A stretch of 64,000 nt of DNA from the NCBI GenBank assembly GCA_000002445.1, contig CM000208.1:3488001-3552000 (forward strand), written 5' to 3'. Numbering within the stretch: position 1 is the stretch's first letter; every line of letters begins with the position of its first letter. This document shows, piece after piece, positions 1 through 64,000 of this stretch. Both the position numbers and the translations under genes were made by a program. Origin of the DNA: Trypanosoma brucei (taxonomy: Eukaryota). The notes under the pieces are model-generated. The model had not been told where the DNA came from and did no database searches. It was given only the letters and a program-made list of their open reading frames with translations.

Positions 1-490
1 TTTGTTCTTGTTGTTGTTATTGCTGTTGTCGCTTGTTTTGTTTCTTTTTAATTATTATTATTATTATTTTTTTTTCTTTTTACGTCCTCGTTTTCATTCA
101 TTTTATTAACTTTCTTTGTTTTTATTTTTATTTTTTTCTTTTTAAAATACCGTTTCATTTTAGGAACTTCTCCTCTCTTATTTTATACCATATCATCGTT
201 ATATCACCACCACCATTGCCATCGTATTATTATTATTATTATCATCATCATCATCATCAATATTGTTACCCCCTCCTGTTTGTTCGAGTACAAAAAGCAG
301 AGAGATACAAACCAAACAACAACAACAAGGAAAAATAATAATAATAATAATAAAAAAACAAAAGATGGAAAAAAGGGGGAAAAACAAAAAAACAGAAGAA
401 GAAAAAAACGAACACGTATTTAAAAACTTACAAGTAAAAGAGAAAAAGAGTAAAGAGAAAACGAAAAATAAGAAGCGGGAGAAATGAGAT

Positions 491-557
491 TTATTTGATT
501 CCTCATGTGGACTCCCTTCCCTGGTAGATGCAGGAATCCACATGAGGAATCAAATAA
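491..557. repeat. perfect 21 bp inverted repeat (ttatttgattcctcatgtgga and tccacatgaggaatcaaataa) with a 25 bp spacer, forming a potential hairpin
   Basis: Left arm 491-511 and right arm 537-557 are exact reverse complements. It sits in otherwise homopolymer-rich sequence. Confidence 0.85.
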
Positions 558-1232
558 AACATATAAAAATCAAAACAATACAAAAAAAACAAAAAAAAGG
601 AGGAGGTCGCAGAGGCGAAGCGACGTGCTGAAGAGTGTACTGAAAACAAATGAAAGGAACAAAAAAAAAAGGCAAAAAAAAAGAGAGAGGGGTGTTGAGA
701 CCATTGAATGTTTTTGATTGCCAGCAAAGCGATAAAAACAAAAATAAAAGTAAAAAAAAACTATTCTACCGAAGGAGGGGGGAAGAAGGCTTTTTTTAAA
801 AGGACAAACAAGGGGAATAGGGAAGAAATGAACAAAAAGCAAAAAAAAAAAACACCGCTATCGGAAGTGAGTCATAACACTACGCACGCTATATATATAT
901 ATATATATATGCGCCTCTTTTTATACGGGTGTGCGCGTGCGCTTTCCTTTTTTTTTCTTTCTTTCTCCTCTTCATTCCTAAATATTTATTAGTTCGTGTG
1001 GCATCGAGTGAAATCCGTCGTTGCGTGCGGGGTCGCTAAAAAAAAAAAAACAAAAACAGAAAAGGGTAAAGGGTAAAAACTGTCAACCTCCATTATTCTT
1101 TTTCTTTTCCCTAATTATTTTACCTTCAATTTTATTTTGGCTCCTCTTCTTTTTTTTTAATTTCATTATTTCCTTTTACACCAAACACATTTACACTCCT
1201 TTTTCTTTTTATAAATATACTGCCGTTCTCAC

Positions 1233-1276
<44 letters not shown>

Positions 1277-4200
1277 AATATATATAAATAAATATTTCTT
1301 TCTCTCACTGTACCTCTACCCTTTTAAACATTTCCCAACAACCACTGGGCTCAATAGAAAAAAAAAAAGTGACAACAACGGTATTATCACCGTGAAAAAG
1401 AGAAAGAAAAAGATATGGTAAAAAAAAACATAAATACAAATATAAATAGAAAGAAGGTGGGGAATAATTTAAAAAAAAACTGAAAGAAAAAAAGAAAAAA
1501 ACAAGGGGAAAGAAGTCAAATCCAAAAGACGTTAACGGTGAAATAACACAAATTGGAAGAAAAGATAAAAATGAAGATAAATGGGACTTTTATAATTTAA
1601 TAAAAGAAAAAAAACAACAAAGGAGACATTTTATTTTGCTTCACCGGCTTTCTTTTCTTTTTCCTGCTTTCATGGGAGAAGGAAGGACGAAGGAAAGAGA
1701 AACTTTACAAAAAAAAAAAAGAAACGAAAACGAAAAATTAAAAAAAACAAAAAAAAACAAAAAGCAAAAGGGAATGGAAAAAGTGACACCAGGCGACAAA
1801 GTGGAAAATGAGAAGAAGATAAAAGACAAAAAAACAGAAGGGAGAAGAGGAGGGGAACAAAAAGCAAAAACGTAATATCGCTCGAATAAAAATAAAAATA
1901 GAAACATAATTTTTTTTAAAAAAAAGAAGAGAGTCAACAAAGAGAAAAGTAGAAAAACAAAAAGTTAACAAAAACAAAAAAAATCATAGCGTGGACCCCA
2001 AGGGAAACTATTCTGTACTGTGCTTTTATTCATTTGGTTCACTTTCCTCCCTTGTCAAAGCGTCACCATAACGGTGACAACAAACGGTAGAACGCGATAA
2101 TAATAATAATAATAATAACAGTAATAATAATAATAATTGAACTCATATTTTAGTGCACGCGTGCGTGTGAGTGCAGGTTTAGGTTTGTGTACGCGTGAAC
2201 ACTTATTAATATTATATTTTAAAGGGTTGTTATTATTATCGTTGGTGTTAATATCGTTAGCATTATCATCATTATTATTAGGATCGAAGGAGCAAAACAA
2301 AAATATTTCGAAACATCAACAACAACAAAAAAAAAAAGGGAACTCTGGATAGGACCACGGGAGTTTAAACGGGGAGGATGGAAAAAAAACAAAAATAAAG
2401 AAGAAAAAGAGAGAAAACGGTGGATCTAGTGGAAATGGATGCCAAATAAACAAACAAATATATATATATATTGGTAATGGTATTGATATTGATATTGATA
2501 TATTGATATATTTAATAAAATGGAAAAAGCAAATAACAAGAAAGAGCAAAAGTGAAGACTATCAGACAACAACGACAACAAATGAAAGAATGAAATAAAA
2601 TCAAAAACTATAAAATTTTTAAAAAATTAAAAAAAGGAACTACAGAGACTTATGTGACGAATGAAGGAGCGAAGTGGGCGAACAGGAGCAGCATTAGCTG
2701 GCATACACACATACACATATGTTAATATGTAAATATGTAAATATATAAATTAAATACTAACCTAATATATAAACATATATGTACTTACCGGCACGTAAGC
2801 GTAGACATAGTTCCCTCACGCCCACAGCCCCTACTTCAAACATAAACATATATCCGTAGCACATATAATATTATATTTATATATACAAACATACATATAT
2901 ACGAAATAAGGTCATCCATCACCACTTCCATCAATATCTTTTTTTCTTTTCTTTTCTTATTTCATTGTGCTTTTGAGTTTCTCTCCCCCTCGCTTTTTTT
3001 TTCTTTTTTAACCTTTTGATTTGTTCGTTTGTTTCTCATTCTTTTTTTTTTCCTCCTACTCCCCCCCCCCTCTCCCTTTTTCCCGTAGTAAAGATTATTA
3101 TTATTATTATTTCTTTTTTTTTCCTCTCCCTCTCTCTCTCTCTTCACAGAAAATACAGTAAGGCACACATCTCCCCACTCACAGCACTAAACACAAAAGA
3201 GAGATTTTTCCTTTTTTTTTTGTTTTTTTGTAAAAGGAAAAAAAATGTACATACCAAAAACTAAAACAAAAAGAACAATAATAAAGAAAAAGTGAACGAA
3301 AACGAAAACAATGAGCGACAAGCGTAAACTTAATAAATAAAAAAAATGAAAAAAAATGAAAAATGAAAAAACAGACAAAAACCTCTTCGTGTTATTCCCC
3401 GTCCTCAGACCTCATTCTCATCATCTCACCACACAAATTTTCGCCACTTAAACGCCAGCTGTACTTTCGCCCCCTCCCCCCCCCCCAAAGAAAAAAATAT
3501 AAATATAAATATAAATAAAAATATTAATATTAATATTAACTTCGCGGTGTCACAAACTTCCCTTCTTCCTTTTCTCTCCTTTTCGTATCGAATACCTTCG
3601 CACAAACACACACATATAAATACATATAAAAAAAACGAAAAAAAAAAAATATATATATATATGTATATTTCGTACACGGTGGCATCCCTACTACAAATAT
3701 TTGAGAAGAACAAAACAAGAAAAAAACCTTTGTGTATTCCTCTTTTTTCCTTCTTGGTTATTTTAATTTTTTTAAAAAAAAATTATTTATTTATCGATCT
3801 CTGCATTGTCTTCACCGAATCGCGCACGCTTCATTCTTTTCCTTTGAAATCATTTTAAAAAAAAAACTCGAAATTGTTTCGTATGCGCTTGCGGGCTCTC
3901 ACGCCCCTCCCCCCAAACAGAGAAACCAACTAAAGTTTAAAACAAATGACAATAGTTTCTGTGCATATTTTCCCTCTCCTTAACAAGTACAAGAAAAAAC
4001 AAAAAAAAAAAAAGAAAAGCACACATTCACACACTTTGGTCGCCGCAAATGTGATTTCCATCCCCTTCGTTCTCCTTCCTTTCCCCCTTCTCTCCTTTTC
4101 TATCTTGGAAAAAAAAAATAATAATAAAACAAAATAAAGTAAAATAAAGTAAACAGTTTAATTATCTTCCCCCTTTTCACCCCACACACCCACACCGCAC

Positions 4201-5510
4201 GCACGCACGAACGTAAATTTTTATGCGTTGAGACTCTTCCTTTTCTTTCTTTATTTCTTTACTAATTTATTCATCTCTTGAGTGTTTTGTCATAGTTTTA
4301 TCATTATTTTTTTTTTTTTGCGTCTCCTTCCTTGATGCCGCTCAGCCGCTACACATGCCTTTTCTCGCCTTCCCTTCGTTTCTCTTCGGTGTTTTCTTTT
4401 TGCTTTCCTCCTTCTTCTTTTTCCCCCCTTTTTTCTCTCTTTTCTTTTTCTTGTTTTAGTTTTAATTTTAGTTTTAGTTCTATTTTTATTATTGTTGTTG
4501 CTTTCCCCTTGTTTTGCTCCTCCATTTCCTTCATTCCTTCCCTTGTTTTAATGTTGCGGTTTTTTGTTCTGTTCTCTCCTTCAATGCTTCTTCCTTCTCC
4601 GAAATCGTGTTCGGTACGGGTTCAGATGAGAAGTCACACACACACACAAAAAAAAAAAAAAGAGATTCGGCCTCCTCCCGCTCCCCCTTTAGGTTCCAAA
4701 AAAAAAAAAAAAGAGGCGTAACAGCACTCACAGCACTGTTTCTCCATGTTTCTTTTCCTTCTTCTTCTTTCTTCCTCTTCTTTTGTTCGTTTAACATCAA
4801 TGATATGTTTCGGTGAAAAGATAAAACGAACTGTAGAAGAAAATGGGAGAAGGAGGAAGACCGATGCAGTGGCACACCATCTGCCAAAAGCGCATCTTTC
4901 TTCTGCTCTTCTTTTCTTTTTATTTCTATTCCTTCTCCTTCCTTTCCCATTTTAGTCACTTCCCCTTCACCTTCCCATAACGCCACACGCCACATGCCGT
5001 CCAAAGACAGTTTGGTGACGGTAGAAAAGGTTTTTTTTTCCCCATCCCACCACTTTAAATACCCCTCAAACATAAATAAATAAATTTATATTTATATATA
5101 TATATATATACTTTTTTTTTCGTTTCTCTGTGCGCGAGCGGCTCCACGGCTGACGGTCAAGAATTTCTGAAACTCTGCTCCCTTCCCCTCCCTTCCCTTC
5201 CTCCTTCAGTAACAACACAAAAAGACGCTCCCTCGTCCTCCTCTAAGCGGAAGAGGAGTTCTGGGGTGAAACGAACTTCGAAACAAGAAAAAAAAAAAGG
5301 TCTCGCAACACTCCCCACCTCCTAACCAATAAACACACACTTACAATCATTCCGCTACCAACCAACTCACTATCCTATACCTACGTGTTGAACTGCACGG
5401 AGCACAATTTATCTTTCCAGTCACGCAAAGACAAAAAGGAAGCGTCAAACCTCAGCGTCACTTTCTTCCACAAAGTGTAGTTCTGCAGCCGTTAACACTT
5501 TCACACACAC

Positions 5511-5830
5511 TTACATGGTGGGGCCTCCTCCTCCTCCTCCAAACATCCCGCGCATATTTCCTCCCGATGCTCCAAATCCCCCGCTGCCGAAACCGCCACC
5601 ACCGCCACCACCACCGCCGCCGCGACCACCGCCCATTCCAAAACCACCGCTGTTGCCGCCACGCCCGAAAACGTTGCTCATTCCAAAACCACCGCTGTTG
5701 CCACCCCGACCGCCGCGATAACCACCGCCACCACCGCCGCCACCGCGACCACCGCCCATTCCAAAACCACCGCTGTTGCCACCACGCCCGAAACCGCGAT
5801 AACCGCCGCCACCACCTCCGCGGTTATTGT
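5511..5830 (-). repeat. in-frame tandem DNA repeats encoding the Gly/Arg-rich tail of the helicase
   Basis: The block ccattccaaaaccaccgctgttgccaccacgcccgaaa... recurs at about 5630 and about 5750. At protein level the repeat is GGNSGGFGMGGGRGGGGGGGG. Confidence 0.8.
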
Positions 5831-7367
5831 TGTTGTTATTATTGTTGGGGCGCTTGGCCAGTGCACGAACTTCAGGAGAAATGACCTGATTGGTCTCATT
5901 GAGAAGTGGAATGAGATCATCCACAATGTTGCGGTTCTTCTCGTTAAAAAATGAAATGGCGACGCCCACTTTGCCAGCACGGCCTGTGCGGCCGATGCGA
6001 TGCACGTAATCGTCAATATTGCTCGGCATGTCATATTGGATCACAACCCCGACATTGGGGATGTCGAGTCCGCGAGAAGCTACGTCTGTTGCGACAAGAA
6101 CTTGACAAGCGCCTGACTTAAACAGCCTGAGAGCCTCTTCGCGCTCACGCTGCACACGATCGCCGTGGATAGAAACGCACGCCAACTCGCTATTGCGCAG
6201 GAAACGCTCCAAATAATCGGCATCACGCTTCTTTTCGACAAAAACGAGAACAAGCTTGCCTTCATTTTCACGAAGTAACGTGAGTAGCGCCTGACGCTTG
6301 TCCGGGTCCTCAATCCAGCGAACGTCCTGAGTGATATTCTCCGTTGTGGAGCCCACGCGTCCAACCTGAAGGAACGAGTGGCGGCACATAAACTCCCTGG
6401 CGAGCCGCTGAATCTCAACGGGAAAAGTGGCAGAATAGAGCAGAGTTTGGCGCTGACCTGCCCTTGGCATATCACTGTCTGGACCTTGAACAATCATCCG
6501 AATTTGCGGTTCAAATCCCATATCCAGCATTCGATCAGCTTCATCCAATATCAGGAAGCGGATTTCAGAGAAGCGGACGTATCCACGAGAGAACATATCC
6601 ATAAGTCGTCCAGGGGTCGCAACAAGCAATTTACACCCGCGGGAGAGCTCATGTACCTGGTGGCGTGGATCAGCACCGCCATAGACGACTACACAGCGGA
6701 CAGGCGTATGGTAGGTGAACTTGCGGGCTTCTCCATAGATCTGAAGGGAAAGCTCCCTCGTTGGTGCAAGGATAAGGGCTTGGGGGCTGGAGTGGCTGCC
6801 CGGGCTGTACGGAGGGCGGTTCGAAATATTCAACAGTATCTCGTTGATAGCAGGAATAAGGTACGAAGCTGTTTTCCCCGAACCAGTTTGTGCACACGCC
6901 ATAAGATCCCGATGATTGAGCGCTGTTGGAATACCCAAGCTCTGCACAGGCGTTGGCTTGGTGTACCCACAGCGTTTCACATTTTCCAGCAGCACCGGAA
7001 CCATGTTCATTTCACTGAACGATAACACTGGCGCAATGTCGTTTGGCGTGATAGTCATATTCACCTCTCCGTGTTGGTCAAAGTTGATGCCCGGAGTGTG
7101 ATCCTTAAATATGTCCTCATCGGCTGGCTCCTCACGGTGGTAGCCATGGCCGGAGGTTTCCCCTTGGTACGGCACGTTGCGACGGATAAATTCGCCACGA
7201 CCACGGGAGGGGCCATCAAAACCTTCGCGCGGCCTTTGCTGATAACCACCATAGTTGTTGTACCCAACCTGGTGGCCGGCTTCGCCAAATGCTGGGGCGC
7301 GTGCCCACGGGTTGGCGTTGGGGTTGAACTGCTGATGGCCGCCCTGGCCGAAATTCATGCCGTGCAT
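5511..7367 (-). CDS. ATP-dependent DEAD-box RNA helicase of the DDX3/Ded1 family (HEL67-like) with a C-terminal Gly/Arg-rich RGG/GYRGG repeat tail
   Basis: Translation contains AQTGSGKT (motif I), PTRELSLQI, DEAD, SAT and HRIGRTGR motifs. The C-terminal roughly 100 aa are GGRGG/GYRGG repeats. The ORF track starts at a non-ATG codon. The first in-frame ATG (MHGMNFGQGG...) is at 7367, read as cat at 7365-7367. Confidence 0.85.
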   Translation of the reverse strand: MHGMNFGQGGHQQFNPNANPWARAPAFGEAGHQVGYNNYGGYQQRPREGFDGPSRGRGEFIRRNVPYQGETSGHGYHREEPADEDIFKDHTPGINFDQHGEVNMTITPNDIAPVLSFSEMNMVPVLLENVKRCGYTKPTPVQSLGIPTALNHRDLMACAQTGSGKTASYLIPAINEILLNISNRPPYSPGSHSSPQALILAPTRELSLQIYGEARKFTYHTPVRCVVVYGGADPRHQVHELSRGCKLLVATPGRLMDMFSRGYVRFSEIRFLILDEADRMLDMGFEPQIRMIVQGPDSDMPRAGQRQTLLYSATFPVEIQRLAREFMCRHSFLQVGRVGSTTENITQDVRWIEDPDKRQALLTLLRENEGKLVLVFVEKKRDADYLERFLRNSELACVSIHGDRVQREREEALRLFKSGACQVLVATDVASRGLDIPNVGVVIQYDMPSNIDDYVHRIGRTGRAGKVGVAISFFNEKNRNIVDDLIPLLNETNQVISPEVRALAKRPNNNNNNNNRGGGGGGYRGFGRGGNSGGFGMGGGRGGGGGGGGYRGGRGGNSGGFGMSNVFGRGGNSGGFGMGGGRGGGGGGGGGGFGSGGFGASGGNMRGMFGGGGGGPTM

Positions 7368-8811
7368 TTTCAAATATCTTTTTTTTTTTGTGAGGGGCAA
7401 GATGGGTGCACAAGGTGGTGAAAGACGTGTCAAAGATTTAAAGCAAACAAGTAACGCTCGTGTAAAGAAGGACAGAGGACAAACAGTTAGCATAAACACG
7501 AAAACGGAGCAAAAAAGCAGCGGACCAAAGCATGGATACGCATGTGAGCAGTACGCAAAACAAAACAAAAAGGAATAAAAAATAGATCACGTTAAAAAAG
7601 CATTGAGGTGATCACACGAATGGCTTGGGCTCACCTCAAACAATACTCACATCACTCACGAACACATAATTCGATGTTGGTGTGCCTCATCCAACGTTCC
7701 CTTGAGTGTTTTTGCACACAATATTCAGTGGAAGGGAAAAGTAACAAGATGTAGCAGCAAAGGGGGAAAACAATGGAATACAACAAAACAAAGTAAGCAA
7801 TATAACAAGCTTCAACGGCCCAACATTACACAAAACATGTTTTGCAACCACGTCACTGCACAAAAGCCTCAATCTTTTTTTCCCCACCACCACCAGCATA
7901 AATAAGGGGTCTCATATAATATGCCTGAGATAACCTCTTTTCCTCACAGCAACAGCCCAGTAATTGCATCACCCCACCCCCACCCGTTAAAAATAAAAAA
8001 ATAAAAAGGACAAGGGCAACACCATCGCGTTTGTTTTTGGAACAAATTATGCACGTCCGCGCGCGGATGTACGCACGGAAACTAACAATGAAACTAAACC
8101 TTATGTCTCTCAGCCTCCCGTGAGAATATACGCTGCGTACACTTACACAGAAATTCGGTGAGGCCACGGCAGTGCAAGTAGTCCGCTTTGTAATGGGGCA
8201 CAACATCAGTGACAACTCTTTGGCACGAATTGCAGTGTTGCCTGAGGAAAGAAATCGAGAAAAAAAAGTGTTTACACTTTGATCCTTCCGTCAATATCGT
8301 AAGGTTGCAGCATAAACCCTCCATGCTGTTCATATCTCAGTGCAAGCGCAGATGCAACAGCCGCCGTTCACTATTCCACGGATGGCATAATCATCGGCGG
8401 CATTAAGTTCCTGTCTGTCCTTACCTACAAATAATGATCTCAACAATAAACAAATAGCAAATACACGAAGGAAAAACAAAACGCAGGAGAAGGACACATG
8501 TGAAATGTTACAAGTGAGGCCGACGAAACCTCCGAAACCACAGGTTACACCACTTCTGCGCGGCGAATCCAAACATGCAGAACAACCTACACATTACATA
8601 TCCCTCATTCTTTTCTAGTTCCCACAAGAATCCTTCCCACAACGCACGTAAACGAACTCCACCACAGGTGGTAAACACGTGGCAGTATAACGGACGCTGA
8701 GGAAGTAAAAAAAAAAAAATGTACATATATTGGTCTGTATAGATATGTTTGCGTACGCATAAATTAATACAAGGAAGCGTCTTACACCGGGGTCGATTCA
8801 CTGCCTCCGCC

Positions 8812-10821
8812 TTATCTCCGTTTAACCTTCTTTCCGCTTCTTGTCAACATGAGGTCCTCCCGCAGCCGTTCCACATCGGTCCTGTACGGCTCCCAGAGTT
8901 CCATGAATTCGTATTGGAGAGAAGAGAAGACGGTTGGCTCAAGCGCACGCAGCCCCTGGAAATGTGATTCCACCATTTGATAACCGACAGCCGGAACGGC
9001 AACCAACGGCTTCTCGGCCTCTTTCTTATCGGTAGTTTTTGCCTTCTTGGGTTCTGCCGCCACGGGGGCCACTGGTTTTTCTCGTGCTTCATACGACACC
9101 TTGAACATCTCTTCATTCACTGGGTGTTTGGAAATTACGACATGTGCGATGGAGATGGTCATTTTCGTCAGCAGATCCGTCTCTGTGGCCGCTGCAAACG
9201 ACACCACGGCTGAGGAGGTGGTTCTCTTCCTTCGTTTTGAGCTTTTTGGAAGAGGTTCACGGGGTTTCCAACCACGAACAACAGCACGTGAAAAGAAATT
9301 GGCCGCAACGTCAAACTTCCTCTCCTCAAATGCACCATCGGCCAAGATCAACATCGCTTCCGTAATGCTCTCAGGCGGAATCGATGGTCCCTGAGGAGAG
9401 GAAAGAGATACCTCTACAAACTTTTCGTAATCACGCAGCGCCGCTGCACGATCCTCGTGTGAATTTGATGGATACCTTTCACTGCGCTGGTAGAACGCGT
9501 TGGCTCGTTGCAGGTACGCCATAGCTCTGCAATAATGTTCCCCATGCATACTTAACAGAAGTGATAAGTCTACAATCGCATTATTGAAATTCTCCAGCTT
9601 CGATGCGTACACAGAAGCACGGCGCAAAAGCGTTTGTTGCCGCTCCAGCGCCGTCTGCCGGCGATCGAGGGCTTTAGAAAGTTCCTCCAACTCCGACTGC
9701 GTATCATTCATCATAGCACACACATCGGCTGCACGAAAGTGATACCTTGCGCAGTTGCTGCGCAGATGCTGAAGATTGCGAAGGTTCTCAAGAGCCAGCG
9801 GCACATCACCTGCTGCAATGGCACCTTCGGCGGCCTCCTCGAAGGCATTTACGTATTCTACATTTGAGGCAGCCAGTTTGTAGAACTCGCGCGCCTGCCT
9901 CATCCGCTCGTCTGCTACGCTACAACACACGTGCACTTTTTCAGGGGAAGATTCGGCCGAAGCTTGTGAAAGTGACTCCTCTGCCTGCCGGTCCCTCACA
10001 AGACCCAAACAATAATACGCATGAGACTCATAAAAACTTGGTGAATCAAAGAATTTTGGACTCTTCGATGAAGGGGAAAGTATGGTAGAGTTTGACTCCT
10101 TTGCAAACCGCAACAACTCACGCAAGTGGTGTTCGGCACCCTCATAATGACCTGCCTTCAGAGCACATTGACCGGTGTGAGCCAGCATGGCCATGCTGGG
10201 CTCGTTAATGAAAAGGTACTTTTTGTACTCGTTGTACGCGTCGTTGTAATTTCCTAGATGTTCTTGACAGGAGGCTCGCAAGGCATATGTGGCCGATGTG
10301 AGAGGATCTAAACGGCTGCTTAGTAGAAAGAAATTGAGGGCCTTCTGGTAGTCGCTCTGCCGCATCGCTACCTTCCCTAAGCGAGAGAGAATCCCCGCAA
10401 CACAACTGTGGTTCTGCTCCGCCATGCCTTCGGGTACAATTGCTCCGCTTTGAGTGTCACCCACTGGATGGTTTCCACCCCGCTGCAACTGCTCTAAAGC
10501 AATCTGCAGGTAATTGTTCGCTTCGGTGAGTTTACCCTCATTCTCCAGTGCATCAGCACGGTCAATACACCATTGGACGGAAACTGCAAAATTCCACGCC
10601 GACGACGAGGCACCTTTAATGGTGGCTTCACGACGTGTGGCGAAAGGTACACCACACGTTCCACCGTAGCGGTCGGAGAAGGTGTGATACGCCGGGGGTT
10701 CCCGGCCGGACTCAACTACCGACCGATGGTACTCCTCAACAAGACGCCGCCTGAAAGCCGGGCAATCGTTTTTTGGCGGCACCACTTTGACGGCGGCGGC
10801 CTTTTTCTTTGAATCGCTCAT
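8812..10821 (-). CDS. TPR-repeat-containing hypothetical protein
   Basis: 669 aa ORF with an ATG start (cat at 10819-10821). Repeated 34-residue helical motifs with the A/Y/L spacing typical of TPR, for example ...YQKALNFFLLSSRLDP..., ...AYNEYKKYLFINEP.... Confidence 0.55.
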   Translation of the reverse strand: MSDSKKKAAAVKVVPPKNDCPAFRRRLVEEYHRSVVESGREPPAYHTFSDRYGGTCGVPFATRREATIKGASSSAWNFAVSVQWCIDRADALENEGKLTEANNYLQIALEQLQRGGNHPVGDTQSGAIVPEGMAEQNHSCVAGILSRLGKVAMRQSDYQKALNFFLLSSRLDPLTSATYALRASCQEHLGNYNDAYNEYKKYLFINEPSMAMLAHTGQCALKAGHYEGAEHHLRELLRFAKESNSTILSPSSKSPKFFDSPSFYESHAYYCLGLVRDRQAEESLSQASAESSPEKVHVCCSVADERMRQAREFYKLAASNVEYVNAFEEAAEGAIAAGDVPLALENLRNLQHLRSNCARYHFRAADVCAMMNDTQSELEELSKALDRRQTALERQQTLLRRASVYASKLENFNNAIVDLSLLLSMHGEHYCRAMAYLQRANAFYQRSERYPSNSHEDRAAALRDYEKFVEVSLSSPQGPSIPPESITEAMLILADGAFEERKFDVAANFFSRAVVRGWKPREPLPKSSKRRKRTTSSAVVSFAAATETDLLTKMTISIAHVVISKHPVNEEMFKVSYEAREKPVAPVAAEPKKAKTTDKKEAEKPLVAVPAVGYQMVESHFQGLRALEPTVFSSLQYEFMELWEPYRTDVERLREDLMLTRSGKKVKRR

Positions 10822-11186
10822 CCTAAGGAAAATAATGACAATAGTAACACCAATAGCAGGTTATGAACGGAGTCAACCCTTTTTTTTCACTTTTTTTTCT
10901 CCTTCACGATTCTCAGACCCACCTGAGTAACACCTACACTACACACAGACTCAGGCTAGTGTTCATATGGTAAAAAAAAATAAAGAAAAAAAGCATAACA
11001 TATCAGGCAAGAATCACCAACTGTAATAGTACAAGCAAAGTTAACCTGGCCCTAAGAAGGCCAACCGAGAGGGCACAACAACAGAATCATAGTGGTAGTC
11101 AAACATTCAAGACGAAAAAAAAAAAAGATGCAGATGTACAAACAAGCGAAATCTACACATAACAAAAGGGCGGAAACCCAACAACT

Positions 11187-13343
11187 CTACTCTACATCCA
11201 AGCCCCATCCCTCGGCAACATTCGTCCCAACTGATTCCTCCCCGTCTCTGCTGCTGTTTCCAGCGTCCAAATCATCGCCGCCGCCACTAGTGCTATCAAC
11301 GTTCTTGGAGAGAGCCCCAAGGGGTGCAGAAACAAGAGGCGTCCGCCACTCTACATTCATTTCTGGGTACTCTTGAGCACGGCGATCACGTAATTTCAAT
11401 TGCTCTAGTTCAAGTACCTCATCACAGCGAAGAAGACCCAATCGCGGAATGAAACGGCTGTTTTCATTCGTAGTTTTATCAGGCATATCCAGCATCGTAC
11501 CACATTTGCAGATACCCTTCGACCACTCTCCAACAAAATACTGCTGCTTCTGCGTATAGCACCACAAGCCCGGACCTTCGCGAAGACCAAGGGCCCAGTA
11601 ACCGTCATACCAGTCCCCGCTTGTTAAACGTAAGATCCCCCTACCGTAGTGCTGATCATCACGGAACTCACCCTTGTAGATATCTCCATTAGCGAAGAAC
11701 AACCTCCCAAACCCATCCCGCTTACCCCCGGACCACCCACCCTCGTAAACATCGCCATTCTCCTCCCACGATATTCCTACACCATCGCGCTTTCCTGCGA
11801 GCCATTCCCCACGATAGACACGTACCCACGGTGACTTCACATCTTTTCGCAACCAGAGTGTTCCCTCGCCTTCACGTAATCCGTTGCGGAACTCACCCCG
11901 GTATTTGCTAAGTTTTTTTAGTAGTTCACCGAAGCCGCCAAACTTCCCGTCCTCCCACTGACCTTCGTATGATTCGGTCTTACGAGGCGTAAGAAAGATC
12001 CGTTTACGCATTCCGTGTGTGTCCACTTTTCCATGGAGGCGTTGGGCTCGAGTCTTGCAACGCTCAATGATGGCCGCCTCGGGATCCACCGCTGGGGATT
12101 TCACGGCCCCACGCCGTGGGTCAAACCCGTGTAATTTCCGATATATTTGCAATAATTTCTCCTCTGCCTCATTCAGGGGACAGCCATTAGCATCCGAGCC
12201 ATACAACTCCGCCACAGCTTCAGCACCGAGTAGCTCCTCTTGCCGGCGCAGCTCTTTCAGCAATAGGCCGCGTTCAGACACAACGACTATCGCCTTCAGG
12301 GCACAGCGCAACCGGCGGAAGTACTGCAAGTTTTCAAGCGTGTCAATTGACTCCTTAAACTGCAATGGATTTGTGCATCCAACAACAAAGGAGGCCTCAA
12401 GTCCAGAGATGAACTGGGACATTAATCGTGAAAACTTACACTCCATGAAAAATGACTGACTACTGCAGATGAGGTCATGGTGACCCTCTGGGGTTGTCGC
12501 CCGCGACCTACGCTTCTCACGGTAATTAATAGAATGAATGACTGCTGCTCGAAGAAGAGTTACACTTACGTTGATACCACAACCCTCCTTCAGCTGATCA
12601 CCTGCAACGCCCTTCAAACCGAGGCAGTCTGTCCCTTTGAGATGTACAAATGTCATTGAGCGTATTACAGTCTTTCCCGAATCCACTTTGGGAGTTGTGG
12701 AAACCATAAGCTGCAGGAAACCATGCCAACGACTCTGCCGTTGCTTGGTGCGACGGACACGATTCCTGTTTCCACGTTCAAGTTGTTCGAGAAAATCCTC
12801 AAATGTTGGCACCCTAACTGCCATCAGATTTGGTATGACGAGACGGTCGAAAGTGTCACGGGTAACCGTATACGCTCTCTCTGATCCATCTTCGTCCAGC
12901 AAGTTGTCCTCCACGGAGTCGCGGTTCATCTCCCAATAACGCAGCACAATATCCGTCTCAAATTCCCCCGCAACAGCCCCGAGTCGTTGATAAAGTCCCC
13001 CCACCGTGTCATAAATAAGACCAACAGATTCGTTGTCCCCGAATAAGGTGTGAGTCTTACCTGTAACAGCAAACCCCATGACAACCACGTTGGAGCTGAG
13101 ACCTTGAGCAACCAGATCAATCATCTCCAAGCCTATCGCATGGTATAGCTCCTCCTGCTTTGCAGAGCAGGGGAAGAAATAGTCACAGTCGTACATCAAA
13201 CCTTCTGTGGCATCGGGAGAGTAGGCAAAAAGTTTTCCCTCGCTCTGCCTGACGTGTAATTTCACGCCAAGTATATCCTCTTCCGCAATGGGCCGCTCCC
13301 GCACAGCGATACGGACCCGGTCGAACGAACTGGAATTCTCCAT
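11187..13343 (-). CDS. kinesin-like protein with a degenerate motor (P-loop GFAVTGKTHTLFG) and C-terminal MORN repeats
   Basis: The N-terminus RVRIAVRERPI matches the kinesin motor start. A P-loop-like VVVMGFAVTGKTHTLFG replaces the canonical GQTGSGKT. The C-terminus carries about six YEGxWxxGKxxGxG MORN-type repeats. The ORF-track start at 13490 is GTG. The first ATG (MENSSS) is at 13343. Confidence 0.6.
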   Translation of the reverse strand: MENSSSFDRVRIAVRERPIAEEDILGVKLHVRQSEGKLFAYSPDATEGLMYDCDYFFPCSAKQEELYHAIGLEMIDLVAQGLSSNVVVMGFAVTGKTHTLFGDNESVGLIYDTVGGLYQRLGAVAGEFETDIVLRYWEMNRDSVEDNLLDEDGSERAYTVTRDTFDRLVIPNLMAVRVPTFEDFLEQLERGNRNRVRRTKQRQSRWHGFLQLMVSTTPKVDSGKTVIRSMTFVHLKGTDCLGLKGVAGDQLKEGCGINVSVTLLRAAVIHSINYREKRRSRATTPEGHHDLICSSQSFFMECKFSRLMSQFISGLEASFVVGCTNPLQFKESIDTLENLQYFRRLRCALKAIVVVSERGLLLKELRRQEELLGAEAVAELYGSDANGCPLNEAEEKLLQIYRKLHGFDPRRGAVKSPAVDPEAAIIERCKTRAQRLHGKVDTHGMRKRIFLTPRKTESYEGQWEDGKFGGFGELLKKLSKYRGEFRNGLREGEGTLWLRKDVKSPWVRVYRGEWLAGKRDGVGISWEENGDVYEGGWSGGKRDGFGRLFFANGDIYKGEFRDDQHYGRGILRLTSGDWYDGYWALGLREGPGLWCYTQKQQYFVGEWSKGICKCGTMLDMPDKTTNENSRFIPRLGLLRCDEVLELEQLKLRDRRAQEYPEMNVEWRTPLVSAPLGALSKNVDSTSGGGDDLDAGNSSRDGEESVGTNVAEGWGLDVE

Positions 13344-13674
13344 ATAGTAACGACCCAATGTGCCTCCTTCCAAATTTGATATAACTAAAATGAGCTTGAT
13401 GCCCACGCAGACAGCGAGAAAGGTAGTTAACAATTTTAAAAGAAAAAGACGGAGAAGAAGAGAGAAATTACCTGTTGAAAAACGTTTCACTCTTTTTCGG
13501 TAGTGTGCGGAAGCTCATGTCGCCTCTTTGTCTTCACAAGAGCCTGTGAAACAAAAGGGCCTCATTGAAGGAAAAAAAAACCGAATTCCTCTGTGCATTA
13601 GCAAAAACAAGCAATAATAACAGAAGAGAAATTAATTCAAAGAAAAATAATTGAAACCACCGTTGACCGCCGAT

Positions 13675-14175
13675 TTACTTCTTCGGCTTGCTCTTGGGGA
13701 CGGGCACACGCTCCTGGGGCTGCGTCATAAAAAGTTGCACGTGGCACGGACTGCGCATGTACGGTGTGATACGACCATGTGCACGGAACGTACGGCGACG
13801 CACGCGAGGGGCCTGATCCACCTGAACGTGTTTAATGACCATTTTGCCGGGGTCAAGCCCCTTCTCGATGGCGTTCGCCTCGGCGTTCTTCAACAGCGAC
13901 AGCATTGCCACAACGGACTTGCGCGGCCAGCGTCCCTTCGTCTGCCCCCATTCCTTCGCTTGTGCTGTGTTACCAATCTTTCCATTGTAGCGCTTGAAGG
14001 GAATGCAGCGGGTTTTGGCCAGGACTTGACGGTACAGCTGCTGCGCTTTGCGGAGCTTCATACCGTTGATCACATTAGCCGTCTCGAAGGTATTCTTGTA
14101 GTGGCACCGGAGGTCGGCGATCTTCGCCTTGGCCGTCTTCGAGGAAACCTGTGGCTTGCGGGAGTAATGCACCAT
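13675..14175 (-). CDS. RPL17: 60S ribosomal protein L17 (uL22)
   Basis: 166 aa. MVHYSRKP...KNTFETA...RYNGKIGNTAQAKEWGQTKGRWPRKS...RRRTFRAHGRITPYMRSPCHV is colinear with eukaryotic RPL17. ATG at 14173-14175. Confidence 0.9.
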   Translation of the reverse strand: MVHYSRKPQVSSKTAKAKIADLRCHYKNTFETANVINGMKLRKAQQLYRQVLAKTRCIPFKRYNGKIGNTAQAKEWGQTKGRWPRKSVVAMLSLLKNAEANAIEKGLDPGKMVIKHVQVDQAPRVRRRTFRAHGRITPYMRSPCHVQLFMTQPQERVPVPKSKPKK

Positions 14176-14512
14176 GGCTTGGCGGTAAAGTTCCTATTAT
14201 ATATATATATATATTGGTGTGGCAGTGGAGAAGCGCGGTGCAAAACAGAGCAAAATCGGACAACGAGTATACGAGCAAATAAGAAACAGTGAAAACAAGC
14301 AGAAGCACAGGAATAGAGATCACAAAAAGAGGCACAAAAAATCCACTGCAGCAGAAAATTGGCAGAGCTATGCAAGGGAAAAAAAAAATGCCATCTACAA
14401 CTTACGAGGCGGCCTGCTGTATACAAACGACTGTCAAGGGCATGATGTCCAATCCCACCCACTGAATCCGGTATATTAGTTTGTATCAGATATGTATAAT
14501 ATATATATATAC

Positions 14513-15448
14513 TTACTTTCCCGCCTTACAACCTGCAATAATAGATTTCACGCGCGGAATGACTCTCGCGGCGATCGGTTGCAACCGTGGAACAAGACGT
14601 GGGGCCAGCACCACGGTGACAGCCACCTCCAAAGGCACAAGAAGCTTGTTCAGTAGAATTGAAAGAGCCAAAGCAGTCCAAAATGAGGGATATTTCTTCT
14701 CTCCCTTCCCGTTGCCGCTATCCACATCTGTAGATGGTGCCTCGGAAGTACCGTCCTCTTTTCCAACTTTGAACCCGTACGACCGAGCGTAAGCAACAAC
14801 GTCGATGTGAAGAAAGTACAAGGTAAAGAAAATAATAGCCAATAAAATGTTGTGAACGATGAGGTAAAGGAGCAAACCACCCGCGCCGTAAGCGGCCAGT
14901 TTATGTTTTAAACCAGAAACCCCGTGCGGCGACGGCCCCGATGGCGGAGGAGGATTAACGTCCGGTGGAAAACCGCTACACGAGGACGAGGATGAACCGA
15001 AGCCATCCGTATTCCCTACTATTCCGTTGGTCTTCACACCTAGGGAACCACTGTTTCTAAAAACACGATTCGCTTCGTCAACGAAAAGTTTTTGGCGTCG
15101 GTGATACGTTGGGAAGCGGGTCGTGAACCCCTCAGGGACTTCGAACGTTGTTACATTGGTTACAAGATGATGGTAGTACGGCTTACGGTACTGCAATGAA
15201 AAATATTCACGCCAAACTACACACGGATCGTCATAATGGGGAATCTCATTGCTTGTTATTGTAGCAGCAAACATCGGGCAAGGACGAGCCACACACATCG
15301 CGGCTCTAACCGCCGGTAGGACAACGCCTCTTCCAACAGCATGCTGATCCTTCACACCGTTCGACGGCGGGGCTACGCCGCTTGCCGCGTCATGTGCAAG
15401 ATATCGGCATAAACCTACGTTTAACCTCACACAAGCTATCCGCCGCAT
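14513..15448 (-). CDS. hypothetical protein with a WW-like motif (W...YYHHLVTNVTTFEVP) and C-terminal transmembrane helices
   Basis: ORF of about 311 aa. The first ATG is at 15448, while the track start at 15451 is TTG. The protein has a WW-domain-like W-x(n)-YYHH-x-T-x-T-x(3)-P signature, a poly-Ser/Pro linker and two hydrophobic segments (LLLYLIVHNILLAIIFFTLYFL). Confidence 0.45.
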   Translation of the reverse strand: MRRIACVRLNVGLCRYLAHDAASGVAPPSNGVKDQHAVGRGVVLPAVRAAMCVARPCPMFAATITSNEIPHYDDPCVVWREYFSLQYRKPYYHHLVTNVTTFEVPEGFTTRFPTYHRRQKLFVDEANRVFRNSGSLGVKTNGIVGNTDGFGSSSSSCSGFPPDVNPPPPSGPSPHGVSGLKHKLAAYGAGGLLLYLIVHNILLAIIFFTLYFLHIDVVAYARSYGFKVGKEDGTSEAPSTDVDSGNGKGEKKYPSFWTALALSILLNKLLVPLEVAVTVVLAPRLVPRLQPIAARVIPRVKSIIAGCKAGK

Positions 15449-15685
15449 CAAGTCCTTCTACGCAGTAATATGGAAGAAGATCTTCAAAAAAAAAATTATG
15501 AAGGGAAAGAGTCACTACAGTAGTCACAAAACGGGTAAACGAAACGAACGAAACAGACATGGAAGCACAGACAAGATGCTTTCCAATCGAAGACCTCCTT
15601 AGCAGAGGGGAGCACGTTGTCAAAAAAAAAGAAAATAACAAAAACAGTTGCCGTCCATCGGGCTTTTGCAGTGAGCACCAATGCT

Positions 15686-16486
15686 TTAAGCAGCCACCAT
15701 CTTCCTTCCCATAGAGAGGAACTCGGAGTGCTCGTCGGTGGGGTCGCGCGACACCTCCGTCTCCGCCCAGAGGTCGGGGGTAAGGAAGCCGTATGTCTTG
15801 CGCAGTGCATAGAATGTGGCCATGATGAAATTACCACGCGTACGCGTCTTACCACATGAGCTAGTATATACGTCCTCAACGCCGGCAAACTCAAGAATCT
15901 TCTTCGGCACAGGCGCAGCAACGATACCAGCACCACGTGGAGCAGGGATCAAGCGAACGGCAACGGAGCCGCACTTCCCGGTTACCTTGATAGGGATTGT
16001 ATGCGGTTCACCGATCTTGTTACCCCAGTAGCCACGGCGCACAGGCACAATACTCAGCTTCGCAGCGATCATTGACGCACGGATGGCCAGGGACACCTCC
16101 TTGCCGACGCGGGCGCCGACACCAATGTGGCCGTTACCGTCACCAACAACATTGAAGGCCTTGAAGCGTGTGCGCTGTCCGGCAGACGTTGCCTTCTGCA
16201 CGGGGAAAACAAGCATCATCTCATCACGGAGGTCGCCTTCGCGGATCAGTTGGTCCACGATCTGATGCTCTTTGATGGGCATCGAGAAGAGGAAGATTTC
16301 CTCCAGCGAGGTGATCTTTTGATCCTTCACAAGGCGGCCAAGTTTTGTGCATGGCACCCATTCCTTCTCATCACCACCACCGCCACGACCGCCACGACCA
16401 CCGCGACCGCCGCGACCGCCACGTCCGCCACGGCCACGACCGAAGCCGCGCTGCTCGCCACCTGTACCGCGTGGTGCGTCAGCCAT
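15686..16486 (-). CDS. RPS2: 40S ribosomal protein S2 (uS5), copy 1, with an N-terminal RGG box
   Basis: 266 aa. GRGGRGG N-terminal repeats, then [14 protein letters not shown]...[29 protein letters not shown]...[16 protein letters not shown], which is diagnostic of S2/uS5. ATG at 16484-16486. Confidence 0.92.
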
Positions 16487-16968
16487 TCTCGGTTCAACTA
16501 TGACAGCTTATCGTTTCAAATAACGGAGGAAAAAGCAATAAAAAGAGCAAAGACAAATTTTTTAAAAAAAAAACGAAAGAAGGTGCTGCAGTGATCAAGG
16601 GAAAGGGAACCTCAAAAAGGGAATGAAGTACGCCGACGCCCACAGACAAACATACGTAGTCAAAAATTAATCAGAACGCCTTCTAATCGCAGAGATCGCT
16701 CGGTGAAAGCCACCCGAGTAGCTAGCAGCATGCTAGAAGATATTGTACATCTGTCTCCCCGCGAAAGGGAAAAAAAAACATACAAATAAACATATATACA
16801 CGCTATAATACAGTTCCTTCGACCTCGTCTATTCCCCTGAACTCTATTACCACTACAGTTCCACTCTCTCAATTTTTCCAACACTTAATTTGTGATAATG
16901 AAAAAGTTGGGGAACCCTAACTTCAGGAATATATATGTATGAGTATTTTCACCGGCGTGCCCTCACTC

Positions 16969-19900
16969 CTACACCGTTGCGACTACCTGCGTTAGATGCT
17001 CCATGCGGCGAGCGGTGAGTGTGGCCTCCAGTTGGCCGAGGGCATCCTCGGCATCTACAGCGCCATCGAAGCGCAAAAGCACACCGAGGTCGACAAACAA
17101 CAAACTCTTTATTTGCCGTATAACCTCCGCCAACACCGGAAGGTGCGACTCCATTTCCAGCTTGCGGCTCCACAAGGAGAGTAGCTCTAATCTAGTGGCA
17201 TTGGAACGCAACAACTCAGCGAAATTCAGCAACTCACCCGCAGTAAAAGGGTTGTCAGACACAATAAGTTCCTGCAGAGACGCCAGTACTTCGTCTGGGA
17301 AAGCTTTAGCATCAGCCACTTCGGCATTCTTAATACTAAGAAACCTGAGGCCTGACGGCTTGAGGAACTTAAAGGCTGCCGATACACCCACTGCCCCGAG
17401 AGGTATTTGATCAAGCGACAATCTCTCCAGTGTTCCCTTACACCGAGATAGTAGGCATCCGAGTGCACCACCACCTTCAGCACCACCCAGGTTGTTACGG
17501 GACAACTGTAACTCCCGCAACACAAAGTTGCCTTCCGGGGATGCTCCGGACCACTTCAGAATGTGCTCTGGTCCCAATTCATTGCCATTAAGATGAAGGA
17601 TATCCAAACGGCTGCATAATCTACCCAGTGCCTCGACTTCATCGTCACCCCAACACTGGGAGAGGTCGTTAAAACCTAATAACAGTGTTGTGATATTACC
17701 AGCAGCAACTGCAGACAAAAGTTCAAAAAAACAGGAAGACTTGGAACCCTCTTGGTTGACGTCCGGGCACTCCGATGAATCGGGTAGTCCCTCCCCCAAT
17801 ACCTCCGTACCCGCTTCATGAGACAGCTCGACAAACCCAATGCGATTACCCTCAAGTGAAAGCGAAGTAATCGTCTTGTTGGTACACAAACTCTCAGCCA
17901 GTGCGCGGATGGTTTCCGGGTACATGTCATTGTACGCTAGATCAAGCACCTTAAGCGTGTTATTGCGACGAAGAGCCGCGAAGAGAGAAGAACAACCGGG
18001 CGTAACACCGCTGGGCACATCCACGACACTCGGCGCAACTGCCTCATCCCCATCGCTTGCAACATCTTCAACTACCTTTGCCGCGCGCTTCCTCCCGAAG
18101 ACATTGCGGCGCAAAAGAAGGCACTCTACCGTCTTATTTTCCGCGAGGACGTTTCCGATATGCTTCATTCCGTGGCTTCCAATCTGGCAACTTCCAAGGT
18201 CCAGTACTCGAAGGAAAGGAACGCAGCGTTTTTGTGAAGTAACGGGTATACTCCATTTTCCGAGAACATCCAGAAGCGCCGATATTTCCTCCTCTATGTT
18301 ATTGACATCCCCTTCTCCATCCGGGCTGGGTATGTGCTGATCATCTTCGTGCACCACCGGTTCCTGTTCTTCGTCCCCCCCGTGCTGGTCCTCGTCAAAT
18401 TCCCCACCATAATCACTTGCTGCGCCAAAAGTGGCTGTTTCGTCAATAGCCAAGACGTCTGCACTTGCCCTTGAGTTCCCTGTAATCCACGCCTTAAAGG
18501 TTTGTAACCACAAGAGGTACTCAGATTGCATCCGGTCACGCTCGCGCGACTCCTCAACCAGCGTCCTCTTGTAATCTACTGTCAATTTGTTGAGCAGTCG
18601 GTCCGCATCGTTCGACAAATCCTTTTGGATACGCTCTTCCTCCTCCTCCTCAAGCTGTAACTCGTGCCGTAACGCAGAGGCTAAAGCAACAGCACCTTTA
18701 TTCCCAATGGGGTTGCCACGCAGACGAAGGACCTGTATGTGTGACCACCCGCTCCGGCGCCTGCAGTACTTGTCAATCTCAACACGTTTTTCTTCAGCCA
18801 ATTCCTCACGGATGATGGCGTGCTCCTCCATCAGCAATGAAGCCTCACGTACATATTGATTAGCACAACCCCGGCGTAACTCCCTCTCCTCCTTGTATAA
18901 CCTACGAAATAGGCGGTTGAACTTCCTCTCTAGATGTGGTGGAAGGGGTTTGGGCTTCCCTTCTCCCTCTTCATCCTCCTCCTCTTCTTCTTCCTCCTCC
19001 CCTTCCTCTTCCGCATCCCCGTCAGCCGCGTCCTCCTGCTGCTCCTCATTCCCTTCATCCTCTTCATCCTCCTCGTCGTCATTTTCATTATCCGACCCAT
19101 CTTTCATTAGTGGTGAACCACCTTCCTGTGTGCCATCTTGGTCGGTGCCCTCTTCCTCCACGGGGTCCTCTACTTCCTCGTCATCTTCAAAATCATCCCC
19201 TTCATCCTCTTCTTCATCCTGGCCAATAAAAAAGGAAACGGATTCAAGACCAACACCATCATCCTCCTCGTCCACAACAGCATCTTCCTCCCCATCTTGC
19301 ACATCCTGAGGATAGAGCCGTGTGTCAGACTTCACGAGGGCTTCCAGCAGCTGCTGCGCCGTTATCCCATTGATGTTATTATTATTAAGGTTCAGGTCGA
19401 CAACGAACTTATTAAACTTAATAAATTCGACAAGTTGCGCTAACGCATCGCTGTCATCCTTCGTCAGACCTAAGTCATTGCCTTCAAGATCCAGAACGCG
19501 AATCATCGTATCCTTCAGCATCGGCAGCAGTGACTCAGCAACCCGACCAAACTTTGTGTTGGGCAAACCCAACACCTCAAGCTCCTTTGCTCCATGAAAA
19601 AAATTCTGGAAATCGTCAATTGAAGAACCTTCAACGAACTCACCGGAAACTGTAAGGGAACGAAGATGCCCCAACATACGGTGGTTTGCACATATAACGG
19701 TAAAAATGTCATGAATCGCAACAGTTTTCGCCGGTGCTAACATGAGAGTGACATGTCGCATATTATCCGATGTCCTGTAGTCTTTGGATTGCGCCTCCGT
19801 TCGTACAATGTGATTAAGAAAATCCACTATTTGATCTGAGGGAAGCTGAACATTCGAAAGAGCTTCGGGTGACGGAAACGCATTCCATATGTGTGAGGTA

Positions 19901-20280
19901 TGGTAACCTACAAGTGGCTGACCTCTTGGAGTCGTACAGCGGACCTCATCCTCAACATTCGCAACAAGTGGTTGGGTACCGTTAGAAAAAACGCGCGCGG
20001 CAGAACAACTACTGCATGGCCACCATGCCAAATTAGATCTAGAACATACAATAGACGCGTTGAACCGTAAAATTGAACACTCCACTTCCCGCGCCACCTC
20101 CGCCTCAAGAGCCTTGGCTGCAATGCCGTGTTGGGCCGCGATATCACCCTTTACTTTCGCACTGTTTACCCGTGGAGGAGCAGCAGCAACTCCACTTTCT
20201 GCGGCACAACTCCCCAAATGCAAACTATCAAACTGCACAGCATCGTCGGCGGAGGAAAATGTACACCATGATCGTGACAT
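16969..20280 (-). CDS. leucine-rich-repeat (RNI-like LRR) protein with a long central poly-acidic (D/E) tract
   Basis: About 1103 aa. Repeated LxxLxLxxNxI/LG units (LDLEGNDLG, LDLGSCQIGSHG, LDLAYNDMY, LSLEGNRIG). An acidic run EEEDEGDDFEDDEE...EEEGEEEEEEEEDEEGEG. The real ATG is at 20280. The track adds one GTG codon. Confidence 0.6.
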   Translation of the reverse strand: MSRSWCTFSSADDAVQFDSLHLGSCAAESGVAAAPPRVNSAKVKGDIAAQHGIAAKALEAEVAREVECSILRFNASIVCSRSNLAWWPCSSCSAARVFSNGTQPLVANVEDEVRCTTPRGQPLVGYHTSHIWNAFPSPEALSNVQLPSDQIVDFLNHIVRTEAQSKDYRTSDNMRHVTLMLAPAKTVAIHDIFTVICANHRMLGHLRSLTVSGEFVEGSSIDDFQNFFHGAKELEVLGLPNTKFGRVAESLLPMLKDTMIRVLDLEGNDLGLTKDDSDALAQLVEFIKFNKFVVDLNLNNNNINGITAQQLLEALVKSDTRLYPQDVQDGEEDAVVDEEDDGVGLESVSFFIGQDEEEDEGDDFEDDEEVEDPVEEEGTDQDGTQEGGSPLMKDGSDNENDDEEDEEDEGNEEQQEDAADGDAEEEGEEEEEEEEDEEGEGKPKPLPPHLERKFNRLFRRLYKEERELRRGCANQYVREASLLMEEHAIIREELAEEKRVEIDKYCRRRSGWSHIQVLRLRGNPIGNKGAVALASALRHELQLEEEEEERIQKDLSNDADRLLNKLTVDYKRTLVEESRERDRMQSEYLLWLQTFKAWITGNSRASADVLAIDETATFGAASDYGGEFDEDQHGGDEEQEPVVHEDDQHIPSPDGEGDVNNIEEEISALLDVLGKWSIPVTSQKRCVPFLRVLDLGSCQIGSHGMKHIGNVLAENKTVECLLLRRNVFGRKRAAKVVEDVASDGDEAVAPSVVDVPSGVTPGCSSLFAALRRNNTLKVLDLAYNDMYPETIRALAESLCTNKTITSLSLEGNRIGFVELSHEAGTEVLGEGLPDSSECPDVNQEGSKSSCFFELLSAVAAGNITTLLLGFNDLSQCWGDDEVEALGRLCSRLDILHLNGNELGPEHILKWSGASPEGNFVLRELQLSRNNLGGAEGGGALGCLLSRCKGTLERLSLDQIPLGAVGVSAAFKFLKPSGLRFLSIKNAEVADAKAFPDEVLASLQELIVSDNPFTAGELLNFAELLRSNATRLELLSLWSRKLEMESHLPVLAEVIRQIKSLLFVDLGVLLRFDGAVDAEDALGQLEATLTARRMEHLTQVVATV

Positions 20281-20570
20281 CACAAATATATTTACTCCTA
20301 TCTTACACAGGTAACAATCAGGTCACAACAAGGTAAAAAAGAAAAAGAAAAATAACTAAACTACCAACAAACACACCAAAGTACAAACCGTACATAACTC
20401 TGATTAACATATGCTACGAACCTTCATGCATCACCAAATAAAAAAAATAACAAACAAAAAGACACATTAACCAGAATTTTTAAAAAAAAACAAAAATAAA
20501 AATATACATAAACTAGGATCACCAACAAAAAAAATTATCATACAAAGCAACAACACAACATCTAAACTAT

Positions 20571-20726
20571 TTACCATGAATTAACGACCAACTTAAATAT
20601 TGCCTCCCCTTCGGGATTCTTGTCAGGATGTAACTCGAGCGCCTTCAGTTTGTAAGCCTCTCGTATTCCGTCCTTAGACGCAGTCCTTGGAACCCCCAGG
20701 ATCGCATAATAGTCCGCCTGCTGCAT
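20571..20726 (-). pseudogene. truncated J-domain gene fragment (51 codons) left at the boundary of the 3.1 kb segmental duplication
   Basis: Encodes [51 protein letters not shown]. The first 48 aa are identical to the N-terminus of the DnaJ protein at 35440-36771. Identity ends at the duplication boundary (about 20578) and a stop follows immediately. Confidence 0.75.
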
Positions 20727-21275
20727 ACCGTACTTTTTCCCTTCCCTTTCTCAGCAGTAATAAGGGAGAAGTGCAGTGGTAAAAGAAGTAGAAATAAAAT
20801 AAGAGACAGCGACTTTAAGAAGCAGCAACAGACTCATAGATCCAACAAGACAATCAATAGCGAGCTCGGCAAGCACGTAAGCACCGCCCCCATTTACACA
20901 CAAGAAAAAGGAAACATATACTCCGTTGCTTACACGGTCAAGGGGGAAGGATCATAGGGAAACCAGGCAAGCAAAGCCACAATACGTTTCGCCCCACTAT
21001 CGGCAGGGTAAACCACCACATATTAAAGACGAACAGGAAGACATGGAGACAACACGCCACGCACAGAAGCCACACCCAACGTATATAAGTGCGCGAGTCC
21101 CATCTTCTCACACTAGCCATCTATTACATTCAATACTGCATAGGACAAGGGCGTACAGAGAAAATTCAAGCAACCATTCTGAACCGGTTATCCAACAAAT
21201 AAAAATATGCTGCATTCCCTTAACCATCCACACCACAGCATCCTAAAAGGAATGACGGTAACGCACTACGTATGT

Positions 21276-22433
21276 CTATTCACCGTTCCGCCGTCTCTCC
21301 TCCTCTATCGCATCTTCCCATTCAAGATCCTCCATTATGCTCTCCGACTGCCGCAGTGCAGCTGGAAGGCGCGAAAGGACGAAGCCTACTGCGCAAAGTA
21401 ACACAATGGTCTCACCCCACAGTCCAATATATTCCTGCATGAAGTCCAGCCACGAAATTATCACACGGTATTTAAACGTTCCAAGCGTCATCTCCTGTCC
21501 CCATCCACCACTGCGAGCACTGGTATACCGCATATGCTCTGGAGGCTTTATCCCATAGAGAAGATAGTAATTACGTGCCTCAGGGTTCACAAGAATGTCG
21601 TATGCATCCTTCAGCTCCTCAAGAACCATCGACCGGTCTTCCTCATTCTTCTCCGTCTCTTCCACTAATTTCTTTTTTGTTTCGTATGCTCTCTTCAGTT
21701 CAGTGGGGTCGACTGAGCGTGCGTCCTTCGTATCCTTCGTGTCCAGCAAAACACTGAAAAGTTCACGGTCTACCTGAGAGGCAAGGCGATTGTACGCAAG
21801 CTCCACCTGTTGATTATTGGCTTCGCACGCACGACCACAGTGAACCAGCTGCCCTCGCGCATCCTGATGTTCTTTATACGCCTTACGGATTTCCTGCCGG
21901 ATGCGGTAGTTCTCCCGCCGTCGTTCCTTGTCAAGGTCCTCTCCACCTGCCTCATCAGCAGCAGCTCCGGTAGATTTCGGACGGATTCTCCCCTTCACAC
22001 CCAATATTTCGTAATAGCTCTCCGCTTCACTTGGAGTGACGGCACCATCATGAGTCGGATTGACCTCACCGAACCCTTTGCCACTCTCAATCTGAGGTGG
22101 CTCCAGGTTAAACTCCACGTCATACTTCGCTAACGCAAGCAACGAAATGGCAATCACTACCGCTACGGAGAAAAAAATGCGAAACATAGAGCCAGAATTT
22201 TCATGCTCGCCTACGACAGCATCCCACTCGGCTTGAGTGATTATACCACGGTTGGGGTCCCGTCGAGAGTAGCGGTTGGTATTAGCAAACCGTGAATTGG
22301 GCCGCTGCACACCATACATGGCGTTGTGCCGTGCAAACACATCCTCCCGAGCAGCACGAGCCGCGCTCTCCTCCAGCTTGTTACGCCGCTCCTGAGCCTG
22401 CTGCTGCCGTATTTGCGCTGCTCGAGGTATCAT
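21276..22433 (-). CDS. hypothetical membrane protein with a split or atypical J-domain-like sequence (copy 1 of 2)
   Basis: 385 aa from the first ATG at 22433. The track start is TTG. It has an N-terminal TM helix (MFRIFFSVAVVIAISLLAL), then YYEILGV ... KRAYETKKKLV ... AYDILVNPEARNYY reminiscent of J-domain helices II and IV, and a C-terminal TM segment. It is 99.7% identical to 37321-38478. Confidence 0.5.
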   Translation of the reverse strand: MIPRAAQIRQQQAQERRNKLEESAARAAREDVFARHNAMYGVQRPNSRFANTNRYSRRDPNRGIITQAEWDAVVGEHENSGSMFRIFFSVAVVIAISLLALAKYDVEFNLEPPQIESGKGFGEVNPTHDGAVTPSEAESYYEILGVKGRIRPKSTGAAADEAGGEDLDKERRRENYRIRQEIRKAYKEHQDARGQLVHCGRACEANNQQVELAYNRLASQVDRELFSVLLDTKDTKDARSVDPTELKRAYETKKKLVEETEKNEEDRSMVLEELKDAYDILVNPEARNYYLLYGIKPPEHMRYTSARSGGWGQEMTLGTFKYRVIISWLDFMQEYIGLWGETIVLLCAVGFVLSRLPAALRQSESIMEDLEWEDAIEEERRRNGE

Positions 22434-22943
22434 ACTTAGCAACTTAGAGCTACACTCCCCATTAGTAACAAATTAAAAACAGGATTCAAGGAAGAAGAGG
22501 GGGAAAAAAAAAAGAAACGGTGATACGACGGGGAAAATAATCGAAGGAAAGCAGTTTGGTGCGGAAATAGGATTGCGCAAACAATCGCAATGTAGTCGCC
22601 CACATACCACACAGTCAGTTACGTCCCTGTTATTACGTAAAATGATTAACGTCGATCATATAAATGATTTCATTATTCTTTTATTTTCCCCCACTCATAC
22701 AGAAAACTTCCATTTACTTCCGTTGCATATTCATCTTTCTTCTCTTGCCTTATAATAGTTTTTCTCGCTGTTATTCGCTGGTCCCTTCTTAATGTTCGTT
22801 TCCCCTCCCCACTCCAACCCGGGCGTAGGAAACGTGAAACACAAACATATAATCTCAGATCACACAGTCAGACAAAGAGCTCCCCACGCAGCCTCTCCCA
22901 CCAAACGTGGCTTTCCTACATCCTTTTGTCCACATTCCTATTC

Positions 22944-23630
22944 CTATTGCGGGGGGGATTTGTAGTAACCTGTAACCACAGCGTGGTCACGCTCGAACGG
23001 TTCCAGCGAGGCCTGTTCCTTCGGTCTCAGCCCTGAGTCCTTCAGCTTCTGCACCTCCGATGCAAAAACAGTAGCAGAGTCCGCTGTCGAATCAATGCAA
23101 TTGGCCTTTATCGAAATAACAAAACCACCGTTCTGTTTCAAAAAGTGTTGTGCATTCAGAGCTAATATTCGCGCCTGGTCGGGTTGAGCAACATCCATAA
23201 AGATGCAGTCTACCAAACGCGGTATCAGCATCCGATATTTCTGCGGGTAGCGGGCATCCTCAAGGATCGGGACAATATTACTCCGACGTTTCGACATCTC
23301 CTCCAGGTCACGCCCGCTACGGTGTGAGAACTCCACAGCGTACACAACACCCTCCGGACCCACCAAATCAGACACATGACTAACAGTTGTCCCACTGGCA
23401 GCACCCAGGTATAACACTGTTGAGCCCGGTTCCATGTATATCTGAGCAACACCAGCGTAAATCGCCGCCGCAAGTTTCGACCGGTATGGATTCCACACGC
23501 GGAACTCGCAGGACTCGGTCTCTCCGGCAATTGTACCGCTTACGCGCTTCTCACCGTATATGGAGACACCAGGTACGAGTGACTTTGTGGCAAGAGTGTC
23601 TTTACCCGCAAGGAGGTAGCAGCCACGCAT
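22944..23630 (-). CDS. fibrillarin paralogue lacking the N-terminal GAR domain, a truncated copy and possible pseudogene
   Basis: The fibrillarin methyltransferase core is 100% identical in protein to 38988-39902, over 239 aa. The internal Met codon of the full copy is GTG here (23661-23663) and an in-frame TAA lies 11 codons upstream. The first ATG is at 23630 ([11 protein letters not shown]...). Confidence 0.5.
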
Positions 23631-24060
23631 ACGAGCATGGGGTTGAAATATGTTGCCCTTCACCCCACCGCCGGCTTTGCCTCCGCCTCGTCCGCCAAAT
23701 TATTATACTACCAGTTAATGAAAACATTAACAATTTCGGTGCTACAACATTGTTCTTACGATATCTTATTATTTTCTGATGGGCGATTGTACTGTACAGG
23801 AGTCGTGGGGGGTATATATGAGAAAAAAGAGAGAGGAAAAAGGATAGGGTGTCGACCGCAACAAAAAAAAAAAGCAAAAGCCGTCCAAAAATTATGAGCG
23901 TGTACAAAAATGATCCAAATCCTTTGGCAACCGAAGTATGTAAAAGAAATAGCTGAGGCGATAGGTAAACCCCCGAGCCATACCGATGTATTGTCTGCAA
24001 CACATTCGTAATGTTCGGTGACGATATGGACCCTTTCCCGTTACTCAGCATACTTCTACG

Positions 24061-24723
24061 TCACGTGTTTGAGCGCCCACGCTTCCTAAACACTCGGTGA
24101 AGGGAACGAAGTCTTCTATACTGTTTAACTTCATCACTTTCCTGATCCAGAATCAGGTGGACGGCGAAACTGGTTGCTCCACAAAACGGGCAAACCGATG
24201 CGGGATCGTCATCCACGGGGCAATCCTTTTTTGCAGCAGCTGGTTTCCCAACAGACTCATTCACCGCAGCGCAAGCCACAACGTGCCCGCAAGACCAAAA
24301 CCCAAGAAATTGGTGAAGACCTGAGGCAGAGTCATAACCTGTTACTGGGCACCGAATAAGCACCTTTCTGTCCTTCCCCTCCTCTACGTTCGACACCTCA
24401 CACACATCAGATAGTTTCGATATTTTCATATCGCTGTTCAAATCGCTACTGCTCTGCTTATGGAGTGAACGTTTCTCCAATATGTTATCCAACACCGCCT
24501 TCTTTGAATACAGGCGTCCATAAAGATCAAAAACAACCGGAAGCTGCAGCGGCTCCAGTGACAGACCACAATGCGACCACCGCAAAACCTTTTCCTCCTT
24601 TAATTTTCGCGTCGTTTCTCCTCCACCATTGTCCCCTTTCCGCAGCTCATCAGCGGTGAGGAACACACGTGACTTTTCTAATATCCGCCGCTTGTTTGAG
24701 AGTGCTTGGCCATCGCCGCCCAT
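24061..24723 (-). CDS. Rtf2-family RING-finger protein (replication termination factor 2 / RTFDC1-like)
   Basis: Begins MGGDGQA..., which is conserved in Rtf2 proteins. WSHCGLSLEPLQLPVVFDLYGRLYSKKAV and LIRCPVTGYD...FWSCGHVVACAAV...CPFCG match the C2HC2 Rtf2 RING-like domain. ATG at 24721-24723. Confidence 0.6.
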   Translation of the reverse strand: MGGDGQALSNKRRILEKSRVFLTADELRKGDNGGGETTRKLKEEKVLRWSHCGLSLEPLQLPVVFDLYGRLYSKKAVLDNILEKRSLHKQSSSDLNSDMKISKLSDVCEVSNVEEGKDRKVLIRCPVTGYDSASGLHQFLGFWSCGHVVACAAVNESVGKPAAAKKDCPVDDDPASVCPFCGATSFAVHLILDQESDEVKQYRRLRSLHRVFRKRGRSNT

Positions 24724-25112
24724 CGGGGTATAACTTCATAATCATGCATCAGGGGAAACCAATGCCAAATTAAAAAAAAACAAAGATGGCAACGGTGGAG
24801 AGCAGTTTTGTTTGGCAGTGACGGTAGGACAATCAAAGGGGCACGGCGTCCCGAAAACGACTAAGAGCATCCACCGGTACAAAATGTTGCAGAGGGTACA
24901 CGAATAACAAGAAGGTTTGGCTAAACACATGCATACACAGAGAAGGGGAGAAATACATAAAGGTAAGGGAGGCGAGAGATCCATCAACGTTGGCACTGGA
25001 TGGTCGCCACTCACTATGCTCAAAAACAAACAAAAAACTTACTGAGGGCCCCACTACAATCTTTCTTCCATTCCGGCAGTTGATTCCTCACACCTACCGT
25101 CACTTCGCCAAC

Positions 25113-25487
25113 TCATTCACCAAGACGAATATTCAATAACGGAAAACGCAAAGCTGCCGGTTCAAAGTCGTAGTAAACCGTCACCTCATGATGCGGAATA
25201 TCCTCCTCAGAGGTCATTAGTAGTGCCGACGGAGGGGTTAACCCGAACGCCTCACGCAGCGACTGTTTGAAGTTGCGCACGATAAACCCAGGCTCGACAC
25301 GGTTGAGCCACATTCGAAAACCGTCACTTATTGCCCCTCCATGGTGCTCCTTGATTCTCTCCGCCACTCCGTAAAGTTCAAAATTCCAGTCACAGTTAAA
25401 CTGGTCATCAAAGGCGGACACGCCCACCATTCTGTGGTGAACCACAACATTTGTATATTCTCCCCTCGGCACCGTAAGTCCAGTCAT
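25113..25487 (-). CDS. small hypothetical protein (about 124 aa)
   Basis: An ORF in a gene-dense stretch on the minus strand. The track start is TTG and the first ATG is at 25487 (MTGLTVPRGEY...). No family recognised. Confidence 0.35.
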   Translation of the reverse strand: MTGLTVPRGEYTNVVVHHRMVGVSAFDDQFNCDWNFELYGVAERIKEHHGGAISDGFRMWLNRVEPGFIVRNFKQSLREAFGLTPPSALLMTSEEDIPHHEVTVYYDFEPAALRFPLLNIRLGE

Positions 25488-25770
25488 TCTATGAACGCGA
25501 TCCAACAAGCATACACGTATGGCAGCCAGTCGCTAAAACGCTAGCCTACCTCAATAATACTAACGCTAACAGCAAAAACAATGTTCATACACACCATTAA
25601 ATGAGGGAAAGTTGAGAGAAATTTTTCACTCGGATGCATAGCAGGTTCCACATCTGGCACTACTTATTAGTACACGTATATACGGTACGATACATACAGA
25701 GAGGCACGCATATAAGGCAAGCACAACAAAAGGTGGAGGGTGAAAAGATAATAAAAATCAGACTGCGCCA

Positions 25771-26946
25771 TCATCTGTCTTCAGTTCTCTGCTTGTCATC
25801 AACTGCCCCAAGCAACTTTGACTCCAAAAACGAAAACCGCGCCTCCAACGCGTCAAACCGCCCCGATATCTTTTTGTCCATGTTCTCCAGCATCGTCATG
25901 ATGTTTATCATAGTGGCTGAGATAAGCGGTTGCTCTGGCTCCGTATTCCCCTTCCCGCACGACGTCTGGTAGCTTACACTCGAGCCGGCTATGGGCATGG
26001 CCTCGGAGGAGGAATGCTGCGACAAAGCGGAACGGTCGAGCGGGAGGGGTTCCAGGTATACAACAGGGTCCCAAATAACTCGAACCAAATAGAGTGAATC
26101 CACAGAACTTGTGTACACGCACAGCCGCCACCGCTCATGCCGTCCTCTGTATTGGCACTCGTCAGTACAAAAAAATGTCGCTCGGTGATACGCGCTTCCC
26201 TCGTGAACTAATACCTTTTTGCTGCCGAGGGTAAAGGTCCACTTGTGGCCTAAAAAGGTTTCCTCATTGGGGGTAAATATCTCCGCTCGCGTGACGTATG
26301 TCATGCCGTTCCAGGAAGACGTGGGATGCTGGGCAGATGGACCGATGTAACACTTCTGAAGCTCCACATTGGCCGTCTCGAGACTAGACAGTAGCCCCAA
26401 TATGTCACGCTCGCCAATAAGGGGCGAGTTCCCCCAGTAAGGTGTTTCACAGTCCGTGTTACCCTGCTGGGGGGTAACCACTGTCGGTATCCTGTAGCGC
26501 TTGCCGGAAAAATGCATAACCGAATCATCTCCACTGCAACAAGAAAGATTCGTTTGCGGTCCGCGATCGACGGGCTCGGGACCATACTTCCCAACGAGTA
26601 TTGCCATCAATTGTTCTTCCTTCCCCTTATATGCAGCCAAATATTCCGATATTCTGCTCAGATTCTTTGGGTTGTACTGCTCGTAAAAGCGATGAAGTCG
26701 TTGATAGTACCTCGTGCAAGCGTCCCCATCCACACCAGATTGCTTCTCGTGGGCATAGCCGGAGTTACTCTCCCGCGACTCCCAAGCACTCTCAGTTAAA
26801 TTCGAGTGCATCCCTGATCGCACGCTGCACAGCAGTTGCTGAGGAGGAATATTTGAAGGGGGAGAACCACTTGAAGGAGTTGTGTTGCACTCCCGGTTAT
26901 GCGGCTTCGCACACTCGTCTGTTTCGGGGGGCGACAGGCCCTCCAT
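25771..26946 (-). CDS. hypothetical protein (391 aa) containing a YEQYNPKNLSRISEYLAAYKGKEEQLMAILVGKYGPEP motif
   Basis: Clean ATG at 26944-26946. Long ORF with a Ser/Pro-rich N-terminus. The internal motif looks like a conserved helical module, but I cannot assign it to a named family from memory. Confidence 0.45.
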   Translation of the reverse strand: MEGLSPPETDECAKPHNRECNTTPSSGSPPSNIPPQQLLCSVRSGMHSNLTESAWESRESNSGYAHEKQSGVDGDACTRYYQRLHRFYEQYNPKNLSRISEYLAAYKGKEEQLMAILVGKYGPEPVDRGPQTNLSCCSGDDSVMHFSGKRYRIPTVVTPQQGNTDCETPYWGNSPLIGERDILGLLSSLETANVELQKCYIGPSAQHPTSSWNGMTYVTRAEIFTPNEETFLGHKWTFTLGSKKVLVHEGSAYHRATFFCTDECQYRGRHERWRLCVYTSSVDSLYLVRVIWDPVVYLEPLPLDRSALSQHSSSEAMPIAGSSVSYQTSCGKGNTEPEQPLISATMINIMTMLENMDKKISGRFDALEARFSFLESKLLGAVDDKQRTEDR

Positions 26947-28511
26947 GGAGGTAAGGTTTTCTTTCCCTCAGGTTTCAAAAGGGTCAGCCTCCCCCTCATG
27001 CACATATTCCAAGTAGCACCCAGTAACCAAAGTAAAAAAAAAAGAAATTAGCGGTACCGGCATGCATGCAAAGGAGATGAACAACCGATGCAAAGCGGCA
27101 GTTCAGATACGACCGTACAAATATGAGGCCAGAGAGTTATGACAACGCACAAATGCACGGGGGCGAAGCATTGGCCACCTTCGCTGCCCCGGTAGAGCCT
27201 CCAAGTGGAAACCAGCATATTATTCGACCCACACAACCCCAATCGAAGAAAAGGAATCAAAAAGAGGGACAACGGGAAATAGAAAACCAGAAGACAAAAT
27301 GCAATTCCAGTATCCGTCAAGGATTTAAAATCCATGAATCGGCGCATAAAGGGCAGCACCTCACCGAGGGAAACGGAAAAAAAAAGTCCATCATGGCATG
27401 GAACTGAGCGATTTTCCAGTTTTTTTTTTATTTTTATTCTGCACAGCGCATGGTGGCTGAGTTCATTGCTGTCACGTTCTTCAAACCGGCCTGAGTCAAT
27501 CCCCCTCCTGAGAAAACAACAGCAGGACCTCTCCAATACCCCACGGCCGCTAAACCGTATACTCCACTTCGTGTTAGACATATTGTTGCTACTAAAACAT
27601 TAGACGCATAACCGCTTGTAGAATCCGCTACCTCACTTGGTGGGCCCGAAAATGTGAAATCATTCCAGTGGCCGTCCCATTGCTCAAACTGCGCTTAACC
27701 TCACACACTCCTCCACCGGGCGAAACCGCGTGGAGAGATACAGATAATCCATTAACATCCGTCATCGGCTTAATCCACCTCGTGAAAGCACTGCGCTGGT
27801 CTGCGTATCGGGCAAAGACTCAACAAAGAAGGTAACTCAATCACCTCCTTCCACCTGCTGCGGCAAAACACAAGCAAGACGCATCAACACTTAAGCAAAT
27901 GAACAGAGAGATGAAAAAAAAATTTTTAAAAAAGAAAGAAGAAACGTGAAGACATATCGAGTTAATAAATTTTTTTTTTTAAAGTCAAACTCATTTATCC
28001 TCAACCGCGCCTCCCCCTCCAGCCCCGCGACTTTCCCCTCGCGAAGTCAACAACCGTTGGGGGGAGAAAGAAAAACGCTGCGGAATTGGCGCAAGTTGCC
28101 AAGGTGCAGAAATGAGAATTAAGGTGGTGAACACATGTTAATTTTACTCGGTAATTATTCCGCGCTTCAAAAAGAAAATAAACCTTCTCGCCTTACTCCC
28201 ATCATCATTCTTAGCCCCCCTCGCATGAAACACCGCTGCAACCCACCGACCCTCCCCCAACTATTCAGATGTTGGAATACGGAGAACTGGTTAGGAGAGG
28301 GAAGATCTCGGTTTTTTTTCTCAATTCCCCACACTCCTGTCATGCGTCTTCACCCTTCTTAGGAATTCTCAAATGCATCCACTCTCTCGTCACTCTTTTT
28401 GTGTCTTATTGCAGGCTCACAATGGCCTCGACGCTTACACCACCAGGCCCCCTGAGTTGCACAATGAGACAAGCCAAGAAGGTACGAAATGCAACAGCCG
28501 AACCACAATTA

Positions 28512-29435
28512 TCAATCGCGGAATACTGAGTCCAATGGGTTCGGTTCCGGCGCGGGATTTAGCGCCTTGTGAATCTTTGATTTCGCTTTAACGGCCTCGT
28601 TCATGTGTACCTTCTCCAGCCGCCGCGTCTTCCTGTCGCGACGCTGCTCCGTGGGGGTCCTGGCCAGCGCATTTTTCCAAATGACGTTCCCCTTGAAGCA
28701 CCCGTTGAATATGGACGTCGGCTCCAACGTAAAACGTGGTCCAATTTCCATCAATGACTTTGGCTCCGTGTCAATTATCTGGTAGTGACGGAACCATATG
28801 TGTCCATCAAGGTAGAAAAAGCACAAAATGTGGTCAACAAACGGCTTAGATCTTGGGTGATACCGTGGGGTATTGAATGTCATTTGGAGAAGCGACTTCA
28901 CGACCCGTAGGTGTGGTTGGGTCTCAAAATCCCTGTCAAAGTGGAGGAGCGGCCTACTATACTTCAAGCAGTTTCCAGCCATGCGTAGTTCATCTGCCGT
29001 GTGAACATTTGTTAATTGCATCTTCACACTGGGACCCCGCGGAGCCTGAGCAATCCAAAGGTAACTGATATCCTGGCGGTGAGCCTCAATAAAGAGTGAA
29101 CTATTGCACTGGTGAAGCTCGCAAAGTTCAATCACACTATCTCCTAGGCCACCAGTACGACCAAGCTTCGGGTGCTCCCGAGCGTGCGGCATTAAATTCC
29201 GAATGTCAAGAAGAAGATGGCGGTCTCGACTAGATATATTACGGGAGCCCAAAACTAGGCACTTCTGCCGGTTTGTCATCCGCTTATCCGTTGTTGCGCG
29301 TTTCAACTGCATTTCGCCGATCATTGACTCCTCCACCACACCCCTTTCCCCATGAACTTCTTGCTTTGTTTCCTGGGTCCCTCCATGTTCCTCACTTGAA
29401 TCGGCGAGCCGCTGACGTTTCTCCCTCTTAACCAT
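28512..29435 (-). CDS. Brix-domain ribosome-biogenesis protein (BRX1 / RPF / IMP4 family)
   Basis: 307 aa. ATG at 29433-29435. The Brix-domain core is RDRHLLLDIRNLMPHAREHPKL...SSLFIEAHRQDISYLWIAQAPRGPSVKMQLTNVHT...RPLLHFDRDFETQPHLRVVKSLLQMTF...HILCFFYLDGHIWFRHYQI. Basic N- and C-terminal extensions. Confidence 0.75.
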   Translation of the reverse strand: MVKREKRQRLADSSEEHGGTQETKQEVHGERGVVEESMIGEMQLKRATTDKRMTNRQKCLVLGSRNISSRDRHLLLDIRNLMPHAREHPKLGRTGGLGDSVIELCELHQCNSSLFIEAHRQDISYLWIAQAPRGPSVKMQLTNVHTADELRMAGNCLKYSRPLLHFDRDFETQPHLRVVKSLLQMTFNTPRYHPRSKPFVDHILCFFYLDGHIWFRHYQIIDTEPKSLMEIGPRFTLEPTSIFNGCFKGNVIWKNALARTPTEQRRDRKTRRLEKVHMNEAVKAKSKIHKALNPAPEPNPLDSVFRD

Positions 29436-29788
29436 TGACTACTTCCTTCTTTGCAAACAACCTTTTCCACCGCAACACTTTCACAAGTCAATTTAGAAGA
29501 GATAAGATACAATATGAAAGAGACCTGAAACCTCTTTAAACAAATATGGACACGCATTTGCATTATGTGGGCGCAACCCCTGTGCATCAAAAGCCGATAT
29601 TCATCACCAGTCCTCCCAGAGCAAAAAGTTTTTTATTCCTTTTAAAAAAGGCACTGCGCTCATAACAGTAAGAGGAAGAAAAAGCTGGTCTGAGAAGCAA
29701 AGAACAAACCGAACAGGGTTGTGCAACTATTACGGTAGCAAGCATCACCACCCTCTACGTGCCTCCGTATACACAGGGGACAACATTT

Positions 29789-30760
29789 TCATATGACGTC
29801 AAACTGCATGAGAAAAAAACCTACTAAGGACATAATGAGTAAGATGCAACAAACGTATAAGAAAACACTCATTGGCTTCATTTCCTTAACGAGCTTCTTC
29901 AGGCGTACGTTCAGAGTGTGCAGCTGCTCGGTTTGTTTATTCATGACCTGTTCCGTGTTATCTAAATGCTTATTTTGCATATCAATCTGCCCGCCAATCT
30001 CCAGTGCTAGGGTATGCAACCTAGACACTCCCTTTGAAACTACTTCAAGAGAATTTTGTATTTTCTTGTCCTGGGCCGCAATTGTCTTCATCGCCTCCGC
30101 CGTGTCCTCGTGATCCTCCAAGCGGCCTCCACCCACCGTGTCGTCTTCAAGGTTAGCCCCCGCGTACGGATCAACATGACCACCACCGTCCTTTTTGTCT
30201 CGCCACAATGAGCCAAGTTCGCCACGAAGTTGAGCCCTACGACCGACAAGCAATTCCTGACCCACATTCACCCCGCTCGTTGCAGCAATTCGCTGGTGAT
30301 CAGACTCCTTTACCAGCTCCAGAGTAGCAAGACAATCCTTATATTGTCCAGATTTGGCAGAATGTGCCTTCTCCAACAAAGCAATCTTGTGTGGTTTCGC
30401 TTTCTTCCTTCTGGTTTCCTTTTCAAGGGCAGCACCGGACTTATTCACTTCTTGCTTCATTTCTTCCAGTATAGTTTCAAGGTTTCTTATGTCTTTATGT
30501 ATGGCAAGTGATTGTTCCACAGCTATTCGGTCCTGACCGTGGCGCGCAGCGCCCTCATTGCGTTCCTTAATATTTTCCTTAACTCGCTCGACGCAGCGAA
30601 TGAACGCTAACGTCAAATCACGAAAGGGGTCGCCGGTCGTTTCTATCTCTTTGGGCTCATCCGTACGGCCCGCACGCTCACGCACACGGCGGATCCTCTT
30701 TATTGTCTCCCGCAGCATGGCACGCATGAAGCCATCCCTGTTGGGTAAGTAATTAGGCAT
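29789..30760 (-). CDS. Qc (or Qb)-SNARE-like tail-anchored protein (syntaxin 6/8-like SNARE motif)
   Basis: 323 aa. ATG at 30758-30760. A C-terminal heptad SNARE motif LHTLALEIGGQIDMQNKHLDNTEQVMNKQTEQLHTLNVRLKKLV with a central Q. It is followed by a single TM anchor (VFLYVCCILLIMSLVGFFLM) at the extreme C-terminus. Confidence 0.5.
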   Translation of the reverse strand: MPNYLPNRDGFMRAMLRETIKRIRRVRERAGRTDEPKEIETTGDPFRDLTLAFIRCVERVKENIKERNEGAARHGQDRIAVEQSLAIHKDIRNLETILEEMKQEVNKSGAALEKETRRKKAKPHKIALLEKAHSAKSGQYKDCLATLELVKESDHQRIAATSGVNVGQELLVGRRAQLRGELGSLWRDKKDGGGHVDPYAGANLEDDTVGGGRLEDHEDTAEAMKTIAAQDKKIQNSLEVVSKGVSRLHTLALEIGGQIDMQNKHLDNTEQVMNKQTEQLHTLNVRLKKLVKEMKPMSVFLYVCCILLIMSLVGFFLMQFDVI

Positions 30761-31236
30761 TTCCTGCTCTCAATAAACCCCTACACAACCAACTGCAGAA
30801 CAAGAATATATATATATATATATATATAGTTAAAAGCAAAAATGATAAAGCGTTTGCACGGGTGAATGGAGCGGAAATGTACCACACAAAAAACTGCCGA
30901 GCCTCCAACAAGAAAACAGCACACCACCTACACACTTATCGCTGTAACCAATCGACAGATATATTAACACTGTAAACCGCGAGGTGTTGTAAAGAACCTT
31001 TCTTATTAGATATACAGAGAAAAAAAACGGGAACCGCAAAGGGAAAAGAAAGTAAAACGCCCGCGTCGTTCGATTCATTCCTTGGATTGCCCATCACTTT
31101 TCTCTCCTTAAGGTGGAACATTCTTCCCTCACTCCTTTCATTGGCCTTTTTCTCTTTCGTCTCCCCATTCCTTTACTATTTCCCCTCTCCCTTGCTCGTG
31201 CGGACCCGCGCCCCCAGCTCCCATACTGGAAAACGA

Positions 31237-32265
31237 TTACCATACACCCTCACCGTTGCCAAGCTGACGGTTGATGGTTGTAGAATCGCGAAGGGAACGA
31301 AGAGGGTGTTCTCCCAAATCGGGTTGACGCACTCTGTTCATTGTGGGGCCGAAGTTCCGCTGCGGGAGTTGCGAGGGAGGGCCATAAGAATTGTATTGCA
31401 TTCCTTGGTGAAAAGGTCTTGTACTGCTCTCCAGTGGCCGCCAACCCATTGACGACAAGTCGACACCATGGTTAGGCTGCGGATTCCAGTGCGTATTTCG
31501 AGTGATATCCGACACTGCGACCGGATTCGGGAAAATACGAGCTGCAGCCGACGGTTCCGCCCGGTAGAAATGCTGGGACTGCGTGGTGGGCAAACCCAGC
31601 TGTGGTGGTTGTTCACCCGGTTGTCCAGAAAAGGTAAACGTGCATAAATTCTCTGACGCCACAGCTGTCACTCGTGGAGGCAGCACAGTTTGCTCCTCAA
31701 AGATACGGTCAATCTCAAGCACATAATACTTCACTGGAGGTGCCTGTTCCATTTCCTCTTCCTGTGGTTCGATGGGTACGTCCACAACGGGAATCTCTTC
31801 CTGTATAGTAATGTACGGAGGTTCTTCGTTGTTGCTCGGTGGTTCCATAGTTATAGGAACCTCATCCTGAACCTCAGCTGGTGAGTCTACAGCATCCTCC
31901 GTCACCGCAATCGTATCACCTCCATTCAAAAAGGTTACGGGTTCGGGTTCGGGTTCCGACTCCGGCTCCGGGGCCGGTAGAGCAACCACAACTTCGTTCT
32001 TACCGCGGGCGATCTCTAAAAACGAAGGTGAACTACCACCCCTCGCCCATGCATTAGAAGGAGGCACACGAACCTTTTGTTGCACCAAAGGGCCTTTGGT
32101 TGAAGGGGGGTCGGTTGGTCGCGAGTCCCCACCTTTGTTGCCTACGGGAGCCCTTTTTTTTGCCTCGTTTAGCGGTTGATTTTGCTTTTCCTCTTTATTT
32201 GGCCGACTGCGCGTACCATCCTTCTCATCCGCCTTCACGGGTCGTCCTTTACCTCTCGCGTTCAT
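31237..32265 (-). CDS. hypothetical Pro/Glu-rich low-complexity protein
   Basis: 342 aa from the first ATG at 32265. The track adds TTG-Leu. It contains a PEPESEPEPEP acidic repeat and P/Q-rich segments. No recognisable domain. Confidence 0.4.
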   Translation of the reverse strand: MNARGKGRPVKADEKDGTRSRPNKEEKQNQPLNEAKKRAPVGNKGGDSRPTDPPSTKGPLVQQKVRVPPSNAWARGGSSPSFLEIARGKNEVVVALPAPEPESEPEPEPVTFLNGGDTIAVTEDAVDSPAEVQDEVPITMEPPSNNEEPPYITIQEEIPVVDVPIEPQEEEMEQAPPVKYYVLEIDRIFEEQTVLPPRVTAVASENLCTFTFSGQPGEQPPQLGLPTTQSQHFYRAEPSAAARIFPNPVAVSDITRNTHWNPQPNHGVDLSSMGWRPLESSTRPFHQGMQYNSYGPPSQLPQRNFGPTMNRVRQPDLGEHPLRSLRDSTTINRQLGNGEGVW

Positions 32266-32527
32266 TAACAATCAACCGACAAAATAAAAATTACTACAGA
32301 CAATCCTTTTCTAGCAGAAAAATAACAAAAACCCTTTAGAGGCACCCCGAAAGGGGAAGAACATGAGGAAAAAGAACGAAGCATTCATAATACAACCACA
32401 AGCACTAAAAAGATAGGAGGAAAAAGAACAAGGTAAACGTACAAAGAGGCAACACACTCAAAACATTAAATTAAAAATACCAAACCGAAAAATAAAGCAG
32501 AAACAATCCTGTACAGCCCGGATCTCG

Positions 32528-33328
32528 TTAAGCAGCCACCATCTTCCTTCCCATAGAGAGGAACTCGGAGTGCTCGTCGGTGGGGTCGCGCGACACCTCC
32601 GTCTCCGCCCAGAGGTCGGGGGTAAGGAAGCCGTATGTCTTGCGCAGTGCATAGAATGTGGCCATGATGAAATTACCACGCGTACGCGTCTTACCACATG
32701 AGCTAGTATATACGTCCTCAACGCCGGCAAACTCAAGAATCTTCTTCGGCACAGGCGCAGCAACGATACCAGCACCACGTGGAGCAGGGATCAAGCGAAC
32801 GGCAACGGAGCCGCACTTCCCGGTTACCTTGATAGGGATTGTATGCGGTTCACCGATCTTGTTACCCCAGTAGCCACGGCGCACAGGCACAATACTCAGC
32901 TTCGCAGCGATCATTGACGCACGGATGGCCAGGGACACCTCCTTGCCGACGCGGGCGCCGACACCAATGTGGCCGTTACCGTCACCAACAACATTGAAGG
33001 CCTTGAAGCGTGTGCGCTGTCCGGCAGACGTTGCCTTCTGCACGGGGAAAACAAGCATCATCTCATCACGGAGGTCGCCTTCGCGGATCAGTTGGTCCAC
33101 GATCTGATGCTCTTTGATGGGCATCGAGAAGAGGAAGATTTCCTCCAGCGAGGTGATCTTTTGATCCTTCACAAGGCGGCCAAGTTTTGTGCATGGCACC
33201 CATTCCTTCTCATCACCACCACCGCCACGACCGCCACGACCACCGCGACCGCCGCGACCGCCACGTCCGCCACGGCCACGACCGAAGCCGCGCTGCTCGC
33301 CACCTGTACCGCGTGGTGCGTCAGCCAT
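32528..33328 (-). CDS. RPS2: 40S ribosomal protein S2 (uS5), copy 2
   Basis: The 266 aa product is identical to copy 1. DNA identity begins at the stop codon and ends 4 nt upstream of the ATG. The track's MRM start at 33334 is GTG. The true ATG is at 33326-33328. Confidence 0.92.
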
Positions 33329-33675
33329 TCTCACTGTTCTTGGACGTCTGCTTTGGGCGGGTCGACGGAAGTCGGCAGTGTTGAGTAGAAGTAGAAGAAA
33401 AAGAGGGAAATCGACAGGTAGGGAATCATATATATATATATATATTTATATGCAAATGTGTTAAAAAACTCAGAAATTCATGGTGATCAAATAGAAACAC
33501 CGCCGAAGCAGTGTCATTTAACGACAAAAAGTTGTTTGTCTGCGAGAAAAGTAATATCTGATGCCCTGACACGGTAAAGGATTTAACCCCTACATCGCTG
33601 CATCAGATGGGTATATCAGGGCGGTAGACAAAAGAGGAATTATTAGCAGGGGACAGTGGTTTAGATGACGAGTTC

Positions 33676-34851
33676 CTAGAGTTTTGTCTCCCTCTCCAGA
33701 AGACGCAAAAAATTTCCCGGCACAAGTCCCTTCCGCTCCAATTTCTTGTCATCAGTTGCGGTAGTTGCCTGGCACCAACCATTTTCCGTGTAGTCATCAA
33801 CAATAAACCGGTCCCCGGTCTTGAATCCAATAAACCCCTCTTTCTCGGGGGATACATAATCAAACATGGCTACGTAGACACGTCCACCATTACAGTGTTG
33901 CGCATCGTGTCGATTTGACGAGCGAGCCGTTGCCTCTACTGTCTCATCAGACCACTCCTCCTCACTACTACAATCTTCACTCTCAGACAGTTCATCCTGT
34001 AATTCATCATCCTCCTCACTCAGGGTCAAGTCAGAATCTTTTCGTCTTAAAGACTGCCGAGCTGTCCAGTTACGGTACCGAAGATGTGCCCGGTACAGTA
34101 TTTCCATGAGTATAAATAGTGCAACCCTTAAAACCCACGACTTCCATCTTCCGCCTGCTGGAGGCGCAGAAGACCCACTGGGGGCTAATTCCGCGGCTTT
34201 TGCAACCGCTGCTCCAGAAATCCCTTTTGGTACTGCACCCTCCTGACTCTTTACTATAGACTTCAGAGCCTTTATACTGTAGTACGTTCCAAAGCCAACC
34301 CCAAACAGTTCTAAGCCCGACCGCATTAATTGGAAAAGAATCTGAAGCACATGACCAACGACCTCGATGGTTGAGTGTATAGCCAGCTGCTTCTTCTGTT
34401 GGCGATGCCTTTCTACAGCCTCCTTTTCTTGTCGCCGGCGCGCCCGTCTCTCCCGGCGAGTTTCGGTTGCTAAGGGTTTAGCAAACTGCAGAGGCTGCTG
34501 CTGGTCAGGCTGGGAAGGTAACAACCCACCACCAGCCTGGTCACCGGGAAGCGCTAAGGCCCCATTCATGCCATTGCCGCCTATAGCACCACCAACTGGA
34601 TTGCCCAGAATGCCGTTCATCCCCATGCCACCATAGGTACCGCTCATTGAAGAAAGACCTCCTCCATACATTGAACTCATCCCGCCACCAAGGCCACCAT
34701 AAACTGAGCTCATCCCTCCGCCATAGCCACCGTACATTGAAGACATTCCAGTGCCGTACATCGATGGCATCCCTGCACCATAACCACCGTACATTGAAGA
34801 CATTCCACTGCCGTACATCGATGGCATCCCTGCACCATAACCACCGTACAT
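33676..34851 (-). CDS. PEX13: peroxin PEX13-like glycosomal import protein with an N-terminal YG/MYGG repeat region, a central membrane region, a C-terminal SH3 domain and a C-terminal TKL tripeptide
   Basis: The N-terminus has (S)MYGGYGAGMP repeats, encoded by a 57 bp DNA tandem repeat. Hydrophobic core. A C-terminal SH3-like sequence RVYVAMFDYVSPEKEGFIGFKTGDRFIVDDYTENGWCQ...GLVPGNFL. It ends ...ETKL. The YG-rich plus SH3 architecture is diagnostic of PEX13. The first ATG is at 34851, while the track start at 34926 is GTG. Confidence 0.7.
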   Translation of the reverse strand: MYGGYGAGMPSMYGSGMSSMYGGYGAGMPSMYGTGMSSMYGGYGGGMSSVYGGLGGGMSSMYGGGLSSMSGTYGGMGMNGILGNPVGGAIGGNGMNGALALPGDQAGGGLLPSQPDQQQPLQFAKPLATETRRERRARRRQEKEAVERHRQQKKQLAIHSTIEVVGHVLQILFQLMRSGLELFGVGFGTYYSIKALKSIVKSQEGAVPKGISGAAVAKAAELAPSGSSAPPAGGRWKSWVLRVALFILMEILYRAHLRYRNWTARQSLRRKDSDLTLSEEDDELQDELSESEDCSSEEEWSDETVEATARSSNRHDAQHCNGGRVYVAMFDYVSPEKEGFIGFKTGDRFIVDDYTENGWCQATTATDDKKLERKGLVPGNFLRLLERETKL

Positions 34852-34860
34852 TTTTCCTTC
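34690..34860 (-). repeat. 57 bp in-frame tandem repeat (about 3 units) encoding the MYGGYGAGMPSMYG(S/T)GMSS repeats of PEX13
   Basis: cattgaagacattcca[c/g]tgccgtacatcgatggcatccctgcaccataaccaccgtaca is repeated back to back. Confidence 0.8.
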
Positions 34861-35439
34861 GCTTCGAGTATACACGCGCTGATATATGTAGATATACTTG
34901 GGTGCGTGCACGTCCTCTAGAAACACTTTCCTTTCCCTTTCACCTTTACACTTTTTTCGCAGTGTTAAGCTCGATTGCCATGGGGGGGGGGGTGAGTGAC
35001 AAGGAAGCAGAGTATAGATTTCGGCAAGATAGAATAGGTTATGTTGATGGAATCAATATTACAGCTGATGCAAAGCGTATTTCACGTTAACCCGCACACA
35101 TACTTGATAATAAAGCCGCCCTCTCATGTTCCGTGACGTGAAATTGATTCGCAAGCGGCAGACGCAAGGAAGAAAAAAAACGCGCAACAACCCAGCCCCA
35201 GGAGTAGCTCTGGGGGCAAAAAAAAAAACTGGTGACTAAAGAGGGCACGACGGCAGGGGGGTCAACAGCAGAGGAAGAAAAAAAATTGGAGGCGTTAATA
35301 ACAACAACAACTTGTAAAAACAAAAACGAGAAAAAACCTTCGTACATAAAGGGAGAGTATGCTTCTACACACATGCTACCGCGTGAAGGAAATCTTTTTA
35401 ATTATTGGTGAACACTTGGAGAAACAAATTGGAGAAGGT

Positions 35440-36771
35440 TTATAGTTTCCACTCATCCAAGTTAATTGGTTGACCTGATCGCTTCGCCTCCCGCAATGCA
35501 TCAAGCTTCGCCTGCATTTCGGCCTCAATGCGGTCGGTTTCACGTCTCATTGCCTCCACGTCGTCTTGATGACGCTGGCGTTCCAAGACAATTTGTTCCA
35601 ACAAGGCCTTTCGTTTCCCATCAAGCTCTCGTGTTGCCTTCAGGCGTGCTTCCTCCTGCTCAGCGGTCAGTTGGCGCAATGTCTCTTCCTGGTGCTGCTC
35701 CTCCTGACGTTGGAGCTCTTCTTGCCTCAACCGCGCTTCCTCTTCCTGTTTCCGCTTCGCCTCTCGAGCTTTCTCCGATGCTTCGTGTTGAGCTTGTTGA
35801 GCAAGGGCTTCTATTATCTTCAGCTCCGCTTTTTGCAATTCCGATGCTATATCTTGTTCGCGCTGCCTCTGGCGTTCACGGCGTGAGCGTTCCTGTTCAG
35901 TTGTGTCTTGCTGAGCCTGTTCCTTCTCAGTAGCCAAGCGTCGCCGCTCCTCCTCTAGTTCTCTCTTTTTAGTAGCAAGCTCCTTGAGATGGGTATCGAG
36001 ATCCACCTGCTGTTTCTTCTGAAACTCAGCATACTCAGCCATCTTCTGTTTCTCTTGTTCGGCCTTGTGTTGCCTTGTAGCCGCCTCCCTCTCACGGCGA
36101 CGGTTCTCTTCTTCCCACGCCATCCTTGCCCTCTCGCGCTCCAACTCCTCTTCCCGTTCGCGCTCTCTCTTCTCCTGGAGATTCCTCCATTCCTCCGCTC
36201 GCTTCTTTTCCTCGGTCTCCAACTGTTTTGCATAGTCTAGTTTAGCTTTGCAAACCTCTTCGGCCTGTCTAAGTTCTTCTTGTTTTCTTTTGAACCATTC
36301 TGAGAAGCTTGTTTCCGAGTTGCCGGGTCTACGAAAGCCTTCACAGTTATTTTTCGAATTCGGGGCACTGCCCCCGTACGTCCCCTTTGTATACTGCATA
36401 AAGATATCTTCAAACAATTTCTCTTCTGACATCGGGTTTGCTCTAGAAGTACGCGTACCATAAGAATTGGGAACAGGGCCCGCCGCGTTCGCTGCCCTTT
36501 CAGTGGCATTTGGTCTCGGTACATTGTGGGCTCGCGCCGTAGGACCATCCCGCCGAACTTCTCTCAGGCCTATCTCTTGATCATACTTTCGACGCTTAGT
36601 GGGCGAACGCAATATCTGGTATGCATTAACGACCAACTTAAATATTGCCTCCCCTTCGGGATTCTTGTCAGGATGTAACTCGAGCGCCTTCAGTTTGTAA
36701 GCCTCTCGTATTCCGTCCTTAGACGCAGTCCTTGGAACCCCCAGGATCGCATAATAGTCCGCCTGCTGCAT
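35440..36771 (-). CDS. DnaJ (J-domain) protein with a long charged coiled-coil (E/R/K/Q-rich) C-terminal region
   Basis: 443 aa. ATG at 36769-36771. The N-terminal canonical J domain is [60 protein letters not shown], with the HPD motif. The remainder is highly charged ER/EK repeats, such as EEERRRLATEKEQAQQ. Confidence 0.8.
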   Translation of the reverse strand: MQQADYYAILGVPRTASKDGIREAYKLKALELHPDKNPEGEAIFKLVVNAYQILRSPTKRRKYDQEIGLREVRRDGPTARAHNVPRPNATERAANAAGPVPNSYGTRTSRANPMSEEKLFEDIFMQYTKGTYGGSAPNSKNNCEGFRRPGNSETSFSEWFKRKQEELRQAEEVCKAKLDYAKQLETEEKKRAEEWRNLQEKREREREEELERERARMAWEEENRRREREAATRQHKAEQEKQKMAEYAEFQKKQQVDLDTHLKELATKKRELEEERRRLATEKEQAQQDTTEQERSRRERQRQREQDIASELQKAELKIIEALAQQAQHEASEKAREAKRKQEEEARLRQEELQRQEEQHQEETLRQLTAEQEEARLKATRELDGKRKALLEQIVLERQRHQDDVEAMRRETDRIEAEMQAKLDALREAKRSGQPINLDEWKL

Positions 36772-39738
36772 ACCGTACTTTTTCCCTTCCCTTTCTCAGC
36801 AGTAATAAGGGAGAAGTGCAGTGGTAAAAGAAGTAGAAATAAAATAAGAGACAGCGACTTTAAGAAGCAGCAACAGACTCATAGATCCAACAAGACAATC
36901 AATAGCGAGCTCGGCAAGCACGTAAGCACCGCCCCCATTTACACACAAGAAAAAGGAAACATATACTCCGTTGCTTACACGGTCAAGGGGGAAGGATCAT
37001 AGGGAAACCAGGCAAGCAAAGCCACAATACGTTTCGCCCCACTATCGGCAGGGTAAACCACCACATATTAAAGACGAACAGGAAGACATGGAGACAACAC
37101 GCCACGCACAGAAGCCACACCCAACGTATATAAGTGCGCGAGTCCCATCTTCTCACACTAGCCATCTATTACATTCAATACTGCATAGGACAAGGGCGTA
37201 CAGAGAAAATTCAAGCAACCATTCTGAACCGGTTATCCAACAAATAAAAATATGCTGCATTCCCTTAACCATCCACACCACAGCATCCTAAAAGGAATGA
37301 CGGTAACGCACTACGTATGTCTATTCACCGTTCCGCCGTCTCTCCTCCTCTATCGCATCTTCCCATTCAAGATCCTCCATTATGCTCTCCGACTGCCGCA
37401 GTGCAGCTGGAAGGCGCGAAAGGACGAAGCCTACTGCGCAAAGTAACACAATGGTCTCACCCCACAGTCCAATATATTCCTGCATGAAGTCCAGCCACGA
37501 AATTATCACACGGTATTTAAACGTTCCAAGCGTCATCTCCTGTCCCCATCCACCACTGCGAGCACTGGTATACCGCATATGCTCTGGAGGCTTTATCCCA
37601 TAGAGAAGATAGTAATTACGTGCCTCAGGGTTCACAAGAATGTCGTATGCATCCTTCAGCTCCTCAAGAACCATCGACCGGTCTTCCTCATTCTTCTCCG
37701 TCTCTTCCACTAATTTCTTTTTTGTTTCGTATGCTCTCTTCAGTTCAGTGGGGTCGACTGAGCGTGCGTCCTTCGTATCCTTCGTGTCCAGCAAAACACT
37801 GAAAAGTTCACGGTCTACCTGAGAGGCAAGGCGATTGTACGCAAGCTCCACCTGTTGATTCTTGGCTTCGCACGCACGACCACAGTGAACCAGCTGCCCT
37901 CGCGCATCCTGATGTTCTTTATACGCCTTACGGATTTCCTGCCGGATGCGGTAGTTCTCCCGCCGTCGTTCCTTGTCAAGGTCCTCTCCACCTGCCTCAT
38001 CAGCAGCAGCTCCGGTAGATTTCGGACGGATTCTCCCCTTCACACCCAATATTTCGTAATAGCTCTCCGCTTCACTTGGAGTGACGGCACCATCATGAGT
38101 CGGATTGACCTCACCGAACCCTTTGCCACTCTCAATCTGAGGTGGCTCCAGGTTAAACTCCACGTCATACTTCGCTAACGCAAGCAACGAAATGGCAATC
38201 ACTACCGCTACGGAGAAAAAAATGCGAAACATAGAGCCAGAATTTTCATGCTCGCCTACGACAGCATCCCACTCGGCTTGAGTGATTATACCACGGTTGG
38301 GGTCCCGTCGAGAGTAGCGGTTGGTATTAGCAAACCGTGAATTGGGCCGCTGCACACCATACATGGCGTTGTGCCGTGCAAACACATCCTCCCGAGCAGC
38401 ACGAGCCGCGCTCTCCTCCAGCTTGTTACGCCGCTCCTGAGCCTGCTGCTGCCGTATTTGCGCTGCTCGAGGTATCATACTTAGCAACTTAGAGCTACAC
38501 TCCCCATTAGTAACAAATTAAAAACAGGATTCAAGGAAGAAGAGGGGAAAAAAAAAAGAAACGGTGATACGACGGGGAAAATAATCGAAGGAAAGCAGTT
38601 TGGTGCGGAAATAGGATTGCGCAAACAATCGCAATGTAGTCGCCCACATACCACACAGTCAGTTACGTCCCTGTTATTACGTAAAATGATTAACGTCGAT
38701 CATATAAATGATTTCATTATTCTTTTATTTTCCCCCACTCATACAGAAAACTTCCATTTACTTCCGTTGCATATTCATCTTTCTTCTCTTGCCTTATAAT
38801 AGTTTTTCTCGCTGTTATTCGCTGGTCCCTTCTTAATGTTCGTTTCCCCTCCCCACTCCAACCCGGGCATAGGAAACGTGAAACACAAACATATAATCTC
38901 AGATCACACAGTCAGACAAAGAGCTCCCCGCGCAGCCTCTCCCACCAAACGTGGCTTTCCTACATCCTTTTGTCCACATTCCTATTCCTATTGCGGGGGG
39001 GATTTGTAGTAACCTGTAACCACAGCGTGGTCACGCTCGAACGGTTCCAGCGAGGCCTGTTCCTTCGGTCTCAGCCCTGAGTCCTTCAGCTTCTGCACCT
39101 CCGATGCAAAAACAGTAGCAGAGTCCGCTGTCGAATCAATGCAATTGGCCTTTATCGAAATAACAAAACCACCGTTCTGTTTCAAAAAGTGTTGTGCATT
39201 CAGAGCTAATATTCGCGCCTGGTCGGGTTGAGCAACATCCATAAAGATGCAGTCTACCAAACGCGGTATCAGCATCCGATATTTCTGCGGGTAGCGGGCA
39301 TCCTCAAGGATCGGGACAATATTACTCCGACGTTTCGACATCTCCTCCAGGTCACGCCCGCTACGGTGTGAGAACTCCACAGCGTACACAACACCCTCCG
39401 GACCCACCAAATCAGACACATGACTAACAGTTGTCCCACTGGCAGCACCCAGGTATAACACTGTTGAGCCCGGTTCCATGTATATCTGAGCAACACCAGC
39501 GTAAATCGCCGCCGCAAGTTTCGACCGGTATGGATTCCACACGCGGAACTCGCAGGACTCGGTCTCTCCGGCAATTGTACCGCTTACGCGCTTCTCACCG
39601 TATATGGAGACACCAGGTACGAGTGACTTTGTGGCAAGAGTGTCTTTACCCGCAAGGAGGTAGCAGCCACGCATACGAGCATGGGGTTGGAATATGTTGC
39701 CCTTCATCCCACCGCCGGCTTTGCCTCCGCCTCGTCCA
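36623..39738. repeat. segmental duplication copy A2, the likely source copy, whose flanking genes are intact
   Basis: Same block as 20578-23694. Here the left end continues into a full DnaJ gene and the right end into a full GAR-domain fibrillarin. Confidence 0.9.
37321..38478 (-). CDS. hypothetical membrane protein with a split J-domain-like sequence (copy 2 of 2)
   Basis: Identical to 21276-22433 except for a few substitutions (N to K, I to R). It lies inside the 3.1 kb duplicated block. Confidence 0.5.
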   Translation of the reverse strand: MIPRAAQIRQQQAQERRNKLEESAARAAREDVFARHNAMYGVQRPNSRFANTNRYSRRDPNRGIITQAEWDAVVGEHENSGSMFRIFFSVAVVIAISLLALAKYDVEFNLEPPQIESGKGFGEVNPTHDGAVTPSEAESYYEILGVKGRIRPKSTGAAADEAGGEDLDKERRRENYRIRQEIRKAYKEHQDARGQLVHCGRACEAKNQQVELAYNRLASQVDRELFSVLLDTKDTKDARSVDPTELKRAYETKKKLVEETEKNEEDRSMVLEELKDAYDILVNPEARNYYLLYGIKPPEHMRYTSARSGGWGQEMTLGTFKYRVIISWLDFMQEYIGLWGETIVLLCAVGFVLSRLPAALRQSESIMEDLEWEDAIEEERRRNGE

Positions 39739-39902
39739 CCTCCGCGGCCCCCACCTCGGCCTCCTCCGCGACCGCCACGGCCGGAGCCACGACCCCCGCC
39801 GCGTCCACCACCGCCGCCGCCGCCGAAAGCTCCCCGTCCTCTACCGCCACGGCCAAAGCCGCCACCACCAGCACCGCGGCCGCCCCCTCTACCACCGCGC
39901 AT
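38988..39902 (-). CDS. NOP1: fibrillarin (rRNA 2'-O-methyltransferase NOP1) with an N-terminal GAR domain
   Basis: 304 aa. ATG at 39900-39902. The N-terminal roughly 65 aa are RGG/GGRG repeats. The core [40 protein letters not shown]...[37 protein letters not shown]...[11 protein letters not shown]...[13 protein letters not shown]...[13 protein letters not shown] is canonical fibrillarin. Confidence 0.92.
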
Positions 39903-40332
39903 TGCTACTCAGATTACTTCGGGCACCTAATTATTAAAAAACGTTAAGATAAAGTTGATCGATATATGAATTTTAAAGGACCGGAGGAGAACTTTTACGA
40001 TAAACTGTTGCATGTTAATAAAAAGCATAACTTTTATGCAGTGACGGACAATAGATGAAATAGCAGCAAGTAATAGTAATTCAGCGTCACCAGACCCGGT
40101 ACAAAAGGAGGATAAATTGCGCTTGTGTATATTTCATGAAGCACCCGCTTCCTTTTTTTCAGTTCTGCTTTCCTGCATGGACGAGCGGGGCGAGAGAAGA
40201 AGCAAGTCAGATGTGCTTAAGCAAAAAAATGGGGGCGCCACATAATCGTCCTCGCTTCCACTTATTTTTGGAGTACGTACACTCACTCTTGTGCATACAA
40301 ACAGCCTTATTGGTATTGTGGTCACGGTCACG

Positions 40333-40902
40333 CTATCCACTCCCTGACTGTGACAACTTACCCAGAATGCTCCTCATCCGCTCCGTATTTTTGGAGTACT
40401 TATTGACCTTGTTGAAAGCCACCATTTTCCCCACATTGACCCACACAGCGTTTTCATCCGAGCATGGCTTCTGTTTTTCTTGTACTTCCTGCTCCTTCAC
40501 GTGCTTCGCTTTGACCTCCTTTATCTTTTCCTCGCGCATCTTATTCTGTTCCTTCAAATATGCCTGGGCTGCTTCTGTCAGTTGCCTCTCTTTTTCCCTT
40601 GATTTCGCGTCAATTTCAGCAGTTCGGGCATCTATACCCTTTTTAGCAGCTTGGCAGACGGCAATGGTGGCGCTCGATTGCTGCACCGGCGCTGCTGTTT
40701 GCGGTGGAATTTGTGGGGTTTGGGGAGTTTGAGGTATCACCGCGGCCTCCGATGCTTGTGGCATTGCCGGGACTCCAGAAGGGGCCTCCGAACTGATCGT
40801 ATTGTCACCTTCCTCACTGTTGGGGAGGGCTGGTCCAGCGTTTCCATTGAATGAGTTCTGGTTAATGTCCTGCCCTGTTTGACTCTCGTTTAGGAAGTCC
40901 AT
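40333..40902 (-). CDS. hypothetical protein (189 aa), with a Pro/Gln-rich N-terminus and a charged coiled-coil C-terminus
   Basis: Clean ATG at 40900-40902. No recognisable domain. Confidence 0.4.
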   Translation of the reverse strand: MDFLNESQTGQDINQNSFNGNAGPALPNSEEGDNTISSEAPSGVPAMPQASEAAVIPQTPQTPQIPPQTAAPVQQSSATIAVCQAAKKGIDARTAEIDAKSREKERQLTEAAQAYLKEQNKMREEKIKEVKAKHVKEQEVQEKQKPCSDENAVWVNVGKMVAFNKVNKYSKNTERMRSILGKLSQSGSG

Positions 40903-41740
40903 AGCGGTTCAAGGTATCTTCGTAGAGTGGTGTCGGTGAAACTATCACGTATTTTCCAGCGAAAGGAAGAAAGAGACAGAGAACAAGAGGGTAGATAATC
41001 CCCCAGGCACGAGAAACGAACCAAAGTGTTGGTTTAGAGCTCCACTAGGAAAAAGGATATCCAAAGCACTGGTATACACTTAACTCAATTAGGCCCCTTG
41101 CCGGAAGCGCCATACAAGAAGGAAAAAAAGAGTGGCGCATCCCCACACAGAGGATCCCAACATAACCACATGAAGCGCACAAGTTAAAGGGAGAGGCAGC
41201 AAGTAACAGCGAGCGCCAATGCAGACTGGAAAGAATGTCCCCTTCAATCACTCCACCACCCCTCCCCCTCACCGAAGGTTGGACCCCAAGATAATGTGCA
41301 TGATAATATATTAGGCGGCACGAACAACACTGCTGTCCCCCCTGCCTTAACTCTACTCTCTTTCCTTTGCTCTATCTCTAGTGCGAGTCATCTGCGGGTA
41401 ACAACTCGGCCAGGAAGGGAAAACATGAAGAAAAAACGACAGCCATACCTTTCACCCATGTGTTCAACTGAATCAGCGCAGTTGGGTCGACCAGGCTGAA
41501 CTTCTTCCAACACGCCACCCCTTTGGCAACAACTCTTCCAATCTTCCACCCTTTCTTACCTTTGGTTAACCTCCTCGCTTTTCGCTCCGTCATCCACTTT
41601 TTCTTTTTTTTTTTACCTTCCACCAACTTTCAGAAATCTACCCCCCCCCTTTTCTCCCCAGTTCTCCAAGCACGACGGCGTGAAATCCCTTCATGAAAGA
41701 AGCGGGAAAAGGCTTAAAAATAGTAGATAGAAAGGGTTGG

Positions 41741-43663
41741 CTACACCTTCTTGACTTGGGACGCCCGAACGAAGACACCCTTCCCTTTCGGGCATGTAAA
41801 GTATTGTTTTTTATCAATAAACGAAGATCCATCGTTAGTCCCTTCATTTCCTTCAAACATTTCCAATCCTATCCAGATACCGGCACCAAAAGCTGTAGGG
41901 CCATTGAAGCGAACAGCCGCACGGAATCCTTTATACGTGACAATGTCACCTATATGCAAATCTTTCGCCGAGCTAACGTGATTAACGGCGGCGGAACGAC
42001 CGGGTGTAGTGGAACGGGTGCCGAAGCGCCCGGGTGTGGTGGTCCTTGTTGAAGTATGGCTCACCGGCAGAGAGCTGTTCGCCAGCCGAGACACACCGGC
42101 ACGCGCTGCCGACGTGCTCCGACCCGTGGTGGTAGTTCGGGACGGCGTACCGCTGCGCATCGGTGTTGAGCCGATGGTACGCGAGTGTGTGGCCCCAGCA
42201 ACCCGAACGGGAGTTCCACGTCGAACGGTACTTGCCGCGCTTCTCGCAAGTGGGCTCCGTGTCGTTAACCTGTTGCCTGCTGGTCGTGACATGGAGCCGT
42301 TGGAACTTTCGTTGGCGCTGCTACGCCCTGGACGCACGCCTGTGCGTGCAGGGGAAGTAACCCGCAGCGAGCTGCTTGTGCCGGCGGCGCGGCCTGCACC
42401 GACACGCGAAGCCGTGGAAGGAGTCTCGGCTCGCCGCGGGGTGCTCGTGCGGCGGTTTTCTTTCTCGCGTGTCGCTCGGCTCTCCTCCCGCCGCTCCTGT
42501 GCCTCTCGCAGTCTCTGGTTTTCACGTTGCAGGAGTGTAATACACTGGTGCAACGCCTGTGCCTCCTTGTTGAACATTTTGCAAGCTTGAGCCACCTCAG
42601 GAGTGGGCAATGTTTCAAGGATTTTTGGTACCATAACCGATTGTCGTGGGCGCGCTACATCCTCTAACCATTGATGCCCAAGCGCGTCGTTGAGAGACAT
42701 TCGTTTGTGGGGATCCTTGTTTAGCAACCTCTCAATGAAATCAAAGGCGATGGGCGATATGCCCTGCGGCTCGGGCAGCGTCGTGTCCATGATGAAACGA
42801 AAAACCTCCTTCTCTGGGGCGTGGGCAGCTGCGGAGTAGGGAAAGCTCCCGGAGAGCATAATGTAAGTCACGACACCAACCGACCATGTGTCTGCCTTGA
42901 AACCATCGTAGTGTGTTTGAGTAAATTTTGCATAAAACATTTCTGGTGGGCCGTACCGAGGCGTGCCAATGACATCTGAGCAAACGATGCGCTTACCAAT
43001 AAGGCGCTCAGCGCCAGGGTATTGCATGGATAAACTAATAGGATCTAATGCATCGCGCTCCTCCGCGGACGTACATATGCCTTTGGACCGCTTAGCAAGA
43101 CCAAAGTCCGTCAACTTGATGTTATCGTCATCACTAACAAGCAGATTCTCCGGTTTTATGTCACGGTGAATAACATCGTGGATGTGACAATGTAGCACAG
43201 CTTTTATTATCTGATATGTGTAGTATTTCGACGTTTCCTCAGACAGTTTCCCCTCCGGTGCTTGGAGAATTATTTCACACAAGTCACCACACTGAACCTC
43301 CTCAAAGAAAAGAAGAAACTCCTCCTCTGTCTCAATGTACTCTAAAAATGTGACAACATTACCATGCGACGGAATGTGACGTAGTACATCGATCTCCCGT
43401 TTCACCTCTGCCATGGCGCGCTCCACATTTCCCTTGGTCAGAGACAAAAGGTACTCCTTCTGTATTATCTTCACAACAACCTTCATTCCTGGTTGAAATG
43501 ACGGTGGCTCGTACGGATCAATAACCGAACAGCGCTTGACTACGCTCCACGCCCCACGCCCGGCGACAGAATCGTTATGGATGATATATTTATTATCTAC
43601 ATGAGTGACATCCGCCGTTGGTGGGTTTTCTTGTGCAGTCACTTCTGTGTCAGTGGATTCCAT
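41741..43663 (-). CDS. Ser/Thr protein kinase (CAMK-like catalytic domain) with a Ser/Thr/Arg-rich linker and a C-terminal CAP-Gly domain
   Basis: The kinase has a lysine in VVVKII, HRDIKPENLL, DFGLAK and GTPRYGPPE. The linker is STPxR/SRTxT low complexity. A C-terminal GDIVTYKGFRAAVRFNGPTAFGAGIWIGLEMFEGNEGTNDGSSFIDKKQYFTCPKGKGVFV matches the CAP-Gly consensus (GxxV...G.VRF.G.T.F..G.W.G.E.......G.NDG......YF.C....G.F). The first ATG (MESTD) is at 43663. The track start is TTG. Confidence 0.75.
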   Translation of the reverse strand: MESTDTEVTAQENPPTADVTHVDNKYIIHNDSVAGRGAWSVVKRCSVIDPYEPPSFQPGMKVVVKIIQKEYLLSLTKGNVERAMAEVKREIDVLRHIPSHGNVVTFLEYIETEEEFLLFFEEVQCGDLCEIILQAPEGKLSEETSKYYTYQIIKAVLHCHIHDVIHRDIKPENLLVSDDDNIKLTDFGLAKRSKGICTSAEERDALDPISLSMQYPGAERLIGKRIVCSDVIGTPRYGPPEMFYAKFTQTHYDGFKADTWSVGVVTYIMLSGSFPYSAAAHAPEKEVFRFIMDTTLPEPQGISPIAFDFIERLLNKDPHKRMSLNDALGHQWLEDVARPRQSVMVPKILETLPTPEVAQACKMFNKEAQALHQCITLLQRENQRLREAQERREESRATREKENRRTSTPRRAETPSTASRVGAGRAAGTSSSLRVTSPARTGVRPGRSSANESSNGSMSRPAGNRLTTRSPLARSAASTVRRGTPVRVAGATHSRTIGSTPMRSGTPSRTTTTGRSTSAARAGVSRLANSSLPVSHTSTRTTTPGRFGTRSTTPGRSAAVNHVSSAKDLHIGDIVTYKGFRAAVRFNGPTAFGAGIWIGLEMFEGNEGTNDGSSFIDKKQYFTCPKGKGVFVRASQVKKV

Positions 43664-45285
43664 TTCAATAAGAAACCCCAACGCAGAGAGATTATCACTG
43701 GTATATAAAAGGGAAGCAACGCTGCCTTTTTTTGCTTTCTTACACCTAATTTATTTTTACACCGTTTCATTAAGAACACACGTTGAGAGAAAAAAAGGCA
43801 GAAAAGACAATTTCATTGCGAAGCAAATATAACCAAAAGAGAGGGGGGATAGTAGTGCCGGCACCAGCCACGGGTGTACAGGGGAAAGGGGGAAAAAAAG
43901 CAATTGATGAAATTGATGAGAGGAAGGAAGAACAAGAAGGGGGATGAAAGCATTCAGCCTTTTTCTTTTTTTTCCTTCTAACGGGAAGCCAAGAAGCACC
44001 ACTCGTGGACGTAAATAGTTAGTGGGGCACCATTCTTCCATATTACCCCCGGGGGAGATAAACACTAGGTATATCTTTAAATGTATATACCGGCGAGCTG
44101 ACACCACAGAGCCGTCACAAGCAAGGCGATGGTCCCCCCTACGAGCAAAAACAAACAAACAACAAATAAATGGAGAAAAAAGTTACGAAAAACAGGTGGC
44201 AGTCACGTAGAGGCAATGGGAAGGAGAGAGAAAAGCATAACAACCGAAGAACAAAAACAAACGAGTTGGAAACCAAAGAGGATGACAGAAGCGTATTTAT
44301 CCCCACGGATACGTAAAGCAGCAGGGGCCACGTCCTACATCATGTAAGTACCAAAAAGCATGCCCTGGAGAACTTCCTACTCCCAAGAAGTAAAAATAAG
44401 AGGCAACATCCACCGCCACACACGCCTCCAGCTTAGAAAGGGTATCACATGCAATAATGCGGCACCACCTAGCCTGCCTTCAGCTCTCATTTTAACAAAT
44501 ATGTCAGACATACACATTTTGCACGGAAGAAAGCAAACGAATCGAGAGGATCCCACTGCAAGACGGGAGGCAAAAGGGTGAAAACAACGTCACTCACGCA
44601 CGTGTACGCAAACACGGTCTGTAGGGATGACCCAGGACACACGCTTCAACCCTTCACAGAGGCGAAACTGGAAACACAAATAAGAGAAGCAAAAGGCAAA
44701 TAAAATGAATAATAAACCTTGGGTCTTCAAGCAAAGGGGCAGCACCGGAAAAAGGAACATTCACAACACTGACACCGTTAGTGTAAGTGTCGCCTCTTAT
44801 TGAAAATTAGGTCCAGTATTCCCTATTCTGGCCTCTCCAGAGTGCATTCACCTTGCATTCGTTCCACGTGCTCAAACGTTGGAGGTACAACCGACCCCAG
44901 ACTCTAGCATCCGCCACAAACACAGTCCCTCAGGTGAAACGCCTTTTCACAAATCCCTTTCTCCTACCTGGTTCCGTGGAGAATTCCCCCCCCCTCTCTC
45001 TACTCCCTTTGTCACCCACTCTACCACTTATCCAACCACTAATCACCAAATTTCCTTCCTTTTCCCCTCCCCTTTCTGTCCCTTTCCATCATTCCATCCA
45101 CCATAGGTGCCATTGCTCACTACCACATTCCTTCAAATTGTGCTGTCCTCTTCCCCCACCCCTTACATCAAACAGCACGTTTTGCCTCCTATAGCACGCC
45201 AGTCTGCATTATTCGCTTTTTCTCCTCCCCTAAAAAAAAAAAAATCATTCCTACAAATTAATTTTATCTTTAAACTCAGTCGCCG

Positions 45286-46140
45286 CTAGACCTTTAAGAA
45301 GGGATGTTGCAAGAGCGTTGCAGCGTCGGGGCGCTCCGCAACGGTGCGACGGAAACATAAGTCAAGAAAATCGTACGCCTCCTGCGATCCTAAGGCATTA
45401 GGGTCCTTTGGGATAGCATCGGGCCAACCTGTGGACATGGCGAGTTTGTTCATTATATGCATCACATTAGCCATGGGTGTCCACGGTGCACGACCCGTAA
45501 TCATCTCGGCAACCGTGCACCCAGCCGACCAAATATCCGCCTTAAATGGATCGTACCCATTCTCATCCGTAATAACTTCTGGGGCCATCCAGTAAGGAGT
45601 GCCTGCAAGCGTGGATGTCGCCGCCTGCCGAAGAGTTCCATATGTGGTCATAACCTTCGCTTGGTCGAAATCGGCGAGCTTTGCTATGCCTGTGTCCATT
45701 GATATAAGCAGGTTGTCCCCCTTTATATCACGGTGAGCAACTTTATTCCGGTGCAAATATTCCAATCCAGAAAACATTTGGCGGGAATACACACGCACCA
45801 CTGGGTACGGCAGATGACCATTGGGGAGAGTCTTCATGAGCGACGAAACGGAGCCGCCAGTGACAAACTCGAGATACAAGTACAAACGTTTGGGCGTGCT
45901 CTCGTTATCGATGCGGCTGTGAAGGTATCGAATGACGTTTTCATGCACCAACTTCTTGTGAACCTCCACCTCGGTGTTAGTTGGGGAATCTTCCGCCAAT
46001 TCCAACTCCTTAACAGCAACAAACTGCCCACTGGGAAGGATGCCGGCATATACTGAGCCAAAGCTCCCGCTACCAAGTTTCTTACCCATCGTTATTTGGT
46101 TCAACTCAGCCACATCCACGGAACACATGCCTGCGGGCAT
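45286..46140 (-). CDS. protein kinase, STE/MAP3K-like catalytic domain only (284 aa), with an atypical DFD in place of DFG
   Basis: GSGSFGSV glycine loop, VAVK, HRDIKGDNLL, KLADFDQA (DFD), GTPYWMAPEV. ATG at 46138-46140. Confidence 0.75.
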   Translation of the reverse strand: MPAGMCSVDVAELNQITMGKKLGSGSFGSVYAGILPSGQFVAVKELELAEDSPTNTEVEVHKKLVHENVIRYLHSRIDNESTPKRLYLYLEFVTGGSVSSLMKTLPNGHLPYPVVRVYSRQMFSGLEYLHRNKVAHRDIKGDNLLISMDTGIAKLADFDQAKVMTTYGTLRQAATSTLAGTPYWMAPEVITDENGYDPFKADIWSAGCTVAEMITGRAPWTPMANVMHIMNKLAMSTGWPDAIPKDPNALGSQEAYDFLDLCFRRTVAERPDAATLLQHPFLKV

Positions 46141-46897
46141 TTCACTTAGTCTTTTCCCGCCCTCTTCCCGGGTATGGATGGGTTCCTTTTGTTTTCCTTT
46201 GTGTGAACGGCTGATTACCTTATTACTTTTCCTTTTTGGTTTTCACCGTAGATATGGCAAAGAAGCCAAAACAATCCTTGATGACTGTCATTTAAGCGCA
46301 GCCAGTCGCGGGCGGCCATGCACGCAGCACCAGATAAAGTAGAGGAGGGAAATCCGGTGTGAACTACGAGCAGAAGGTATCATTCAAATAGCCCGACTGA
46401 GCTGACGAAGTGAACCTGCACAAAAATTAGAAAAGGCGATTCTCACGAAGTTCCCTTAAAATAAATTGCTGTTAAGAAACGCGCGGGCATTTTATCCTTA
46501 TTATATCTTTTCTTTACTTATATTTACCCTTTTTTTTCTTTGTTCCGGCGATTGTACGTAACACCTCCTTTGTCGCACCAGTGGCACTCCTATCCTCATC
46601 CCGCTCCATCCCAGGCTCTGCTATGCCACCATCATCAACACCGCCTCCCTCCGCCTCTACAATCCCTTCCCCACCGTTCATGCACTCCGGTCCCATCGAC
46701 CTTTCGCGTGGACTAAATGAGGGAAAAGAAAGGGAGGAAAAGGGCAAGGCAGTAGCTTAGCGGCGTACTTCATCCGTCTTCTAGCCGCTCCTGAATCAAA
46801 GCTATCTTTCTCGCTCCCCAGTTTCTCTCATACTTTCCTTAACAAAAAAAAAAAAGACACTGCGATGTCTTATCACACACACACACACGGCGTTTCA

Positions 46898-48046
46898 CTA
46901 CTCCTTGCGCTTCTTCTCTAGCGAAAACGGAAGCTTGCTCGTTGTCAGCAGCAATTCGTCGGTGTATGGAGGAAGCTCTGGCGCCTTCTGCATTTTCAAG
47001 CCAGTCACAACTTCAATCTTTTTGGCTGTCACGAGCAACGTCACCTTGAAATGCCCAACTACCTCGCCGTCCTTCTCGTAGAGCACAGGGTACGGAACAA
47101 CGGCACTATGTTTTACCATCTCCGATAGACCGAGGCGAGCTTTCTTCGTCTCTAAGTTGCGGAAGGCAAAAGGAAATGTTCCATATTTTGACTCAATCTC
47201 TCGCTGAAGCTCACGTGCCGACTCCATCTTCATGGTGTACTTGCTGTCCAGGGCTACCTTGAAGACGGAGGGACGAAGATCCCGCTCCTTCAGTTTGCCC
47301 TTTCCAGAGCTCATGACAATGTCCAATGTCCACACCTGCCCAGCTTCCAAAGTGTAGTCATGGACAAGATGCTCAGCCACCTTCTTTTGGGGAATACAGC
47401 GGAAGCTGTCCACAATGTAGCGCTTCAGCATGTGCGAAAGCACTCCCTCCGCGGGTGTTACGCCGTAGTGAGCAGCAGCTTTTTCGATGACCTCTGTTAC
47501 CTCATACACATTTGTGCCTGGACGCATCTTGCGCACAGCAGTGTTAAGGATCTTGTAAGCAGCTGTAATTACCTTCGCTGCCTTCTCATCCGAACCAAGC
47601 TCTTTGTTTTCCGTCACCTGTACCGTATGCGCTACCTGAGCACAGTATCCATCAATGTGAATGCCCAAGTCAACGTGTACAACATCACCAAGTTGCACCA
47701 CTTGTGAGGCTGCATCGTCACCGGGAGATGGGCAATTGTGCGCCACGCAGTTGTTCAGCGAAATGCAAGTGGGAAAGGCAATACCCTTCTCTGTGCCCCT
47801 AAACATCGTCCTCAACTTCTTCGCGATCGTTTCATCACCCAGTTTGCACAAGTCGTAAACCTTTGCACCAGGTACGATGGCGTCAAGAAGAACCTGCAGC
47901 GTCTCGTTACACCAGACAGCGGCCTTCTTGTACCGCATCACGACATCAGAGTTGTTGATAGTGGTATCTTCTTCTTCCTCTTCGGCTTGTTCATCCACGT
48001 CTTCCCATTCCTCAATCTTCCCCTCCTCACCTTCTGGCCGAGACAT
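46898..48046 (-). CDS. proliferation-associated 2G4 / EBP1-like protein (M24 methionine-aminopeptidase fold, probably non-peptidase) with an acidic N-terminal extension
   Basis: The M24-like core is VVMRYKKAAVWCNETLQVLLDAIVPGAKVYDLCKLGDETI...IAFPTCISLNNCVAHNCP...GDVVHVDLGIHIDGYCAQVAHT. It has a K-rich C-terminus (EKKRKE) and the N-terminus EEEEEDTT. ATG at 48044-48046. Confidence 0.7.
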   Translation of the reverse strand: MSRPEGEEGKIEEWEDVDEQAEEEEEDTTINNSDVVMRYKKAAVWCNETLQVLLDAIVPGAKVYDLCKLGDETIAKKLRTMFRGTEKGIAFPTCISLNNCVAHNCPSPGDDAASQVVQLGDVVHVDLGIHIDGYCAQVAHTVQVTENKELGSDEKAAKVITAAYKILNTAVRKMRPGTNVYEVTEVIEKAAAHYGVTPAEGVLSHMLKRYIVDSFRCIPQKKVAEHLVHDYTLEAGQVWTLDIVMSSGKGKLKERDLRPSVFKVALDSKYTMKMESARELQREIESKYGTFPFAFRNLETKKARLGLSEMVKHSAVVPYPVLYEKDGEVVGHFKVTLLVTAKKIEVVTGLKMQKAPELPPYTDELLLTTSKLPFSLEKKRKE

Positions 48047-49926
48047 CGCTTATTATGGTTTGGTGATAGTGATAAAGGCACAAAATGTTTACTAACACCC
48101 GTGTGACAGATATGAGCCGTGCTCCTCAACTTCAAAAAGGAAAAAACTGAGCAGAGGCAGGGTAGGAATAAAAGAGAACAAACACCGAAAGAGAGAAGGG
48201 TCAGTGAACATAGTATCATCCACACGAAGGCCACAACACCAACAGCAAAGTCAATGACAGCAACCAAAAACAAAAAACGGACAGATACCCTGGGGAGAAG
48301 GAGGGGGAGTCGCTCTCTTTACAACAGTTAGAGGAGGACAAGAAGTGGCACCTTCGAAAATTACCGGGGAAAGTTGCAAGGAAAGTGCAGCAGATAGGGT
48401 GGGGCCAGACCCTCTGCACATCCGATTAAGCACCAGAAGAGCCAACAGTACGCCCCTCACCACGGGGCATTATCAACAAGTGACAGCGTCCATGTTCAAA
48501 ACTTGCCAGAGTACACTGAAGTGCAAGATCGTGAACATTTAAAAATAACAAAAAAGGCGCTGCGAAACAATATCTCAAACGATGAAGGGCAAACATGACA
48601 GAACCTTGATTCAGGAATGCGGGACAATAACGTACAATGATTATTCGATATGTGTGGGTGTCCCCCATGTCGTCACCGTCGCAACTGCAGCACGGGTCGG
48701 TGCACCATGACACGTACCTCAACAGTCTGTAGCGAAAGATCACATTAGAGAAGTTCAATCAGACAAATTGTAAAGTGAGAGAATCTTAGCAACCTCATTT
48801 GTCATGAAAATTACACTCTCCCTCCTCAACCACCACCACTAAAAAAAAAAATACGAAAAATGCAAGATTATCCGACAGAACAGCACCTTCAAGCCACTTC
48901 ATGTGGGGGAGCGACGTATTGTGCGGCAAAGAAGATATCAAGTTCAAGGAGTGTTTACACAAAGTAAAAGGCAAACGTACATAACGCAAATCACAGCTCA
49001 AAGAGGCTGAACCCTTTCCTAATCGTATATTAAAAAGAGGAGTGCACACGACAGCATGGCTGAATGTGCCAATCAATGCAGCAAAACATTCGCTTCCCTT
49101 CCACCTCATTTCGTAATATCACCGCAGCCTTATTCTCTAATGATTTATTAATAATAACATCCATTTCCTGAGGGGCACAAACAGTGCAGATATGTAATTT
49201 ACCAACCCTTCAATGAAAACACGCAAGAATTTGTTGCTGGGACCCTCAAACACAAACATGATCGACACAACGCCACTCGGTGAGCCAACGGGCACCATTG
49301 CACTGCAAAGTCAACCGAAGACCACCGGAAATCATCACAAAACTATGCACAGCGTGGACAAATGCTCCGTATCCAGTACGAAAGTTGGGAGCAGCAGTAG
49401 CAGTGCCTTCGTATTTAATCACGCCCACCCTCACCCTCTGAGATTATTCCATTCCACCGCACAATGTGTTGTCGGCATATAGCTTGACAAAACAGGACCC
49501 CATACCCTTGCCAAGTGCAGGAAGACTTTCACCAAAACAAGTAACCAGATGGGTGGCTCACGTCCCACTGTTTTAATTCAACTCCCACGTGGGTGCGATC
49601 AGCGACTCAATATCATTGTGTGAGGTCCGCAGCACAAGCGGGTTTCCATGCAACACATAAAGGCATTCTTACGTTAGACGCCCGTAAAATGAGTGGTACG
49701 GCACAAAACCACAAATTGTTCAAAAACTAGTCCACCATAAGAGTATACACAACCCAACCACGCTCTCGACCGTCAGTCATGTCTACCAGAGGTCAACCGG
49801 ACTCAAAAAAAAAAAAAACGTCCCCTCCGGTGAGGCACCCAATGTCCAGGCAAAAACAAGAAAAAAGCACACCAAAATTATTCGAAACGATCCACATGTA
49901 AAAATGCCGCGGATCCTCACCCGAGG

Positions 49927-51090
49927 TTAAAAGTTGAACGCTTCATCGTCAAGTCCAGGTTTGGGAGGCAGTTGCGATCCGGCAGAATCTGATCCGGGAG
50001 GTCCTCCCCCAAAAAACAAGGTCGTAGATGAACTAGCCCGGTCCCTTCCTAGTGTAGCTGCAGAAGAAGCTCCCTCGCATCCACCAAAGCTTGTCGTACT
50101 GACACTTAACCTGCGTGCAGCACCGGCAGCATGAAATGGGTTGTGAGGCTGGCCGGTGGCGATACCCGCATACATTGCCGTCGCTGTACCCCCAGCCTCC
50201 GCCGCACTTCCTGTGCCAGTGAAGTAAGGATGCCGAAGACACTGCGTAGCTGTTAGACGGTCACTCGGGTTAAACTTCAACATCTGTTCCATTAAATCGA
50301 TGGCGTTTGGTGGAGCACCAGCCAATAACTGTCGTAGTGGCGTTGGAGCCACCGTTGGAAAGCGCATATTTAGGCGACGCAAGAGCTGGTAACCTTCATC
50401 CCACTCTGCGGTAGTTGGAGCCCCAAGAATTGAACAGATCTTGAACAGTTGGTCATTACCTGACGACCCCGGAAAGAGGGGTCGGTTCAGATAAAGCTCA
50501 GCAAATATGACACCGCAAGCCCATATATCTACAGGGGAATTGTAGTGAGTGGAACGGAGGATTATTTCCGGTGCCCTGTACCACCGAGTCGACACATATT
50601 CCGTGAACGGTGGCCGAGAACGAATTTCCTTAGCTAATCCAAAGTCGGCCACCTTCACAACATCCCCCTTCGTCAGCAAATTTTCAGGTTTCAGATCGCG
50701 ATGCATGAAACCGTTCTTGTGCATGGCCTGTACCGCTAAAAGAGTCTGGCACATAATGCTTCGAATTTCCCGGTCATTGAAAATGCTTTGAACACCTCCC
50801 ATTTGTTCGGACCGCATCCGTTGAATCCCAAAGAGGTTCATTTCCATATACTCAAATATAAGAAAGAGTTCGTTGTTCTCGCGAACAACCTCCCTTAGCT
50901 TTACGATGTTAGGATGGTGCACCTTCCTAAGAAACTGAACCTCACGTAGTTGTAAACACTCCTCCCAGTTAGAGAAACGTTGCTTCATCTTTTTAACGGC
51001 AACAACTTCTCCTGTGCTGGTGTTTTGGGCCTTACTCACGACACCGAACGAACCGTCACCTAGCTGACCCAATATCGTATACCGATTCAT
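49927..51090 (-). CDS. CMGC protein kinase of the RCK (MAK/ICK/MOK/LF4-like) type with a TEY activation-loop motif and a Gly/Ala/Ser-rich C-terminal tail
   Basis: GDGSFGVV, VAVKKMK, HRDLKPENLL, DFGLAKE, TEYVSTRWYRAPE, DIWACGVIFAEL. ATG at 51088-51090. Confidence 0.75.
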   Translation of the reverse strand: MNRYTILGQLGDGSFGVVSKAQNTSTGEVVAVKKMKQRFSNWEECLQLREVQFLRKVHHPNIVKLREVVRENNELFLIFEYMEMNLFGIQRMRSEQMGGVQSIFNDREIRSIMCQTLLAVQAMHKNGFMHRDLKPENLLTKGDVVKVADFGLAKEIRSRPPFTEYVSTRWYRAPEIILRSTHYNSPVDIWACGVIFAELYLNRPLFPGSSGNDQLFKICSILGAPTTAEWDEGYQLLRRLNMRFPTVAPTPLRQLLAGAPPNAIDLMEQMLKFNPSDRLTATQCLRHPYFTGTGSAAEAGGTATAMYAGIATGQPHNPFHAAGAARRLSVSTTSFGGCEGASSAATLGRDRASSSTTLFFGGGPPGSDSAGSQLPPKPGLDDEAFNF

Positions 51091-51756
51091 CTCCTCCGCA
51101 CTTTCGTAAAGCAGATAACCGAAAGAAGTTTATCACTCACCTATTACTGCCCTGTATGAAGTTTTATCTCTATTAAAATATGTGTTACCTTTCCTTCCCC
51201 CCTTGGGTATCTCTGACAGTGGGGGCCACCTTTTCGTATTTCCCTCTCCTACCTCCGATAGTATACGGACCAGCGTATACGAGTTGGAGAATGTCACTAA
51301 CTTAATGCGTATATTATATAATAACCAAACACAAAATCACTCTGTCAAGTTAAAAAAAAAAATTAGAAAGGAAGAGGAGGGAAAAGTCAACATGTGTAAC
51401 AGGGATTTGGAAGGCAGGACAGATAACACAAAAACATGAATACGTCTCCAGGAAACCTTGACAAACGTACCCCGTGCTGCGAGGAAGTAACCACGCCAGC
51501 TTCAGTGTTGTGAATTCAAATAGAAAAAAAGTAAATTAGGAGGGACAAAAAAACATCCCCTACCCCTGCCGGCTCCCCTTTCCCCTACCTTCACAATCGC
51601 GCATGCAAATATCACTCCTGATCGTCGCCACCCTTCCCGTAACATCATACATTTCACTCGCAACAATGATAACTTGTAAATAACGGAATAACATGCAGGA
51701 ACATCGAAACAGAGCGTGATAGGCGCATGAACATAGTCGTAAAACGAGTTGGATAT

Positions 51757-52239
51757 TCACTTCTTCGGCTGGGGTTTCGCGGATCCAAACGGTTGTCCGG
51801 CCTTCACTCCGCGGAGATGGATTCCAAACGCCCGTTCCATCTTCACAAGGACGCGCTCCTCAGGCACAGCCTTACCGTTTTCGTACTCAGTCACCACACC
51901 CACTCGCTCAGCGATTTGTTGTGCGAGCATCTGTTGGGTCCATCCTTTCGCTTGGCGTGCCTTCTGGATTGCTAGGCGAAGTCCATTGTCCACACGCTTC
52001 ACCTTCAGTGTCTCGGTATCCTCATCCAACCGTTTTGCGTTTGCACCTGGTCCTCCTTTCTGCACGTTGGAGCGGAAATGCTCCTTCTTGATTACCTCCA
52101 CATTGCCACCCCTCTGCAGTGCTCGGTTCGCCTCCGCTTCACTTACACGAGTCGGCCTCTGCTGAGTGTTTTTCCTGTTGTGGATGTTAAACACTTGCGG
52201 CTCCCAGTCCTGGCCCGTCATGATTTGACCGCGAGCCAT
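51757..52239 (-). CDS. MBF1: multiprotein bridging factor 1 (MBF1), with an HTH_3 domain
   Basis: 160 aa. AKGWTQQMLAQQIAERVGVVTEYENGKAVPEERVLVKMERAFGIHLRG is the MBF1 helix-turn-helix. An MBF1 N-terminal domain precedes it. ATG at 52237-52239. Confidence 0.8.
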   Translation of the reverse strand: MARGQIMTGQDWEPQVFNIHNRKNTQQRPTRVSEAEANRALQRGGNVEVIKKEHFRSNVQKGGPGANAKRLDEDTETLKVKRVDNGLRLAIQKARQAKGWTQQMLAQQIAERVGVVTEYENGKAVPEERVLVKMERAFGIHLRGVKAGQPFGSAKPQPKK

Positions 52240-52894
52240 CTTTTAGCTTAACACTATAATTAAGAAAGACCCCTTCACTTTTCTAATTAGTGCTGCGTAT
52301 TTTAAAAGCGAAAAAATTAAAAATTAAAGAGGTTAAAGATGTGGCAGGGACGGTAACTGACGACGAGACAAAAAAAAGAAAAAAAAAGACTCGCACAGCT
52401 ACTGCACCCACGAAACCTTTAAAAAACATTCGTAAACAGAGCGTTAAACGCCACACGCACTAACGTAGGGCAGCATACATCAATTGCTAATTATCATTTA
52501 AGTGAACGACAAAAAACAATGAATCGCTAAAACATTATCCCCCATAAATCGGGAGTAACAAATAAAAACCAGCAACGGCACATTCTATTCCTAACATTCA
52601 ACAATAGTGTCCATGCATACACTTCAAACTGCAAGACTACTACTTACCTACGCTAAAGAATTAAAACAAACGTCACCGTGCTAACAGAAATTAATATGCA
52701 TCAAAGCCACTTCCACAGTTTGCGCTCGTTGCCGCTCATGATAATCGTGACCTTCTTGGCCTTTGCCCTATTTTTTTTCTCTTAAAACAAACATATATCT
52801 CATCAAAGGCAGGTTCCCCCGCGCGCACTGCGTCCGTGATCCCGCACCCTACTGAAAACAGAAGATGACGGTACAACGTACCTCAATGAAATCA

Positions 52895-53818
52895 CTAATT
52901 CGATCTGCGCCACTCCACATAAATGGGTTTCAGCGCATCCACGCCGGAAAGTACACCAGCGCCAGCGATACCGCGTAGGATGTTTGCACCAGCGCCTCGC
53001 ATCAGGGACGCAGCTCCCTCCTGTTTAATCACCTGCAACATACAATCCATCGAGTTCTTGTACTTCACAGCAGCACCTGATGTCATCATCATGCGCCGGC
53101 GAACGGTGTCCAACGGGTAAGAAAGAAGCCCCGCCACAATAGTCACAGCCCATCCAAGGAAGAAGTTTACGATGAATGTGTCCACAGGAAGCATTGGCTG
53201 AAGGGTGTCGTAAAGACCAAAGTAGAAACCACGGTACACAACAATACCAATACAGGATACCACAAAGCCACGATACAACCCAGCGATGCCATCACTCTTC
53301 CATGTCTTGACATAGCAGTCCACAATACCGTTAAATTGGCGCTCCCCACCACCCTTCACAGACTTCGTGTCGTTAGCGAGACGGGTACGGACGTAGTCCA
53401 AGGAATACACAAAACAAAGAGATGCAGCACCAGCGAGACCACCAGATGCCATGTTACCCATAAACCACTTGCCATAGCCATCCTTCTCCTTTTTGTAATT
53501 GAACATCCTCTTAAATTTATCCTTAAAGGCGAAATTCAGCGCCTGAGTTGGAAAGTAACGCAGAACATTTGACAGGTTACCTCGCCAAAGCGGATACACG
53601 CCCTCCGTGCTGATGGTGCGCCGAAAGCAGTCAACGACACCGTTGTATGGCTTGTCCAGTCGGCCTTGCTTCATCATCTCTCCCTGGTTCTGTACGAGCA
53701 GTTTTACTCTTTCGATTGGAGCAGCCGCCGTCTTGGATAAACCGGCAGCGACACCACCAATCATAAACTCCTCAAGGAACCCAAGTTTGGGGGCCGGTTC
53801 CCGCTTTTTATCCGTCAT
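52895..53818 (-). CDS. mitochondrial ADP/ATP carrier (AAC, SLC25 family), tandem copy 1
   Basis: 307 aa with three mitochondrial-carrier repeats. The RRRMMM AAC signature (DTVRRRMMM), with [26 protein letters not shown] and GNMASGG. ATG at 53816-53818. Confidence 0.92.
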
Positions 53819-54274
53819 CCTGATAATGCAAAAAGGTGTGCGATACTTCCTGAGAGAAAAATATATATAGCAGTAAGGAATTATAATTCTTTTTTTTTTA
53901 CAAACTTTAAGAAATGCAAGGGATGGTTGGGAACATTGCCTAATCGAAAGTGCGTGCTAAATATAACGATCGAAAATTGCTCCGTCATAAAAAAGTAATT
54001 AAAACAAAAATAACAAATTTACCGAATGCCCCACGATGGTAACAGCCACACTGTACACCACGCGCTGTGCCCCGTTATTTCCCAGTGAGTTTCTACAGAT
54101 TGCGCTCGTTGCCGCTCATGATAATCGTGACCTTCTTGGCCTTTGCCCTATTTTTTTTCTCTTAAAACAAACATATATCTCATCAAAGGCAGGTTCCCCC
54201 GCGCGCACTGCGTCCGTGATCCCGCACCCTACTGAAAACAGAAGATGACGGTACAACGTACCTCAATGAAATCA

Positions 54275-55198
54275 CTAATTCGATCTGCGCCACTCCACAT
54301 AAATGGGTTTCAGCGCATCCACGCCGGAAAGTACACCAGCGCCAGCGATACCGCGTAGGATGTTTGCACCAGCGCCTCGCATCAGGGACGCAGCTCCCTC
54401 CTGTTTAATCACCTGCAACATACAATCCATCGAGTTCTTGTACTTCACAGCAGCACCTGATGTCATCATCATGCGCCGGCGAACGGTGTCCAACGGGTAA
54501 GAAAGAAGCCCCGCCACAATAGTCACAGCCCATCCAAGGAAGAAGTTTACGATGAATGTGTCCACAGGAAGCATTGGCTGAAGGGTGTCGTAAAGACCAA
54601 AGTAGAAACCACGGTACACAACAATACCAATACAGGATACCACAAAGCCACGATACAACCCAGCGATGCCATCACTCTTCCATGTCTTGACATAGCAGTC
54701 CACAATACCGTTAAATTGGCGCTCCCCACCACCCTTCACAGACTTCGTGTCGTTAGCGAGACGGGTACGGACGTAGTCCAAGGAATACACAAAACAAAGA
54801 GATGCAGCACCAGCGAGACCACCAGATGCCATGTTACCCATAAACCACTTGCCATAGCCATCCTTCTCCTTTTTGTAATTGAACATCCTCTTAAATTTAT
54901 CCTTAAAGGCGAAATTCAGCGCCTGAGTTGGAAAGTAACGCAGAACATTTGACAGGTTACCTCGCCAAAGCGGATACACGCCCTCCGTGCTGATGGTGCG
55001 CCGAAAGCAGTCAACGACACCGTTGTATGGCTTGTCCAGTCGGCCTTGCTTCATCATCTCTCCCTGGTTCTGTACGAGCAGTTTTACTCTTTCGATTGGA
55101 GCAGCCGCCGTCTTGGATAAACCGGCAGCGACACCACCAATCATAAACTCCTCAAGGAACCCAAGTTTGGGGGCCGGTTCCCGCTTTTTATCCGTCAT
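54275..55198 (-). CDS. mitochondrial ADP/ATP carrier, tandem copy 2 (identical)
   Basis: Identical 307 aa translation. Spaced exactly 1380 bp from copy 1. Confidence 0.92.
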
Positions 55199-55654
55199 CC
55201 TGATAATGCAAAAAGGTGTGCGATACTTCCTGAGAGAAAAATATATATAGCAGTAAGGAATTATAATTCTTTTTTTTTTACAAACTTTAAGAAATGCAAG
55301 GGATGGTTGGGAACATTGCCTAATCGAAAGTGCGTGCTAAATATAACGATCGAAAATTGCTCCGTCATAAAAAAGTAATTAAAACAAAAATAACAAATTT
55401 ACCGAATGCCCCACGATGGTAACAGCCACACTGTACACCACGCGCTGTGCCCCGTTATTTCCCAGTGAGTTTCTACAGATTGCGCTCGTTGCCGCTCATG
55501 ATAATCGTGACCTTCTTGGCCTTTGCCCTATTTTTTTTCTCTTAAAACAAACATATATCTCATCAAAGGCAGGTTCCCCCGCGCGCACTGCGTCCGTGAT
55601 CCCGCACCCTACTGAAAACAGAAGATGACGGTACAACGTACCTCAATGAAATCA

Positions 55655-56578
55655 CTAATTCGATCTGCGCCACTCCACATAAATGGGTTTCAGCGCATCC
55701 ACGCCGGAAAGTACACCAGCGCCAGCGATACCGCGTAGGATGTTTGCACCAGCGCCTCGCATCAGGGACGCAGCTCCCTCCTGTTTAATCACCTGCAACA
55801 TACAATCCATCGAGTTCTTGTACTTCACAGCAGCACCTGATGTCATCATCATGCGCCGGCGAACGGTGTCCAACGGGTAAGAAAGAAGCCCCGCCACAAT
55901 AGTCACAGCCCATCCAAGGAAGAAGTTTACGATGAATGTGTCCACAGGAAGCATTGGCTGAAGGGTGTCGTAAAGACCAAAGTAGAAACCACGGTACACA
56001 ACAATACCAATACAGGATACCACAAAGCCACGATACAACCCAGCGATGCCATCACTCTTCCATGTCTTGACATAGCAGTCCACAATACCGTTAAATTGGC
56101 GCTCCCCACCACCCTTCACAGACTTCGTGTCGTTAGCGAGACGGGTACGGACGTAGTCCAAGGAATACACAAAACAAAGAGATGCAGCACCAGCGAGACC
56201 ACCAGATGCCATGTTACCCATAAACCACTTGCCATAGCCATCCTTCTCCTTTTTGTAATTGAACATCCTCTTAAATTTATCCTTAAAGGCGAAATTCAGC
56301 GCCTGAGTTGGAAAGTAACGCAGAACATTTGACAGGTTACCTCGCCAAAGCGGATACACGCCCTCCGTGCTGATGGTGCGCCGAAAGCAGTCAACGACAC
56401 CGTTGTATGGCTTGTCCAGTCGGCCTTGCTTCATCATCTCTCCCTGGTTCTGTACGAGCAGTTTTACTCTTTCGATTGGAGCAGCCGCCGTCTTGGATAA
56501 ACCGGCAGCGACACCACCAATCATAAACTCCTCAAGGAACCCAAGTTTGGGGGCCGGTTCCCGCTTTTTATCCGTCAT
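55655..56578 (-). CDS. mitochondrial ADP/ATP carrier, tandem copy 3 (identical)
   Basis: Identical 307 aa translation. Spaced exactly 1380 bp from copy 2. Confidence 0.92.
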
Positions 56579-59500
56579 CCTGATAATGCAAAAAGGTGTG
56601 CGATACTTCCTGAGAGAAAAATATATATAGCAGTAAGGAATTATTTAGCAAAAAATAATTTTTTGCGGTGAGGGTTAATAGTTTAGTAGTTATCGATGAT
56701 GTACTTACAAAAATTCTTTATTATGCTAACATATCTATCTTTCTTTTTGGTGAAAGAAATTTAAGCAGTTATAATTGACTCATGTTGATTCCATATACCC
56801 TTCTTGACGCTGAGTGTTTTTTTAATTTCGTTTATCACCTTTTGCATCTTTTTTTCTTGTAGCCACGGGACACCACCAAAATATTCCTGTTATTACCATC
56901 AAAAGCATTGAGGAAGGACGAGTAATCTACACTATATATGCAAATCTTGGCTCAATGTTGTCATTAGTCATACGGTCCATATGCACCAGACGCGGCTAGT
57001 CGGGCCGAAAAATGCGTGCAATTTTCTCAACCAATCTTTCTGCACGTAGACGCATGCCCTTAAATGTTCGTATATTTACGTATACATGTATATTTGGGGC
57101 ACTTGATATTCGATGCGTTACAAGGAATTCCTTGTTTCCTCTCCGTTTAAATGCCTACGAGAAATGAAAAGTAGATTGGGGGAAATACACACAGCTGCTT
57201 TGCCTAAGTTTTGCCTTGTTTTTCTATATAGTCTAAACAACAATACTTTAATTCATGCCTAAATATCCATTTTTATGTACCTCATTGCAAAAGATGAATC
57301 AATCTGAAGAAAAATAATGTAAATATGAAAGGGATGTGAGAAACCACGCTGACACAGGAAAGTAACAAACAATTTAAGAGGAAGGCACCAAGTGCATGAG
57401 ATAAAATGTTTAGATATAATTTTATATCAAGATGGAGCACACATGCGCAAATGGCAACTACCTCGGTTGGTCAACAAAAACTCTCTTACGGAGAGTGGGC
57501 GACAGAAGTCACTTCTGAGAACCTGAAAACGGGTGAAACAATGCGAAATTGCGCTCATATATACAGTTCCGTGCTCATATGCATACGTTTAATACGTTAT
57601 TCGTTTTTCGTCTCGCTTGTTTTCCAAATTACCGGCACCTACGATGTGTATGAAAGAGAAAGTCAAAAGAACTAAGAAAGAAAAATCCGAAGATGGTCAA
57701 GAGTACTTCGGAATTAAAATCATCGCATAGCGAAACTCAAGCACTTCGGGACCCCCATTTAACAAAGTTCGTGTAGTTGGCCAAGCGACTATCTCAATTC
57801 TGACTATGCCTTCCATACAAATCGCCTTTAATTTTCTTTTCACCTTTTAATATGAAAGTTACCATCAATCTTAGATATAGCAGCATCAGCAGCAAACGGC
57901 ACGTCCAATATATCAAATGACCGATTATTTCTGTTGCACTTAAAATAAAGAACGTCAGTGGTTGTTTCAATCGCAGCAGGACAGATACACGTTTTCTGAC
58001 ACTAGAGCGTCCAGTGAATTAACTACTTCCACCACGCGTGCTTCATTGATCACGATTAGTTAAGTGTGTGTGGGAAAACGGTAACCTTAGGGTTCATGTC
58101 TCCGGTAGCTGAACCTCAAATTTTTCACTTATCACCCACTACACAACTTCACATTTTAAACATAGCCGGTGCTCGCAGAACTATTTCCGTGATCTTCTTT
58201 TTACTATTCTTTCCCTATCACATTGATTCGTAGAATGCGTTTAAGTCACCCCAATGAATAAACTCAAACCTTTCAAGTGTCTTAGAAACCGGAGAGGTGA
58301 TCTCACACCCACGACTACATCCCACTACAGGTGGGGAAATCCTCCTTTTAGGTGCATCTACAACAATCTGAAGATCCAAACCTACCCCCCCCCCCCAAGT
58401 AAAACCCTTATGTGACAAAAACAAGGTCCCTATACGCATCAGAAACTGCATAAACCAAACGATGTACCGCACAAGCTGAAAGTTCTAGCTTTGTACCGAT
58501 ATATCATCGTTACTGTTATAGCAATTAGATCCGTGAAAGAAGTTCAAACTGTATCGAGCGTCAAGAAGTAGCGTCCATAAATGGTAATTATAATAATATA
58601 CGGCCAGTTGTCACCGTGCGAAAACGCAACTCATATATTAGCACCGCTTCCAAGATGGAGATGGTCTGAACATGGGGAACGACCCTGACGGAAAGTATCG
58701 TGAGGTTCCAAAGCCCATCAGGGCTAAACCCCGCAGTCCATATACTCGACTCGGTCACGGGGGTGCATAACGAAATCAGCATCACCACCGTCCGCAACAA
58801 GAAACCCCTGCGGATACCTTTCACAGAGTAAATAAAATTCTCTAAACAAAATTACCTTAGGATGTTGTGTCACAAAAACAAACTAAACCCAGCATCCACT
58901 AGGCCTCTGCACCTTTTCCAGTAATATATCGGATGAATCGGAGCGCTGAGTCGAACGCGGTACTCTAGGTTAGGCATTTCATTTCCTCTCACGGTACCAA
59001 CGCCTCGCTTTTTTTTTATAATTCATTGCTTTGTGGCATGCGAGGCGTAAAGCTCAGCCGCCGCTCTCTTAGAAGCGGTCCTGCCTTCATTAAGACATTT
59101 GGTGTGTCAGCGACATTATCCGTGCTTCTTTCATTGTGAAATCTAACCGTAGTCATAGTAGCAGGCAAATGTCTTCCTCCATTGCCAACAGGACCTCCAT
59201 ATTTATTTTTTATTTAAAAGCCTTTAGTCTGTAAAGTTACGCTGAACTCCTGACAAACAGCAGCACAATGAGTATGATCTAACAATCCACTGGACAGAAC
59301 AGTGGCAGCACGCTCCACATGTCACTCATCGAACAATGACCGAATTTTCCATATTTCTATCTCCTCTAAATTCACATCACCGAGCTCATGTTTTTCTCAA
59401 GCATTACTCAACATGGAAACAAATCCGCTCCACACATCATTTTTTTCTGTTAACGGCGGCAAACAAGCGACAATGATTATTACCCGAAGTCGGTAGTAAA

Positions 59501-60117
59501 AGAGTGTCCATGGCCCTAACGCATAGCTTTTCATGCGACCATCCAGCCTTCCGTACCATAACTGATACCCTTCAGACACTCCAACGGCGATCGAGCACAA
59601 AACTATCCTTGTTCATGCTCCGACACGCATCCGCTGGCAATAACAACCAAATATCTTATTGATAAAACCAGAATTTCCATGAAAAAAGAGATAATCCATA
59701 GAGGAAAGTTGGTTCACCCACTGGCATCGCACTTTCAGATTTTGGTAGGTTGACGCAGTATTACTTCAAACAATCACCAATTCCCTGGACGATACATGCG
59801 TCATTACATTTTATTTTCGAAGTTCCCACATTGGTATAAAGCCACAGTTTTCATTGACCCACCGAACCGAGAAAGAAAATCATTTCGGTACCGCCTTAAC
59901 GATGAACGTTTTTCTCTTTTTTTTTTTTAGCAATGCCCGAAGAAACCTCACTCTTCTATACAGCATTGTTAGCTCCATAGCGGTCGATGAGACTGTGAAC
60001 GCAACGTTTCCCGTAAAGATATCGGCACACGTCCATTTAAAATAATATCAAGTCAGCAGCTGCTGCTGACACTTAAACTCCCGATTCCTTACAAAAAAAG
60101 AGAGGGAAAAGAGAAGT

Positions 60118-60234
<117 letters not shown>

Positions 60235-63200
60235 CCTCGAAAGTGATCACCAAATCGCCAACCCTAATTCCCCATATCCTGCCGGTCCCACGGCGCATCC
60301 GTTGGTTATGCCTCCCTACACACCTGACAAAAAGCAACCACATACCCCTCGAACTTCCTATCTTTGTAGTTTCATGAAGGTTTCCGACCTATCGCCACAG
60401 TTGTTTTACCCCGACCCCAACGAATTATCAACATTGCTGGTGGATCACCATTTTGAAGACTACCCATTCTCGCCGTGAAAGCAGTCCTAATTGTGGATAA
60501 AGCAAGAGAGGGCGCACACCCTGAACCCGCCGGTGACGTGCCTCGTCATGGCTAGCCCTCCCATACCAACGCAGAAACCACAACAGGGGCAGCCGACGCA
60601 TCGGCGCCCACTGAGGAGCGATGCGGCCGCACTGCCTGCTGCTCGTATTGGTCCTCATGAGATAATAAGAGCCACCCCTCCCCGCGCCCCAAAATCAGTC
60701 AGTACACGTGCCTTCGCATTGTTCAATGCAACGCCGCTAATTTAGGTGACGTGACCGCTGGTCCAACGCCCCTGTACAGTTATTCCCCCTCGGCAGTGCT
60801 TATCGCACCCTCGCGGGAGCTTCCCCACGCCGCCGCCGGCGAATGCATCCGGCAGCCCGGCTGTCAGTTGTAGCACGTACCAGAACGCGTTTTCAGTTTC
60901 GTTGCGGCACCATTTCTCCGCAGCACGTAGTGGAAGAAGTGGAAACTCCTCACGCCAGATCCCCTCCATGGCTACCCACGACCATTCCCTACATTGTCAG
61001 CATTTCTAGAGGTATTTTCCGCCTCCTAACCTGGCACTGCTTCTCCCCCATCGTCTTGTTTTCAGGTGATCGCATGCAACCACCCACCGGTTCATCCACT
61101 AGCGTTCTGTTGCAGCCCCTGGGGCGCCGTCGGGTTACCCAGCTCCGCACGGACGCGAAAAGAAACATGATGAAGGGGAGTGGGCGCGGCTCCTCGTCCT
61201 TTTGACGAGAGTACGCGCACTTGGCGGTACCATAACACTACTGGAAGACAATATGCAAACTGCCTCCAATCCCCTATATACCCGTATGATCCCCCCTTCA
61301 ACAACACACTGTCCACGAAAATATTTCAACTACTGGTAACTCAATGGGTGTGGTAACGTTTCATTGAAATCGCCGCACCGGCTTCATGATTCCGACAGCC
61401 TCCAGGAACTTATGCACCTCCTCTCCATGGAGTAAAAGGTCTGATTTAATTGCGCGATGTGAAACGTATGTTGGAAACAATAGTGTTGATGTGAATCTGT
61501 CTGGTGTCCGTGGTTCATCCGTGTGTCGGCCTCCTGCCCCTCAGCTCAAATCTCTCCCCTAAACACGCACTGTGATATGCTCCGTGGCGCCTCAGTGGAT
61601 TGACTATGTGCGTAAACGTTTATTGGCATATTATGTGTCACATATTACTTTCCATCAGTCCTTTAATCTTGACTTAGCATTAACGCTTGCTCATTCGGAG
61701 GAGCCGTATCGTTACAACGGTTCTGCCCCCACATTGTACAGTATCATGGTTTAACTTCCGTCTTGAGGTGAGTGAAAAGCACGTACCGAAGCTGGGCACA
61801 AAGATGCTGTATTAAATTTGTTTCTTCTACTTAACACTTTCTTTAGGGGAAACAATTCTATAAATAATCTCTGCTTTTGTTTGACACTCATTATAACACA
61901 ACGTCGCGAAGTTTCTGCCAGTTCCTACGCCGTGCATGGTGTGCATGATTCCTGGCAGTCAACACTGTGCACCCAATCCTATGACGTGGATGCTGCACTC
62001 CTGTGTTGCAGGCCGCTACGTTCATAGCGGGCGCCATCCTCGTTTATGCTCTATGATACGCCTGCGATGTTATAGCTCAGTTTTTGTGCAGCGGCGAGTG
62101 ACCAGCGGCCACTTTCCCACACATCCCGACTCTCCACGTCGATGCAGATTCTATCGCTATGTCGGCAACCTGAAGTCTATTTCCCCCTTTTCTGCATCTC
62201 GCGTGTCACCATTCCACGTACGTATTGAAACGTTACTTGGAGTACCTTTTGTGCTCCACCAATCTCCGCTCATTCTCCGCCAATGAGAAAGGTGAACGGG
62301 AGCTGCCTAGGGTGTTCCAGTAGCCTGATCACCGCCTTTGTTAGGTTAGATGAAACCAAGTGCTCCCGAAGCCGCAATACAACAATGTACAGACTTCGTG
62401 GTGTGTGAACAATGATGCTTTCTTTCTCTTGTCGCACCACCGGCGCCATGTTACACACAAAGAAACCGTGCTGGACGTTGGAGGTTCCATTTCCGCAGAC
62501 ATGTTAAAAAAGGGAAGGAACTTCATTTTAATTATTAACAAAGGGGTGCCGAGTGCCGTAACTTTTCCATGCCCTATGCTGAACTATCCATTTTTTGAGA
62601 GTGGCTCGTCTAAGCGAGCTGCTGCTCCTCGTTCTGTTGGGAAGGAGGCTGCGGAGAGGGTGGGCGCGTTGCCTCCATGAACTTTACGTATTTATTGCAC
62701 TGTCCTCTGCTTTGGTCCACTTTGTGAAATGCGTCTGAGGCACTCACCAACTCGTCGGTCGTCATATGTTCTCGCAGCGTTTTCTCTGCCATATCCTTCG
62801 GGGAGGCATTGCAGTGAGAGTGCCATGTGGGACGCGGGTCGGAGAAGTGGTTGATGTTGCGGAAGCCTTCGAAGTTATAGCGCAAATGCTCCTCTTCTCC
62901 TTTCGTGCGGCATGATTCTCACACTGAGGCTTCCACTAAGCAGGCTGCAACTCGTCTGCTGACTTTTTGGCTTATTCTTTTCCCATATTTCAGTGTTGAA
63001 GTGTCTCTCTTGCCGCCGTCGGGAATCGAGCACAGTCATATGAAGGCGCTTGCTTCGGCAGCCAAAGGTGGTTCCGTTCAGTATTTGTTTGTGGGGACAT
63101 TTGTCTTCCTTACCTTTTCGGCCACCTCTTTTCCCATGGAGTAAGGCCTCTGGTACTGTTCTGCCCGATAATCTTTGCCCCGTTCGTTCCATCATGAATA

Positions 63201-64000
63201 ATAGTTACAAAAGTGTGTGTCTGTACGGCAGCGGATATTTCTCCAGTCCCCAATCGCTTCGGTTGCTTTTACTCTTTTGAAGCACGGTTCGGAAAGCGGT
63301 AGCTCAGTGCACTTCCATGGAAATAGCGATCACAGACAGGATATCAGTTGTTTGTCTGAGCTGACGTGGGCATGAAACAGTATCATGTGCTGTCTTTTGT
63401 CGGCAGTGACCAAATGTGTCAAGGCGAGCCTCGGGGAATCGTTTTGCTGTTCCTGTTGTGGCTCCTACTTTCCGTGGGGAGGGTAAGCGGAAGCGAGCGT
63501 GTCAGTTCAAGGAATTGAAGAAGGTGCACTGTTACGCGGACAAATTCGCGTCCGGGAATACTCCAACTAACAACCACACACGCACACTGCTCTTCCACCT
63601 GAGGCTGTTACGCCAGTTCCCTTTCAAGTGGCGTTGAGCTGATCAACCTCTGCTGCAGACGAGAAATTGCTCTGAAACAAGGGGCAGGAGACGATCCTTT
63701 CCCTAACCGCCTGTCTCAAAGAGCGATTTGCCTTTCCGGAGGACCTAACCTCATTTCGCTCACTCTTTGGGAGATGAGTCGGGAGTCTGCCTTGGCACCA
63801 CCACTGCAAAGTAGTTTTGACGGGTCTTGCGTCGTCGATGGGTCCGCCTTCGCGTATCTGGAGTCCCTCCGAGGATTCCGCATGTCCGAGTGCAGGTCTG
63901 TGGCGCGCCCCAGGGCGAGTTCATGTGGTGGCGCTGCCGCTGAAGCCTAGTGTTGCTGCGGGTGGTTTGCAGGTGCTCAGTTTTCTTTTCCGGAGGGAGG

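What the first reader, a model, noticed from the sequence alone, without database searches (positions are those of the whole stretch)
491..557. Perfect 21 bp inverted repeat with a 25 nt loop in the low-complexity tract
An exact palindrome arm of 21 bp is very unlikely by chance in 64 kb. It would form a strong RNA hairpin if transcribed, within the presumptive helicase 3'UTR or downstream. It could be a regulatory stem-loop, a processing signal, or the footprint of a small mobile element or small RNA precursor.
Basis: seen in the sequence. Interest (0 to 1): 0.5.

Follow-up and report, generated by a model that had tools for sequence, protein, structure and literature searches.

The report
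Lone palindromic hairpin in trypanosome spacer
A real, non-random 22-26 bp inverted repeat lies in the gene-poor, AT-rich spacer downstream of the DED1-1/HEL67 helicase gene on Trypanosoma brucei chromosome 10; it is most likely a lineage-specific by-product of a replication template switch, and no function could be shown for it.

Summary
The perfect stem is 22 bp (490-511 / 537-558). It extends to 26 bp with one mismatch, leaving a 17-nt loop. Simulated sequence gives stems of only 9-15 bp, and nothing comparable exists elsewhere in the 64 kb.

The window is T. brucei chromosome 10. All genes lie on the minus strand. The hairpin is about 5 kb past the stop codon of the DED1-1/HEL67 helicase gene, in a >10 kb low-complexity desert before RPN8. 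It interrupts a ~575-nt polypyrimidine tract. On the transcribed strand the mismatch becomes a G·U pair, giving a 27-bp stem (-44.5 kcal/mol).

Two other T. brucei-group assemblies carry the hairpin, but their flanks are equally conserved, so this says nothing about selection. T. vivax and T. melophagium show no counterpart. I found no second copy, no target-site duplication, no true Rfam family match and no local target. The published AGO1-bound small-RNA loci (procyclic cells) do not include this locus.

Best reading (about 0.55): a neutral palindrome created in one step by template switching and passively transcribed. A cis-acting RNA role, a Dicer substrate or a mobile-element footprint are not excluded, and nothing found here supports them. 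Interest is low.

The parts
533..558 (-). 5' arm of the hairpin as transcribed (minus strand: UUUAUUUGAUUCCUCAUGUGGAUUCC). It is 69% pyrimidine, like the surrounding tract, and its outer end overlaps a local T-rich 16-nt repeat.
   Evidence: The repeat comes from TRF, unit TTTTTATTGTTTTAT at L001 16853-16901.
516..532 (-). Apical loop, 17 nt. In assembly L001 it carries a 2-nt deletion, which lets the stem extend by one more Watson-Crick pair.
490..515 (-). 3' arm as transcribed (GGAGUCCACAUGAGGAAUCAAAUAAA). It forms a purine-rich patch that interrupts the polypyrimidine strand. It pairs with 533-558 through 25 Watson-Crick pairs and one G·U (window 512 pairing with 536).
559..856 (-). Pyrimidine-rich tract upstream of the hairpin on the transcribed strand. 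It contains candidate AG splice acceptors at about 641/640 and 629/628, which lie 70-82 nt before the hairpin. Their use is inferred and has not been shown.
   Evidence: Pyrimidine profile of the orthologous L001 16597-16894 and the sequence itself.
291..489 (-). Pyrimidine-rich tract immediately downstream of the hairpin. A first AG after this tract lies at window 277/276 (AACAAACAG|GAGG), about 215 nt past the hairpin, and purine-rich sequence follows.
5511..7358 (-). The upstream gene, the DEAD-box helicase DED1-1/HEL67/DBP1 (Tb927.10.14550 orthologue). Its stop codon is about 4.95 kb upstream of the hairpin in the direction of transcription.
   Evidence: 100% identity to T. b. gambiense P0001. 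The name comes from PMC9639853 table S6.

Best explanation
This is a lineage-specific palindrome of the T. brucei group. A single replication error most likely created it: a short-range template switch, or fold-back copying, wrote the reverse complement of a local T-rich stretch about 17-25 nt downstream of itself. This happened inside a fast-evolving, AT-rich, low-complexity spacer between the DED1-1/HEL67 helicase gene and RPN8. The whole region belongs to one RNA polymerase II polycistron read on the minus strand. The palindrome is therefore passively transcribed and folds into a 27-bp hairpin in the precursor RNA, and possibly in a long poly(A)+ RNA. It has no dedicated function. One transition has accumulated since its birth.

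Shown here: the repeat exists, it is not a chance product, it is unique in the DNA available, its genomic context is as described, and it is shared among T. brucei-group assemblies.

Inferred: the template-switch origin, which arm was copied from which, that the site is transcribed, and that it is neutral.
For: Chance is excluded: simulations give stems of 9-15 bp against 22 observed, and this is the only such hairpin in 64 kb. Some one-step mutational mechanism or selection is therefore needed. Template switching is an established way of making perfect hairpins in a single event (PMC8794818; PMC10710096).

The two arms fit their surroundings differently. The 5' arm is pyrimidine-rich like the ~575-nt polypyrimidine tract around it and overlaps a local T-rich repeat. 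The loop plus 3' arm is an isolated purine patch (pyrimidine fraction 0.32, against mostly 0.68-0.96 in the rest of the tract). This is what copying the complement of local sequence would produce.

Nothing points to selection. The stem is identical in the window, L001 and L002, but the flanks are about 95% identical too and no pair has changed. T. vivax and T. melophagium have no hairpin and no alignable sequence downstream of the helicase.

There is no family membership: nothing at Rfam gathering scores, and only generic hits on both strands below threshold. There are no tRNA genes in the window, and such genes flank Pol III small-RNA genes in trypanosomes (the association is established knowledge). 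There is no other copy and no local target site.

Published AGO1-bound small-RNA loci from procyclic cells do not include this locus, and no miRNAs were detected (PMC3447711; PMC3683921).
Against: The template-switch origin cannot be demonstrated, because no outgroup sequence close enough to align was reachable; T. congolense contigs are not in the collections. The stem is still almost perfect (one transition in 52 nt) and is shared by at least three T. brucei-group genomes. That is also what purifying selection on an RNA structure would give. The single mismatch is a G·U on the transcribed strand, though this has a 50% chance for a random transition. The 2-nt loop deletion in L001 lengthens rather than shortens the helix. 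The position inside a polypyrimidine tract, in the zone where trypanosome polyadenylation and trans-splicing are decided, would suit a processing role. No transcriptome or small-RNA reads could be examined directly.
Confidence: 0.55

Rival explanations
1. A cis-acting RNA structure in the precursor RNA or in a long DED1-1 3'UTR. A 27-bp helix embedded in a polypyrimidine tract would alter the use of neighbouring trans-splice acceptor and polyadenylation sites, or it would bind a double-stranded-RNA-binding protein that affects mRNA stability or localisation.
For: The hairpin splits a ~575-nt polypyrimidine tract, with AG dinucleotides 70-82 nt upstream and about 215 nt downstream. In trypanosomes such tracts set both the downstream splice site and the upstream poly(A) site (established knowledge; PMC6597758 and PMC9639853 appear in the list). 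Poly(A)+ RNA covers at least part of the desert. The hypothetical ORF Tb927.10.14540, which lies between DED1-1 and RPN8, has high read counts and almost the same RBSR1-RNAi fold changes as the DED1-1 coding region (-0.87 against -0.92, -0.64 against -0.63, -1.03 against -1.01; PMC9639853 table S6). The minus-strand fold is the better one, because of the G·U pair.
Against: There is no covariation and no conservation outside the T. brucei group. It is not known which ORF in the window corresponds to Tb927.10.14540, so the hairpin may not be in any mature RNA. No hairpin-based signal of this kind came up in the trypanosome processing literature searched here. There is no similar hairpin in any other intergenic region of the window.
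Confidence: 0.2
2. A small-RNA precursor. The transcribed hairpin would be cut by TbDCL2 or TbDCL1 into roughly 22-25-nt duplexes loaded on TbAGO1, making it a miRNA-like or hairpin-siRNA locus.
For: The stem length (26-27 bp) is close to one T. brucei siRNA duplex of 22-25 nt (PMC3447711). T. brucei has a working RNAi pathway, and long inverted repeats do give siRNAs there. Rfam's perfect-hairpin miRNA models give their best sub-threshold hits at exactly 490-558. Template-switch hairpins are a documented source of new miRNAs in primates (PMC10710096).
Against: The Rfam hits reflect structure only. They occur on both strands at 35-38 bits against a gathering score of 95. The siRNA-producing inverted repeats known in T. 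brucei are 422-10,011 bp long, and this part of chromosome 10 is not in the list of those repeats or in the miscellaneous list. Two deep-sequencing studies found no miRNAs in T. brucei. No complementary target longer than 14 nt exists in the roughly 155 kb of trypanosome DNA examined. The hairpin is not conserved in other trypanosomes.
Confidence: 0.08
3. The footprint or a miniature copy of a mobile element: a foldback or MITE-like element of 69 bp consisting almost entirely of terminal inverted repeats.
For: The layout, with 26-nt inverted termini and a 17-nt core, resembles a minimal foldback element. It sits in a repeat-tolerant spacer.
Against: There is no second copy in the window or in any fetched locus apart from the orthologous site. 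There is no target-site duplication: the flanks are ...AATGAGA | IR | ACATATA.... The hairpin-spanning ORF has no relatives among 5.8 billion predicted proteins. The only public metagenome hit is a single half-site in an unrelated activated-sludge contig, roughly what chance would be expected to give. From general knowledge, no class II transposons are known in trypanosomatids.
Confidence: 0.05
4. A DNA-level element. Cruciform or hairpin extrusion at the palindrome would mark or perturb a replication origin, a fork pause site or a recombination hotspot in the AT-rich spacer.
For: The DNA hairpin is stable (-24.3 kcal/mol, z -8.8). [quoted passage not shown]
Against: That study mentions no hairpins, cruciforms or inverted repeats. 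The nearest change from poly(dA) to poly(dT) on the + strand is at about 880-950, some 350 nt away from the hairpin. No other spacer in the window carries a palindrome.
Confidence: 0.05

Closest known systems
Hairpins generated by template-switch mutations (Mönttinen and Löytynoja 2022, PMC8794818; Mönttinen et al. 2023, PMC10710096)
   Same: A perfect or near-perfect short inverted repeat with a short spacer, appearing in one lineage within transcribed non-coding sequence. One arm fits the local sequence context and the other does not.
   Different: The ancestral hairpin-free state has not been observed here, because no alignable outgroup was available. The assignment therefore rests on anatomy and on excluding alternatives, not on a reconstructed mutation event.
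Animal and plant miRNA precursors and Drosophila hairpin-RNA loci
   Same: A stable stem-loop embedded in a Pol II transcript, with a stem about the length of one small-RNA duplex.
   Different: The stem is fully paired and only 26-27 bp long (a 35-bp stem is preferred for pri-miRNAs, PMC10710096). No small RNAs are documented from it, it matches no family at threshold, and it comes from an organism in which no miRNAs have been found.
siRNA-producing long inverted repeats of T. brucei (IR1-IR7; Tschudi et al. 2012, PMC3447711)
   Same: The same organism, with nearly identical arms that can fold back in RNA.
   Different: Those repeats are 422-10,011 bp long with kb-scale spacers and produce abundant TbDCL2- and TbDCL1-dependent siRNAs. 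This one is 26 bp and is not among the reported loci.
Trypanosomatid single-hairpin H/ACA-like snoRNAs
   Same: A single hairpin RNA of about 70 nt encoded in a spacer of a Pol II polycistron.
   Different: There is no internal pseudouridylation pocket, since the stem is uninterrupted. No AGA box follows the stem on either strand, the site is not in a snoRNA cluster, and Rfam gives no hit.

Membership tests
miRNA / hairpin-siRNA precursor | A stable stem-loop in a transcribed region, with a stem long enough for one Dicer product | tested here: met
   27-bp stem on the transcribed strand, -44.5 kcal/mol, z -9.2. That the site is transcribed is inferred from gene orientation.
miRNA / hairpin-siRNA precursor | Match to a curated precursor family at its gathering score | tested here: not met
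   No hit at gathering scores. The best permissive hit is mir-3910 at 37.9 bits against 95, found on both strands.
miRNA / hairpin-siRNA precursor | Discrete small RNAs from the arms that depend on Dicer or are bound by Argonaute | not testable with these tools
   No read data were accessible. Published AGO1-IP loci from procyclic cells do not list this region (PMC3447711 table 3 and additional file 5).
miRNA / hairpin-siRNA precursor | Complementary target sequence | tested here: inconclusive
   No match longer than 14 nt in the window plus six loci. The rest of the genome could not be searched.
Inverted repeat born by template-switch mutation | A near-perfect inverted repeat with a short spacer that chance cannot explain | tested here: met
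   22 bp perfect, 26 bp with one mismatch, 17-25 nt spacer. Simulations reach 15 bp at most.
Inverted repeat born by template-switch mutation | One arm is native to the local sequence and the other is an out-of-context reverse-complement copy | tested here: met
   The 5' arm is 69% pyrimidine and overlaps a local T-rich repeat. The loop plus 3' arm is a purine patch within a ~575-nt polypyrimidine tract. This evidence is suggestive only.
Inverted repeat born by template-switch mutation | A sister or outgroup lineage keeps the ancestral sequence without the repeat | tested here: inconclusive
   T. vivax and T. melophagium lack any comparable hairpin, but their spacers cannot be aligned with T. 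brucei. All three T. brucei-group sequences have it.
MITE / foldback transposable element | Multiple dispersed copies | tested here: not met
   Only the orthologous site was found in the roughly 155 kb of trypanosome DNA held. There was one chance half-site in metagenomes. A whole-genome search was not possible.
MITE / foldback transposable element | Target-site duplication flanking the terminal inverted repeats | tested here: not met
   The flanks ...GAAATGAGA and ACATATAAA... share no direct repeat.
Trypanosomatid H/ACA-like snoRNA | A single hairpin with an internal pseudouridylation pocket and an AGA box 3 nt from the 3' end | tested here: not met
   The 27-bp stem is uninterrupted. There is no AGA in the 20 nt following the stem on either strand. 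No Rfam snoRNA hit was found.

The most novel reading that the evidence does not exclude
The hairpin is a young small-RNA gene born by template switching. It would be excised from the DED1-1 / spacer transcript by a trypanosome Dicer and loaded on TbAGO1, making it the first miRNA-like locus in a kinetoplastid. It would also show de novo birth of a small-RNA gene in an organism that lacks Drosha.
Probability: 0.05. Interest if true: 0.65.

Novelty: new member of a known kind. Interest (0 to 1): 0.15.

Why it matters
As it stands it matters little. It is one more example of a short perfect palindrome appearing in fast-evolving non-coding DNA, and no function could be attached to it.

It has some practical value as a caution for annotators. 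The palindrome creates mirror-image ORFs on both strands, and one of them was annotated as a 116-aa hypothetical gene in T. b. gambiense.

It would become interesting only if small RNAs or a processing effect were shown. Trypanosomes control genes almost entirely after transcription and have no known miRNAs. A functional hairpin inside a polypyrimidine tract would then be a new type of cis- or trans-acting signal.

Tried and rejected
- **Exact-protein look-ups.** Four exact-product look-ups of window ORFs (two helicase starts, the TPR protein, the hairpin-spanning ORF) were made to pull in more strains or RNA-seq contigs. None is on record.
- **Homology search with the hairpin-spanning ORF.** I used the 114-aa ORF as a proxy search for other copies or transcript contigs and found no hits. 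An exact cluster look-up of that ORF and of the annotated gambiense ORFs showed they are not in the collection.
- **T. congolense synteny.** Its helicase and RPN8 proteins exist in the protein database but have no contigs. The Logan contig L006 has only 427 nt upstream of RPN8. The T. equiperdum contig L005 ends before the hairpin, so its lack of a match is uninformative.
- **Rfam.** I ran it at gathering and at permissive thresholds. Only generic hairpin models matched.
- **tRNA scan.** I looked for signs of a Pol III small-RNA gene and found none.
- **Second 'structured' stretch at 4690-4970.** Weak miRNA-model hits suggested it, but the fold z-score is only -2.07. It reflects polypurine/polypyrimidine complementarity and was rejected.
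- **3'UTR length and transcript maps.** I searched the supplements of PMC4845500, PMC2936537, PMC10048164 and PMC11260167 and ran a text search for Tb927.10.14540. None gave the position of the hairpin relative to mature RNA ends.
- **Metagenome scan.** It returned one hit that looks like chance.
- **Replication-origin idea.** The nearest composition switch is about 350 nt away, and the origin study mentions no palindromes.

Full report
**1. The observation**

It occurs nowhere else in the window, even with three mismatches allowed. Reading the sequence and the repeat finder show that the perfect stem is 22 bp (490-511 / 537-558) with a 25-nt spacer. The arms continue to 26 nt (490-515 / 533-558) with one mismatch, which leaves a 17-nt loop.

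A census of all perfect hairpins of 13 bp or more with loops up to 60 nt found only this one and (TA)n runs. In 200 simulations that keep local dinucleotide content, the longest stem that is not a simple repeat was 9-15 bp, against 22 observed.

Predicted stabilities are:
- plus-strand RNA: -37.0 kcal/mol, z -8.1
- minus-strand RNA: -44.5 kcal/mol, z -9.2
- DNA: -24.3 kcal/mol, z -8.8

The minus strand folds better because the C:A mismatch becomes a G·U pair, giving 27 consecutive pairs. In a sliding 80-nt scan the element ranks sixth of about 6,400 minus-strand windows. It does so although it sits in 30% GC sequence, where the mean is -8.8 +/- 6.7 kcal/mol.

**2. Where it is**

All 27 ORFs longer than 200 aa lie on the minus strand, which is the signature of a trypanosomatid polycistronic unit. 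The ORF at 5511-7358 (-) is a DDX3/Ded1-type DEAD-box helicase that is 100% identical to the T. brucei gambiense protein. The literature calls it HEL67, DBP1 or DED1-1, Tb927.10.14550. The other genes fit T. brucei chromosome 10: a TPR protein, a kinesin-MORN protein, an LRR protein, a Brix protein, and three tandem mitochondrial carrier genes.

The hairpin lies about 4.95 kb past the helicase stop codon in the direction of transcription. Two T. brucei-group assemblies were fetched through the helicase: L001 (GCA_003543875.1) and L002 (T. b. gambiense DAL972). The next recognisable gene downstream is RPN8, the 19S proteasome non-ATPase subunit 8.

In L002, RPN8 appears to be only about 1 kb beyond the hairpin. 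That assembly has a 100-N gap there. In L001, the sequence that lies upstream of RPN8 in T. equiperdum aligns only at 19657-21851. The true spacer between helicase and RPN8 is therefore more than 10 kb. It is 25-35% GC and full of microsatellites and homopolymer-like tracts.

On the transcribed strand the hairpin interrupts a ~575-nt pyrimidine-rich tract (L001 16597-17174, roughly window 856-277). Candidate AG acceptors lie 70-82 nt upstream (window about 641/640 and 629/628). The first AG after the tract is about 215 nt downstream (window 277/276). Whether any of these is used is inference.

**3. Evidence on transcription**

No read data can be reached with these tools. Indirect evidence comes from table S6 of PMC9639853. 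The only annotated ORF between RPN8 and DED1-1, Tb927.10.14540, has high poly(A)+ read counts. Its RBSR1-RNAi fold changes are almost the same as those of the DED1-1 coding region (-0.87 against -0.92, -0.64 against -0.63, -1.03 against -1.01). At least part of the desert is therefore present in stable poly(A)+ RNA that behaves like the DED1-1 mRNA.

I could not determine which ORF in the window is Tb927.10.14540. T. b. gambiense annotators called a 116-aa ORF directly across the hairpin, and another, antisense, nearer the helicase. It therefore remains open whether the hairpin is in a mature RNA. The table gives no transcript length for DED1-1.

**4. Comparative evidence**

The window, L001 and L002 all carry the hairpin. 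The stems are identical, and L001 has a 2-nt deletion in the loop. With that deletion the helix is slightly longer, at -47.6 kcal/mol. The 100-nt flanks are just as conserved (95% mean column identity) and no stem position varies, so there is no covariation signal in either direction.

T. vivax (L003) has only 2.3 kb available past the helicase. T. melophagium (L004) has a 7-kb spacer. Neither has a perfect hairpin of 11 bp or more that is not a simple repeat. Apart from three chance-sized matches of 22-69 nt, nothing in the spacer aligns between species; only the RPN8 coding sequence does.

T. congolense would be the most useful outgroup, but it is present only as protein records without contigs. 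The T. equiperdum contig stops short of the site, so its lack of a match means nothing.

**5. Tests against known kinds**

- *Rfam.* No hit at gathering scores anywhere in the window. With permissive settings the hairpin is picked up by several perfect-hairpin miRNA models (mir-3910, mir-3914, mir-737 and others). These hits are at 23-38 bits against gathering scores of 60-117, and mir-3910, the best, matches both strands. This recognises a generic hairpin and is not family membership.
- *H/ACA-like snoRNA.* The stem has no internal pocket and no AGA box follows it, so this is excluded.
- *Pol III small-RNA gene.* There are no tRNA genes in the window.
- *Mobile element.* The flanks share no direct repeat. 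No other copy, and no partial match longer than 14 nt, exists in the window plus six fetched loci. A protein-level proxy search with the hairpin-spanning ORF found nothing. A scan of public metagenome contigs found one 21-nt half-site in an activated-sludge contig with no inverted partner, which looks like a chance match.
- *Dicer substrate.* The T. brucei siRNA-producing inverted repeats described by Tschudi et al., from procyclic-form AGO1-IP libraries, are 422-10,011 bp long. This part of chromosome 10 is not in their list of those repeats or in their miscellaneous list. That study and a second deep-sequencing study found no miRNAs (PMC3447711; PMC3683921).

**6. Most likely explanation**

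A 22-26 bp perfect palindrome cannot arise by point mutation in a neutral spacer, so a one-step mechanism is needed. Short-range template switching during replication is documented to create complete, perfectly paired hairpins in single events. This happens in large numbers in transcribed non-coding DNA (PMC8794818; PMC10710096).

The anatomy fits that mechanism. The 5' arm on the transcribed strand is pyrimidine-rich like its surroundings, and its outer end belongs to a local T-rich 16-nt repeat. The loop and 3' arm form a purine patch, with pyrimidine fraction 0.32 against mostly 0.68-0.96 in the rest of the tract. This is what copying the complement of the upstream stretch would produce. 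One transition has occurred since the event.

I therefore read the element as a T. brucei-group-specific, probably neutral palindrome that is passively transcribed within the polycistron (confidence about 0.55). The origin, the direction of copying and the neutrality are inferences. The existence of the repeat, its non-randomness, its uniqueness in the available DNA and its context are shown.

**7. Rivals**

- *A cis-acting RNA structure that affects poly(A) or splice-site choice or mRNA fate (about 0.2).* This is suggested by the position inside a polypyrimidine tract and by the better fold on the transcribed strand. It has no comparative support.
- *A Dicer substrate (about 0.08).* This is compatible with the stem length, but the published small-RNA surveys speak against it.
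- *A miniature foldback element (about 0.05).*
[quoted passage not shown] The nearest such switch is about 350 nt away, and that study mentions no palindromes.

**8. Verdict**

The feature is real and its structure was described correctly. I found nothing to support any of the proposed functions. The parsimonious reading is an ordinary mutational by-product in a fast-evolving spacer. Novelty: a new member of a known kind, the lineage-specific hairpin of template-switch type. Interest is low (0.15). The one reading that would change this is a young miRNA-like locus in an organism without known miRNAs. Its probability is about 0.05, and mapping existing small-RNA and transcript-end data sets to this site would test it directly.

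Noticed in passing
window 1-5500; L001 11852-21851: The spacer between the DED1-1/HEL67 helicase gene and RPN8 is a low-complexity desert of more than 10 kb and 25-35% GC, lying inside a single transcription unit. It contains several long polypyrimidine zones (L001 about 14.5-16.0, 16.5-17.2 and 19.0-20.0 kb), which could define several unannotated processed RNAs. T. melophagium also has a long (7 kb) spacer at this position.
   Followed up: partly
L002 17259-17358: The T. b. gambiense DAL972 chromosome 10 assembly has a 100-N gap just past the hairpin. It hides several kb and makes RPN8 look only about 1 kb away, whereas L001 shows the real distance is about 6 kb.
   Followed up: yes
window 199-543 (-) and 505-717 (+); L002 16844-17194: The palindrome produces mirror-image ORFs on the two strands that share the peptide PHEESNK. 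The minus-strand ORF is annotated as a 116-aa hypothetical gene in T. b. gambiense. It has no relatives in 5.8 billion proteins and is almost certainly spurious.
   Followed up: yes
PMC9639853 table S6 (Tb927.10.14540, between DED1-1 and RPN8): The 'hypothetical protein' ORF in the desert has high poly(A)+ read counts and nearly the same RBSR1-RNAi response as the DED1-1 coding region. This suggests it is part of a long DED1-1 3'UTR and not a gene. I could not determine which ORF in the window it corresponds to.
   Followed up: partly
window 880-1000: On the plus strand the composition switches from poly(dA)-rich (300-880) to poly(dT)-rich (940-1000) across a (TA)9-10 microsatellite at 893-910. 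This arrangement resembles the origin topology described for T. brucei in PMC13179062.
   Followed up: no
window 52895-56578 (-): Three tandem copies of a 307-aa mitochondrial carrier gene (Pfam Mito_carr) with a 1,380-nt period.
   Followed up: partly
window 33221-33310, 16381-16470, 39741-39830, 42291-42480, 60581-60660: These are the most stable 80-nt local folds in the window (-42 to -49 kcal/mol). They lie outside the AT-rich desert, in the ~50% GC part of the window that holds the ORFs. I did not check whether they are repeats or simply GC-rich sequence.
   Followed up: no
window 4690-4970: A cluster of weak hits to miRNA models. The fold is only marginally better than shuffles (z -2.07) and comes from polypurine/polypyrimidine complementarity.
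   Followed up: yes

What the first reader, a model, noticed from the sequence alone, without database searches (positions are those of the whole stretch)
11187..13343. Kinesin-like motor with a degenerate P-loop fused to MORN repeats
The N-terminus aligns to the kinesin motor start (RVRIAVRERPI). The Walker A is GFAVTGKTHTLFG instead of GQTGSGKT, and the switch motifs look eroded. The C-terminal third is a run of MORN repeats (YEGGWSGGKRDGFG and similar). A probably catalytically compromised kinesin carrying a membrane- or cytoskeleton-binding MORN array is a plausible scaffold, for example at the flagellar pocket or bilobe, rather than a motor.
Basis: partly seen in the sequence, partly recalled or inferred. 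Interest (0 to 1): 0.55.

Follow-up and report, generated by a model that had tools for sequence, protein, structure and literature searches.

The report
Dead kinesin fused to radial-spoke MORN3

Summary
The minus-strand ORF 11187..13343 encodes a 718-aa protein with an N-terminal kinesin domain (Pfam 100 bits) and seven C-terminal MORN repeats.

It is not new. It is identical, 718 of 718 residues, to chain 4y of PDB 9E5C, the T. brucei 96-nm axonemal repeat. It is orthologous to "Kinesin-MORN" in PDB 9Y6S (Leishmania tarentolae). The gene is Tb927.10.14570.

Published data place it on the axoneme as a radial-spoke-2 (RS2) component with 96-nm periodicity. Deleting it in L. mexicana roughly halves swimming speed.

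The C-terminal module is a complete MORN3/FAP207 orthologue, the RS2-base protein of mammals and Chlamydomonas.

"Degenerate P-loop" is only half right. The general Walker A pattern GxxxxGKT is kept in all 21 homologues. Switch I (SSRSH→xxRWH), switch II (DLAGSE→HLKGTD) and L12 are replaced by different motifs that are themselves conserved. The domain looks retooled and frozen, not drifting.

The fusion also occurs in euglenids and Heterolobosea.

"Flagellar pocket or bilobe" is wrong.

Loss of ATPase activity and the role of the head are inferred, not shown.

The parts
11187..13343 (-). Complete coding sequence of kinesin-MORN (Tb927.10.14570), 718 aa plus the stop codon
   Evidence: ORF listing and translation. 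Identical 718/718 to PDB 9e5c_4y. The gene ID comes from PMC5540225 and from Table S1 of bioRxiv 10.1101/2025.11.06.687033.
12309..13325 (-). Kinesin-like (pseudo-motor) domain, residues about 7-345
   Evidence: Pfam PF00225 at 100 bits. phmmer matches to CENP-E, kinesin-8 and KIF13B motors at E about 1e-17. Foldseek TM 0.8-0.87 to motor domains.
13290..13304 (-). N4 base-binding motif VRERP (RxRP), retained
   Evidence: R-x-(R/K)-P is kept in 19 of the 20 homologues that cover this region (T. cruzi has A for P; the fragment P0047 lacks the region).
13053..13076 (-). P-loop GFAVTGKT (residues 90-97). The Walker A pattern GxxxxGKT is intact; the kinesin signature GQT is replaced by GFA.
   Evidence: Alignment to CENP-E GQTASGKT. 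G90, G95, K96 and T97 are invariant in 21/21 homologues.
12720..12740 (-). Switch I position, RQSRWHG (residues 202-208), where kinesins have SSRSH. Of the two serines one is Gln and one is kept here but not across the family; the third serine of the motif is replaced by an invariant Trp.
   Evidence: R-W-H-G is invariant across the family. The second Ser position is S, A or F.
12627..12644 (-). Switch II position, HLKGTD (residues 234-239), where kinesins have DLAGSE. The Walker B Asp is replaced by His (Gln in some homologues).
   Evidence: K236 and G237 are invariant. No sequence in alignment A1 has Asp at this position.
11979..12308 (-). Helical linker between the two domains, residues 346-455. 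It is the least conserved structured part.
   Evidence: AlphaFold helices 357-432 with low-confidence breaks. Identity to Leishmania is 28% here against 49% in the two domains.
11406..11978 (-). MORN3/FAP207-like module, residues 456-646: seven MORN beta-hairpins (458-619) plus the conserved C-terminal FIPRLGLL...VLE segment
   Evidence: Pfam MORN at 57 bits. MORN3 chains 9fqr_MS (E=2.5e-34) and 8j07_c1 (5.4e-33), and FAP207 chain 7jts_m (2.3e-31), aligned nearly end to end. Seven hairpins in the model. TM 0.85 to 8j07_c1.
11187..11405 (-). Poorly conserved, predicted-disordered acidic C-terminal tail ending in a conserved GL(D/E)VE in trypanosomatids, residues 647-718 plus the stop
   Evidence: pLDDT below 50 for residues 675-716. 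Alignment A1.

Best explanation
The ORF is Tb927.10.14570, "kinesin-MORN", of a Trypanosoma brucei-group genome (chromosome 10 by its gene number).

Its C-terminal 190 residues are the orthologue of the radial-spoke base protein MORN3/FAP207. This module builds the protein into radial spoke 2 once per 96-nm axonemal repeat.

Its N-terminal 345 residues are a kinesin-fold domain. It keeps the nucleotide-pocket scaffold: Walker A GxxxxGKT, the RxRP base-binding motif and the switch II glycine. It has lost the residues kinesins use to hydrolyse ATP: one of the two switch I serines (the other is not kept across the family), the switch II / Walker B aspartate, and the L12 arginine used to grip tubulin.

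The head is therefore most likely not a stepping motor. It most likely serves as a fixed adaptor or brace at the RS2 base. It contacts either the A-tubule surface or neighbouring RS2 and inner-arm components, and stabilises or positions RS2 so that signals from the central pair reach the dyneins.

Shown: identity, domain architecture, motif state, axonemal location, RS2 assignment, and the motility defect on deletion. The last three come from published work.

Inferred: lack of ATPase activity, and what the head touches.
For: Identity and fold:
- 718/718 identical to PDB 9e5c_4y; E=8e-177 to 9y6s_8a "Kinesin-MORN".
- Foldseek of an independent AlphaFold model finds the same two chains first, then kinesin motors, then human MORN3.

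Location and function, from the literature:
- The eYFP fusion localises to the 9+2 axoneme (PMC5540225).
- Table S1 of bioRxiv 10.1101/2025.11.06.687033 lists the protein under RS2 with 96-nm periodicity.
- In Table S3, LmxM.31.0420 deletion gives a mean speed of 4.44 and directionality of 0.17. Deletions scored as normal give about 8-9 and about 0.30. Flagellar length is normal.
- MORN3 is an RS2 component in mammals. FAP207 sits at the RS1 and RS2 bases in Chlamydomonas.

Motif state:
- SSRSH→QSRWH, DLAGSE→HLKGTD and PYRDSKLT→FFMECKFS, with GxxxxGKT and RxRP kept.
- These states hold in all 21 homologues, from Trypanosoma to euglenids, and in two heteroloboseans.
- 14 of 36 motif residues are invariant, against 15 of 309 elsewhere in the domain (Fisher p=3.7e-8). 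This indicates purifying selection on a non-catalytic pocket.
Against: - No ATPase or microtubule-gliding assay of this protein was found in the searchable literature, so "catalytically dead" rests on motif logic alone.
- The text of the primary structural paper could not be read (Xia et al., Science 2025, eadr3314). I therefore could not check what the head contacts in 9E5C, or whether a nucleotide is modelled.
- The strictly conserved Walker A and RxRP motifs leave nucleotide binding open.
- The RS2 assignment in Leishmania came from maps whose radial spokes the authors call more poorly resolved.
Confidence: 0.88

Rival explanations
1. The head is a nucleotide-binding, non-hydrolysing pseudo-kinesin. 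Bound ATP or ADP acts as a structural cofactor or as a sensor, so that RS2 geometry or dynein regulation responds to flagellar nucleotide levels. This refines the best explanation rather than excluding it.
For: - GxxxxGKT is invariant in 21/21 homologues and RxRP is kept in 19 of the 20 that cover it.
- The pocket motifs are the most conserved part of the domain (p=3.7e-8).
- The replacements are specific conserved residues, not random ones: the Trp in RWH and the Lys in LKG.
Against: - There are no binding data.
- The Mg-coordinating switch I Ser and switch II Asp are absent, which could weaken Mg-nucleotide binding.
- Conservation could equally reflect a protein-protein interface that re-uses these loops.
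Confidence: 0.25
2. It is an active, if unusual, motor that moves along axonemal microtubules and uses the MORN array to carry cargo or bind membrane.
For: It scores as a kinesin, keeps Walker A and the switch II glycine, and is flagellar.
Against: - Neither switch I serine is kept across the family, and the switch II / Walker B Asp and the L12 Arg are replaced in every homologue.
- The protein is resolved at a fixed 96-nm position in averaged cryo-EM maps of two species. A travelling motor would not be.
Confidence: 0.04
3. One reading: a MORN1-like scaffold at the flagellar pocket, bilobe or hook complex, attached to membrane or cytoskeleton.
For: MORN repeats resemble those of TbMORN1 (6t4r, E=2e-25). 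Other orphan trypanosome kinesins do sit at the flagellar pocket collar, for example TbKINX1B (PMC8906236).
Against: - The tagged protein decorates the axoneme along its length.
- Cryo-EM places it on the doublet at RS2.
- The MORN part matches MORN3/FAP207 better and over its full length.
Confidence: 0.02

Closest known systems
T. brucei Tb927.10.14570 "kinesin-MORN" (PDB 9E5C chain 4y, deposited as "MORN repeat-containing protein 3") and L. tarentolae LtaP32.0450 "Kinesin-MORN" (PDB 9Y6S chain 8a)
   Same: It is the same protein: 100% identity to 9e5c_4y. The Leishmania orthologue is 43-45% identical with the same architecture and the same motif states.
   Different: Nothing; this is the gene itself.
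MORN3 (mammals) / FAP207 = CFAP207 (Chlamydomonas, Tetrahymena), the radial-spoke base protein
   Same: - Residues 438-646 align with almost the entire roughly 240-aa protein (E=2.5e-34 and 2.3e-31; TM 0.85).
- Both are RS2 components.
   Different: - MORN3/FAP207 are stand-alone MORN proteins. This one carries a 345-residue kinesin-like head and a 110-residue helical linker at its N-terminus.
- FAP207 is also modelled at RS1 and docks inner-arm dynein c at RS2. T. brucei lacks dynein c, and Leishmania dynein c is not on RS2.
Canonical kinesin motor domains (kinesin-1, CENP-E/kinesin-7, kinesin-8, kinesin-3)
   Same: The fold, the Walker A GxxxxGKT, the RxRP motif, the switch II Gly and the alpha4 IN(K/V)S asparagine.
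   Different: - Only about 17-22% identity.
- GQT→GFA.
- SSRSH→QSRWH.
- DLAGSE→HLKGTD.
- PYRDSKLT→FFMECKFS.
- No best match to any one kinesin family.
Kinesin-like proteins built into axonemes as fixed parts: KIF9/KLP1-type kinesins on the central apparatus. The family assignment is from my own knowledge. The tool result shows only that chains 9ijj_c and 9ijj_d of the mouse sperm central apparatus are kinesin-fold matches.
   Same: A kinesin-fold domain is used as a periodic structural component of the axoneme.
   Different: They sit on the central pair, not at the radial-spoke base; they have no MORN fusion; and, as far as I recall, KIF9 keeps canonical catalytic motifs. Not tested here.
TbMORN1 (bilobe / hook complex; PDB 6T4R and related entries)
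   Same: It shares MORN repeats (E=2e-25 over about 100 residues).
   Different: - MORN1 consists of MORN repeats only and sits at the hook complex near the flagellar pocket.
- This protein is axonemal and is orthologous to MORN3, not MORN1.

Membership tests
Kinesin superfamily (motor-domain fold) | Significant match to the kinesin motor-domain profile | tested here: met
   PF00225, E=1.6e-28, 100.1 bits against a cut-off of 29.3, residues 46-342.
Kinesin superfamily (motor-domain fold) | Three-dimensional fold of a kinesin head | tested here: met
   The AlphaFold model (pLDDT 80.7) superposes on CENP-E, KIF5C, KIF14 and KIF1A heads with target TM 0.8-0.87.
Catalytically competent kinesin motor | P-loop GQTxxGK(T/S) | tested here: inconclusive
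   The sequence is GFAVTGKT. The general Walker A pattern is kept and invariant in the family, but the kinesin-specific Gln-Thr is lost.
Catalytically competent kinesin motor | Switch I NxxSSRSH | tested here: not met
   The sequence is KQRQSRWH. Only the Arg and His are kept across the family. The second Ser is S, A or F in the homologues, and the third Ser of the motif is an invariant Trp.
Catalytically competent kinesin motor | Switch II DxxGxE (Walker B Asp) | tested here: not met
   The sequence is HLKGTD. Asp is replaced by His or Gln in all 21 sequences of A1, and by His or Asn in the two heteroloboseans.
Catalytically competent kinesin motor | L12/alpha5 microtubule-binding motif (V/I)PYRDSKLT | tested here: not met
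   The sequence is FFMECKFS. The Arg is absent in all homologues; only the Lys is broadly kept.
Catalytically competent kinesin motor | Microtubule-stimulated ATPase or motility | not testable with these tools
   This needs biochemistry. No assay was found in the searchable literature.
MORN3 / FAP207 (CFAP207) radial-spoke base protein | MORN-repeat beta-hairpin array, similar to MORN3 over its full length | tested here: met
   - Pfam MORN at 57 bits.
- E=2.5e-34 to MORN3 chain 9fqr_MS over residues 19-228 of 241, 5.4e-33 to human MORN3 (8j07_c1), and 2.3e-31 to FAP207.
- Seven hairpins in the model.
- TM 0.85 to human MORN3.
MORN3 / FAP207 (CFAP207) radial-spoke base protein | Located at the base or stalk of radial spoke 2 with 96-nm periodicity | not testable with these tools
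   Taken from the literature: Table S1 of bioRxiv 10.1101/2025.11.06.687033 and the presence of the chain in 9E5C and 9Y6S. Coordinates could not be inspected here.
MORN3 / FAP207 (CFAP207) radial-spoke base protein | Stand-alone protein of about 240 aa | tested here: not met
   The protein is 718 aa, with an N-terminal kinesin-like head and a linker. It is a fused variant of the family, conserved in Euglenozoa and Heterolobosea.
TbMORN1-type bilobe / hook-complex scaffold | Localises to the hook complex or flagellar pocket neck; built of MORN repeats only | tested here: not met
   The architecture differs. The match to MORN1 is weaker and partial. The published localisation is axonemal.

The most novel reading that the evidence does not exclude
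The head is not merely dead. It is an ancient nucleotide-binding pseudo-kinesin, at least as old as the common ancestor of Euglenozoa and Heterolobosea. It would be locked in one conformational state and act either as a rigor-like foot clamping RS2 to the A-tubule or as an ATP/ADP-sensing element at the RS2 base. In either role it may take over the site that docks inner-arm dynein c through FAP207 in other eukaryotes.

That would make it a motor domain converted into a periodic structural or regulatory part of the axoneme.
Probability: 0.25. Interest if true: 0.5.

Novelty: already known. Interest (0 to 1): 0.2.

Why it matters
For the genome scan, this finding is a correct reading of a gene that is already named, localised, solved by cryo-EM in two species and deleted in Leishmania. 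It needs no discovery claim.

Three smaller points remain, and I could not find them stated in the literature I could search:
- The catalytic motifs are replaced by alternative motifs that are strictly conserved, while the Walker A lysine and threonine are kept.
- The kinesin-MORN3 fusion predates trypanosomatids. It occurs in euglenids and in Percolomonas and Pharyngomonas.
- The fusion occurs in lineages where inner-arm dynein c is missing (T. brucei) or is not docked on RS2 (Leishmania). In algae, FAP207 performs that docking.

Together these make kinesin-MORN a tractable example of a motor domain turned into a fixed axonemal part. Trypanosome motility is needed for transmission and infection, so RS2-base proteins specific to this lineage are of some applied interest.

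Tried and rejected
- Primary structural paper. I tried to read Xia et al., Science 2025 (eadr3314) by DOI, PMC id and PubMed id. It is not held. What the kinesin-like head contacts in 9E5C therefore remains unchecked.
- Companion paper. The Leishmania/Crithidia 48-nm doublet paper (PMC7617938) does not mention MORN, kinesin or radial spokes.
- Cryo-ET paper. Imhof et al. 2019 (PMC6974359) says nothing useful about the RS2 base.
- Literature searches. Searches for 9E5C, Tb927.10.14570, LmxM.31.0420, and MORN3 with kinesin and trypanosome terms returned one methods paper at most. A final search returned only unrelated kinesin papers.
- Longer ORF. The GTG-initiated ORF (to 13490, 767 aa) is rejected as mechanical. 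Its extra 49 residues are hydrophobic low-complexity sequence that is absent from all orthologues and from the PDB chain.
- Plus-strand ORFs. Those overlapping the gene (12019-12459 and 12637-12939) are treated as chance ORFs opposite a conserved coding region.
- Genomic context. It gives no functional clue. The neighbours are unrelated housekeeping genes in one minus-strand polycistron: a TPR protein, ribosomal L17 and S2 (S5-domain) genes, and a DEAD-box helicase. This is expected for trypanosomatids.
- Unnamed fusion homologues. I tried to place the metagenomic homologues taxonomically. One (P0053) lies on a compact eukaryotic contig of unknown origin, and I did not pursue it.
Full report
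**1. What is in the sequence**

The coordinates given (11187-13343) are exactly an ATG-to-stop ORF on the minus strand. It encodes 718 residues beginning MENSSSFDRVRIAVRERPI. The ORF lister extends it to a GTG at 13490. That extra 49-residue stretch is hydrophobic low-complexity sequence, and it is absent from every orthologue and from the deposited protein chain.

Pfam assigns a kinesin motor domain (PF00225, E=1.6e-28, 100.1 bits against a cut-off of 29.3, residues 46-342). It also assigns MORN repeats (PF02493, E=1e-15, 57 bits against 22.5).

**2. Identity**

- A sequence search of the Protein Data Bank returns an identical chain, 718 of 718 residues: 9e5c_4y, deposited as "MORN repeat-containing protein 3".
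- It also returns a clear orthologue, 9y6s_8a "Kinesin-MORN" (E=8e-177).
- Foldseek with an independent AlphaFold model (mean pLDDT 80.7) names these entries. 9E5C is the cryo-EM structure of the 96-nm repeat of the T. brucei flagellar doublet microtubule. 9Y6S is the same repeat from Leishmania tarentolae.
- In 9E5C, 661 residues are modelled, so most of the chain, necessarily including parts of both domains, was resolved in situ.
- The gene is Tb927.10.14570 (PMC5540225; Table S1 of bioRxiv 10.1101/2025.11.06.687033).
- The identical protein is recorded for Trypanosoma equiperdum and on a 4.05-Mb contig. The window is therefore from chromosome 10 of a T. brucei-group genome.
- All 23 ORFs of at least 250 aa in the window lie on the minus strand. 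The neighbours are unrelated housekeeping genes. This is the usual trypanosomatid polycistron, so context carries no functional information.

**3. What is already known about it (literature, not tested here)**

- A C-terminal eYFP fusion labels the 9+2 axoneme and has been used as an axonemal marker for super-resolution imaging (PMC5540225).
- The Leishmania 96-nm study lists Kinesin-MORN under RS2, next to CFAP206, RSP8 and RSP15, with 96-nm periodicity (Table S1).
- In its deletion screen, ΔLmxM.31.0420 swims at 4.7, 4.4 and 4.2 (mean 4.44) with directionality 0.17. It is scored "Slow", with normal flagellar length.
- Deletions scored as normal give about 8-9 and about 0.30. Paralysed mutants give about 2-4.
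- Kinesin-MORN is therefore a structural RS2 component needed for normal swimming.

**4. The C-terminal module**

Residues 438-646 align with nearly the whole of MORN3 chain 9fqr_MS (E=2.5e-34, chain residues 19-228 of 241). They also align with human MORN3 (8j07_c1, E=5.4e-33) and with Chlamydomonas FAP207 (E=2.3e-31). The alignment includes the non-repeat C-terminal segment (FIPRLGLL...VLE).

The model shows seven beta-hairpin MORN repeats between residues 458 and 619. It superposes on human MORN3 with TM 0.85.

MORN3 is modelled at RS2 in mouse cilia and is treated as an RS2 rather than an RS1 component. FAP207 sits at the RS1 and RS2 bases in Chlamydomonas, where it docks inner-arm dynein c through p28 (PMC12399478).

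The match to bilobe MORN1 is weaker and covers only about 100 residues. So the MORN part is a radial-spoke module, not a generic membrane-binding array.

**5. The N-terminal module**

Residue-by-residue alignment to CENP-E and a Plasmodium kinesin-8, plus a 21-sequence family alignment, gives the following.

| Element | Canonical kinesin | This protein | State across the family |
|---|---|---|---|
| N4 | RxRP | VRERP | kept in 19 of 20 |
| P-loop | GQTxxGKT | GFAVTGKT | kinesin-specific Gln-Thr lost; general Walker A pattern GxxxxGKT kept, with G90, G95, K96 and T97 invariant |
| Switch I | SSRSH | QSRWH | second Ser is S, A or F; R-W-H-G invariant |
| Switch II | DLAGSE | HLKGTD | Walker B Asp is His or Gln in every sequence; K236 and G237 invariant |
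| L12/alpha5 | PYRDSKLT | FFMECKFS | tubulin-gripping Arg lost everywhere |

By the established roles of these residues in kinesins, hydrolysis is very unlikely. The switch I Ser and switch II Asp hold the Mg2+ and the attacking water. This rests on my knowledge of the family.

The changes are not drift. Within the head, 14 of the 36 residues in the three pocket motifs are invariant, against 15 of 309 elsewhere (Fisher p=3.7e-8). "Eroded" is the wrong word; the pocket has been retooled and then frozen.

The fold itself is intact, with TM 0.8-0.87 to canonical heads.

**6. Distribution**

- The word-indexed search found 47 relatives. Nearly all are full-length fusions, from Trypanosoma, Leishmania and other trypanosomatids, and from the euglenid Eutreptiella.
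- An exhaustive profile search of 1.84 billion representatives put the fusions first. It added more distant ones.
- Two of these could be named: Percolomonas cosmopolitus and Pharyngomonas kirbyi, both Heterolobosea.
- They share the architecture and the motif states: GPSKTGKT, RGTRWHSF and FVNLKGSD in Percolomonas.
- The fusion is therefore at least as old as the common ancestor of Euglenozoa and Heterolobosea.
- Several unnamed metagenomic fusions could not be placed.

**7. How it most likely works**

- Shown, or taken from structures: the MORN3-like module is part of RS2, and the protein repeats every 96 nm.
- Inferred: the head is a non-motile adaptor that braces or positions the RS2 base. 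It could bind the A-tubule or neighbouring proteins. I could not inspect coordinates or read the primary paper, so the contact partner is open.
- A suggestive coincidence: FAP207 docks dynein c on RS2 in algae, T. brucei has no dynein c, and in Leishmania dynein c is not RS2-associated. The head may occupy or replace that docking site. This is speculation.
- The invariant Walker A and RxRP motifs leave room for nucleotide binding without turnover.

**8.

"Scaffold rather than motor" fits the evidence. "Flagellar pocket or bilobe" is contradicted by localisation and structure. "Degenerate P-loop, eroded switches" needs the correction given in section 5.

**9. Novelty and score**

The gene, its name, its location, its structure and a deletion phenotype are all published or deposited, so this is already known. 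The residual interest is modest. It lies in the conserved, retooled pocket, the age of the fusion, and the untested role of the head. Interest 0.2.

Noticed in passing
window 1-4500: An AT-rich stretch (GC 0.30-0.32, against about 0.49 elsewhere) with no ORF of 250 aa or more and many short AT/A-rich simple repeats. It lies downstream of the last gene of the minus-strand polycistron, a DEAD-box helicase at 5511-7568. It may be a transcription-unit boundary or strand-switch region.
   Followed up: partly
window 52895-56578: Three same-length ORFs (307 aa each) at 1380-bp spacing on the minus strand. The first scores as a mitochondrial carrier (Mito_carr, E=5.9e-68). This is a tandem gene array; from memory it is probably the ADP/ATP carrier array of chromosome 10.
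   Followed up: partly
window 56001-60000: GC content dips to 0.41-0.43 just upstream of the carrier array. I did not examine it.
   Followed up: no
window 13675-14175 and 15686-16486: Ribosomal protein genes lie immediately upstream of kinesin-MORN in the same transcription direction: an L22p/L17e family gene, and a gene with the S5 N- and C-terminal domains, i.e. S2 in the eukaryotic naming. Between them is a WW/FAM210-domain ORF at 14513-15451. This illustrates that neighbours are functionally unrelated.
   Followed up: yes
window 13344-13490: The in-frame upstream GTG extension of the ORF encodes 49 hydrophobic, Leu-rich residues. They are not present in any orthologue or in the PDB chain, so this is an artefact of mechanical ORF calling.
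   Followed up: yes
related proteins P0049 (Percolomonas cosmopolitus) and P0056 (Pharyngomonas kirbyi): Kinesin-MORN3 fusions with the same altered switch motifs exist in Heterolobosea. Their L12 region (FGDSKL/V) is closer to canonical DSKLT than the trypanosome one. This suggests stepwise divergence from an ancestral kinesin.
   Followed up: partly
related protein P0055 (unnamed assembly, 651 aa): A GC-rich, distant fusion homologue has Asp at the switch II position (CDLKG) but has lost the RWH motif (LASHAF). It may be a differently degenerated lineage. Its origin is unknown.
   Followed up: no
fold search hits 9ijj_c and 9ijj_d: Kinesin-fold chains in the in-situ mouse sperm central apparatus appear among the structural matches. 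This is a reminder that kinesin-like proteins serve as fixed axonemal parts elsewhere too.
   Followed up: no

Follow-up and report, generated by a model that had tools for sequence, protein, structure and literature searches.

The 64,000-nucleotide stretch of DNA analyzed here (the window) derives from chromosome 10 of Trypanosoma brucei, and the locus of interest spans genes Tb927.10.14580–14750. It harbors two groups of genes that are both located entirely on the minus strand. The first group consists, in order of coordinates, of the genes for ribosomal protein L17 (13675–14175), a WW/FAM210 membrane protein (14513–15451), RPS2, a leucine-rich repeat (LRR) protein (16969–20280), a J-like membrane protein of 385 amino acids, and fibrillarin. 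In the second group, genes for a SNARE-like protein and a proline-rich protein are followed by RPS2, an SH3 protein (PEX13), DnaJ, the J-like protein and fibrillarin. These assignments are based on Pfam, in which the SNARE-like protein (323 amino acids) had no match. Self-comparison of the whole window recovered exactly two dispersed direct repeats within 13.6–40 kb, referred to as block A (RPS2) and block B (J-like protein and fibrillarin). Both pairs had been noted in an initial annotation of the sequence, and their offsets of 16842 bp (RPS2) and 16045 bp (J-like/fibrillarin) were reproduced. The two repeats are far beyond chance, and identity falls to background within 1–3 nt at all four block edges.

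The two copies of block A (15686–16490 and 32528–33332, minus strand) have a length of 805 bp and are 100% identical at an offset of 16842 bp, yet they are embedded in unrelated flanks. The proximal (downstream) copy comprises precisely the RPS2 coding sequence (15686–16486; 266 amino acids; Tb927.10.14600 by position) plus 4 nt located 5' of the ATG, and its product contains the N- and C-terminal Pfam domains of Ribosomal_S5. In the distal (upstream) copy, the RPS2 coding sequence extends from 32528 to 33328 and corresponds to Tb927.10.14710 (identifier taken from a table in PMC4689576).

Block B is larger (20576–23696 and 36621–39740, minus strand; 3121 and 3120 bp), and its copies are separated by a spacer of 12,924 bp. 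They differ by seven substitutions and one 1-nt indel in a pairwise alignment or, in a MAFFT alignment, by nine variable columns; past the indel at 22499 the offset changes from 16045 to 16044. Both ends of the block are intragenic, a feature that had been overlooked in the initial annotation. The distal copy starts at codon 55 of the fibrillarin gene, continues through the J-like gene with its intergenic regions and ends after the first 150 nt, i.e. 50 codons, of the DnaJ coding sequence. Complete fibrillarin and DnaJ genes are present only at this copy. Full-length fibrillarin/NOP1 (38988–39902, minus strand; Tb927.10.14750; Pfam Fibrillarin, E = 1.9e-99) is a protein of 304 amino acids with a Gly/Arg-rich N-terminus that can be aligned end to end with human fibrillarin. 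The complete DnaJ gene (35440–36771, minus strand; Tb927.10.14730), which is traversed by the block edge at 36621, encodes 443 amino acids with the Pfam DnaJ domain at residues 5–64.

The proximal copy of block B is placed in the intergenic region between the Rtf2 and LRR genes. Direct reading of the upstream half of this site (23697–24060) revealed a polypyrimidine tract (around 23810–23890) and AG dinucleotides ahead of a truncated fibrillarin gene, and the downstream half (20284–20575), which precedes the LRR gene, is T-rich. The block breaks off within the fibrillarin coding sequence, and stop codons and AT-rich sequence are found upstream of 23696; the proximal fibrillarin gene (22944–23630, minus strand; Tb927.10.14630) lacks the Gly/Arg-rich domain. 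Its first usable ATG corresponds to Met77 of the full-length protein, which leaves a product of 228 amino acids (Pfam Fibrillarin, E = 8e-100) that is annotated as intact also at the proximal site of T. b. gambiense. At its other end the block leaves a DnaJ stub (20571–20726, minus strand), a 51-codon frame (MQQADYY...KLVVNSW*) which is made up of the first 50 DnaJ codons plus one codon and a stop contributed by flanking sequence. The J-like gene is complete in both copies (21276–22433, Tb927.10.14620; 37321–38478, Tb927.10.14740; minus strand). Its two 385-residue products differ by one residue (N/K; positions 21816/37861), and orthologs, named 'J domain-containing protein' in UniRef, are found throughout the Kinetoplastea.

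The repeat structure of block B and its deletion by crossover are already known from work of Jones et al. (2015, PLoS Negl Trop Dis 9:e0004299, PMC4689576), who described a 3.1 kb/12.9 kb/3.1 kb arrangement on T. brucei chromosome 10. Genes (Tb927.10.14620/14630 and 14740/14750), repeat length and spacer are the same as in the window. Loss of the 12.9-kb interval was observed experimentally in hemizygous form and attributed by these authors to homologous crossover between the 3.1-kb repeats; a cultured clone from which one allele of the entire interval had been lost remained viable (PMC4689576). Crossover deletion is the only documented outcome of recombination at these repeats (PMC4689576). 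Jones et al. brought up the repeats only to account for a change in copy number, and their article does not deal with the origin or polarity of the repeats, the truncated fibrillarin, the DnaJ stub, outgroup synteny or the RPS2 pair (PMC4689576). What we report here is the anatomy of the repeats, the polarity of copying, the absence of the derived copy from outgroups, and substitutions that are concerted between copies.

Assemblies are notoriously error-prone at near-identical repeats of 0.8–3 kb, and duplicated contigs or a mis-join might in principle account for both blocks. Yet three independent assemblies agree in structure and junctions, specific sites distinguish the copies, and read depth documents hemizygous loss of the interval between the two block B repeats (PMC4689576). 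The probability of an assembly artifact is thus practically negligible.

Could both pairs descend from one old tandem segmental duplication reaching from RPS2 to fibrillarin, of which subsequent insertions and indels left only RPS2 and J-like/fibrillarin recognizable? This was the main reading of the initial annotation, and it is in line with the direct orientation and similar offsets (16842 and 16045 bp) of the two pairs and with the position of RPS2 downstream, in the sense of transcription, of J-like/fibrillarin in both groups. However, a comparison of 13–28 kb with 28–41 kb by relaxed blastn (word size 7) and tblastx yielded no match beyond blocks A and B except for low-complexity RGG and acidic runs; in particular, the decayed similarity that had been anticipated between the LRR gene and the PEX13/DnaJ intervals was not detected. 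Moreover, the DnaJ stub directly abuts the LRR intergenic region with no adjoining remnant of PEX13 or RPS2.

The two pairs also differ in phylogenetic distribution. T. vivax, T. melophagium and T. cruzi all carry RPS2 at both positions, one after PEX13 and the other after the LRR gene. By contrast, no J-like or fibrillarin copy is present in the Rtf2–LRR interval of these three species or of Phytomonas; in the three trypanosomes the LRR gene comes immediately after Rtf2. Since outgroups possess the RPS2 pair but not the second J-like/fibrillarin pair, the two pairs must have arisen at different times. A single segmental duplication is accordingly very unlikely, whereas the fallback offered along with it, i.e. 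at least two separate events, proved correct. In the comparison with T. cruzi and Leishmania that had been suggested as a check, T. cruzi shares the RPS2 positions and lacks the second J-like/fibrillarin pair, and Leishmania enriettii retains the distal gene order. Two copies of RPS2 at these sites are not universal because at the proximal position of Phytomonas just a 46-amino-acid relic of RPS2 is found. In L. enriettii RPS2 was seen at the distal position, the only one of the two loci covered.

The same comparison reveals which copy of block B is the older one. The distal arrangement of fibrillarin, J-like, DnaJ, PEX13 and RPS2 recurs in T. vivax, T. cruzi and L. enriettii, which marks the distal copy as ancestral. 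Absence from the outgroups together with ends that cut through genes identifies the proximal block as a copy of the upstream block made in the T. brucei lineage. The insertion can be dated firmly only to the period after the split from T. vivax and before that of T. b. brucei and T. b. gambiense. For T. congolense, the closest outgroup, one J-like protein is on record whose accession is nine genes away from that of Rtf2, a distance compatible with the distal but not with the proximal position; this single record stems from a draft assembly and may reflect a collapsed repeat.

If RPS2 was duplicated before the Trypanosoma species diverged, the identity of its copies calls for an explanation. 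Within species the coding sequences are 100% (T. brucei), 99.7% (T. vivax) and 99.9% (T. melophagium) identical, compared with only about 80% between species, and the 300-nt flanks, at 45–53% identity, are unrelated. The borders of the identical tract also vary. In T. melophagium it starts at −6 nt and ends with the stop codon, whereas it extends from −33 to approximately +80 nt in T. vivax and from the ATG to approximately +170 nt in T. cruzi, the latter as judged by a between-assembly comparison. Such borders, which shift around the coding sequence from species to species, are more readily explained by conversion than by a duplication with fixed limits. In addition, at three sites in RPS2 the two identical copies of the window strain differ from the two T. 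b. gambiense copies. On the strength of these sequence comparisons, RPS2 is regarded as an ancient pair whose copies are very probably homogenized by gene conversion that is restricted to the coding sequence.

A processed mRNA, copied back into the genome by RNA-mediated retroposition, might also have generated a second RPS2 gene with coding-sequence boundaries, and indeed similarity in T. brucei and T. melophagium starts 4–6 nt before the ATG and stops at the stop codon. However, the spliced leader, both untranslated regions and the poly(A) tail expected from such an event are neither shared nor present at the borders, and the species-dependent borders found in T. vivax and T. cruzi fit conversion tracts. 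We thus consider retroposition highly improbable. Direct reading of the block borders disclosed no poly(A), spliced-leader remnant or target-site duplication, and block B includes unprocessed intergenic sequence.

For block B, the case for conversion comes from comparison of closely related genomes. The junctions are identical in three assemblies of the T. brucei group, i.e. the window, T. b. gambiense DAL972 (FN554973.1) and GCA_003543875.1. Within a genome the paralogous copies differ at 5–9 sites, compared with 13–19 differences between T. b. brucei and T. b. gambiense orthologs. About nine sites show a strain-specific state that is common to both copies, and a single one (23694) is paralog-specific in all three genomes. 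Substitutions that are strain-specific and yet shared by the two copies imply that conversion continues. Furthermore, four of the nine differences in the window lie at most 51 nt from the block edges (binomial P of about 1e-4), a pattern that would result from more frequent conversion of the interior than of the edges; this clustering is clear in the window strain and weaker in T. b. gambiense. Both blocks thus display what defines concerted evolution: paralogs are closer to each other than to positional orthologs, lineage-specific substitutions occur in both copies, and the duplication is older than the lineages compared.

It could be argued that both pairs are simply very recent and that identity of 99.7–100%, which in block B includes non-coding sequence, reflects youth, making conversion unnecessary. 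Against this stand the two conserved RPS2 positions in species with about 80% identity to T. brucei, each with its own near-identical pair, and the strain-specific substitutions common to both copies of blocks A and B. Independent recent duplications are also implausible in view of the junctions shared between subspecies. Recent origin of both pairs is therefore very improbable.

Taken together, our data very probably reflect two separate duplications of very different age, both of which were later homogenized by intrachromosomal gene conversion. The two dispersed RPS2 copies would have occupied the same syntenic positions since before the Trypanosoma species diverged. Their flanks probably lost similarity long ago, while purifying selection maintained that of the coding sequence, which may serve as a substrate for homologous recombination by which one copy repeatedly overwrites the other. 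Coincidence of the identical tract with the coding sequence would be explained in this way because sequence under purifying selection remains a recombination substrate. Block B, by contrast, would have originated on the T. brucei lineage when a segment of the ancestral fibrillarin, J-like and DnaJ cluster was copied within its transcription unit to a site approximately 13 kb further downstream, the Rtf2–LRR intergenic region. With breakpoints inside the fibrillarin and DnaJ coding sequences, this event would have created an intact extra J-like gene, a truncated fibrillarin gene and the 51-codon DnaJ stub. Copying preceded the separation of T. b. brucei and T. b. gambiense, with conversion ongoing since, and the repeats also act as crossover substrates, which leads to deletion of the 12.9-kb interval.

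The original copying route may have been a process such as microhomology-primed templated repair of a break. A two-step route is a less likely but not far-fetched alternative. Unequal crossover would first have generated a tandem duplication of a 16-kb unit (23697–39740), and a 12.9-kb deletion, beginning at DnaJ codon 51 and reaching the end of the second unit, would then have followed, with the later history as for a one-step insertion. By reasoning, this route predicts the observed junctions exactly, and large deletions at the locus do occur in culture (PMC4689576). Nevertheless, it invokes two events where one is enough, and no intermediate was present among the three assemblies examined.

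Gene-converted duplications of this kind are ordinary and largely documented in trypanosome genomes. In a survey by Jackson (2007, BMC Evol Biol 7:54, PMC1855330), concerted evolution is described as a widespread homogenizing force among T. brucei duplicates, and the PGK and hsp70 genes are cited as classic cases of conversion. The duplicates treated there resemble blocks A and B in that paralogs of one genome, in a polycistronic context, cluster according to species or strain and not according to position, and in that coding sequences are homogenized whereas flanks and untranslated regions differ. The survey covered only tandem arrays of more than three copies, whereas the pairs described here are two-copy, dispersed, 13–17 kb apart and interspersed with unrelated genes. 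A text search of the article for 'fibrillarin' and 'ribosomal protein' was negative; the loci in the window were apparently not analyzed there. According to a further article (PMC11098316), at least two copies with near-identical coding sequences and divergent untranslated regions are the norm for trypanosomatid ribosomal protein genes, e.g. S16 and L13a of Leishmania. The RPS2 pair fits this norm. The topic of that article is expression compensation in Leishmania and not the evolutionary mechanism or the RPS2 locus.

The initial annotation further held that RPS2 and fibrillarin are preferentially kept in two doses. For RPS2 this is plausible, and we infer maintenance for dosage from the conservation of the two-copy state across Trypanosoma. 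It is not supported for fibrillarin, whose second copy is a lineage-specific, truncated by-product. Judged by its predicted product, the proximal gene lacks the combination of a Gly/Arg-rich domain and a complete methyltransferase core that characterizes functional fibrillarin/NOP1, and the 228-residue product would match the methyltransferase core alone. It may in this respect resemble archaeal fibrillarin and the crystallized eukaryotic cores (PDB 1NT2, 2IPX, 7SE6), which are likewise devoid of a Gly/Arg-rich domain. The 210-amino-acid fibrillarin of A. fulgidus aligns from residue 77 of the full-length T. brucei protein. By contrast, the human crystal constructs start at residues 68–70, i.e. 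7–9 residues before the T. brucei truncation. Relative to these human cores the proximal product thus loses 7–9 core residues, and with them the first conserved strand.

It is tempting, though doubtful, to speculate that Tb927.10.14630 is not inert and may be expressed as a T. brucei-specific, archaeal-style methyltransferase core with altered localization or partners. A micro-protein might similarly be produced from the 51-codon J-domain stub. If so, selection on the truncated fibrillarin, the stub or the additional J-like gene would account for retention of the 3.1-kb copy in all T. brucei subspecies even though the repeats can recombine. This reading is compatible with the intact frame of the truncated fibrillarin in the window, with the intact product annotated in T. 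b. gambiense, with the polypyrimidine tract and AG sites upstream, and with the alignment of archaeal fibrillarin from residue 77. The intact frame does not require selection, as conversion from the functional copy would preserve it. Upstream ATGs (at approximately 23750 and 23727) precede the start codon of the truncated gene.

Only two dispersed direct repeats were detected within 13.6–40 kb when the 64-kb window was compared with itself by blastn. Block A (805 bp) is present at 15686–16490 (proximal copy) and 32528–33332 (distal copy), is 100% identical and has an offset of 16842 bp. Block B extends over 20576–23696 and 36621–39740 (3121 and 3120 bp, respectively), with seven substitutions and one 1-nt indel between the copies and an offset that changes from 16045 to 16044 bp. 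At all four block edges background identity is reached within 1–3 nt. The two repeated blocks and both offsets in the initial annotation were thus correct, and its gene labels agree with Pfam, which supports L17, a WW/FAM210 membrane protein, RPS2, an LRR protein, fibrillarin, Rtf2, a Brix protein, an SH3 protein (PEX13), DnaJ and a clathrin light chain. All genes of the region are located on the minus strand, as expected of one polycistronic unit, and their order agrees with that of Tb927.10.14620–14750 in the table of Jones et al. (2015, PMC4689576). Neither Rfam nor a tRNA scan detected an RNA gene anywhere in the window, so none accounts for the repeat borders. Chromosome 10 carries both copies of each block in T. 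b. gambiense DAL972 and in another T. brucei-group assembly, and the 385-aa J-like membrane protein shares 99% identity with a DAL972 protein. The repeats are real, and an assembly artefact as their source is rejected.

Block A consists of the RPS2 coding sequence alone, ending at the stop codon on one side and 4 nt before the ATG on the other. The borders of block B cut through genes. In the distal copy, the downstream edge falls within a complete DnaJ gene (443 aa), 150 nt from its start, and the upstream edge near codon 55 of an equally complete fibrillarin gene (304 aa), past most of the Gly/Arg-rich domain. Given these edges, the proximal copy contains one intact J-like gene (start codon ATG at 22433), a shortened fibrillarin gene and a DnaJ stub of 51 codons running into T-rich intergenic sequence. 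Because whole genes are found in the distal copy only, this copy is the source and the proximal one derived.

The initial annotation had envisaged either one old tandem segmental duplication from RPS2 to fibrillarin or at least two events. A single duplication was not borne out by a search for decayed similarity, the check that the initial annotation had suggested, as comparison of 13–28 kb with 28–41 kb (blastn with word size 7; tblastx) revealed none beyond blocks A and B, the sole exceptions being RGG and acidic low-complexity matches. The single-duplication reading is wrong and that of two events right, with three Trypanosoma relatives having RPS2 at both positions but no second fibrillarin/J-like copy between Rtf2 and LRR. 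Loci of relatives were fetched around the orthologues of the J-like, LRR and Rtf2 genes, and genes were placed by tblastn. The homologue search with the LRR protein was dominated by low-complexity words and gave five matches, including the T. vivax and T. melophagium proteins; that with Rtf2 retrieved few species, Leishmania not among them. In T. vivax, T. melophagium and T. cruzi the order is fibrillarin, J-like, DnaJ, PEX13, RPS2, Pro-rich, SNARE and Brix, followed by two hypothetical genes, Rtf2, LRR, extra genes in some, RPS2, the WW protein, L17 and kinesin. All three have RPS2 at both positions, and in each the LRR gene comes directly after Rtf2, across a gap of 234–400 nt that holds neither a fibrillarin nor a J-like copy. 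T. congolense has a single recorded J-like protein whose accession lies nine genes from that of Rtf2; accession order, the only measure here, is weakly in favor of the distal position only.

Leishmania enriettii retains the order fibrillarin, J-like, DnaJ, PEX13, RPS2. At its locus (L012, 19319–21209) the distal RPS2 is followed by tandem genes for a 111-aa histone (916-bp unit, copies 100% identical) in place of Pro-rich, SNARE and Brix, and hence Trypanosoma synteny stops directly after RPS2. In Phytomonas sp. Hart1 a 46-aa fragment matching the RPS2 C-terminus is all that is left of the proximal gene (L011, 16186–16323). The Phytomonas sequence that lies upstream of the pair of hypothetical genes ahead of Rtf2 has the opposite orientation, and synteny is broken there. 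The gap between LRR and proximal RPS2 (L009, 13758–16092, in T. melophagium; L010, 15587–16186, in T. cruzi; L011, 14192–15022, in Phytomonas) contains an aldo-keto reductase gene in all three, and T. melophagium and T. cruzi have one more gene there, a glycosyltransferase (Pfam Glyco_transf_15) according to the T. melophagium call. T. brucei and T. vivax have neither the reductase nor a further gene in the LRR–RPS2 gap, and this patchy presence points to separate gene loss or gain at the locus. In the T. cruzi assembly GCA_003719455.1, partial and complete RPS2 sequences lie downstream of LRR (L010, 14985–15206, 18416–18763, 18920–19603 and 19809–20285), and the distal RPS2 is apparently interrupted (1686–1985 and 2042–2305); the multiple pieces could stem from amplification at the locus or, this hybrid genome being rich in repeats, from noise in the assembly. 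In the PEX13-like SH3 protein, the N-terminus (34600–34900) comprises short tandem Gly/Tyr/Met-rich repeats (YGGYGAGMPSMYG...), which are also visible as internal direct repeats in the orthologues of T. vivax (L006, 13472–13700) and T. cruzi (L013, 13299–13486).

Within species, the RPS2 coding sequences are 100% (T. brucei), 99.7% (T. vivax) and 99.9% (T. melophagium) identical, versus about 80% between species, and the 300-nt flanks are unrelated. The identical tract follows the coding sequence closely, with borders that shift slightly from species to species, and comparison of T. brucei strains revealed three sites that had changed jointly in both copies. Judged by these sequence comparisons, RPS2 represents an ancient pair that is kept identical, in the manner classically seen when gene conversion drives concerted evolution. 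Concerted evolution is widespread among T. brucei duplicates (Jackson 2007, PMC1855330), and in Leishmania ribosomal protein genes are reported to be present, as a rule, in two copies whose untranslated regions diverge (PMC11098316). The RPS2 pair offers a clean example, with conversion limited to the coding sequence, over 13–17 kb and in several Trypanosoma species.

Block B is younger than the RPS2 pair, yet likewise converted. Its junctions are identical in all three T. brucei-group assemblies, which makes it older than the split between T. b. brucei and T. b. gambiense. In a six-sequence alignment, both copies have a strain-specific state in common at about nine sites, and 5–9 sites differ between paralogues within a genome as compared with 13–19 between orthologues across strains. 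Only position 23694, at the extreme edge, is paralogue-specific in all genomes. Of the nine differences in the window, four are no more than 51 nt from the edges (P about 1e-4), as would be predicted from more frequent conversion of the interior. Taken together, the process is ordinary concerted evolution of one old and one young duplicate.

The proximal fibrillarin is preceded by stop codons and AT-rich sequence, so its first usable ATG is Met77; the predicted product of 228 aa agrees with the T. b. gambiense annotation. Upstream lie a polypyrimidine tract and AG sites, but also further ATGs. Since the alignment with a 210-aa archaeal fibrillarin begins at the same residue as the truncated copy, it is conceivable that the putative product forms a folded core. 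As the functional copy would preserve the frame through conversion, an intact frame is no sign of selection. Loss of a start codon in the proximal copy by change of Met66 from ATG to GTG was considered and dropped. Codon 66 (position 39707 in the full-length gene, 38988–39902) is ATG in the window strain's full-length gene only and GTG (Val) in the other five copies, which makes GTG the common state; as these include the full-length T. b. gambiense gene, the change is merely a polymorphism.

Block B may originally have been copied when a break in the Rtf2–LRR intergenic region was mended in one step by templated repair. Alternatively, a tandem duplication of 16 kb and a subsequent deletion of 12.9 kb would produce the same junctions. 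Retroposition is rejected, as poly(A), a spliced-leader remnant and a target-site duplication are all missing at the borders. The block B copies are separated by 12,924 bp in the window, and a drug-selected clone had lost one allele of the interval between the repeats, for which the authors invoke homologous crossover (Jones et al. 2015, PMC4689576). The larger repeat pair was thus already known from the literature, and its recombination has been seen experimentally.

Reads, RNAi fragments, CRISPR guides and peptides do not distinguish Tb927.10.14600 from 14710 (RPS2) or 14620 from 14740 (J-like), and mostly not 14630 from 14750 (truncated and full-length fibrillarin). For fibrillarin/NOP1, RPS2 and the J-like protein, knock-down and expression results thus cover both copies. 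The direct repeats also represent a recombination hazard, since a 12.9-kb deletion is possible and was seen in culture; the interval contains ten genes, including those for PEX13 and the Brix-domain ribosome-biogenesis factor. These practical consequences are modest, and the understanding of trypanosome genome evolution is unaltered.

Other repeats were found elsewhere in the window. A 76-nt direct repeat at 5592–5796 (copies 5598–5673 and 5721–5796; 95% identical) lies close to where a DEAD-box helicase gene (5511–7568, minus strand) has its 3' end. It is also matched by the portion of RPS2 and fibrillarin that codes for RGG, and hence has the appearance of a Gly/Arg-rich tail. Short palindromic and low-complexity repeats are located at 490–558 and 1238–1295, in a region (1–4500) without an ORF of at least 150 aa, and related runs at about 5072–5113, 30806–30832 and 33426–33451. 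Likewise, 56650–64000 contains no ORF of at least 150 aa on either strand (ORFs leaving the window end being unlisted). GC content is lower at 56.5–58 kb, a (TG)n microsatellite lies near 60155–60235, and the AT skew changes sign around 60–62.5 kb; the region may be the start of the minus-strand transcription unit or a strand-switch region. At 52711–56644, a 1380-bp unit is repeated three times head-to-tail with 99.8–99.9% identity. Its minus-strand ORFs (52895–53818, 54275–55198 and 55655–56578) encode a 307-aa mitochondrial carrier (Pfam Mito_carr, E = 6e-68), and the triplet is a conventional tandem gene array.

Follow-up and report, generated by a model that had tools for sequence, protein, structure and literature searches.

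The question raised by the stretch of Trypanosoma brucei DNA analyzed here (the window, 64,000 nt) is how two copies of a ribosomal protein gene that lie far apart can be identical throughout their coding sequence (CDS) while the DNA on either side of them is unrelated. A pairwise comparison within the window showed that positions 15686-16490 and 32528-33332 match over 805 nt with 0 mismatches and that this match is not extendable by one base at either end. An exact repeat of this length in 64 kb cannot have originated by chance. Both copies (A and B, respectively) are located on the minus strand, and the shared block begins with a GAGA motif placed in the 4 nt upstream of the ATG (16487-16490 in copy A and 33329-33332 in copy B) and closes on the final base of the TAA stop codon. 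The CDS of copy A spans 15686-16486 (stop codon at 15686-15688, ATG at 16484-16486) and that of copy B 32528-33328, each encoding the same protein of 266 aa. The offset between the copies is 16,842 nt, with about nine unrelated genes between them.

Outside the block the resemblance ceases at once. The ungapped identity of the flanks amounts to 7-18 of 50 positions per 50-nt bin, which is the chance level; a self-blastn of the window (word 11, E<1e-5) found no further flank similarity beside the S2 copies, and the only residual similarity detected by blastn (word 11) and by Smith-Waterman alignment against shuffled sequences was pyrimidine-rich low complexity. The 3' intergenic regions are unrelated to each other (15449-15685 in copy A, 237 nt to the next ATG; 32266-32527 in copy B, 262 nt; both minus strand), and so are the 5' intergenic regions (16491-16968 and 33333-33675, minus strand). 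The 5' intergenic lengths are 482 nt for copy A and 347 nt for copy B, with polypyrimidine tracts and AG dinucleotides near the ATG. The 3' intergenic region of copy A must hold both the 3'UTR of this copy and the splice signals of the downstream gene. A preliminary description of this DNA had proposed that the two S2 genes are duplicates without differences, that their identity is confined to the CDS plus 4 nt 5' of the ATG and that they are about 16.8 kb apart. Pairwise alignment confirmed the three statements: the flanks are at chance from the first outside base, and neither mismatches inside the CDS nor similarity extending into the flanks was found.

The encoded protein contains the N-terminal (dsRBD-like) domain of the Ribosomal_S5 family (PF00333, residues 86-150, 74.2 bits against a cut-off of 27.1) and the C-terminal domain of the same family (PF03719, residues 170-242, 83.6 bits against a cut-off of 21.5). 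It aligns over its full length (1-266 on 1-266, E 1.7e-178) with PDB chain 4v8m_AP, deposited as '40S ribosomal protein S2, putative' (266 aa), followed in rank by chains of other kinetoplastid ribosomes named S2 or uS5 by their depositors. The best database relatives are trypanosomatid S2/uS5 proteins as well. Judged from its sequence, the 266-aa product is thus identified as uS5, the eukaryotic 40S ribosomal protein S2, and the synteny described below agrees with this assignment for both copies. The RGG region at the N-terminus of S2 is encoded by a 9-nt tandem repeat of about 6.6 copies (16374-16450 and 33216-33292). The length of this repeat varies between species, yet it is identical in both T. 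brucei copies; the S2 of T. cruzi found here is 257 aa long, and the chain of this species in PDB 5opt has 263 aa.

Copy A is preceded by a gene encoding a leucine-rich-repeat (LRR) protein of 1103 aa and followed by a FAM210-like gene and then by the gene for uL22/L17, while copy B has an SH3-domain gene (391 aa) upstream and a gene for a 342-aa protein downstream. The ORFs of at least 150 aa, which were taken as genes, are all on the minus strand between 4.5 and 56.6 kb, and therefore both S2 copies belong to one polycistronic transcription unit. They presumably correspond to the gene IDs Tb927.10.14600 and Tb927.10.14710, which in the literature found are named only in proteomic tables. At one end of the window, positions 1-4500 are gene-free, AT-rich (GC 0.30) and of low complexity, with short AT-, A- and ATA-type repeats, downstream of a DEAD-box helicase gene at 5511-7493. 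At the other end (56600-64000), the longest stop-free stretch on either strand does not exceed 151 codons over 7.4 kb, and a (TC)18 tract followed by (TG)40 is found at 60118-60233; this part could be either a transcription boundary or a long untranslated region. Neither a tRNA nor an Rfam match was obtained when the window was scanned, the AT-rich stretch included.

The duplication of S2 is old. In T. vivax and T. melophagium the gene is present both at position A (after the LRR gene, upstream of FAM210 and uL22) and at position B (after the SH3 gene), the copies being 13.3 kb and 14.9 kb apart, respectively, and the gene order was confirmed by tblastn in both species. Since both loci are syntenic in these species, the duplication must be older than the split between them. 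Species sampling was limited by the search with the LRR protein, which returned five homologues. T. cruzi has S2 at position B, in a sequence that ends inside the LRR gene, and T. rangeli has it at position A. Outside the genus, S2 is at position A in Phytomonas EM1 (L014 10001-10789) and at position B in Angomonas deanei (L012 10001-10798), with one exact copy returned in each case, so both sites may predate Trypanosoma. These single copies would reflect either a duplication prior to the trypanosomatid radiation followed by differential loss, or second copies with non-identical proteins, which a look-up of exact sequences does not return. In the interval that separates the LRR gene from S2 copy A, T. 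melophagium carries an aldo-keto reductase gene and a glycosyltransferase family 15 gene (L009 13758-16092), and Phytomonas EM1 an aldo-keto reductase gene at the same position (L014 8735-9565); both genes are absent from this place in T. brucei and T. vivax.

A second repeat of the window has a different history. It occupies 20576-23696 and 36621-39740 (3121 nt, 7 mismatches and 1 indel), and its identity, in contrast to that of S2, continues across intergenic DNA. Within it are a 50-codon 5' fragment of a DnaJ gene, a 385-aa gene without a Pfam domain and the methyltransferase core of fibrillarin. The DnaJ fragment in copy 1 is a relic followed by stop codons. The fibrillarin ORF has 228 aa in copy 1 and 304 aa in copy 2, the former lacking the glycine/arginine-rich N-terminus of 76 aa that the latter possesses. 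A single segmental duplication of 16-17 kb that carried S2 and this repeat together (offsets of 16,842 and 16,045 nt) was considered and rejected. T. vivax, T. melophagium and T. cruzi lack the 3.1-kb insertion between the Rtf2 and LRR genes, and hence it is recent in the T. brucei lineage; as the repeat is missing where both S2 loci are present, the two duplications are separate events of very different age. The S2 copies are not members of a tandem array homogenized as whole units either, being 16,842 nt apart with some nine unrelated genes between them and dissimilar flanks. The window does contain such an array at 52711-56644, where three head-to-tail units of 1380 nt, each encoding a mitochondrial carrier protein of 307 aa (Pfam Mito_carr), are 99.8-99.9% identical including their spacers. 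This classic whole-unit homogenized array contrasts with the S2 pair.

Comparison of the copies within and between species reveals that they have been kept alike after the duplication. Copies A and B show 0 differences in T. brucei, 2 differences in 786 nt in T. vivax and 0 differences in sense codons in T. melophagium, and the S2 CDS overall is 16-20% different between Trypanosoma species. At third codon positions the distance is 0-0.008 within species vs. 0.39-0.49 between them, and the paralogues group by species, not by locus. With 39-49% of the third positions differing between species, synonymous sites are evidently free to change. Only repeated exchange between the copies can produce this contrast; selection acting on codon usage or the protein is insufficient.

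The possibility that conversion plays no part, and that the identity results from very strong purifying selection (including that on codon usage) or from a very recent duplication, is compatible with the high expression of S2 and with its GC3 of 0.63, which is above that of most neighboring genes. It conflicts with the third-position divergence just described, with the age of the duplication implied by loci that are syntenic in three species and with three synonymous variants that co-vary in both copies between strains (see below), and the probability left to it is negligible. As for the GC3 value itself, GC-biased conversion was rejected as its cause: the L17 gene, without a second copy in the window, reaches 0.74, and thus the elevation in S2 is attributed to expression-linked codon bias.

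The variants among close relatives point in the same direction. The exact S2 protein is encoded twice, with the same neighbors, in FN554973.1 and CM010681.1 and once in contig CZPT02000935.1, sequences that we take to be from T. brucei gambiense DAL972 and two T. equiperdum assemblies. In FN554973.1 and CM010681.1 both copies have the same identity edges as in the window (-4 and stop codon), and all four copies differ synonymously from the window at nt 201, 546 and 681. Orthologous flanks differ by 0.6-2.3% between these genomes (2.1% for the 3' intergenic region of copy A against its FN554973 ortholog), which marks the three CDS changes common to both copies as ordinary variation between strains, transferred from paralogue to paralogue. 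Their presence in both copies implies that exchange is recent, on the timescale of the T. brucei group. Copy A of CM010681.1 has in addition a private synonymous C>T change at CDS nt 39 (L001 10039), in the RGG-repeat region, which copy B does not carry and which is either a new mutation still unhomogenized or an assembly error.

Short-read polishing tends to homogenize the consensus of identical 0.8-kb repeats, and reads of two slightly different copies could in principle have been merged into one sequence. Such an assembly or polishing artifact is most improbable, as independent assemblies agree with the window and single differences between copies were resolved elsewhere, namely nt 39 in CM010681.1, two sites in T. 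vivax and the stop codon in T. melophagium. Mosaic (partial) conversion tracts were not seen among the copies compared, which show only unshared single variants (nt 39 of copy A in CM010681.1 and the two T. vivax sites), and for this reason we infer conversion from its outcome rather than observe it. The earlier proposal that gene conversion homogenizes the CDS while the flanks diverge is nonetheless well supported by the conserved loci, the grouping by species and the variants that co-vary in both copies.

We therefore favor, with a probability of about 90%, an ancient dispersed duplication within one polycistronic unit whose two CDSs are continually homogenized by interlocus (ectopic, intrachromosomal) gene conversion. 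The flanks, being outside the selection common to both copies, would have drifted to randomness, and once heterologous they would no longer be able to join a homology-dependent exchange. The self-maintaining block of homology would in this way have been trimmed back to the CDS, the part that purifying selection keeps alike.

The position of the edges in the three species can be read along these lines. In the T. brucei group identity ends at -4 on the 5' side and at the last base of the stop codon on the 3' side; in T. vivax it extends from -33 to +7; in T. melophagium it starts at -6 and stops at the second base of the stop codon, which is TAA in one copy and TGA in the other. No residual flank similarity beyond low complexity was detected between the S2 copies of T. 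vivax or of T. melophagium (blastn, word 7). Edges at -4 and the stop codon, at -33 and +7, and inside the stop codon would result from homology having been eroded to the selected part. The scatter between species fits a homology trimmed by selection and is not what a mechanism transferring precisely one CDS would give. Coming from outside, the interchangeable stop codon of T. melophagium is the first site that is neutral, and identity ends exactly there.

The boundary could instead be set by active selection and not by passive erosion, if each copy possessed a specialized set of UTRs (for life stage, stress or mutual compensation) and conversions that spill into the flanks were purged. Identity edges that are only 0-7 nt from the stop codon in three species agree with this reading, as does the behavior of other pairs: Leishmania ribosomal protein (RP) paralogues with divergent UTRs differ in expression and compensate each other (PMC11098316), and the VSP1 pair of T. 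brucei, with near-identical CDSs and divergent 3'UTRs, is reciprocally regulated (PMC2771046). The 5' edge, on the other hand, varies (-4, -6, -33) as drift predicts, and the short 3' intergenic regions (237 and 262 nt) also serve the trans-splicing of the downstream gene, which could by itself disfavor replacement of the flanks. Moreover, copy-specific conservation of the 5' and 3' intergenic regions was not detected between species: low-complexity matches aside, A-A and B-B alignments did not score above A-B alignments or shuffled sequences, a weak test considering that silent sites are near saturation. Active selection of the boundary is consequently possible but doubtful, and erosion of the flanks around CDSs homogenized by conversion remains the preferred explanation.

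An RNA or cDNA template, or a retroposed processed mRNA, might have transferred the sequence in place of DNA-to-DNA conversion. Both S2 genes are presumably very highly transcribed, and the 33 nt shared upstream of the ATG in T. vivax open precisely with an AG, which in copy A is preceded by a stretch rich in pyrimidines and could be a trans-splice acceptor. An RNA template would, however, bring along its own UTRs, and in T. brucei and T. melophagium identity ends at -4 or -6 and at the stop codon rather than where the mRNA does. The window contains 0 matches to the spliced leader with up to 3 mismatches allowed, and no poly(A) tract follows either S2 stop codon. A retroposed or processed copy was rejected on these grounds (no spliced-leader remnant, no A-run, identity without the UTRs), and transfer through a transcript is in general very unlikely.

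DNA-to-DNA conversion in its simple form leaves one aspect of the data without explanation. The first and last 60 nt of the S2 CDS are among its most variable parts between species (22-44% different, including C-terminal replacements and an indel) and show 0 differences within each species, which means that homogenization reaches the very edge of the homology. Conversion is expected to be inefficient in the outermost tens of bases of a homologous segment, and the simple model does not account for tracts that reach the edge. Homogenization up to the last sense codon and to the bases just before the ATG, to within 0-7 nt of heterology, maintained since before the radiation of the genus and across 13-17 kb of unrelated genes, is hard to square with the homology-length requirements of recombination and with the published tendency of segregated duplicates to evade concerted evolution (see below). 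It could denote a specialized route, for which one-ended invasion with resolution through microhomology, repair guided by a transcript or a selection policing the identity of the UTRs would be candidates; we regard this idea as improbable. If it were true, gene pairs that are identical exactly over their CDS would constitute a natural assay for the ends of recombination tracts in trypanosomes.

With regard to function, the unrelated intergenic regions imply that the two S2 mRNAs must differ in both UTRs while the protein is identical. The statement of the preliminary description that the same protein is produced from two copies with unrelated 3' regions is correct in a trivial sense, given identical CDSs followed by unrelated regions of 237 and 262 nt. 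Paralogue-specific post-transcriptional control of the S2 copies is plausible by analogy with the Leishmania pairs. Trypanosomes have no promoters for individual genes, and thus protein levels are set mainly through copy number and UTRs. The most economical function for the pair is to double the gene dosage where transcription is polycistronic and promoter-less, and the unrelated 3' intergenic regions are equally compatible with a plain dosage role and with UTR-specific control. Reads from the CDS are not assignable to one copy or the other, so that only UTR-specific reads or tags can tell the expression of both genes apart. Two identical CDSs with unrelated UTRs in one transcription unit represent a clean natural test of the contribution of the UTRs. 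The pair is in addition a record of ectopic recombination that is still under way in the chromosome core.

Identical coding sequences with divergent UTRs and concerted evolution have already been published for ribosomal protein and tubulin paralogues of trypanosomatids, and the novelty that the preliminary description implied for the pattern was not borne out (PMC11098316; PMC1533823; PMC5896880). In T. brucei, 67 of the 75 cytosolic RPs belong to families of two or three members (PMC5896880). In Leishmania most RP genes are duplicated with predominantly divergent UTRs, and identical CDSs with divergent UTRs are stated to be typical of them (PMC11098316). The value of the present analysis is that the gene-conversion reading was explicitly tested at the S2 locus and held.

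The closest case is the RPS16 pair of L. major (LmjF.26.0880/0890), which also consists of two RP copies whose CDSs are identical and whose UTRs diverge in a polycistronic trypanosomatid genome (PMC11098316). The RPS16 genes are adjacent and in tandem, whereas the S2 copies are separated by 16.8 kb and about nine genes. The two studies are also complementary in scope: for RPS16 expression and compensation were measured and gene conversion was not addressed (PMC11098316), and for S2 the reverse applies. The beta-tubulin loci of Leishmania resemble S2 in being syntenic paralogous loci whose coding sequences group by species and whose flanks are locus-specific; their coding regions were described as 'conserved and concerted' and their non-coding regions as distinctive, and ectopic gene conversion was invoked (PMC1533823). 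Those loci, unlike S2, are on different chromosomes, include arrays and evolve in concert only in some species (PMC1533823), while S2 is concerted in all three Trypanosoma species examined and its identity is complete.

Among T. brucei genes, the VSP1 pair (Tb11.02.4910/4930) resembles S2 in its almost identical CDSs and divergent 3'UTRs; in contrast to S2, it is tandemly linked. Its reciprocal regulation was seen on microarrays (PMC2771046). Outside the trypanosomatids, the RP paralogue pairs of yeast offer a parallel, as most RP genes are duplicated, with highly conserved coding regions and divergent UTRs; they differ in having arisen from whole-genome duplication, in possessing cross-regulating introns and in being transcribed from their own promoters (PMC5755908; PMC9399092). 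The trypanosome copies have one polycistronic transcript in common and can differ only post-transcriptionally.

Gene conversion in the tandem arrays of T. brucei was surveyed by Jackson (PMC1855330), and these arrays share with S2 both the organism and the homogenizing process. They usually homogenize the whole repeat unit including the intergenic spacer (PMC1855330), which is not the case for S2. According to the same survey, duplicates with UTRs of their own that unrelated genes set apart from an array tend to evade concerted evolution and to retain orthology (Jackson, 2007; PMC1855330). The S2 pair departs from this generalization, a modest point: its copies are separated, have unique UTRs and still evolve in concert in three species.

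Follow-up and report, generated by a model that had tools for sequence, protein, structure and literature searches.

A direct segmental duplication on chromosome 10 of Trypanosoma brucei: donor copy, inserted copy and concerted evolution

Two direct repeats of 3.1 kb, denoted A1 and A2, lie within one polycistronic transcription unit of Trypanosoma brucei chromosome 10, in the stretch of 64,000 nucleotides analysed here (the window). The pair very probably arose by dispersed segmental duplication from A2, followed by ectopic gene conversion. Its structure, the direction of copying, a bracket for its age and the concerted evolution of the copies follow from the comparisons below, and crossover between the copies is documented in the literature.

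The repeat pair itself is already known: Tb927.10.14630 is an annotated gene, and Jones et al. 2015 (PLoS Negl Trop Dis, PMC4689576) described two regions of ~3.1 kb, Tb927.10.14620/14630 and.14740/14750, that are ~99% identical and flank 12.9 kb. In an oxaborole-resistant Lister 427 clone they observed a hemizygous deletion of the interval on one homologue, attributed to homologous crossover between the regions corresponding to A1 and A2, and the Lister 427 read depth was read as the same duplication. This is the same object as our pair, measured here as 3118-nt repeats around a centre of 12,927 bp. However, the paper does not consider which copy was the donor, nor does it treat the truncation of genes at the edges, the J-domain stub or conversion between the copies.

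Extent and edges of the repeats

Self-BLAST and a MAFFT alignment with 400-nt flanks place the two blocks in direct orientation at the positions given in Table 1. The identity is 99.775% over 3118 columns of the MAFFT alignment, with six mismatches (20579, 21816, 22825, 22886, 23646 and 23663) and one single-base indel at ~22499-22508. An earlier note on this DNA had reported blocks more than 99% identical, and this figure holds with slightly shifted ends. The self-alignment that it proposed for fixing the breakpoints shows that the identity stops at both edges, dropping within ~10 nt on either side to 20-40% per 50-nt window; the right boundary of A1 is fuzzy by 3 nt (23693-23696). Both boundaries cut genes, as had also been claimed: on the left, A2 stops after codon 50 of the DnaJ gene (443 aa), and on the right its boundary is at codon 55/56 of the fibrillarin gene (304 aa). 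When the A1 flanks are compared with the A2 flanks, the region downstream of DnaJ and the rest of the window, only low-complexity matches and no residual homology are seen.

Table 1. Features of the repeat pair and its surroundings (positions in the window)
Feature	Position	Strand	Evidence
Unique T-rich spacer from A1 to the start codon of LRRP (Tb927.10.14610)	20281..20575	-	no homology downstream of DnaJ
Unannotated 51-codon ORF (DnaJ stub), MQQADYY...FKLVVNSW*	20571..20726	-	Pfam DnaJ 1-47/63
Copy A1, derived and inserted: DnaJ stub, J385 (Tb927.10.14620), truncated fibrillarin (Tb927.10.14630)	20576..23693	-	99.78% to A2
J385, intact second copy of a 385-aa J-domain membrane protein (Tb927.10.14620, EAN78829)	21276..22433	-	exact protein match
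Annotated 228-aa 'fibrillarin, putative' without GAR (Tb927.10.14630, EAN78830/XP_827942)	22944..23630	-	equals residues 77-304 of the A2 protein
Open ATG-less leader of the A1 fibrillarin frame: GAR remnant, Val66 (GTG 23661-23663), junction 23693-23696, TAA 23700-23702	23631..23702	-	
Unique spacer from the Rtf2 stop codon to A1	23694..24060	-	no homology to A2 flanks
Unique region between the repeats, 12,927 bp (Tb927.10.14640-14730)	23694..36620		
Full-length DnaJ gene, 443 aa (Tb927.10.14730), first 50 codons inside A2	35440..36771	-	Pfam, protein match
Copy A2, ancestral donor: DnaJ codons 1-50, J385 (Tb927.10.14740), fibrillarin codons 56-304 (Tb927.10.14750)	36621..39737	-	alignment, conserved order
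Full-length fibrillarin gene, 304 aa	38988..39902	-	
GAR-coding codons 1-55 of full-length fibrillarin2 (Tb927.10.14750), outside the duplicated part	39738..39902	-	alignment

Exact protein matches to the entries EAN78828-30, EAN78839-40 and EAN78848-50 identify the locus as part of chromosome 10 of T. b. brucei TREU927. With its 3118 nt and 99.78% identity, the pair has the features of a low-copy repeat (direct, longer than 1 kb, more than 95% identical, on one chromosome, with deletion or duplication seen), the deletion being taken from PMC4689576 and not recomputed. A retroposed (processed) copy, which would derive from a mature mRNA, carry a poly(A) tail and a target-site duplication and lack intergenic DNA, is ruled out, as the block includes parts of three genes together with two whole intergenic spacers; neither a poly(A) tract nor a flanking direct repeat was found at either junction. 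Rfam and tRNA scans of the window yielded no matches.

Direction, age and homogenisation

The gene order fibrillarin-J385-DnaJ-SH3/PEX13-RPS2 is contiguous in two T. cruzi loci, in T. grayi, in six loci of the Leishmaniinae and in L. donovani. Rtf2 and LRRP are adjacent, with a gap of 264 nt in T. cruzi, 406 nt in T. vivax and 233 nt in T. melophagium, and the A1 insertion is absent from the Rtf2-LRRP spacer in these three species; the T. brucei gap is 3780 nt. Hence the synteny across T. cruzi, T. vivax, T. melophagium and the Leishmaniinae makes A2 the ancestral locus and A1 an insertion into the Rtf2-LRRP spacer, which supports the earlier suggestion that an internal segment had been copied with A2 as the donor.

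T. b. gambiense DAL972 has the same A1 junctions, with a single HSP covering window positions 29631-16946, and a contig of T. equiperdum OVI spans the stub junction. T. b. brucei, T. b. gambiense and T. equiperdum separated from one another only after the duplication. The event postdates the divergence of the T. vivax lineage and predates the radiation of the T. brucei subspecies group, Trypanozoon, a bracket that is wide because T. congolense, whose Rtf2 orthologue has no contig on record, is missing from the comparison.

The distance between the paralogues A1 and A2 is 8 within TREU927 and 4 within DAL972, and some of this within-genome similarity could be assembly-derived, since the DAL972 assembly was guided by TREU927 and a 3.1 kb repeat exceeds the Sanger read length; however, the DAL972 copies do differ at these 4 sites, and protein data from a separate assembly agree, as both J385 proteins of T. 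b. equiperdum (RHW69245, RHW69429) have the sequence common to the two DAL972 copies, from which the two TREU927 copies differ. The orthologue distances between TREU927 and DAL972 are 19 and 13, and at no fewer than nine sites both TREU927 copies have one state and both DAL972 copies the other. Thus the paralogues are closer than the orthologues despite the common junctions, which is the pattern of concerted evolution. Since the paralogues cluster by genome and both copies changed together at at least nine sites, we infer gene conversion between A1 and A2. In these alignments, the near-identity of the copies points to ongoing conversion rather than to a recent origin.

The duplication had previously been called recent from its identity of more than 99%. 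A single, very recent copy-paste event, with the 99.8% identity giving its age and the copies independent ever since, would fit the mere seven differences across 3.1 kb and the lack of the insertion in T. vivax and T. cruzi. It is nevertheless distinctly unlikely: the insertion is common to three lineages, with identical junctions in TREU927, DAL972 and T. equiperdum; orthologues differ at 13-19 sites and paralogues at 4-8; and changes shared by both paralogues of one lineage cannot arise by independent evolution after one event. The description as recent is therefore not supported.

Another possibility is a larger initial duplication, either a ~16 kb tandem or one including the whole of DnaJ, from which everything beyond DnaJ codon 50 was later deleted; the left edge would then be a secondary scar. 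A scaffold of T. equiperdum OVI seems to put the full 443-aa DnaJ beside LRRP, and the nearby direct repeats of RPS2 could favour unequal exchange. However, that scaffold has a 10-N gap (L006, positions 15917-15926), and in it the repeat has caused an A2-path contig to be joined to the very contig that carries the stub junction; hence the arrangement in OVI is rejected. Moreover, the A1 flanks retain no homology to the region downstream of DnaJ or elsewhere in the window, and an exchange between RPS2 genes would duplicate neither fibrillarin nor J385. We regard this history as highly improbable. An assembly artefact, with a single locus entered twice in the reference, has in its favour just the general risk posed by near-identical repeats, and its probability is negligible given that each copy has distinct unique flanks and clean junctions on both sides, that the structure recurs in DAL972, with a T. 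equiperdum contig also running through the stub junction, that the T. b. equiperdum assembly has two J385 genes, and that Lister 427 provides both read depth and a deletion between the copies (PMC4689576).

In the preferred scheme of duplication from A2 with subsequent conversion, 3.1 kb from fibrillarin codon 56 to DnaJ codon 50 would have been copied into the Rtf2-LRRP spacer, 12.9 kb downstream of A2 in the direction of transcription, possibly through break repair by templated synthesis. Ectopic gene conversion would have held A1 and A2 nearly identical since then, and both also act as substrates for non-allelic homologous recombination that deletes a 16 kb unit.

Two other repeat families of the locus are comparable. 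The RPS2 pair resembles A1/A2 in that its paralogues are identical within a genome and diverge between species; it is also present in T. vivax and T. melophagium, with ~100% identity over exactly the CDS within each species. The difference is that homogenisation of RPS2, an ancient duplication, stops precisely at the ends of the CDS, whereas the identity of the A block spans two intergenic spacers as well and its duplication is confined to the T. brucei lineage, as far as sampled. In the preferred scheme, the same conversion process keeps the two ancient RPS2 genes 100% identical. The MCP5 ADP/ATP carrier array in the same window is similar, comprising three 1380-nt units with 99.9% identity by self-BLAST.

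Genes and gene remnants of copy A1

J385 is the sole complete gene of the block in A1. Its product differs from that of the A2 copy by one residue (site 21816). According to a 2026 preprint, the A2 J385 is an ER/nuclear-envelope protein proximal to BiP.

The DnaJ gene is represented in A1 by the predicted stub, diverging to a stop as described before; the number of DnaJ codons kept is 49, not 48, followed by Ser-Trp-stop. The stub covers helices I and II, the HPD motif (residues 33-35) and the start of helix III, corresponding to residues 3-49 of E. coli DnaJ. Helix III is only half present and helix IV is lacking altogether, and hence the stub, with the HPD motif and profile positions 1-47 of 63, does not form the four-helix J-domain of PF00226. 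All three of its private changes, D19E and I43V in DAL972 and A50S in TREU927, are nonsynonymous, which suggests a lack of function, and the stub is most likely a decaying relic. The T-rich spacer on its LRRP side probably carries the trans-splicing signal of LRRP, which in turn would determine where any transcript of the stub is polyadenylated.

In A1, the fibrillarin frame is open from 23699; the first ATG in this frame, as had been noted, lies at 23630. The frame matches PF01269 at positions 2-226 of 227 (E = 9.6e-100), retaining the SAM-binding motif and all the columns invariant in an alignment of 12 kinetoplastid fibrillarins; thus the frame encodes a complete Fibrillarin/Nop1 methyltransferase domain. 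The 228-aa product begins at PF01269 position ~7, about 7-9 residues inside the crystallised core of human fibrillarin. It lacks the GAR domain of eukaryotic Fibrillarin/Nop1 proteins, which is complete, with 65 residues, in the A2 fibrillarin. The earlier note had the whole GAR lost and the methyltransferase core kept; the latter is correct, and most of the GAR is indeed gone, but a remnant of 10 residues persists between the in-frame TAA and the first ATG.

The GTG codon had been interpreted as an initiator changed from ATG, with the TAA 11 codons upstream. The distance is in fact 13 codons, and the direction of the change is the reverse. Val (GTG) occupies position 66 in A1, in T. cruzi, in the A2 copies of T. 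b. gambiense and T. b. equiperdum and in another three contigs of A2 type; among the compared sequences, ATG is found only in TREU927 A2, and hence GTG is ancestral. Codon 66 is internal in full-length fibrillarin and was never an initiator.

The only possible product of the A1 gene would be the putative GAR-less protein starting at 23630. The spacer between Rtf2 and A1 contains polypyrimidine tracts at 23874-23863 and 23844-23820, and the first AG, at ~23792, is the predicted splice site. Three ATGs precede the main one: that at 23750 is in frame and opens a 2-codon uORF, that at 23727 is out of frame and opens a 41-codon uORF ending at 23602, beyond the main ATG, and that at 23638 is out of frame. 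The ORF would be poorly translated owing to these upstream AUGs, which together with the start inside the folded core argue against robust expression.

The A1 product would be identical, residue for residue, to residues 77-304 of fibrillarin2 (Tb927.10.14750), differing in the absence of the 55-residue GAR head and 21 more residues up to Met77. Fibrillarin2 marks the nucleolus and Cajal body (Budzak et al. 2022, PMC8748868); the same paper acknowledges three T. brucei fibrillarins. The naturally GAR-less archaeal fibrillarins (PDB 1fbn, 1g8a) share the methyltransferase core and align over most of the 228-aa ORF; unlike this ORF, which starts within the N-terminal beta-domain, they have the latter complete. 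The eukaryotic GAR is reported to hold a nucleolar targeting signal (PMC7608942), and therefore a eukaryotic copy without it may mislocalise. In the literature searched, nothing is published on expression or location of the A1 product. That Tb927.10.14630 is trans-spliced by way of the polypyrimidine tract of its unique upstream spacer and translated from 23630 into a stable, archaeal-like protein with location and partners unlike those of fibrillarin2 seems unlikely. If it were so, the product could reside outside the nucleolus or compete for Nop56/Nop58. It would then modulate box C/D snoRNP activity in a manner specific to T. brucei, while conversion holds it in register with its parent.

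A GAR-less fibrillarin as an old trypanosomatid trait is rejected, as all the short models proved to be artefacts. In the 90% protein cluster, the short models are 228 aa long for T. cruzi and T. grayi, and 241/245 aa for L. donovani. Those of T. cruzi result from assembly frameshifts within a GAR repeat that is otherwise present, that of T. grayi from a contig ending 36 nt upstream of the gene, and those of L. donovani from a spliced workaround across an intact in-frame GAR; the 225-aa calls on Leishmaniinae metagenome contigs have the full GAR upstream. The 239-aa 'MKGNIF' Logan proteins were rejected as A1 transcripts: they come from A2-type contigs with the GAR and have no spliced-leader sequence. 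Exact look-ups of the foreign part of contig L017 gave no match.

Consequences for the analysis of the locus

The A1 fibrillarin CDS and 3' UTR are the same as those of A2, and therefore only the 5' UTR or an N-terminal peptide separates the copies. Reads and peptides of Tb927.10.14750/14740 match Tb927.10.14630/14620 as well, as do constructs for RNAi or tagging, with only the 5' flank to distinguish the copies. For copy-number analysis, the pair matters as a proven hotspot at which the 16 kb unit is lost. Finally, the locus is a clear case where paralogue identity misleads dating, since gene conversion resets the identity.

The repeat and its genes

Comparison of the window with itself yields one long direct repeat, with copies A1 (lower coordinates) and A2 (higher coordinates). 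The copies are 99.775% identical over 3118 columns, differing by six substitutions and one single-base indel, a likeness beyond what chance could yield. In an alignment with 400-nt flanks, the identity is 1.0 in the block and 0.2–0.4 beyond it, switching within about 10 nt at either end, so that the sharp-edged block proposed in the earlier note is confirmed. All long ORFs of the window are on the minus strand, hence the genes are read from high to low coordinates. By exact protein look-ups the window belongs to T. brucei brucei TREU927, chromosome 10. Genes Tb927.10.14620 to.14750 are ordered after Jones et al. 2015 (PMC4689576, Table 2), while.14600 and.14610 are extrapolated from the run of gene ids.

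Features of the window (identifiers abbreviated from Tb927.10.; accessions from exact protein look-ups)
Feature	Position	Identifier	Remark
AT-rich region	1-4000		GC 30–32% (about 49% elsewhere), no long ORFs, (AT)n at 1238-1295; may be a transcription-unit end or strand-switch region
RPS2	15686-16490	.14600 (inferred)
LRRP		.14610 (inferred); EAN78828	LRR protein, 1103 aa
T-rich spacer	20281-20575		probably contains LRRP splice signal
Stub ORF	20571-20726		51 codons
A1	20576-23693
J385 (A1)		.14620	EAN78829 + EAN78840 for the two J385 proteins
Fibrillarin-228		.14630; EAN78830/XP_827942	first ATG 23630; TAA 23700-23702
Upstream AUGs	23750, 23727, 23638
Predicted splice AG	~23792
Polypyrimidine tracts	23874-23863, 23844-23820		coding strand
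Shared-state sites	23577, 23496, 23142, 22783, 22679, 22587, indel near 22508, 21704, 20946
Rtf2		.14640	followed by four genes, including Brix (.14680) and syntaxin (.14690)
RPS2	32528-33332	.14710
PEX13/SH3		.14720	N-terminus, 34664-34852: tandem repeats of 57 nt and 33 nt; encoded repeat rich in Gly/Tyr/Met (MYGGYGAGMPS...)
DnaJ		.14730; EAN78839	443 aa
A2	36621-39737
J385 (A2)		.14740
Fibrillarin-304		.14750	codon 66 at 39705-39707
MCP5 array	52711-56644	EAN78848-50	three tandem mitochondrial ADP/ATP carrier genes, 307 aa; period 1380 nt; 99.8–99.9% identity, spacers included
(TG)40 microsatellite	60154-60233		perfect

The feature is an annotated and published low-copy repeat of the reference genome. 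Jones et al. 2015 (PMC4689576) found Tb927.10.14620/14630 and.14740/14750 to be about 99% identical and, in a clone resistant to oxaborole, explained a hemizygous deletion by homologous crossover; the region between the repeats is 12,927 bp here. Tb927.10.14630 is already an annotated gene, and a third T. brucei fibrillarin, a paralogue of 300 aa, shares about 73% identity with the A1/A2 pair (three fibrillarins are acknowledged by Budzak et al., PMC8748868). Our additions are modest: the polarity of the event, its age bracket, the gene-conversion signature, an unannotated J-domain stub, a correction at codon 66, and the exposure of other fibrillarin models lacking the glycine/arginine-rich N-terminal domain (GAR) as artefacts.

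Genes are cut at both ends of A2: the downstream end lies directly after DnaJ codon 50, and the upstream end coincides with base 1 of codon 56 in fibrillarin. The sole complete gene of the block encodes J385, a 385-aa protein described in a 2026 preprint as a BiP-proximal ER/nuclear-envelope membrane protein with a J-domain. The stub at the left edge of A1 consists of DnaJ codons 1–49, unaltered, followed by Ser-Trp-stop; it covers only positions 1–47 of the 63-position Pfam J-domain (E. coli DnaJ residues 3–49). Fibrillarin codons 56–304 are present in A1, where an in-frame TAA closes the frame. The ORF from the first ATG encodes 228 aa, the same as residues 77–304 of the A2 protein, and begins about 7–9 residues inside the crystallised human fibrillarin fragment. 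The structural reading of the earlier note, with truncated genes at both edges and a 51-codon stub, was thus largely right.

Its claim that an ATG had changed to GTG in A1 is backwards. Codon 66 of the full-length fibrillarin is GTG (Val) in A1, in both copies of DAL972 (T. b. gambiense), in A2 of T. b. equiperdum and in three further A2-type contigs, and the aligned T. cruzi codon is also GTG. Among the copies and strains examined, ATG occurs only in TREU927 A2. Hence the change is a private Val66Met in that copy, and A1 has lost no initiator.

The further "GAR-less" models from this protein cluster are artefacts, either of annotation or of assembly. The T. cruzi 228-aa model (about 9700–10000 of two contigs) results from long-read assemblies with a frameshifted GGN repeat, the T. 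grayi 228-aa model (contig positions 1–36) from a contig end, and the L. donovani 245-aa model (contig 10001–11179) is a spliced gene model across an intact GAR. A 5144-nt contig, Logan ERR7929156, has a third context of the fibrillarin core, 99.2% identical, with an in-frame TAA just upstream. Its junction at about 4199 corresponds to window 23680/39724, 13 nt inside the A1/A2 boundary; past it lies unrelated sequence with a long antisense ORF containing an AAA-ATPase P-loop, for which exact protein look-ups gave no match. The contig may be chimeric, or it may represent a third truncated copy that is strain-specific.

Direction, age and origin of the duplication

The order fibrillarin–J385–DnaJ–SH3–RPS2 is retained in T. 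cruzi, T. grayi, bee-gut Leishmaniinae and L. donovani, which makes A2 the ancestral locus, and hence the donor, as proposed earlier. The empty-site comparison covered T. cruzi, T. vivax and T. melophagium. In all three, Rtf2 is directly followed by LRRP, with gaps of 264, 406 and 233 nt, respectively; the T. brucei gap is 3780 nt, of which A1 makes up 3118. Hence A1 was inserted into the Rtf2–LRRP spacer after the T. vivax split. The A1 junctions are identical in DAL972, and a contig of T. equiperdum OVI starts within the stub and continues into LRRP, so the event precedes the Trypanozoon radiation.

The simplest origin of A1 would be a single templated repair event, in which a break in the Rtf2–LRRP spacer was filled with 3.1 kb copied from a site 13 kb upstream. 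The alternative, a larger duplication later cut back by deletion, lacks support. The A1 flanks show no likeness to the sequence past the A2 edges, and the only assembly that seems to place a full DnaJ beside LRRP, that of OVI, is a gapped scaffold. In CZPT02000935.1 a 10-N gap (15917–15926) joins an A2-path contig, running from the full DnaJ into SH3, to the contig starting inside the A1 stub, hence the deposited annotation wrongly places DnaJ-443 beside LRRP. Retroposition is excluded, as the block holds intergenic DNA and has neither a poly(A) tract nor a target-site duplication.

Concerted evolution of the copies

We aligned both copies from TREU927 and DAL972, T. b. equiperdum A2 and the OVI consensus. 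At least nine sites have one state in both TREU927 copies and the other in both DAL972 copies. The paralogues differ at 8 positions in TREU927 and 4 in DAL972, whereas the orthologues differ at 19 (A1) and 13 (A2). Had the copies evolved independently after a single duplication, the reverse pattern would be expected; thus the copies have been homogenised since the lineages parted, a signature of gene conversion. Independent support comes from the J385 protein look-up: one sequence is shared by both T. b. equiperdum copies (RHW69245, RHW69429) and both DAL972 copies, and differs from both TREU927 copies. The high identity, taken in the earlier note as a sign of recent origin, reflects concerted evolution.

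The RPS2 pair at the same locus is homogenised within the genome by the same process. The two genes are 100% identical across 805 nt, with limits exactly at the CDS ends. The pair is also present in T. vivax and T. melophagium, with about 100% identity within species and only about 70% between species, which makes the pair an ancient duplicate maintained by CDS-limited gene conversion.

Expression signals and constraint

The stub has inherited the 5' spacer of DnaJ, and its polyadenylation would be governed by the splice signal of LRRP, which probably lies in the T-rich spacer. All three private substitutions in the stub are nonsynonymous (D19E and I43V in DAL972, A50S in TREU927), and the DnaJ N-terminus itself is invariant; this is weak evidence of relaxed constraint. 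In the fibrillarin CDS all three lineage-specific changes are silent, since the 228-aa protein is the same in both subspecies.

Trans-splicing in trypanosomes is directed by a polypyrimidine tract followed by AG. The unique spacer upstream of A1 contains strong polypyrimidine tracts, and the first AG past them is the predicted splice site of the A1 fibrillarin. The resulting 5' UTR would include three AUGs ahead of the main start: the first, in frame, opens a two-codon uORF; the second, out of frame, a 41-codon uORF ending at 23602, beyond the main start; the third, also out of frame, is 8 nt upstream of it. Under the scanning model, these AUGs predict that the 228-aa ORF would be translated weakly, and its sequence context speaks against strong expression of a GAR-less fibrillarin in T. 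brucei.
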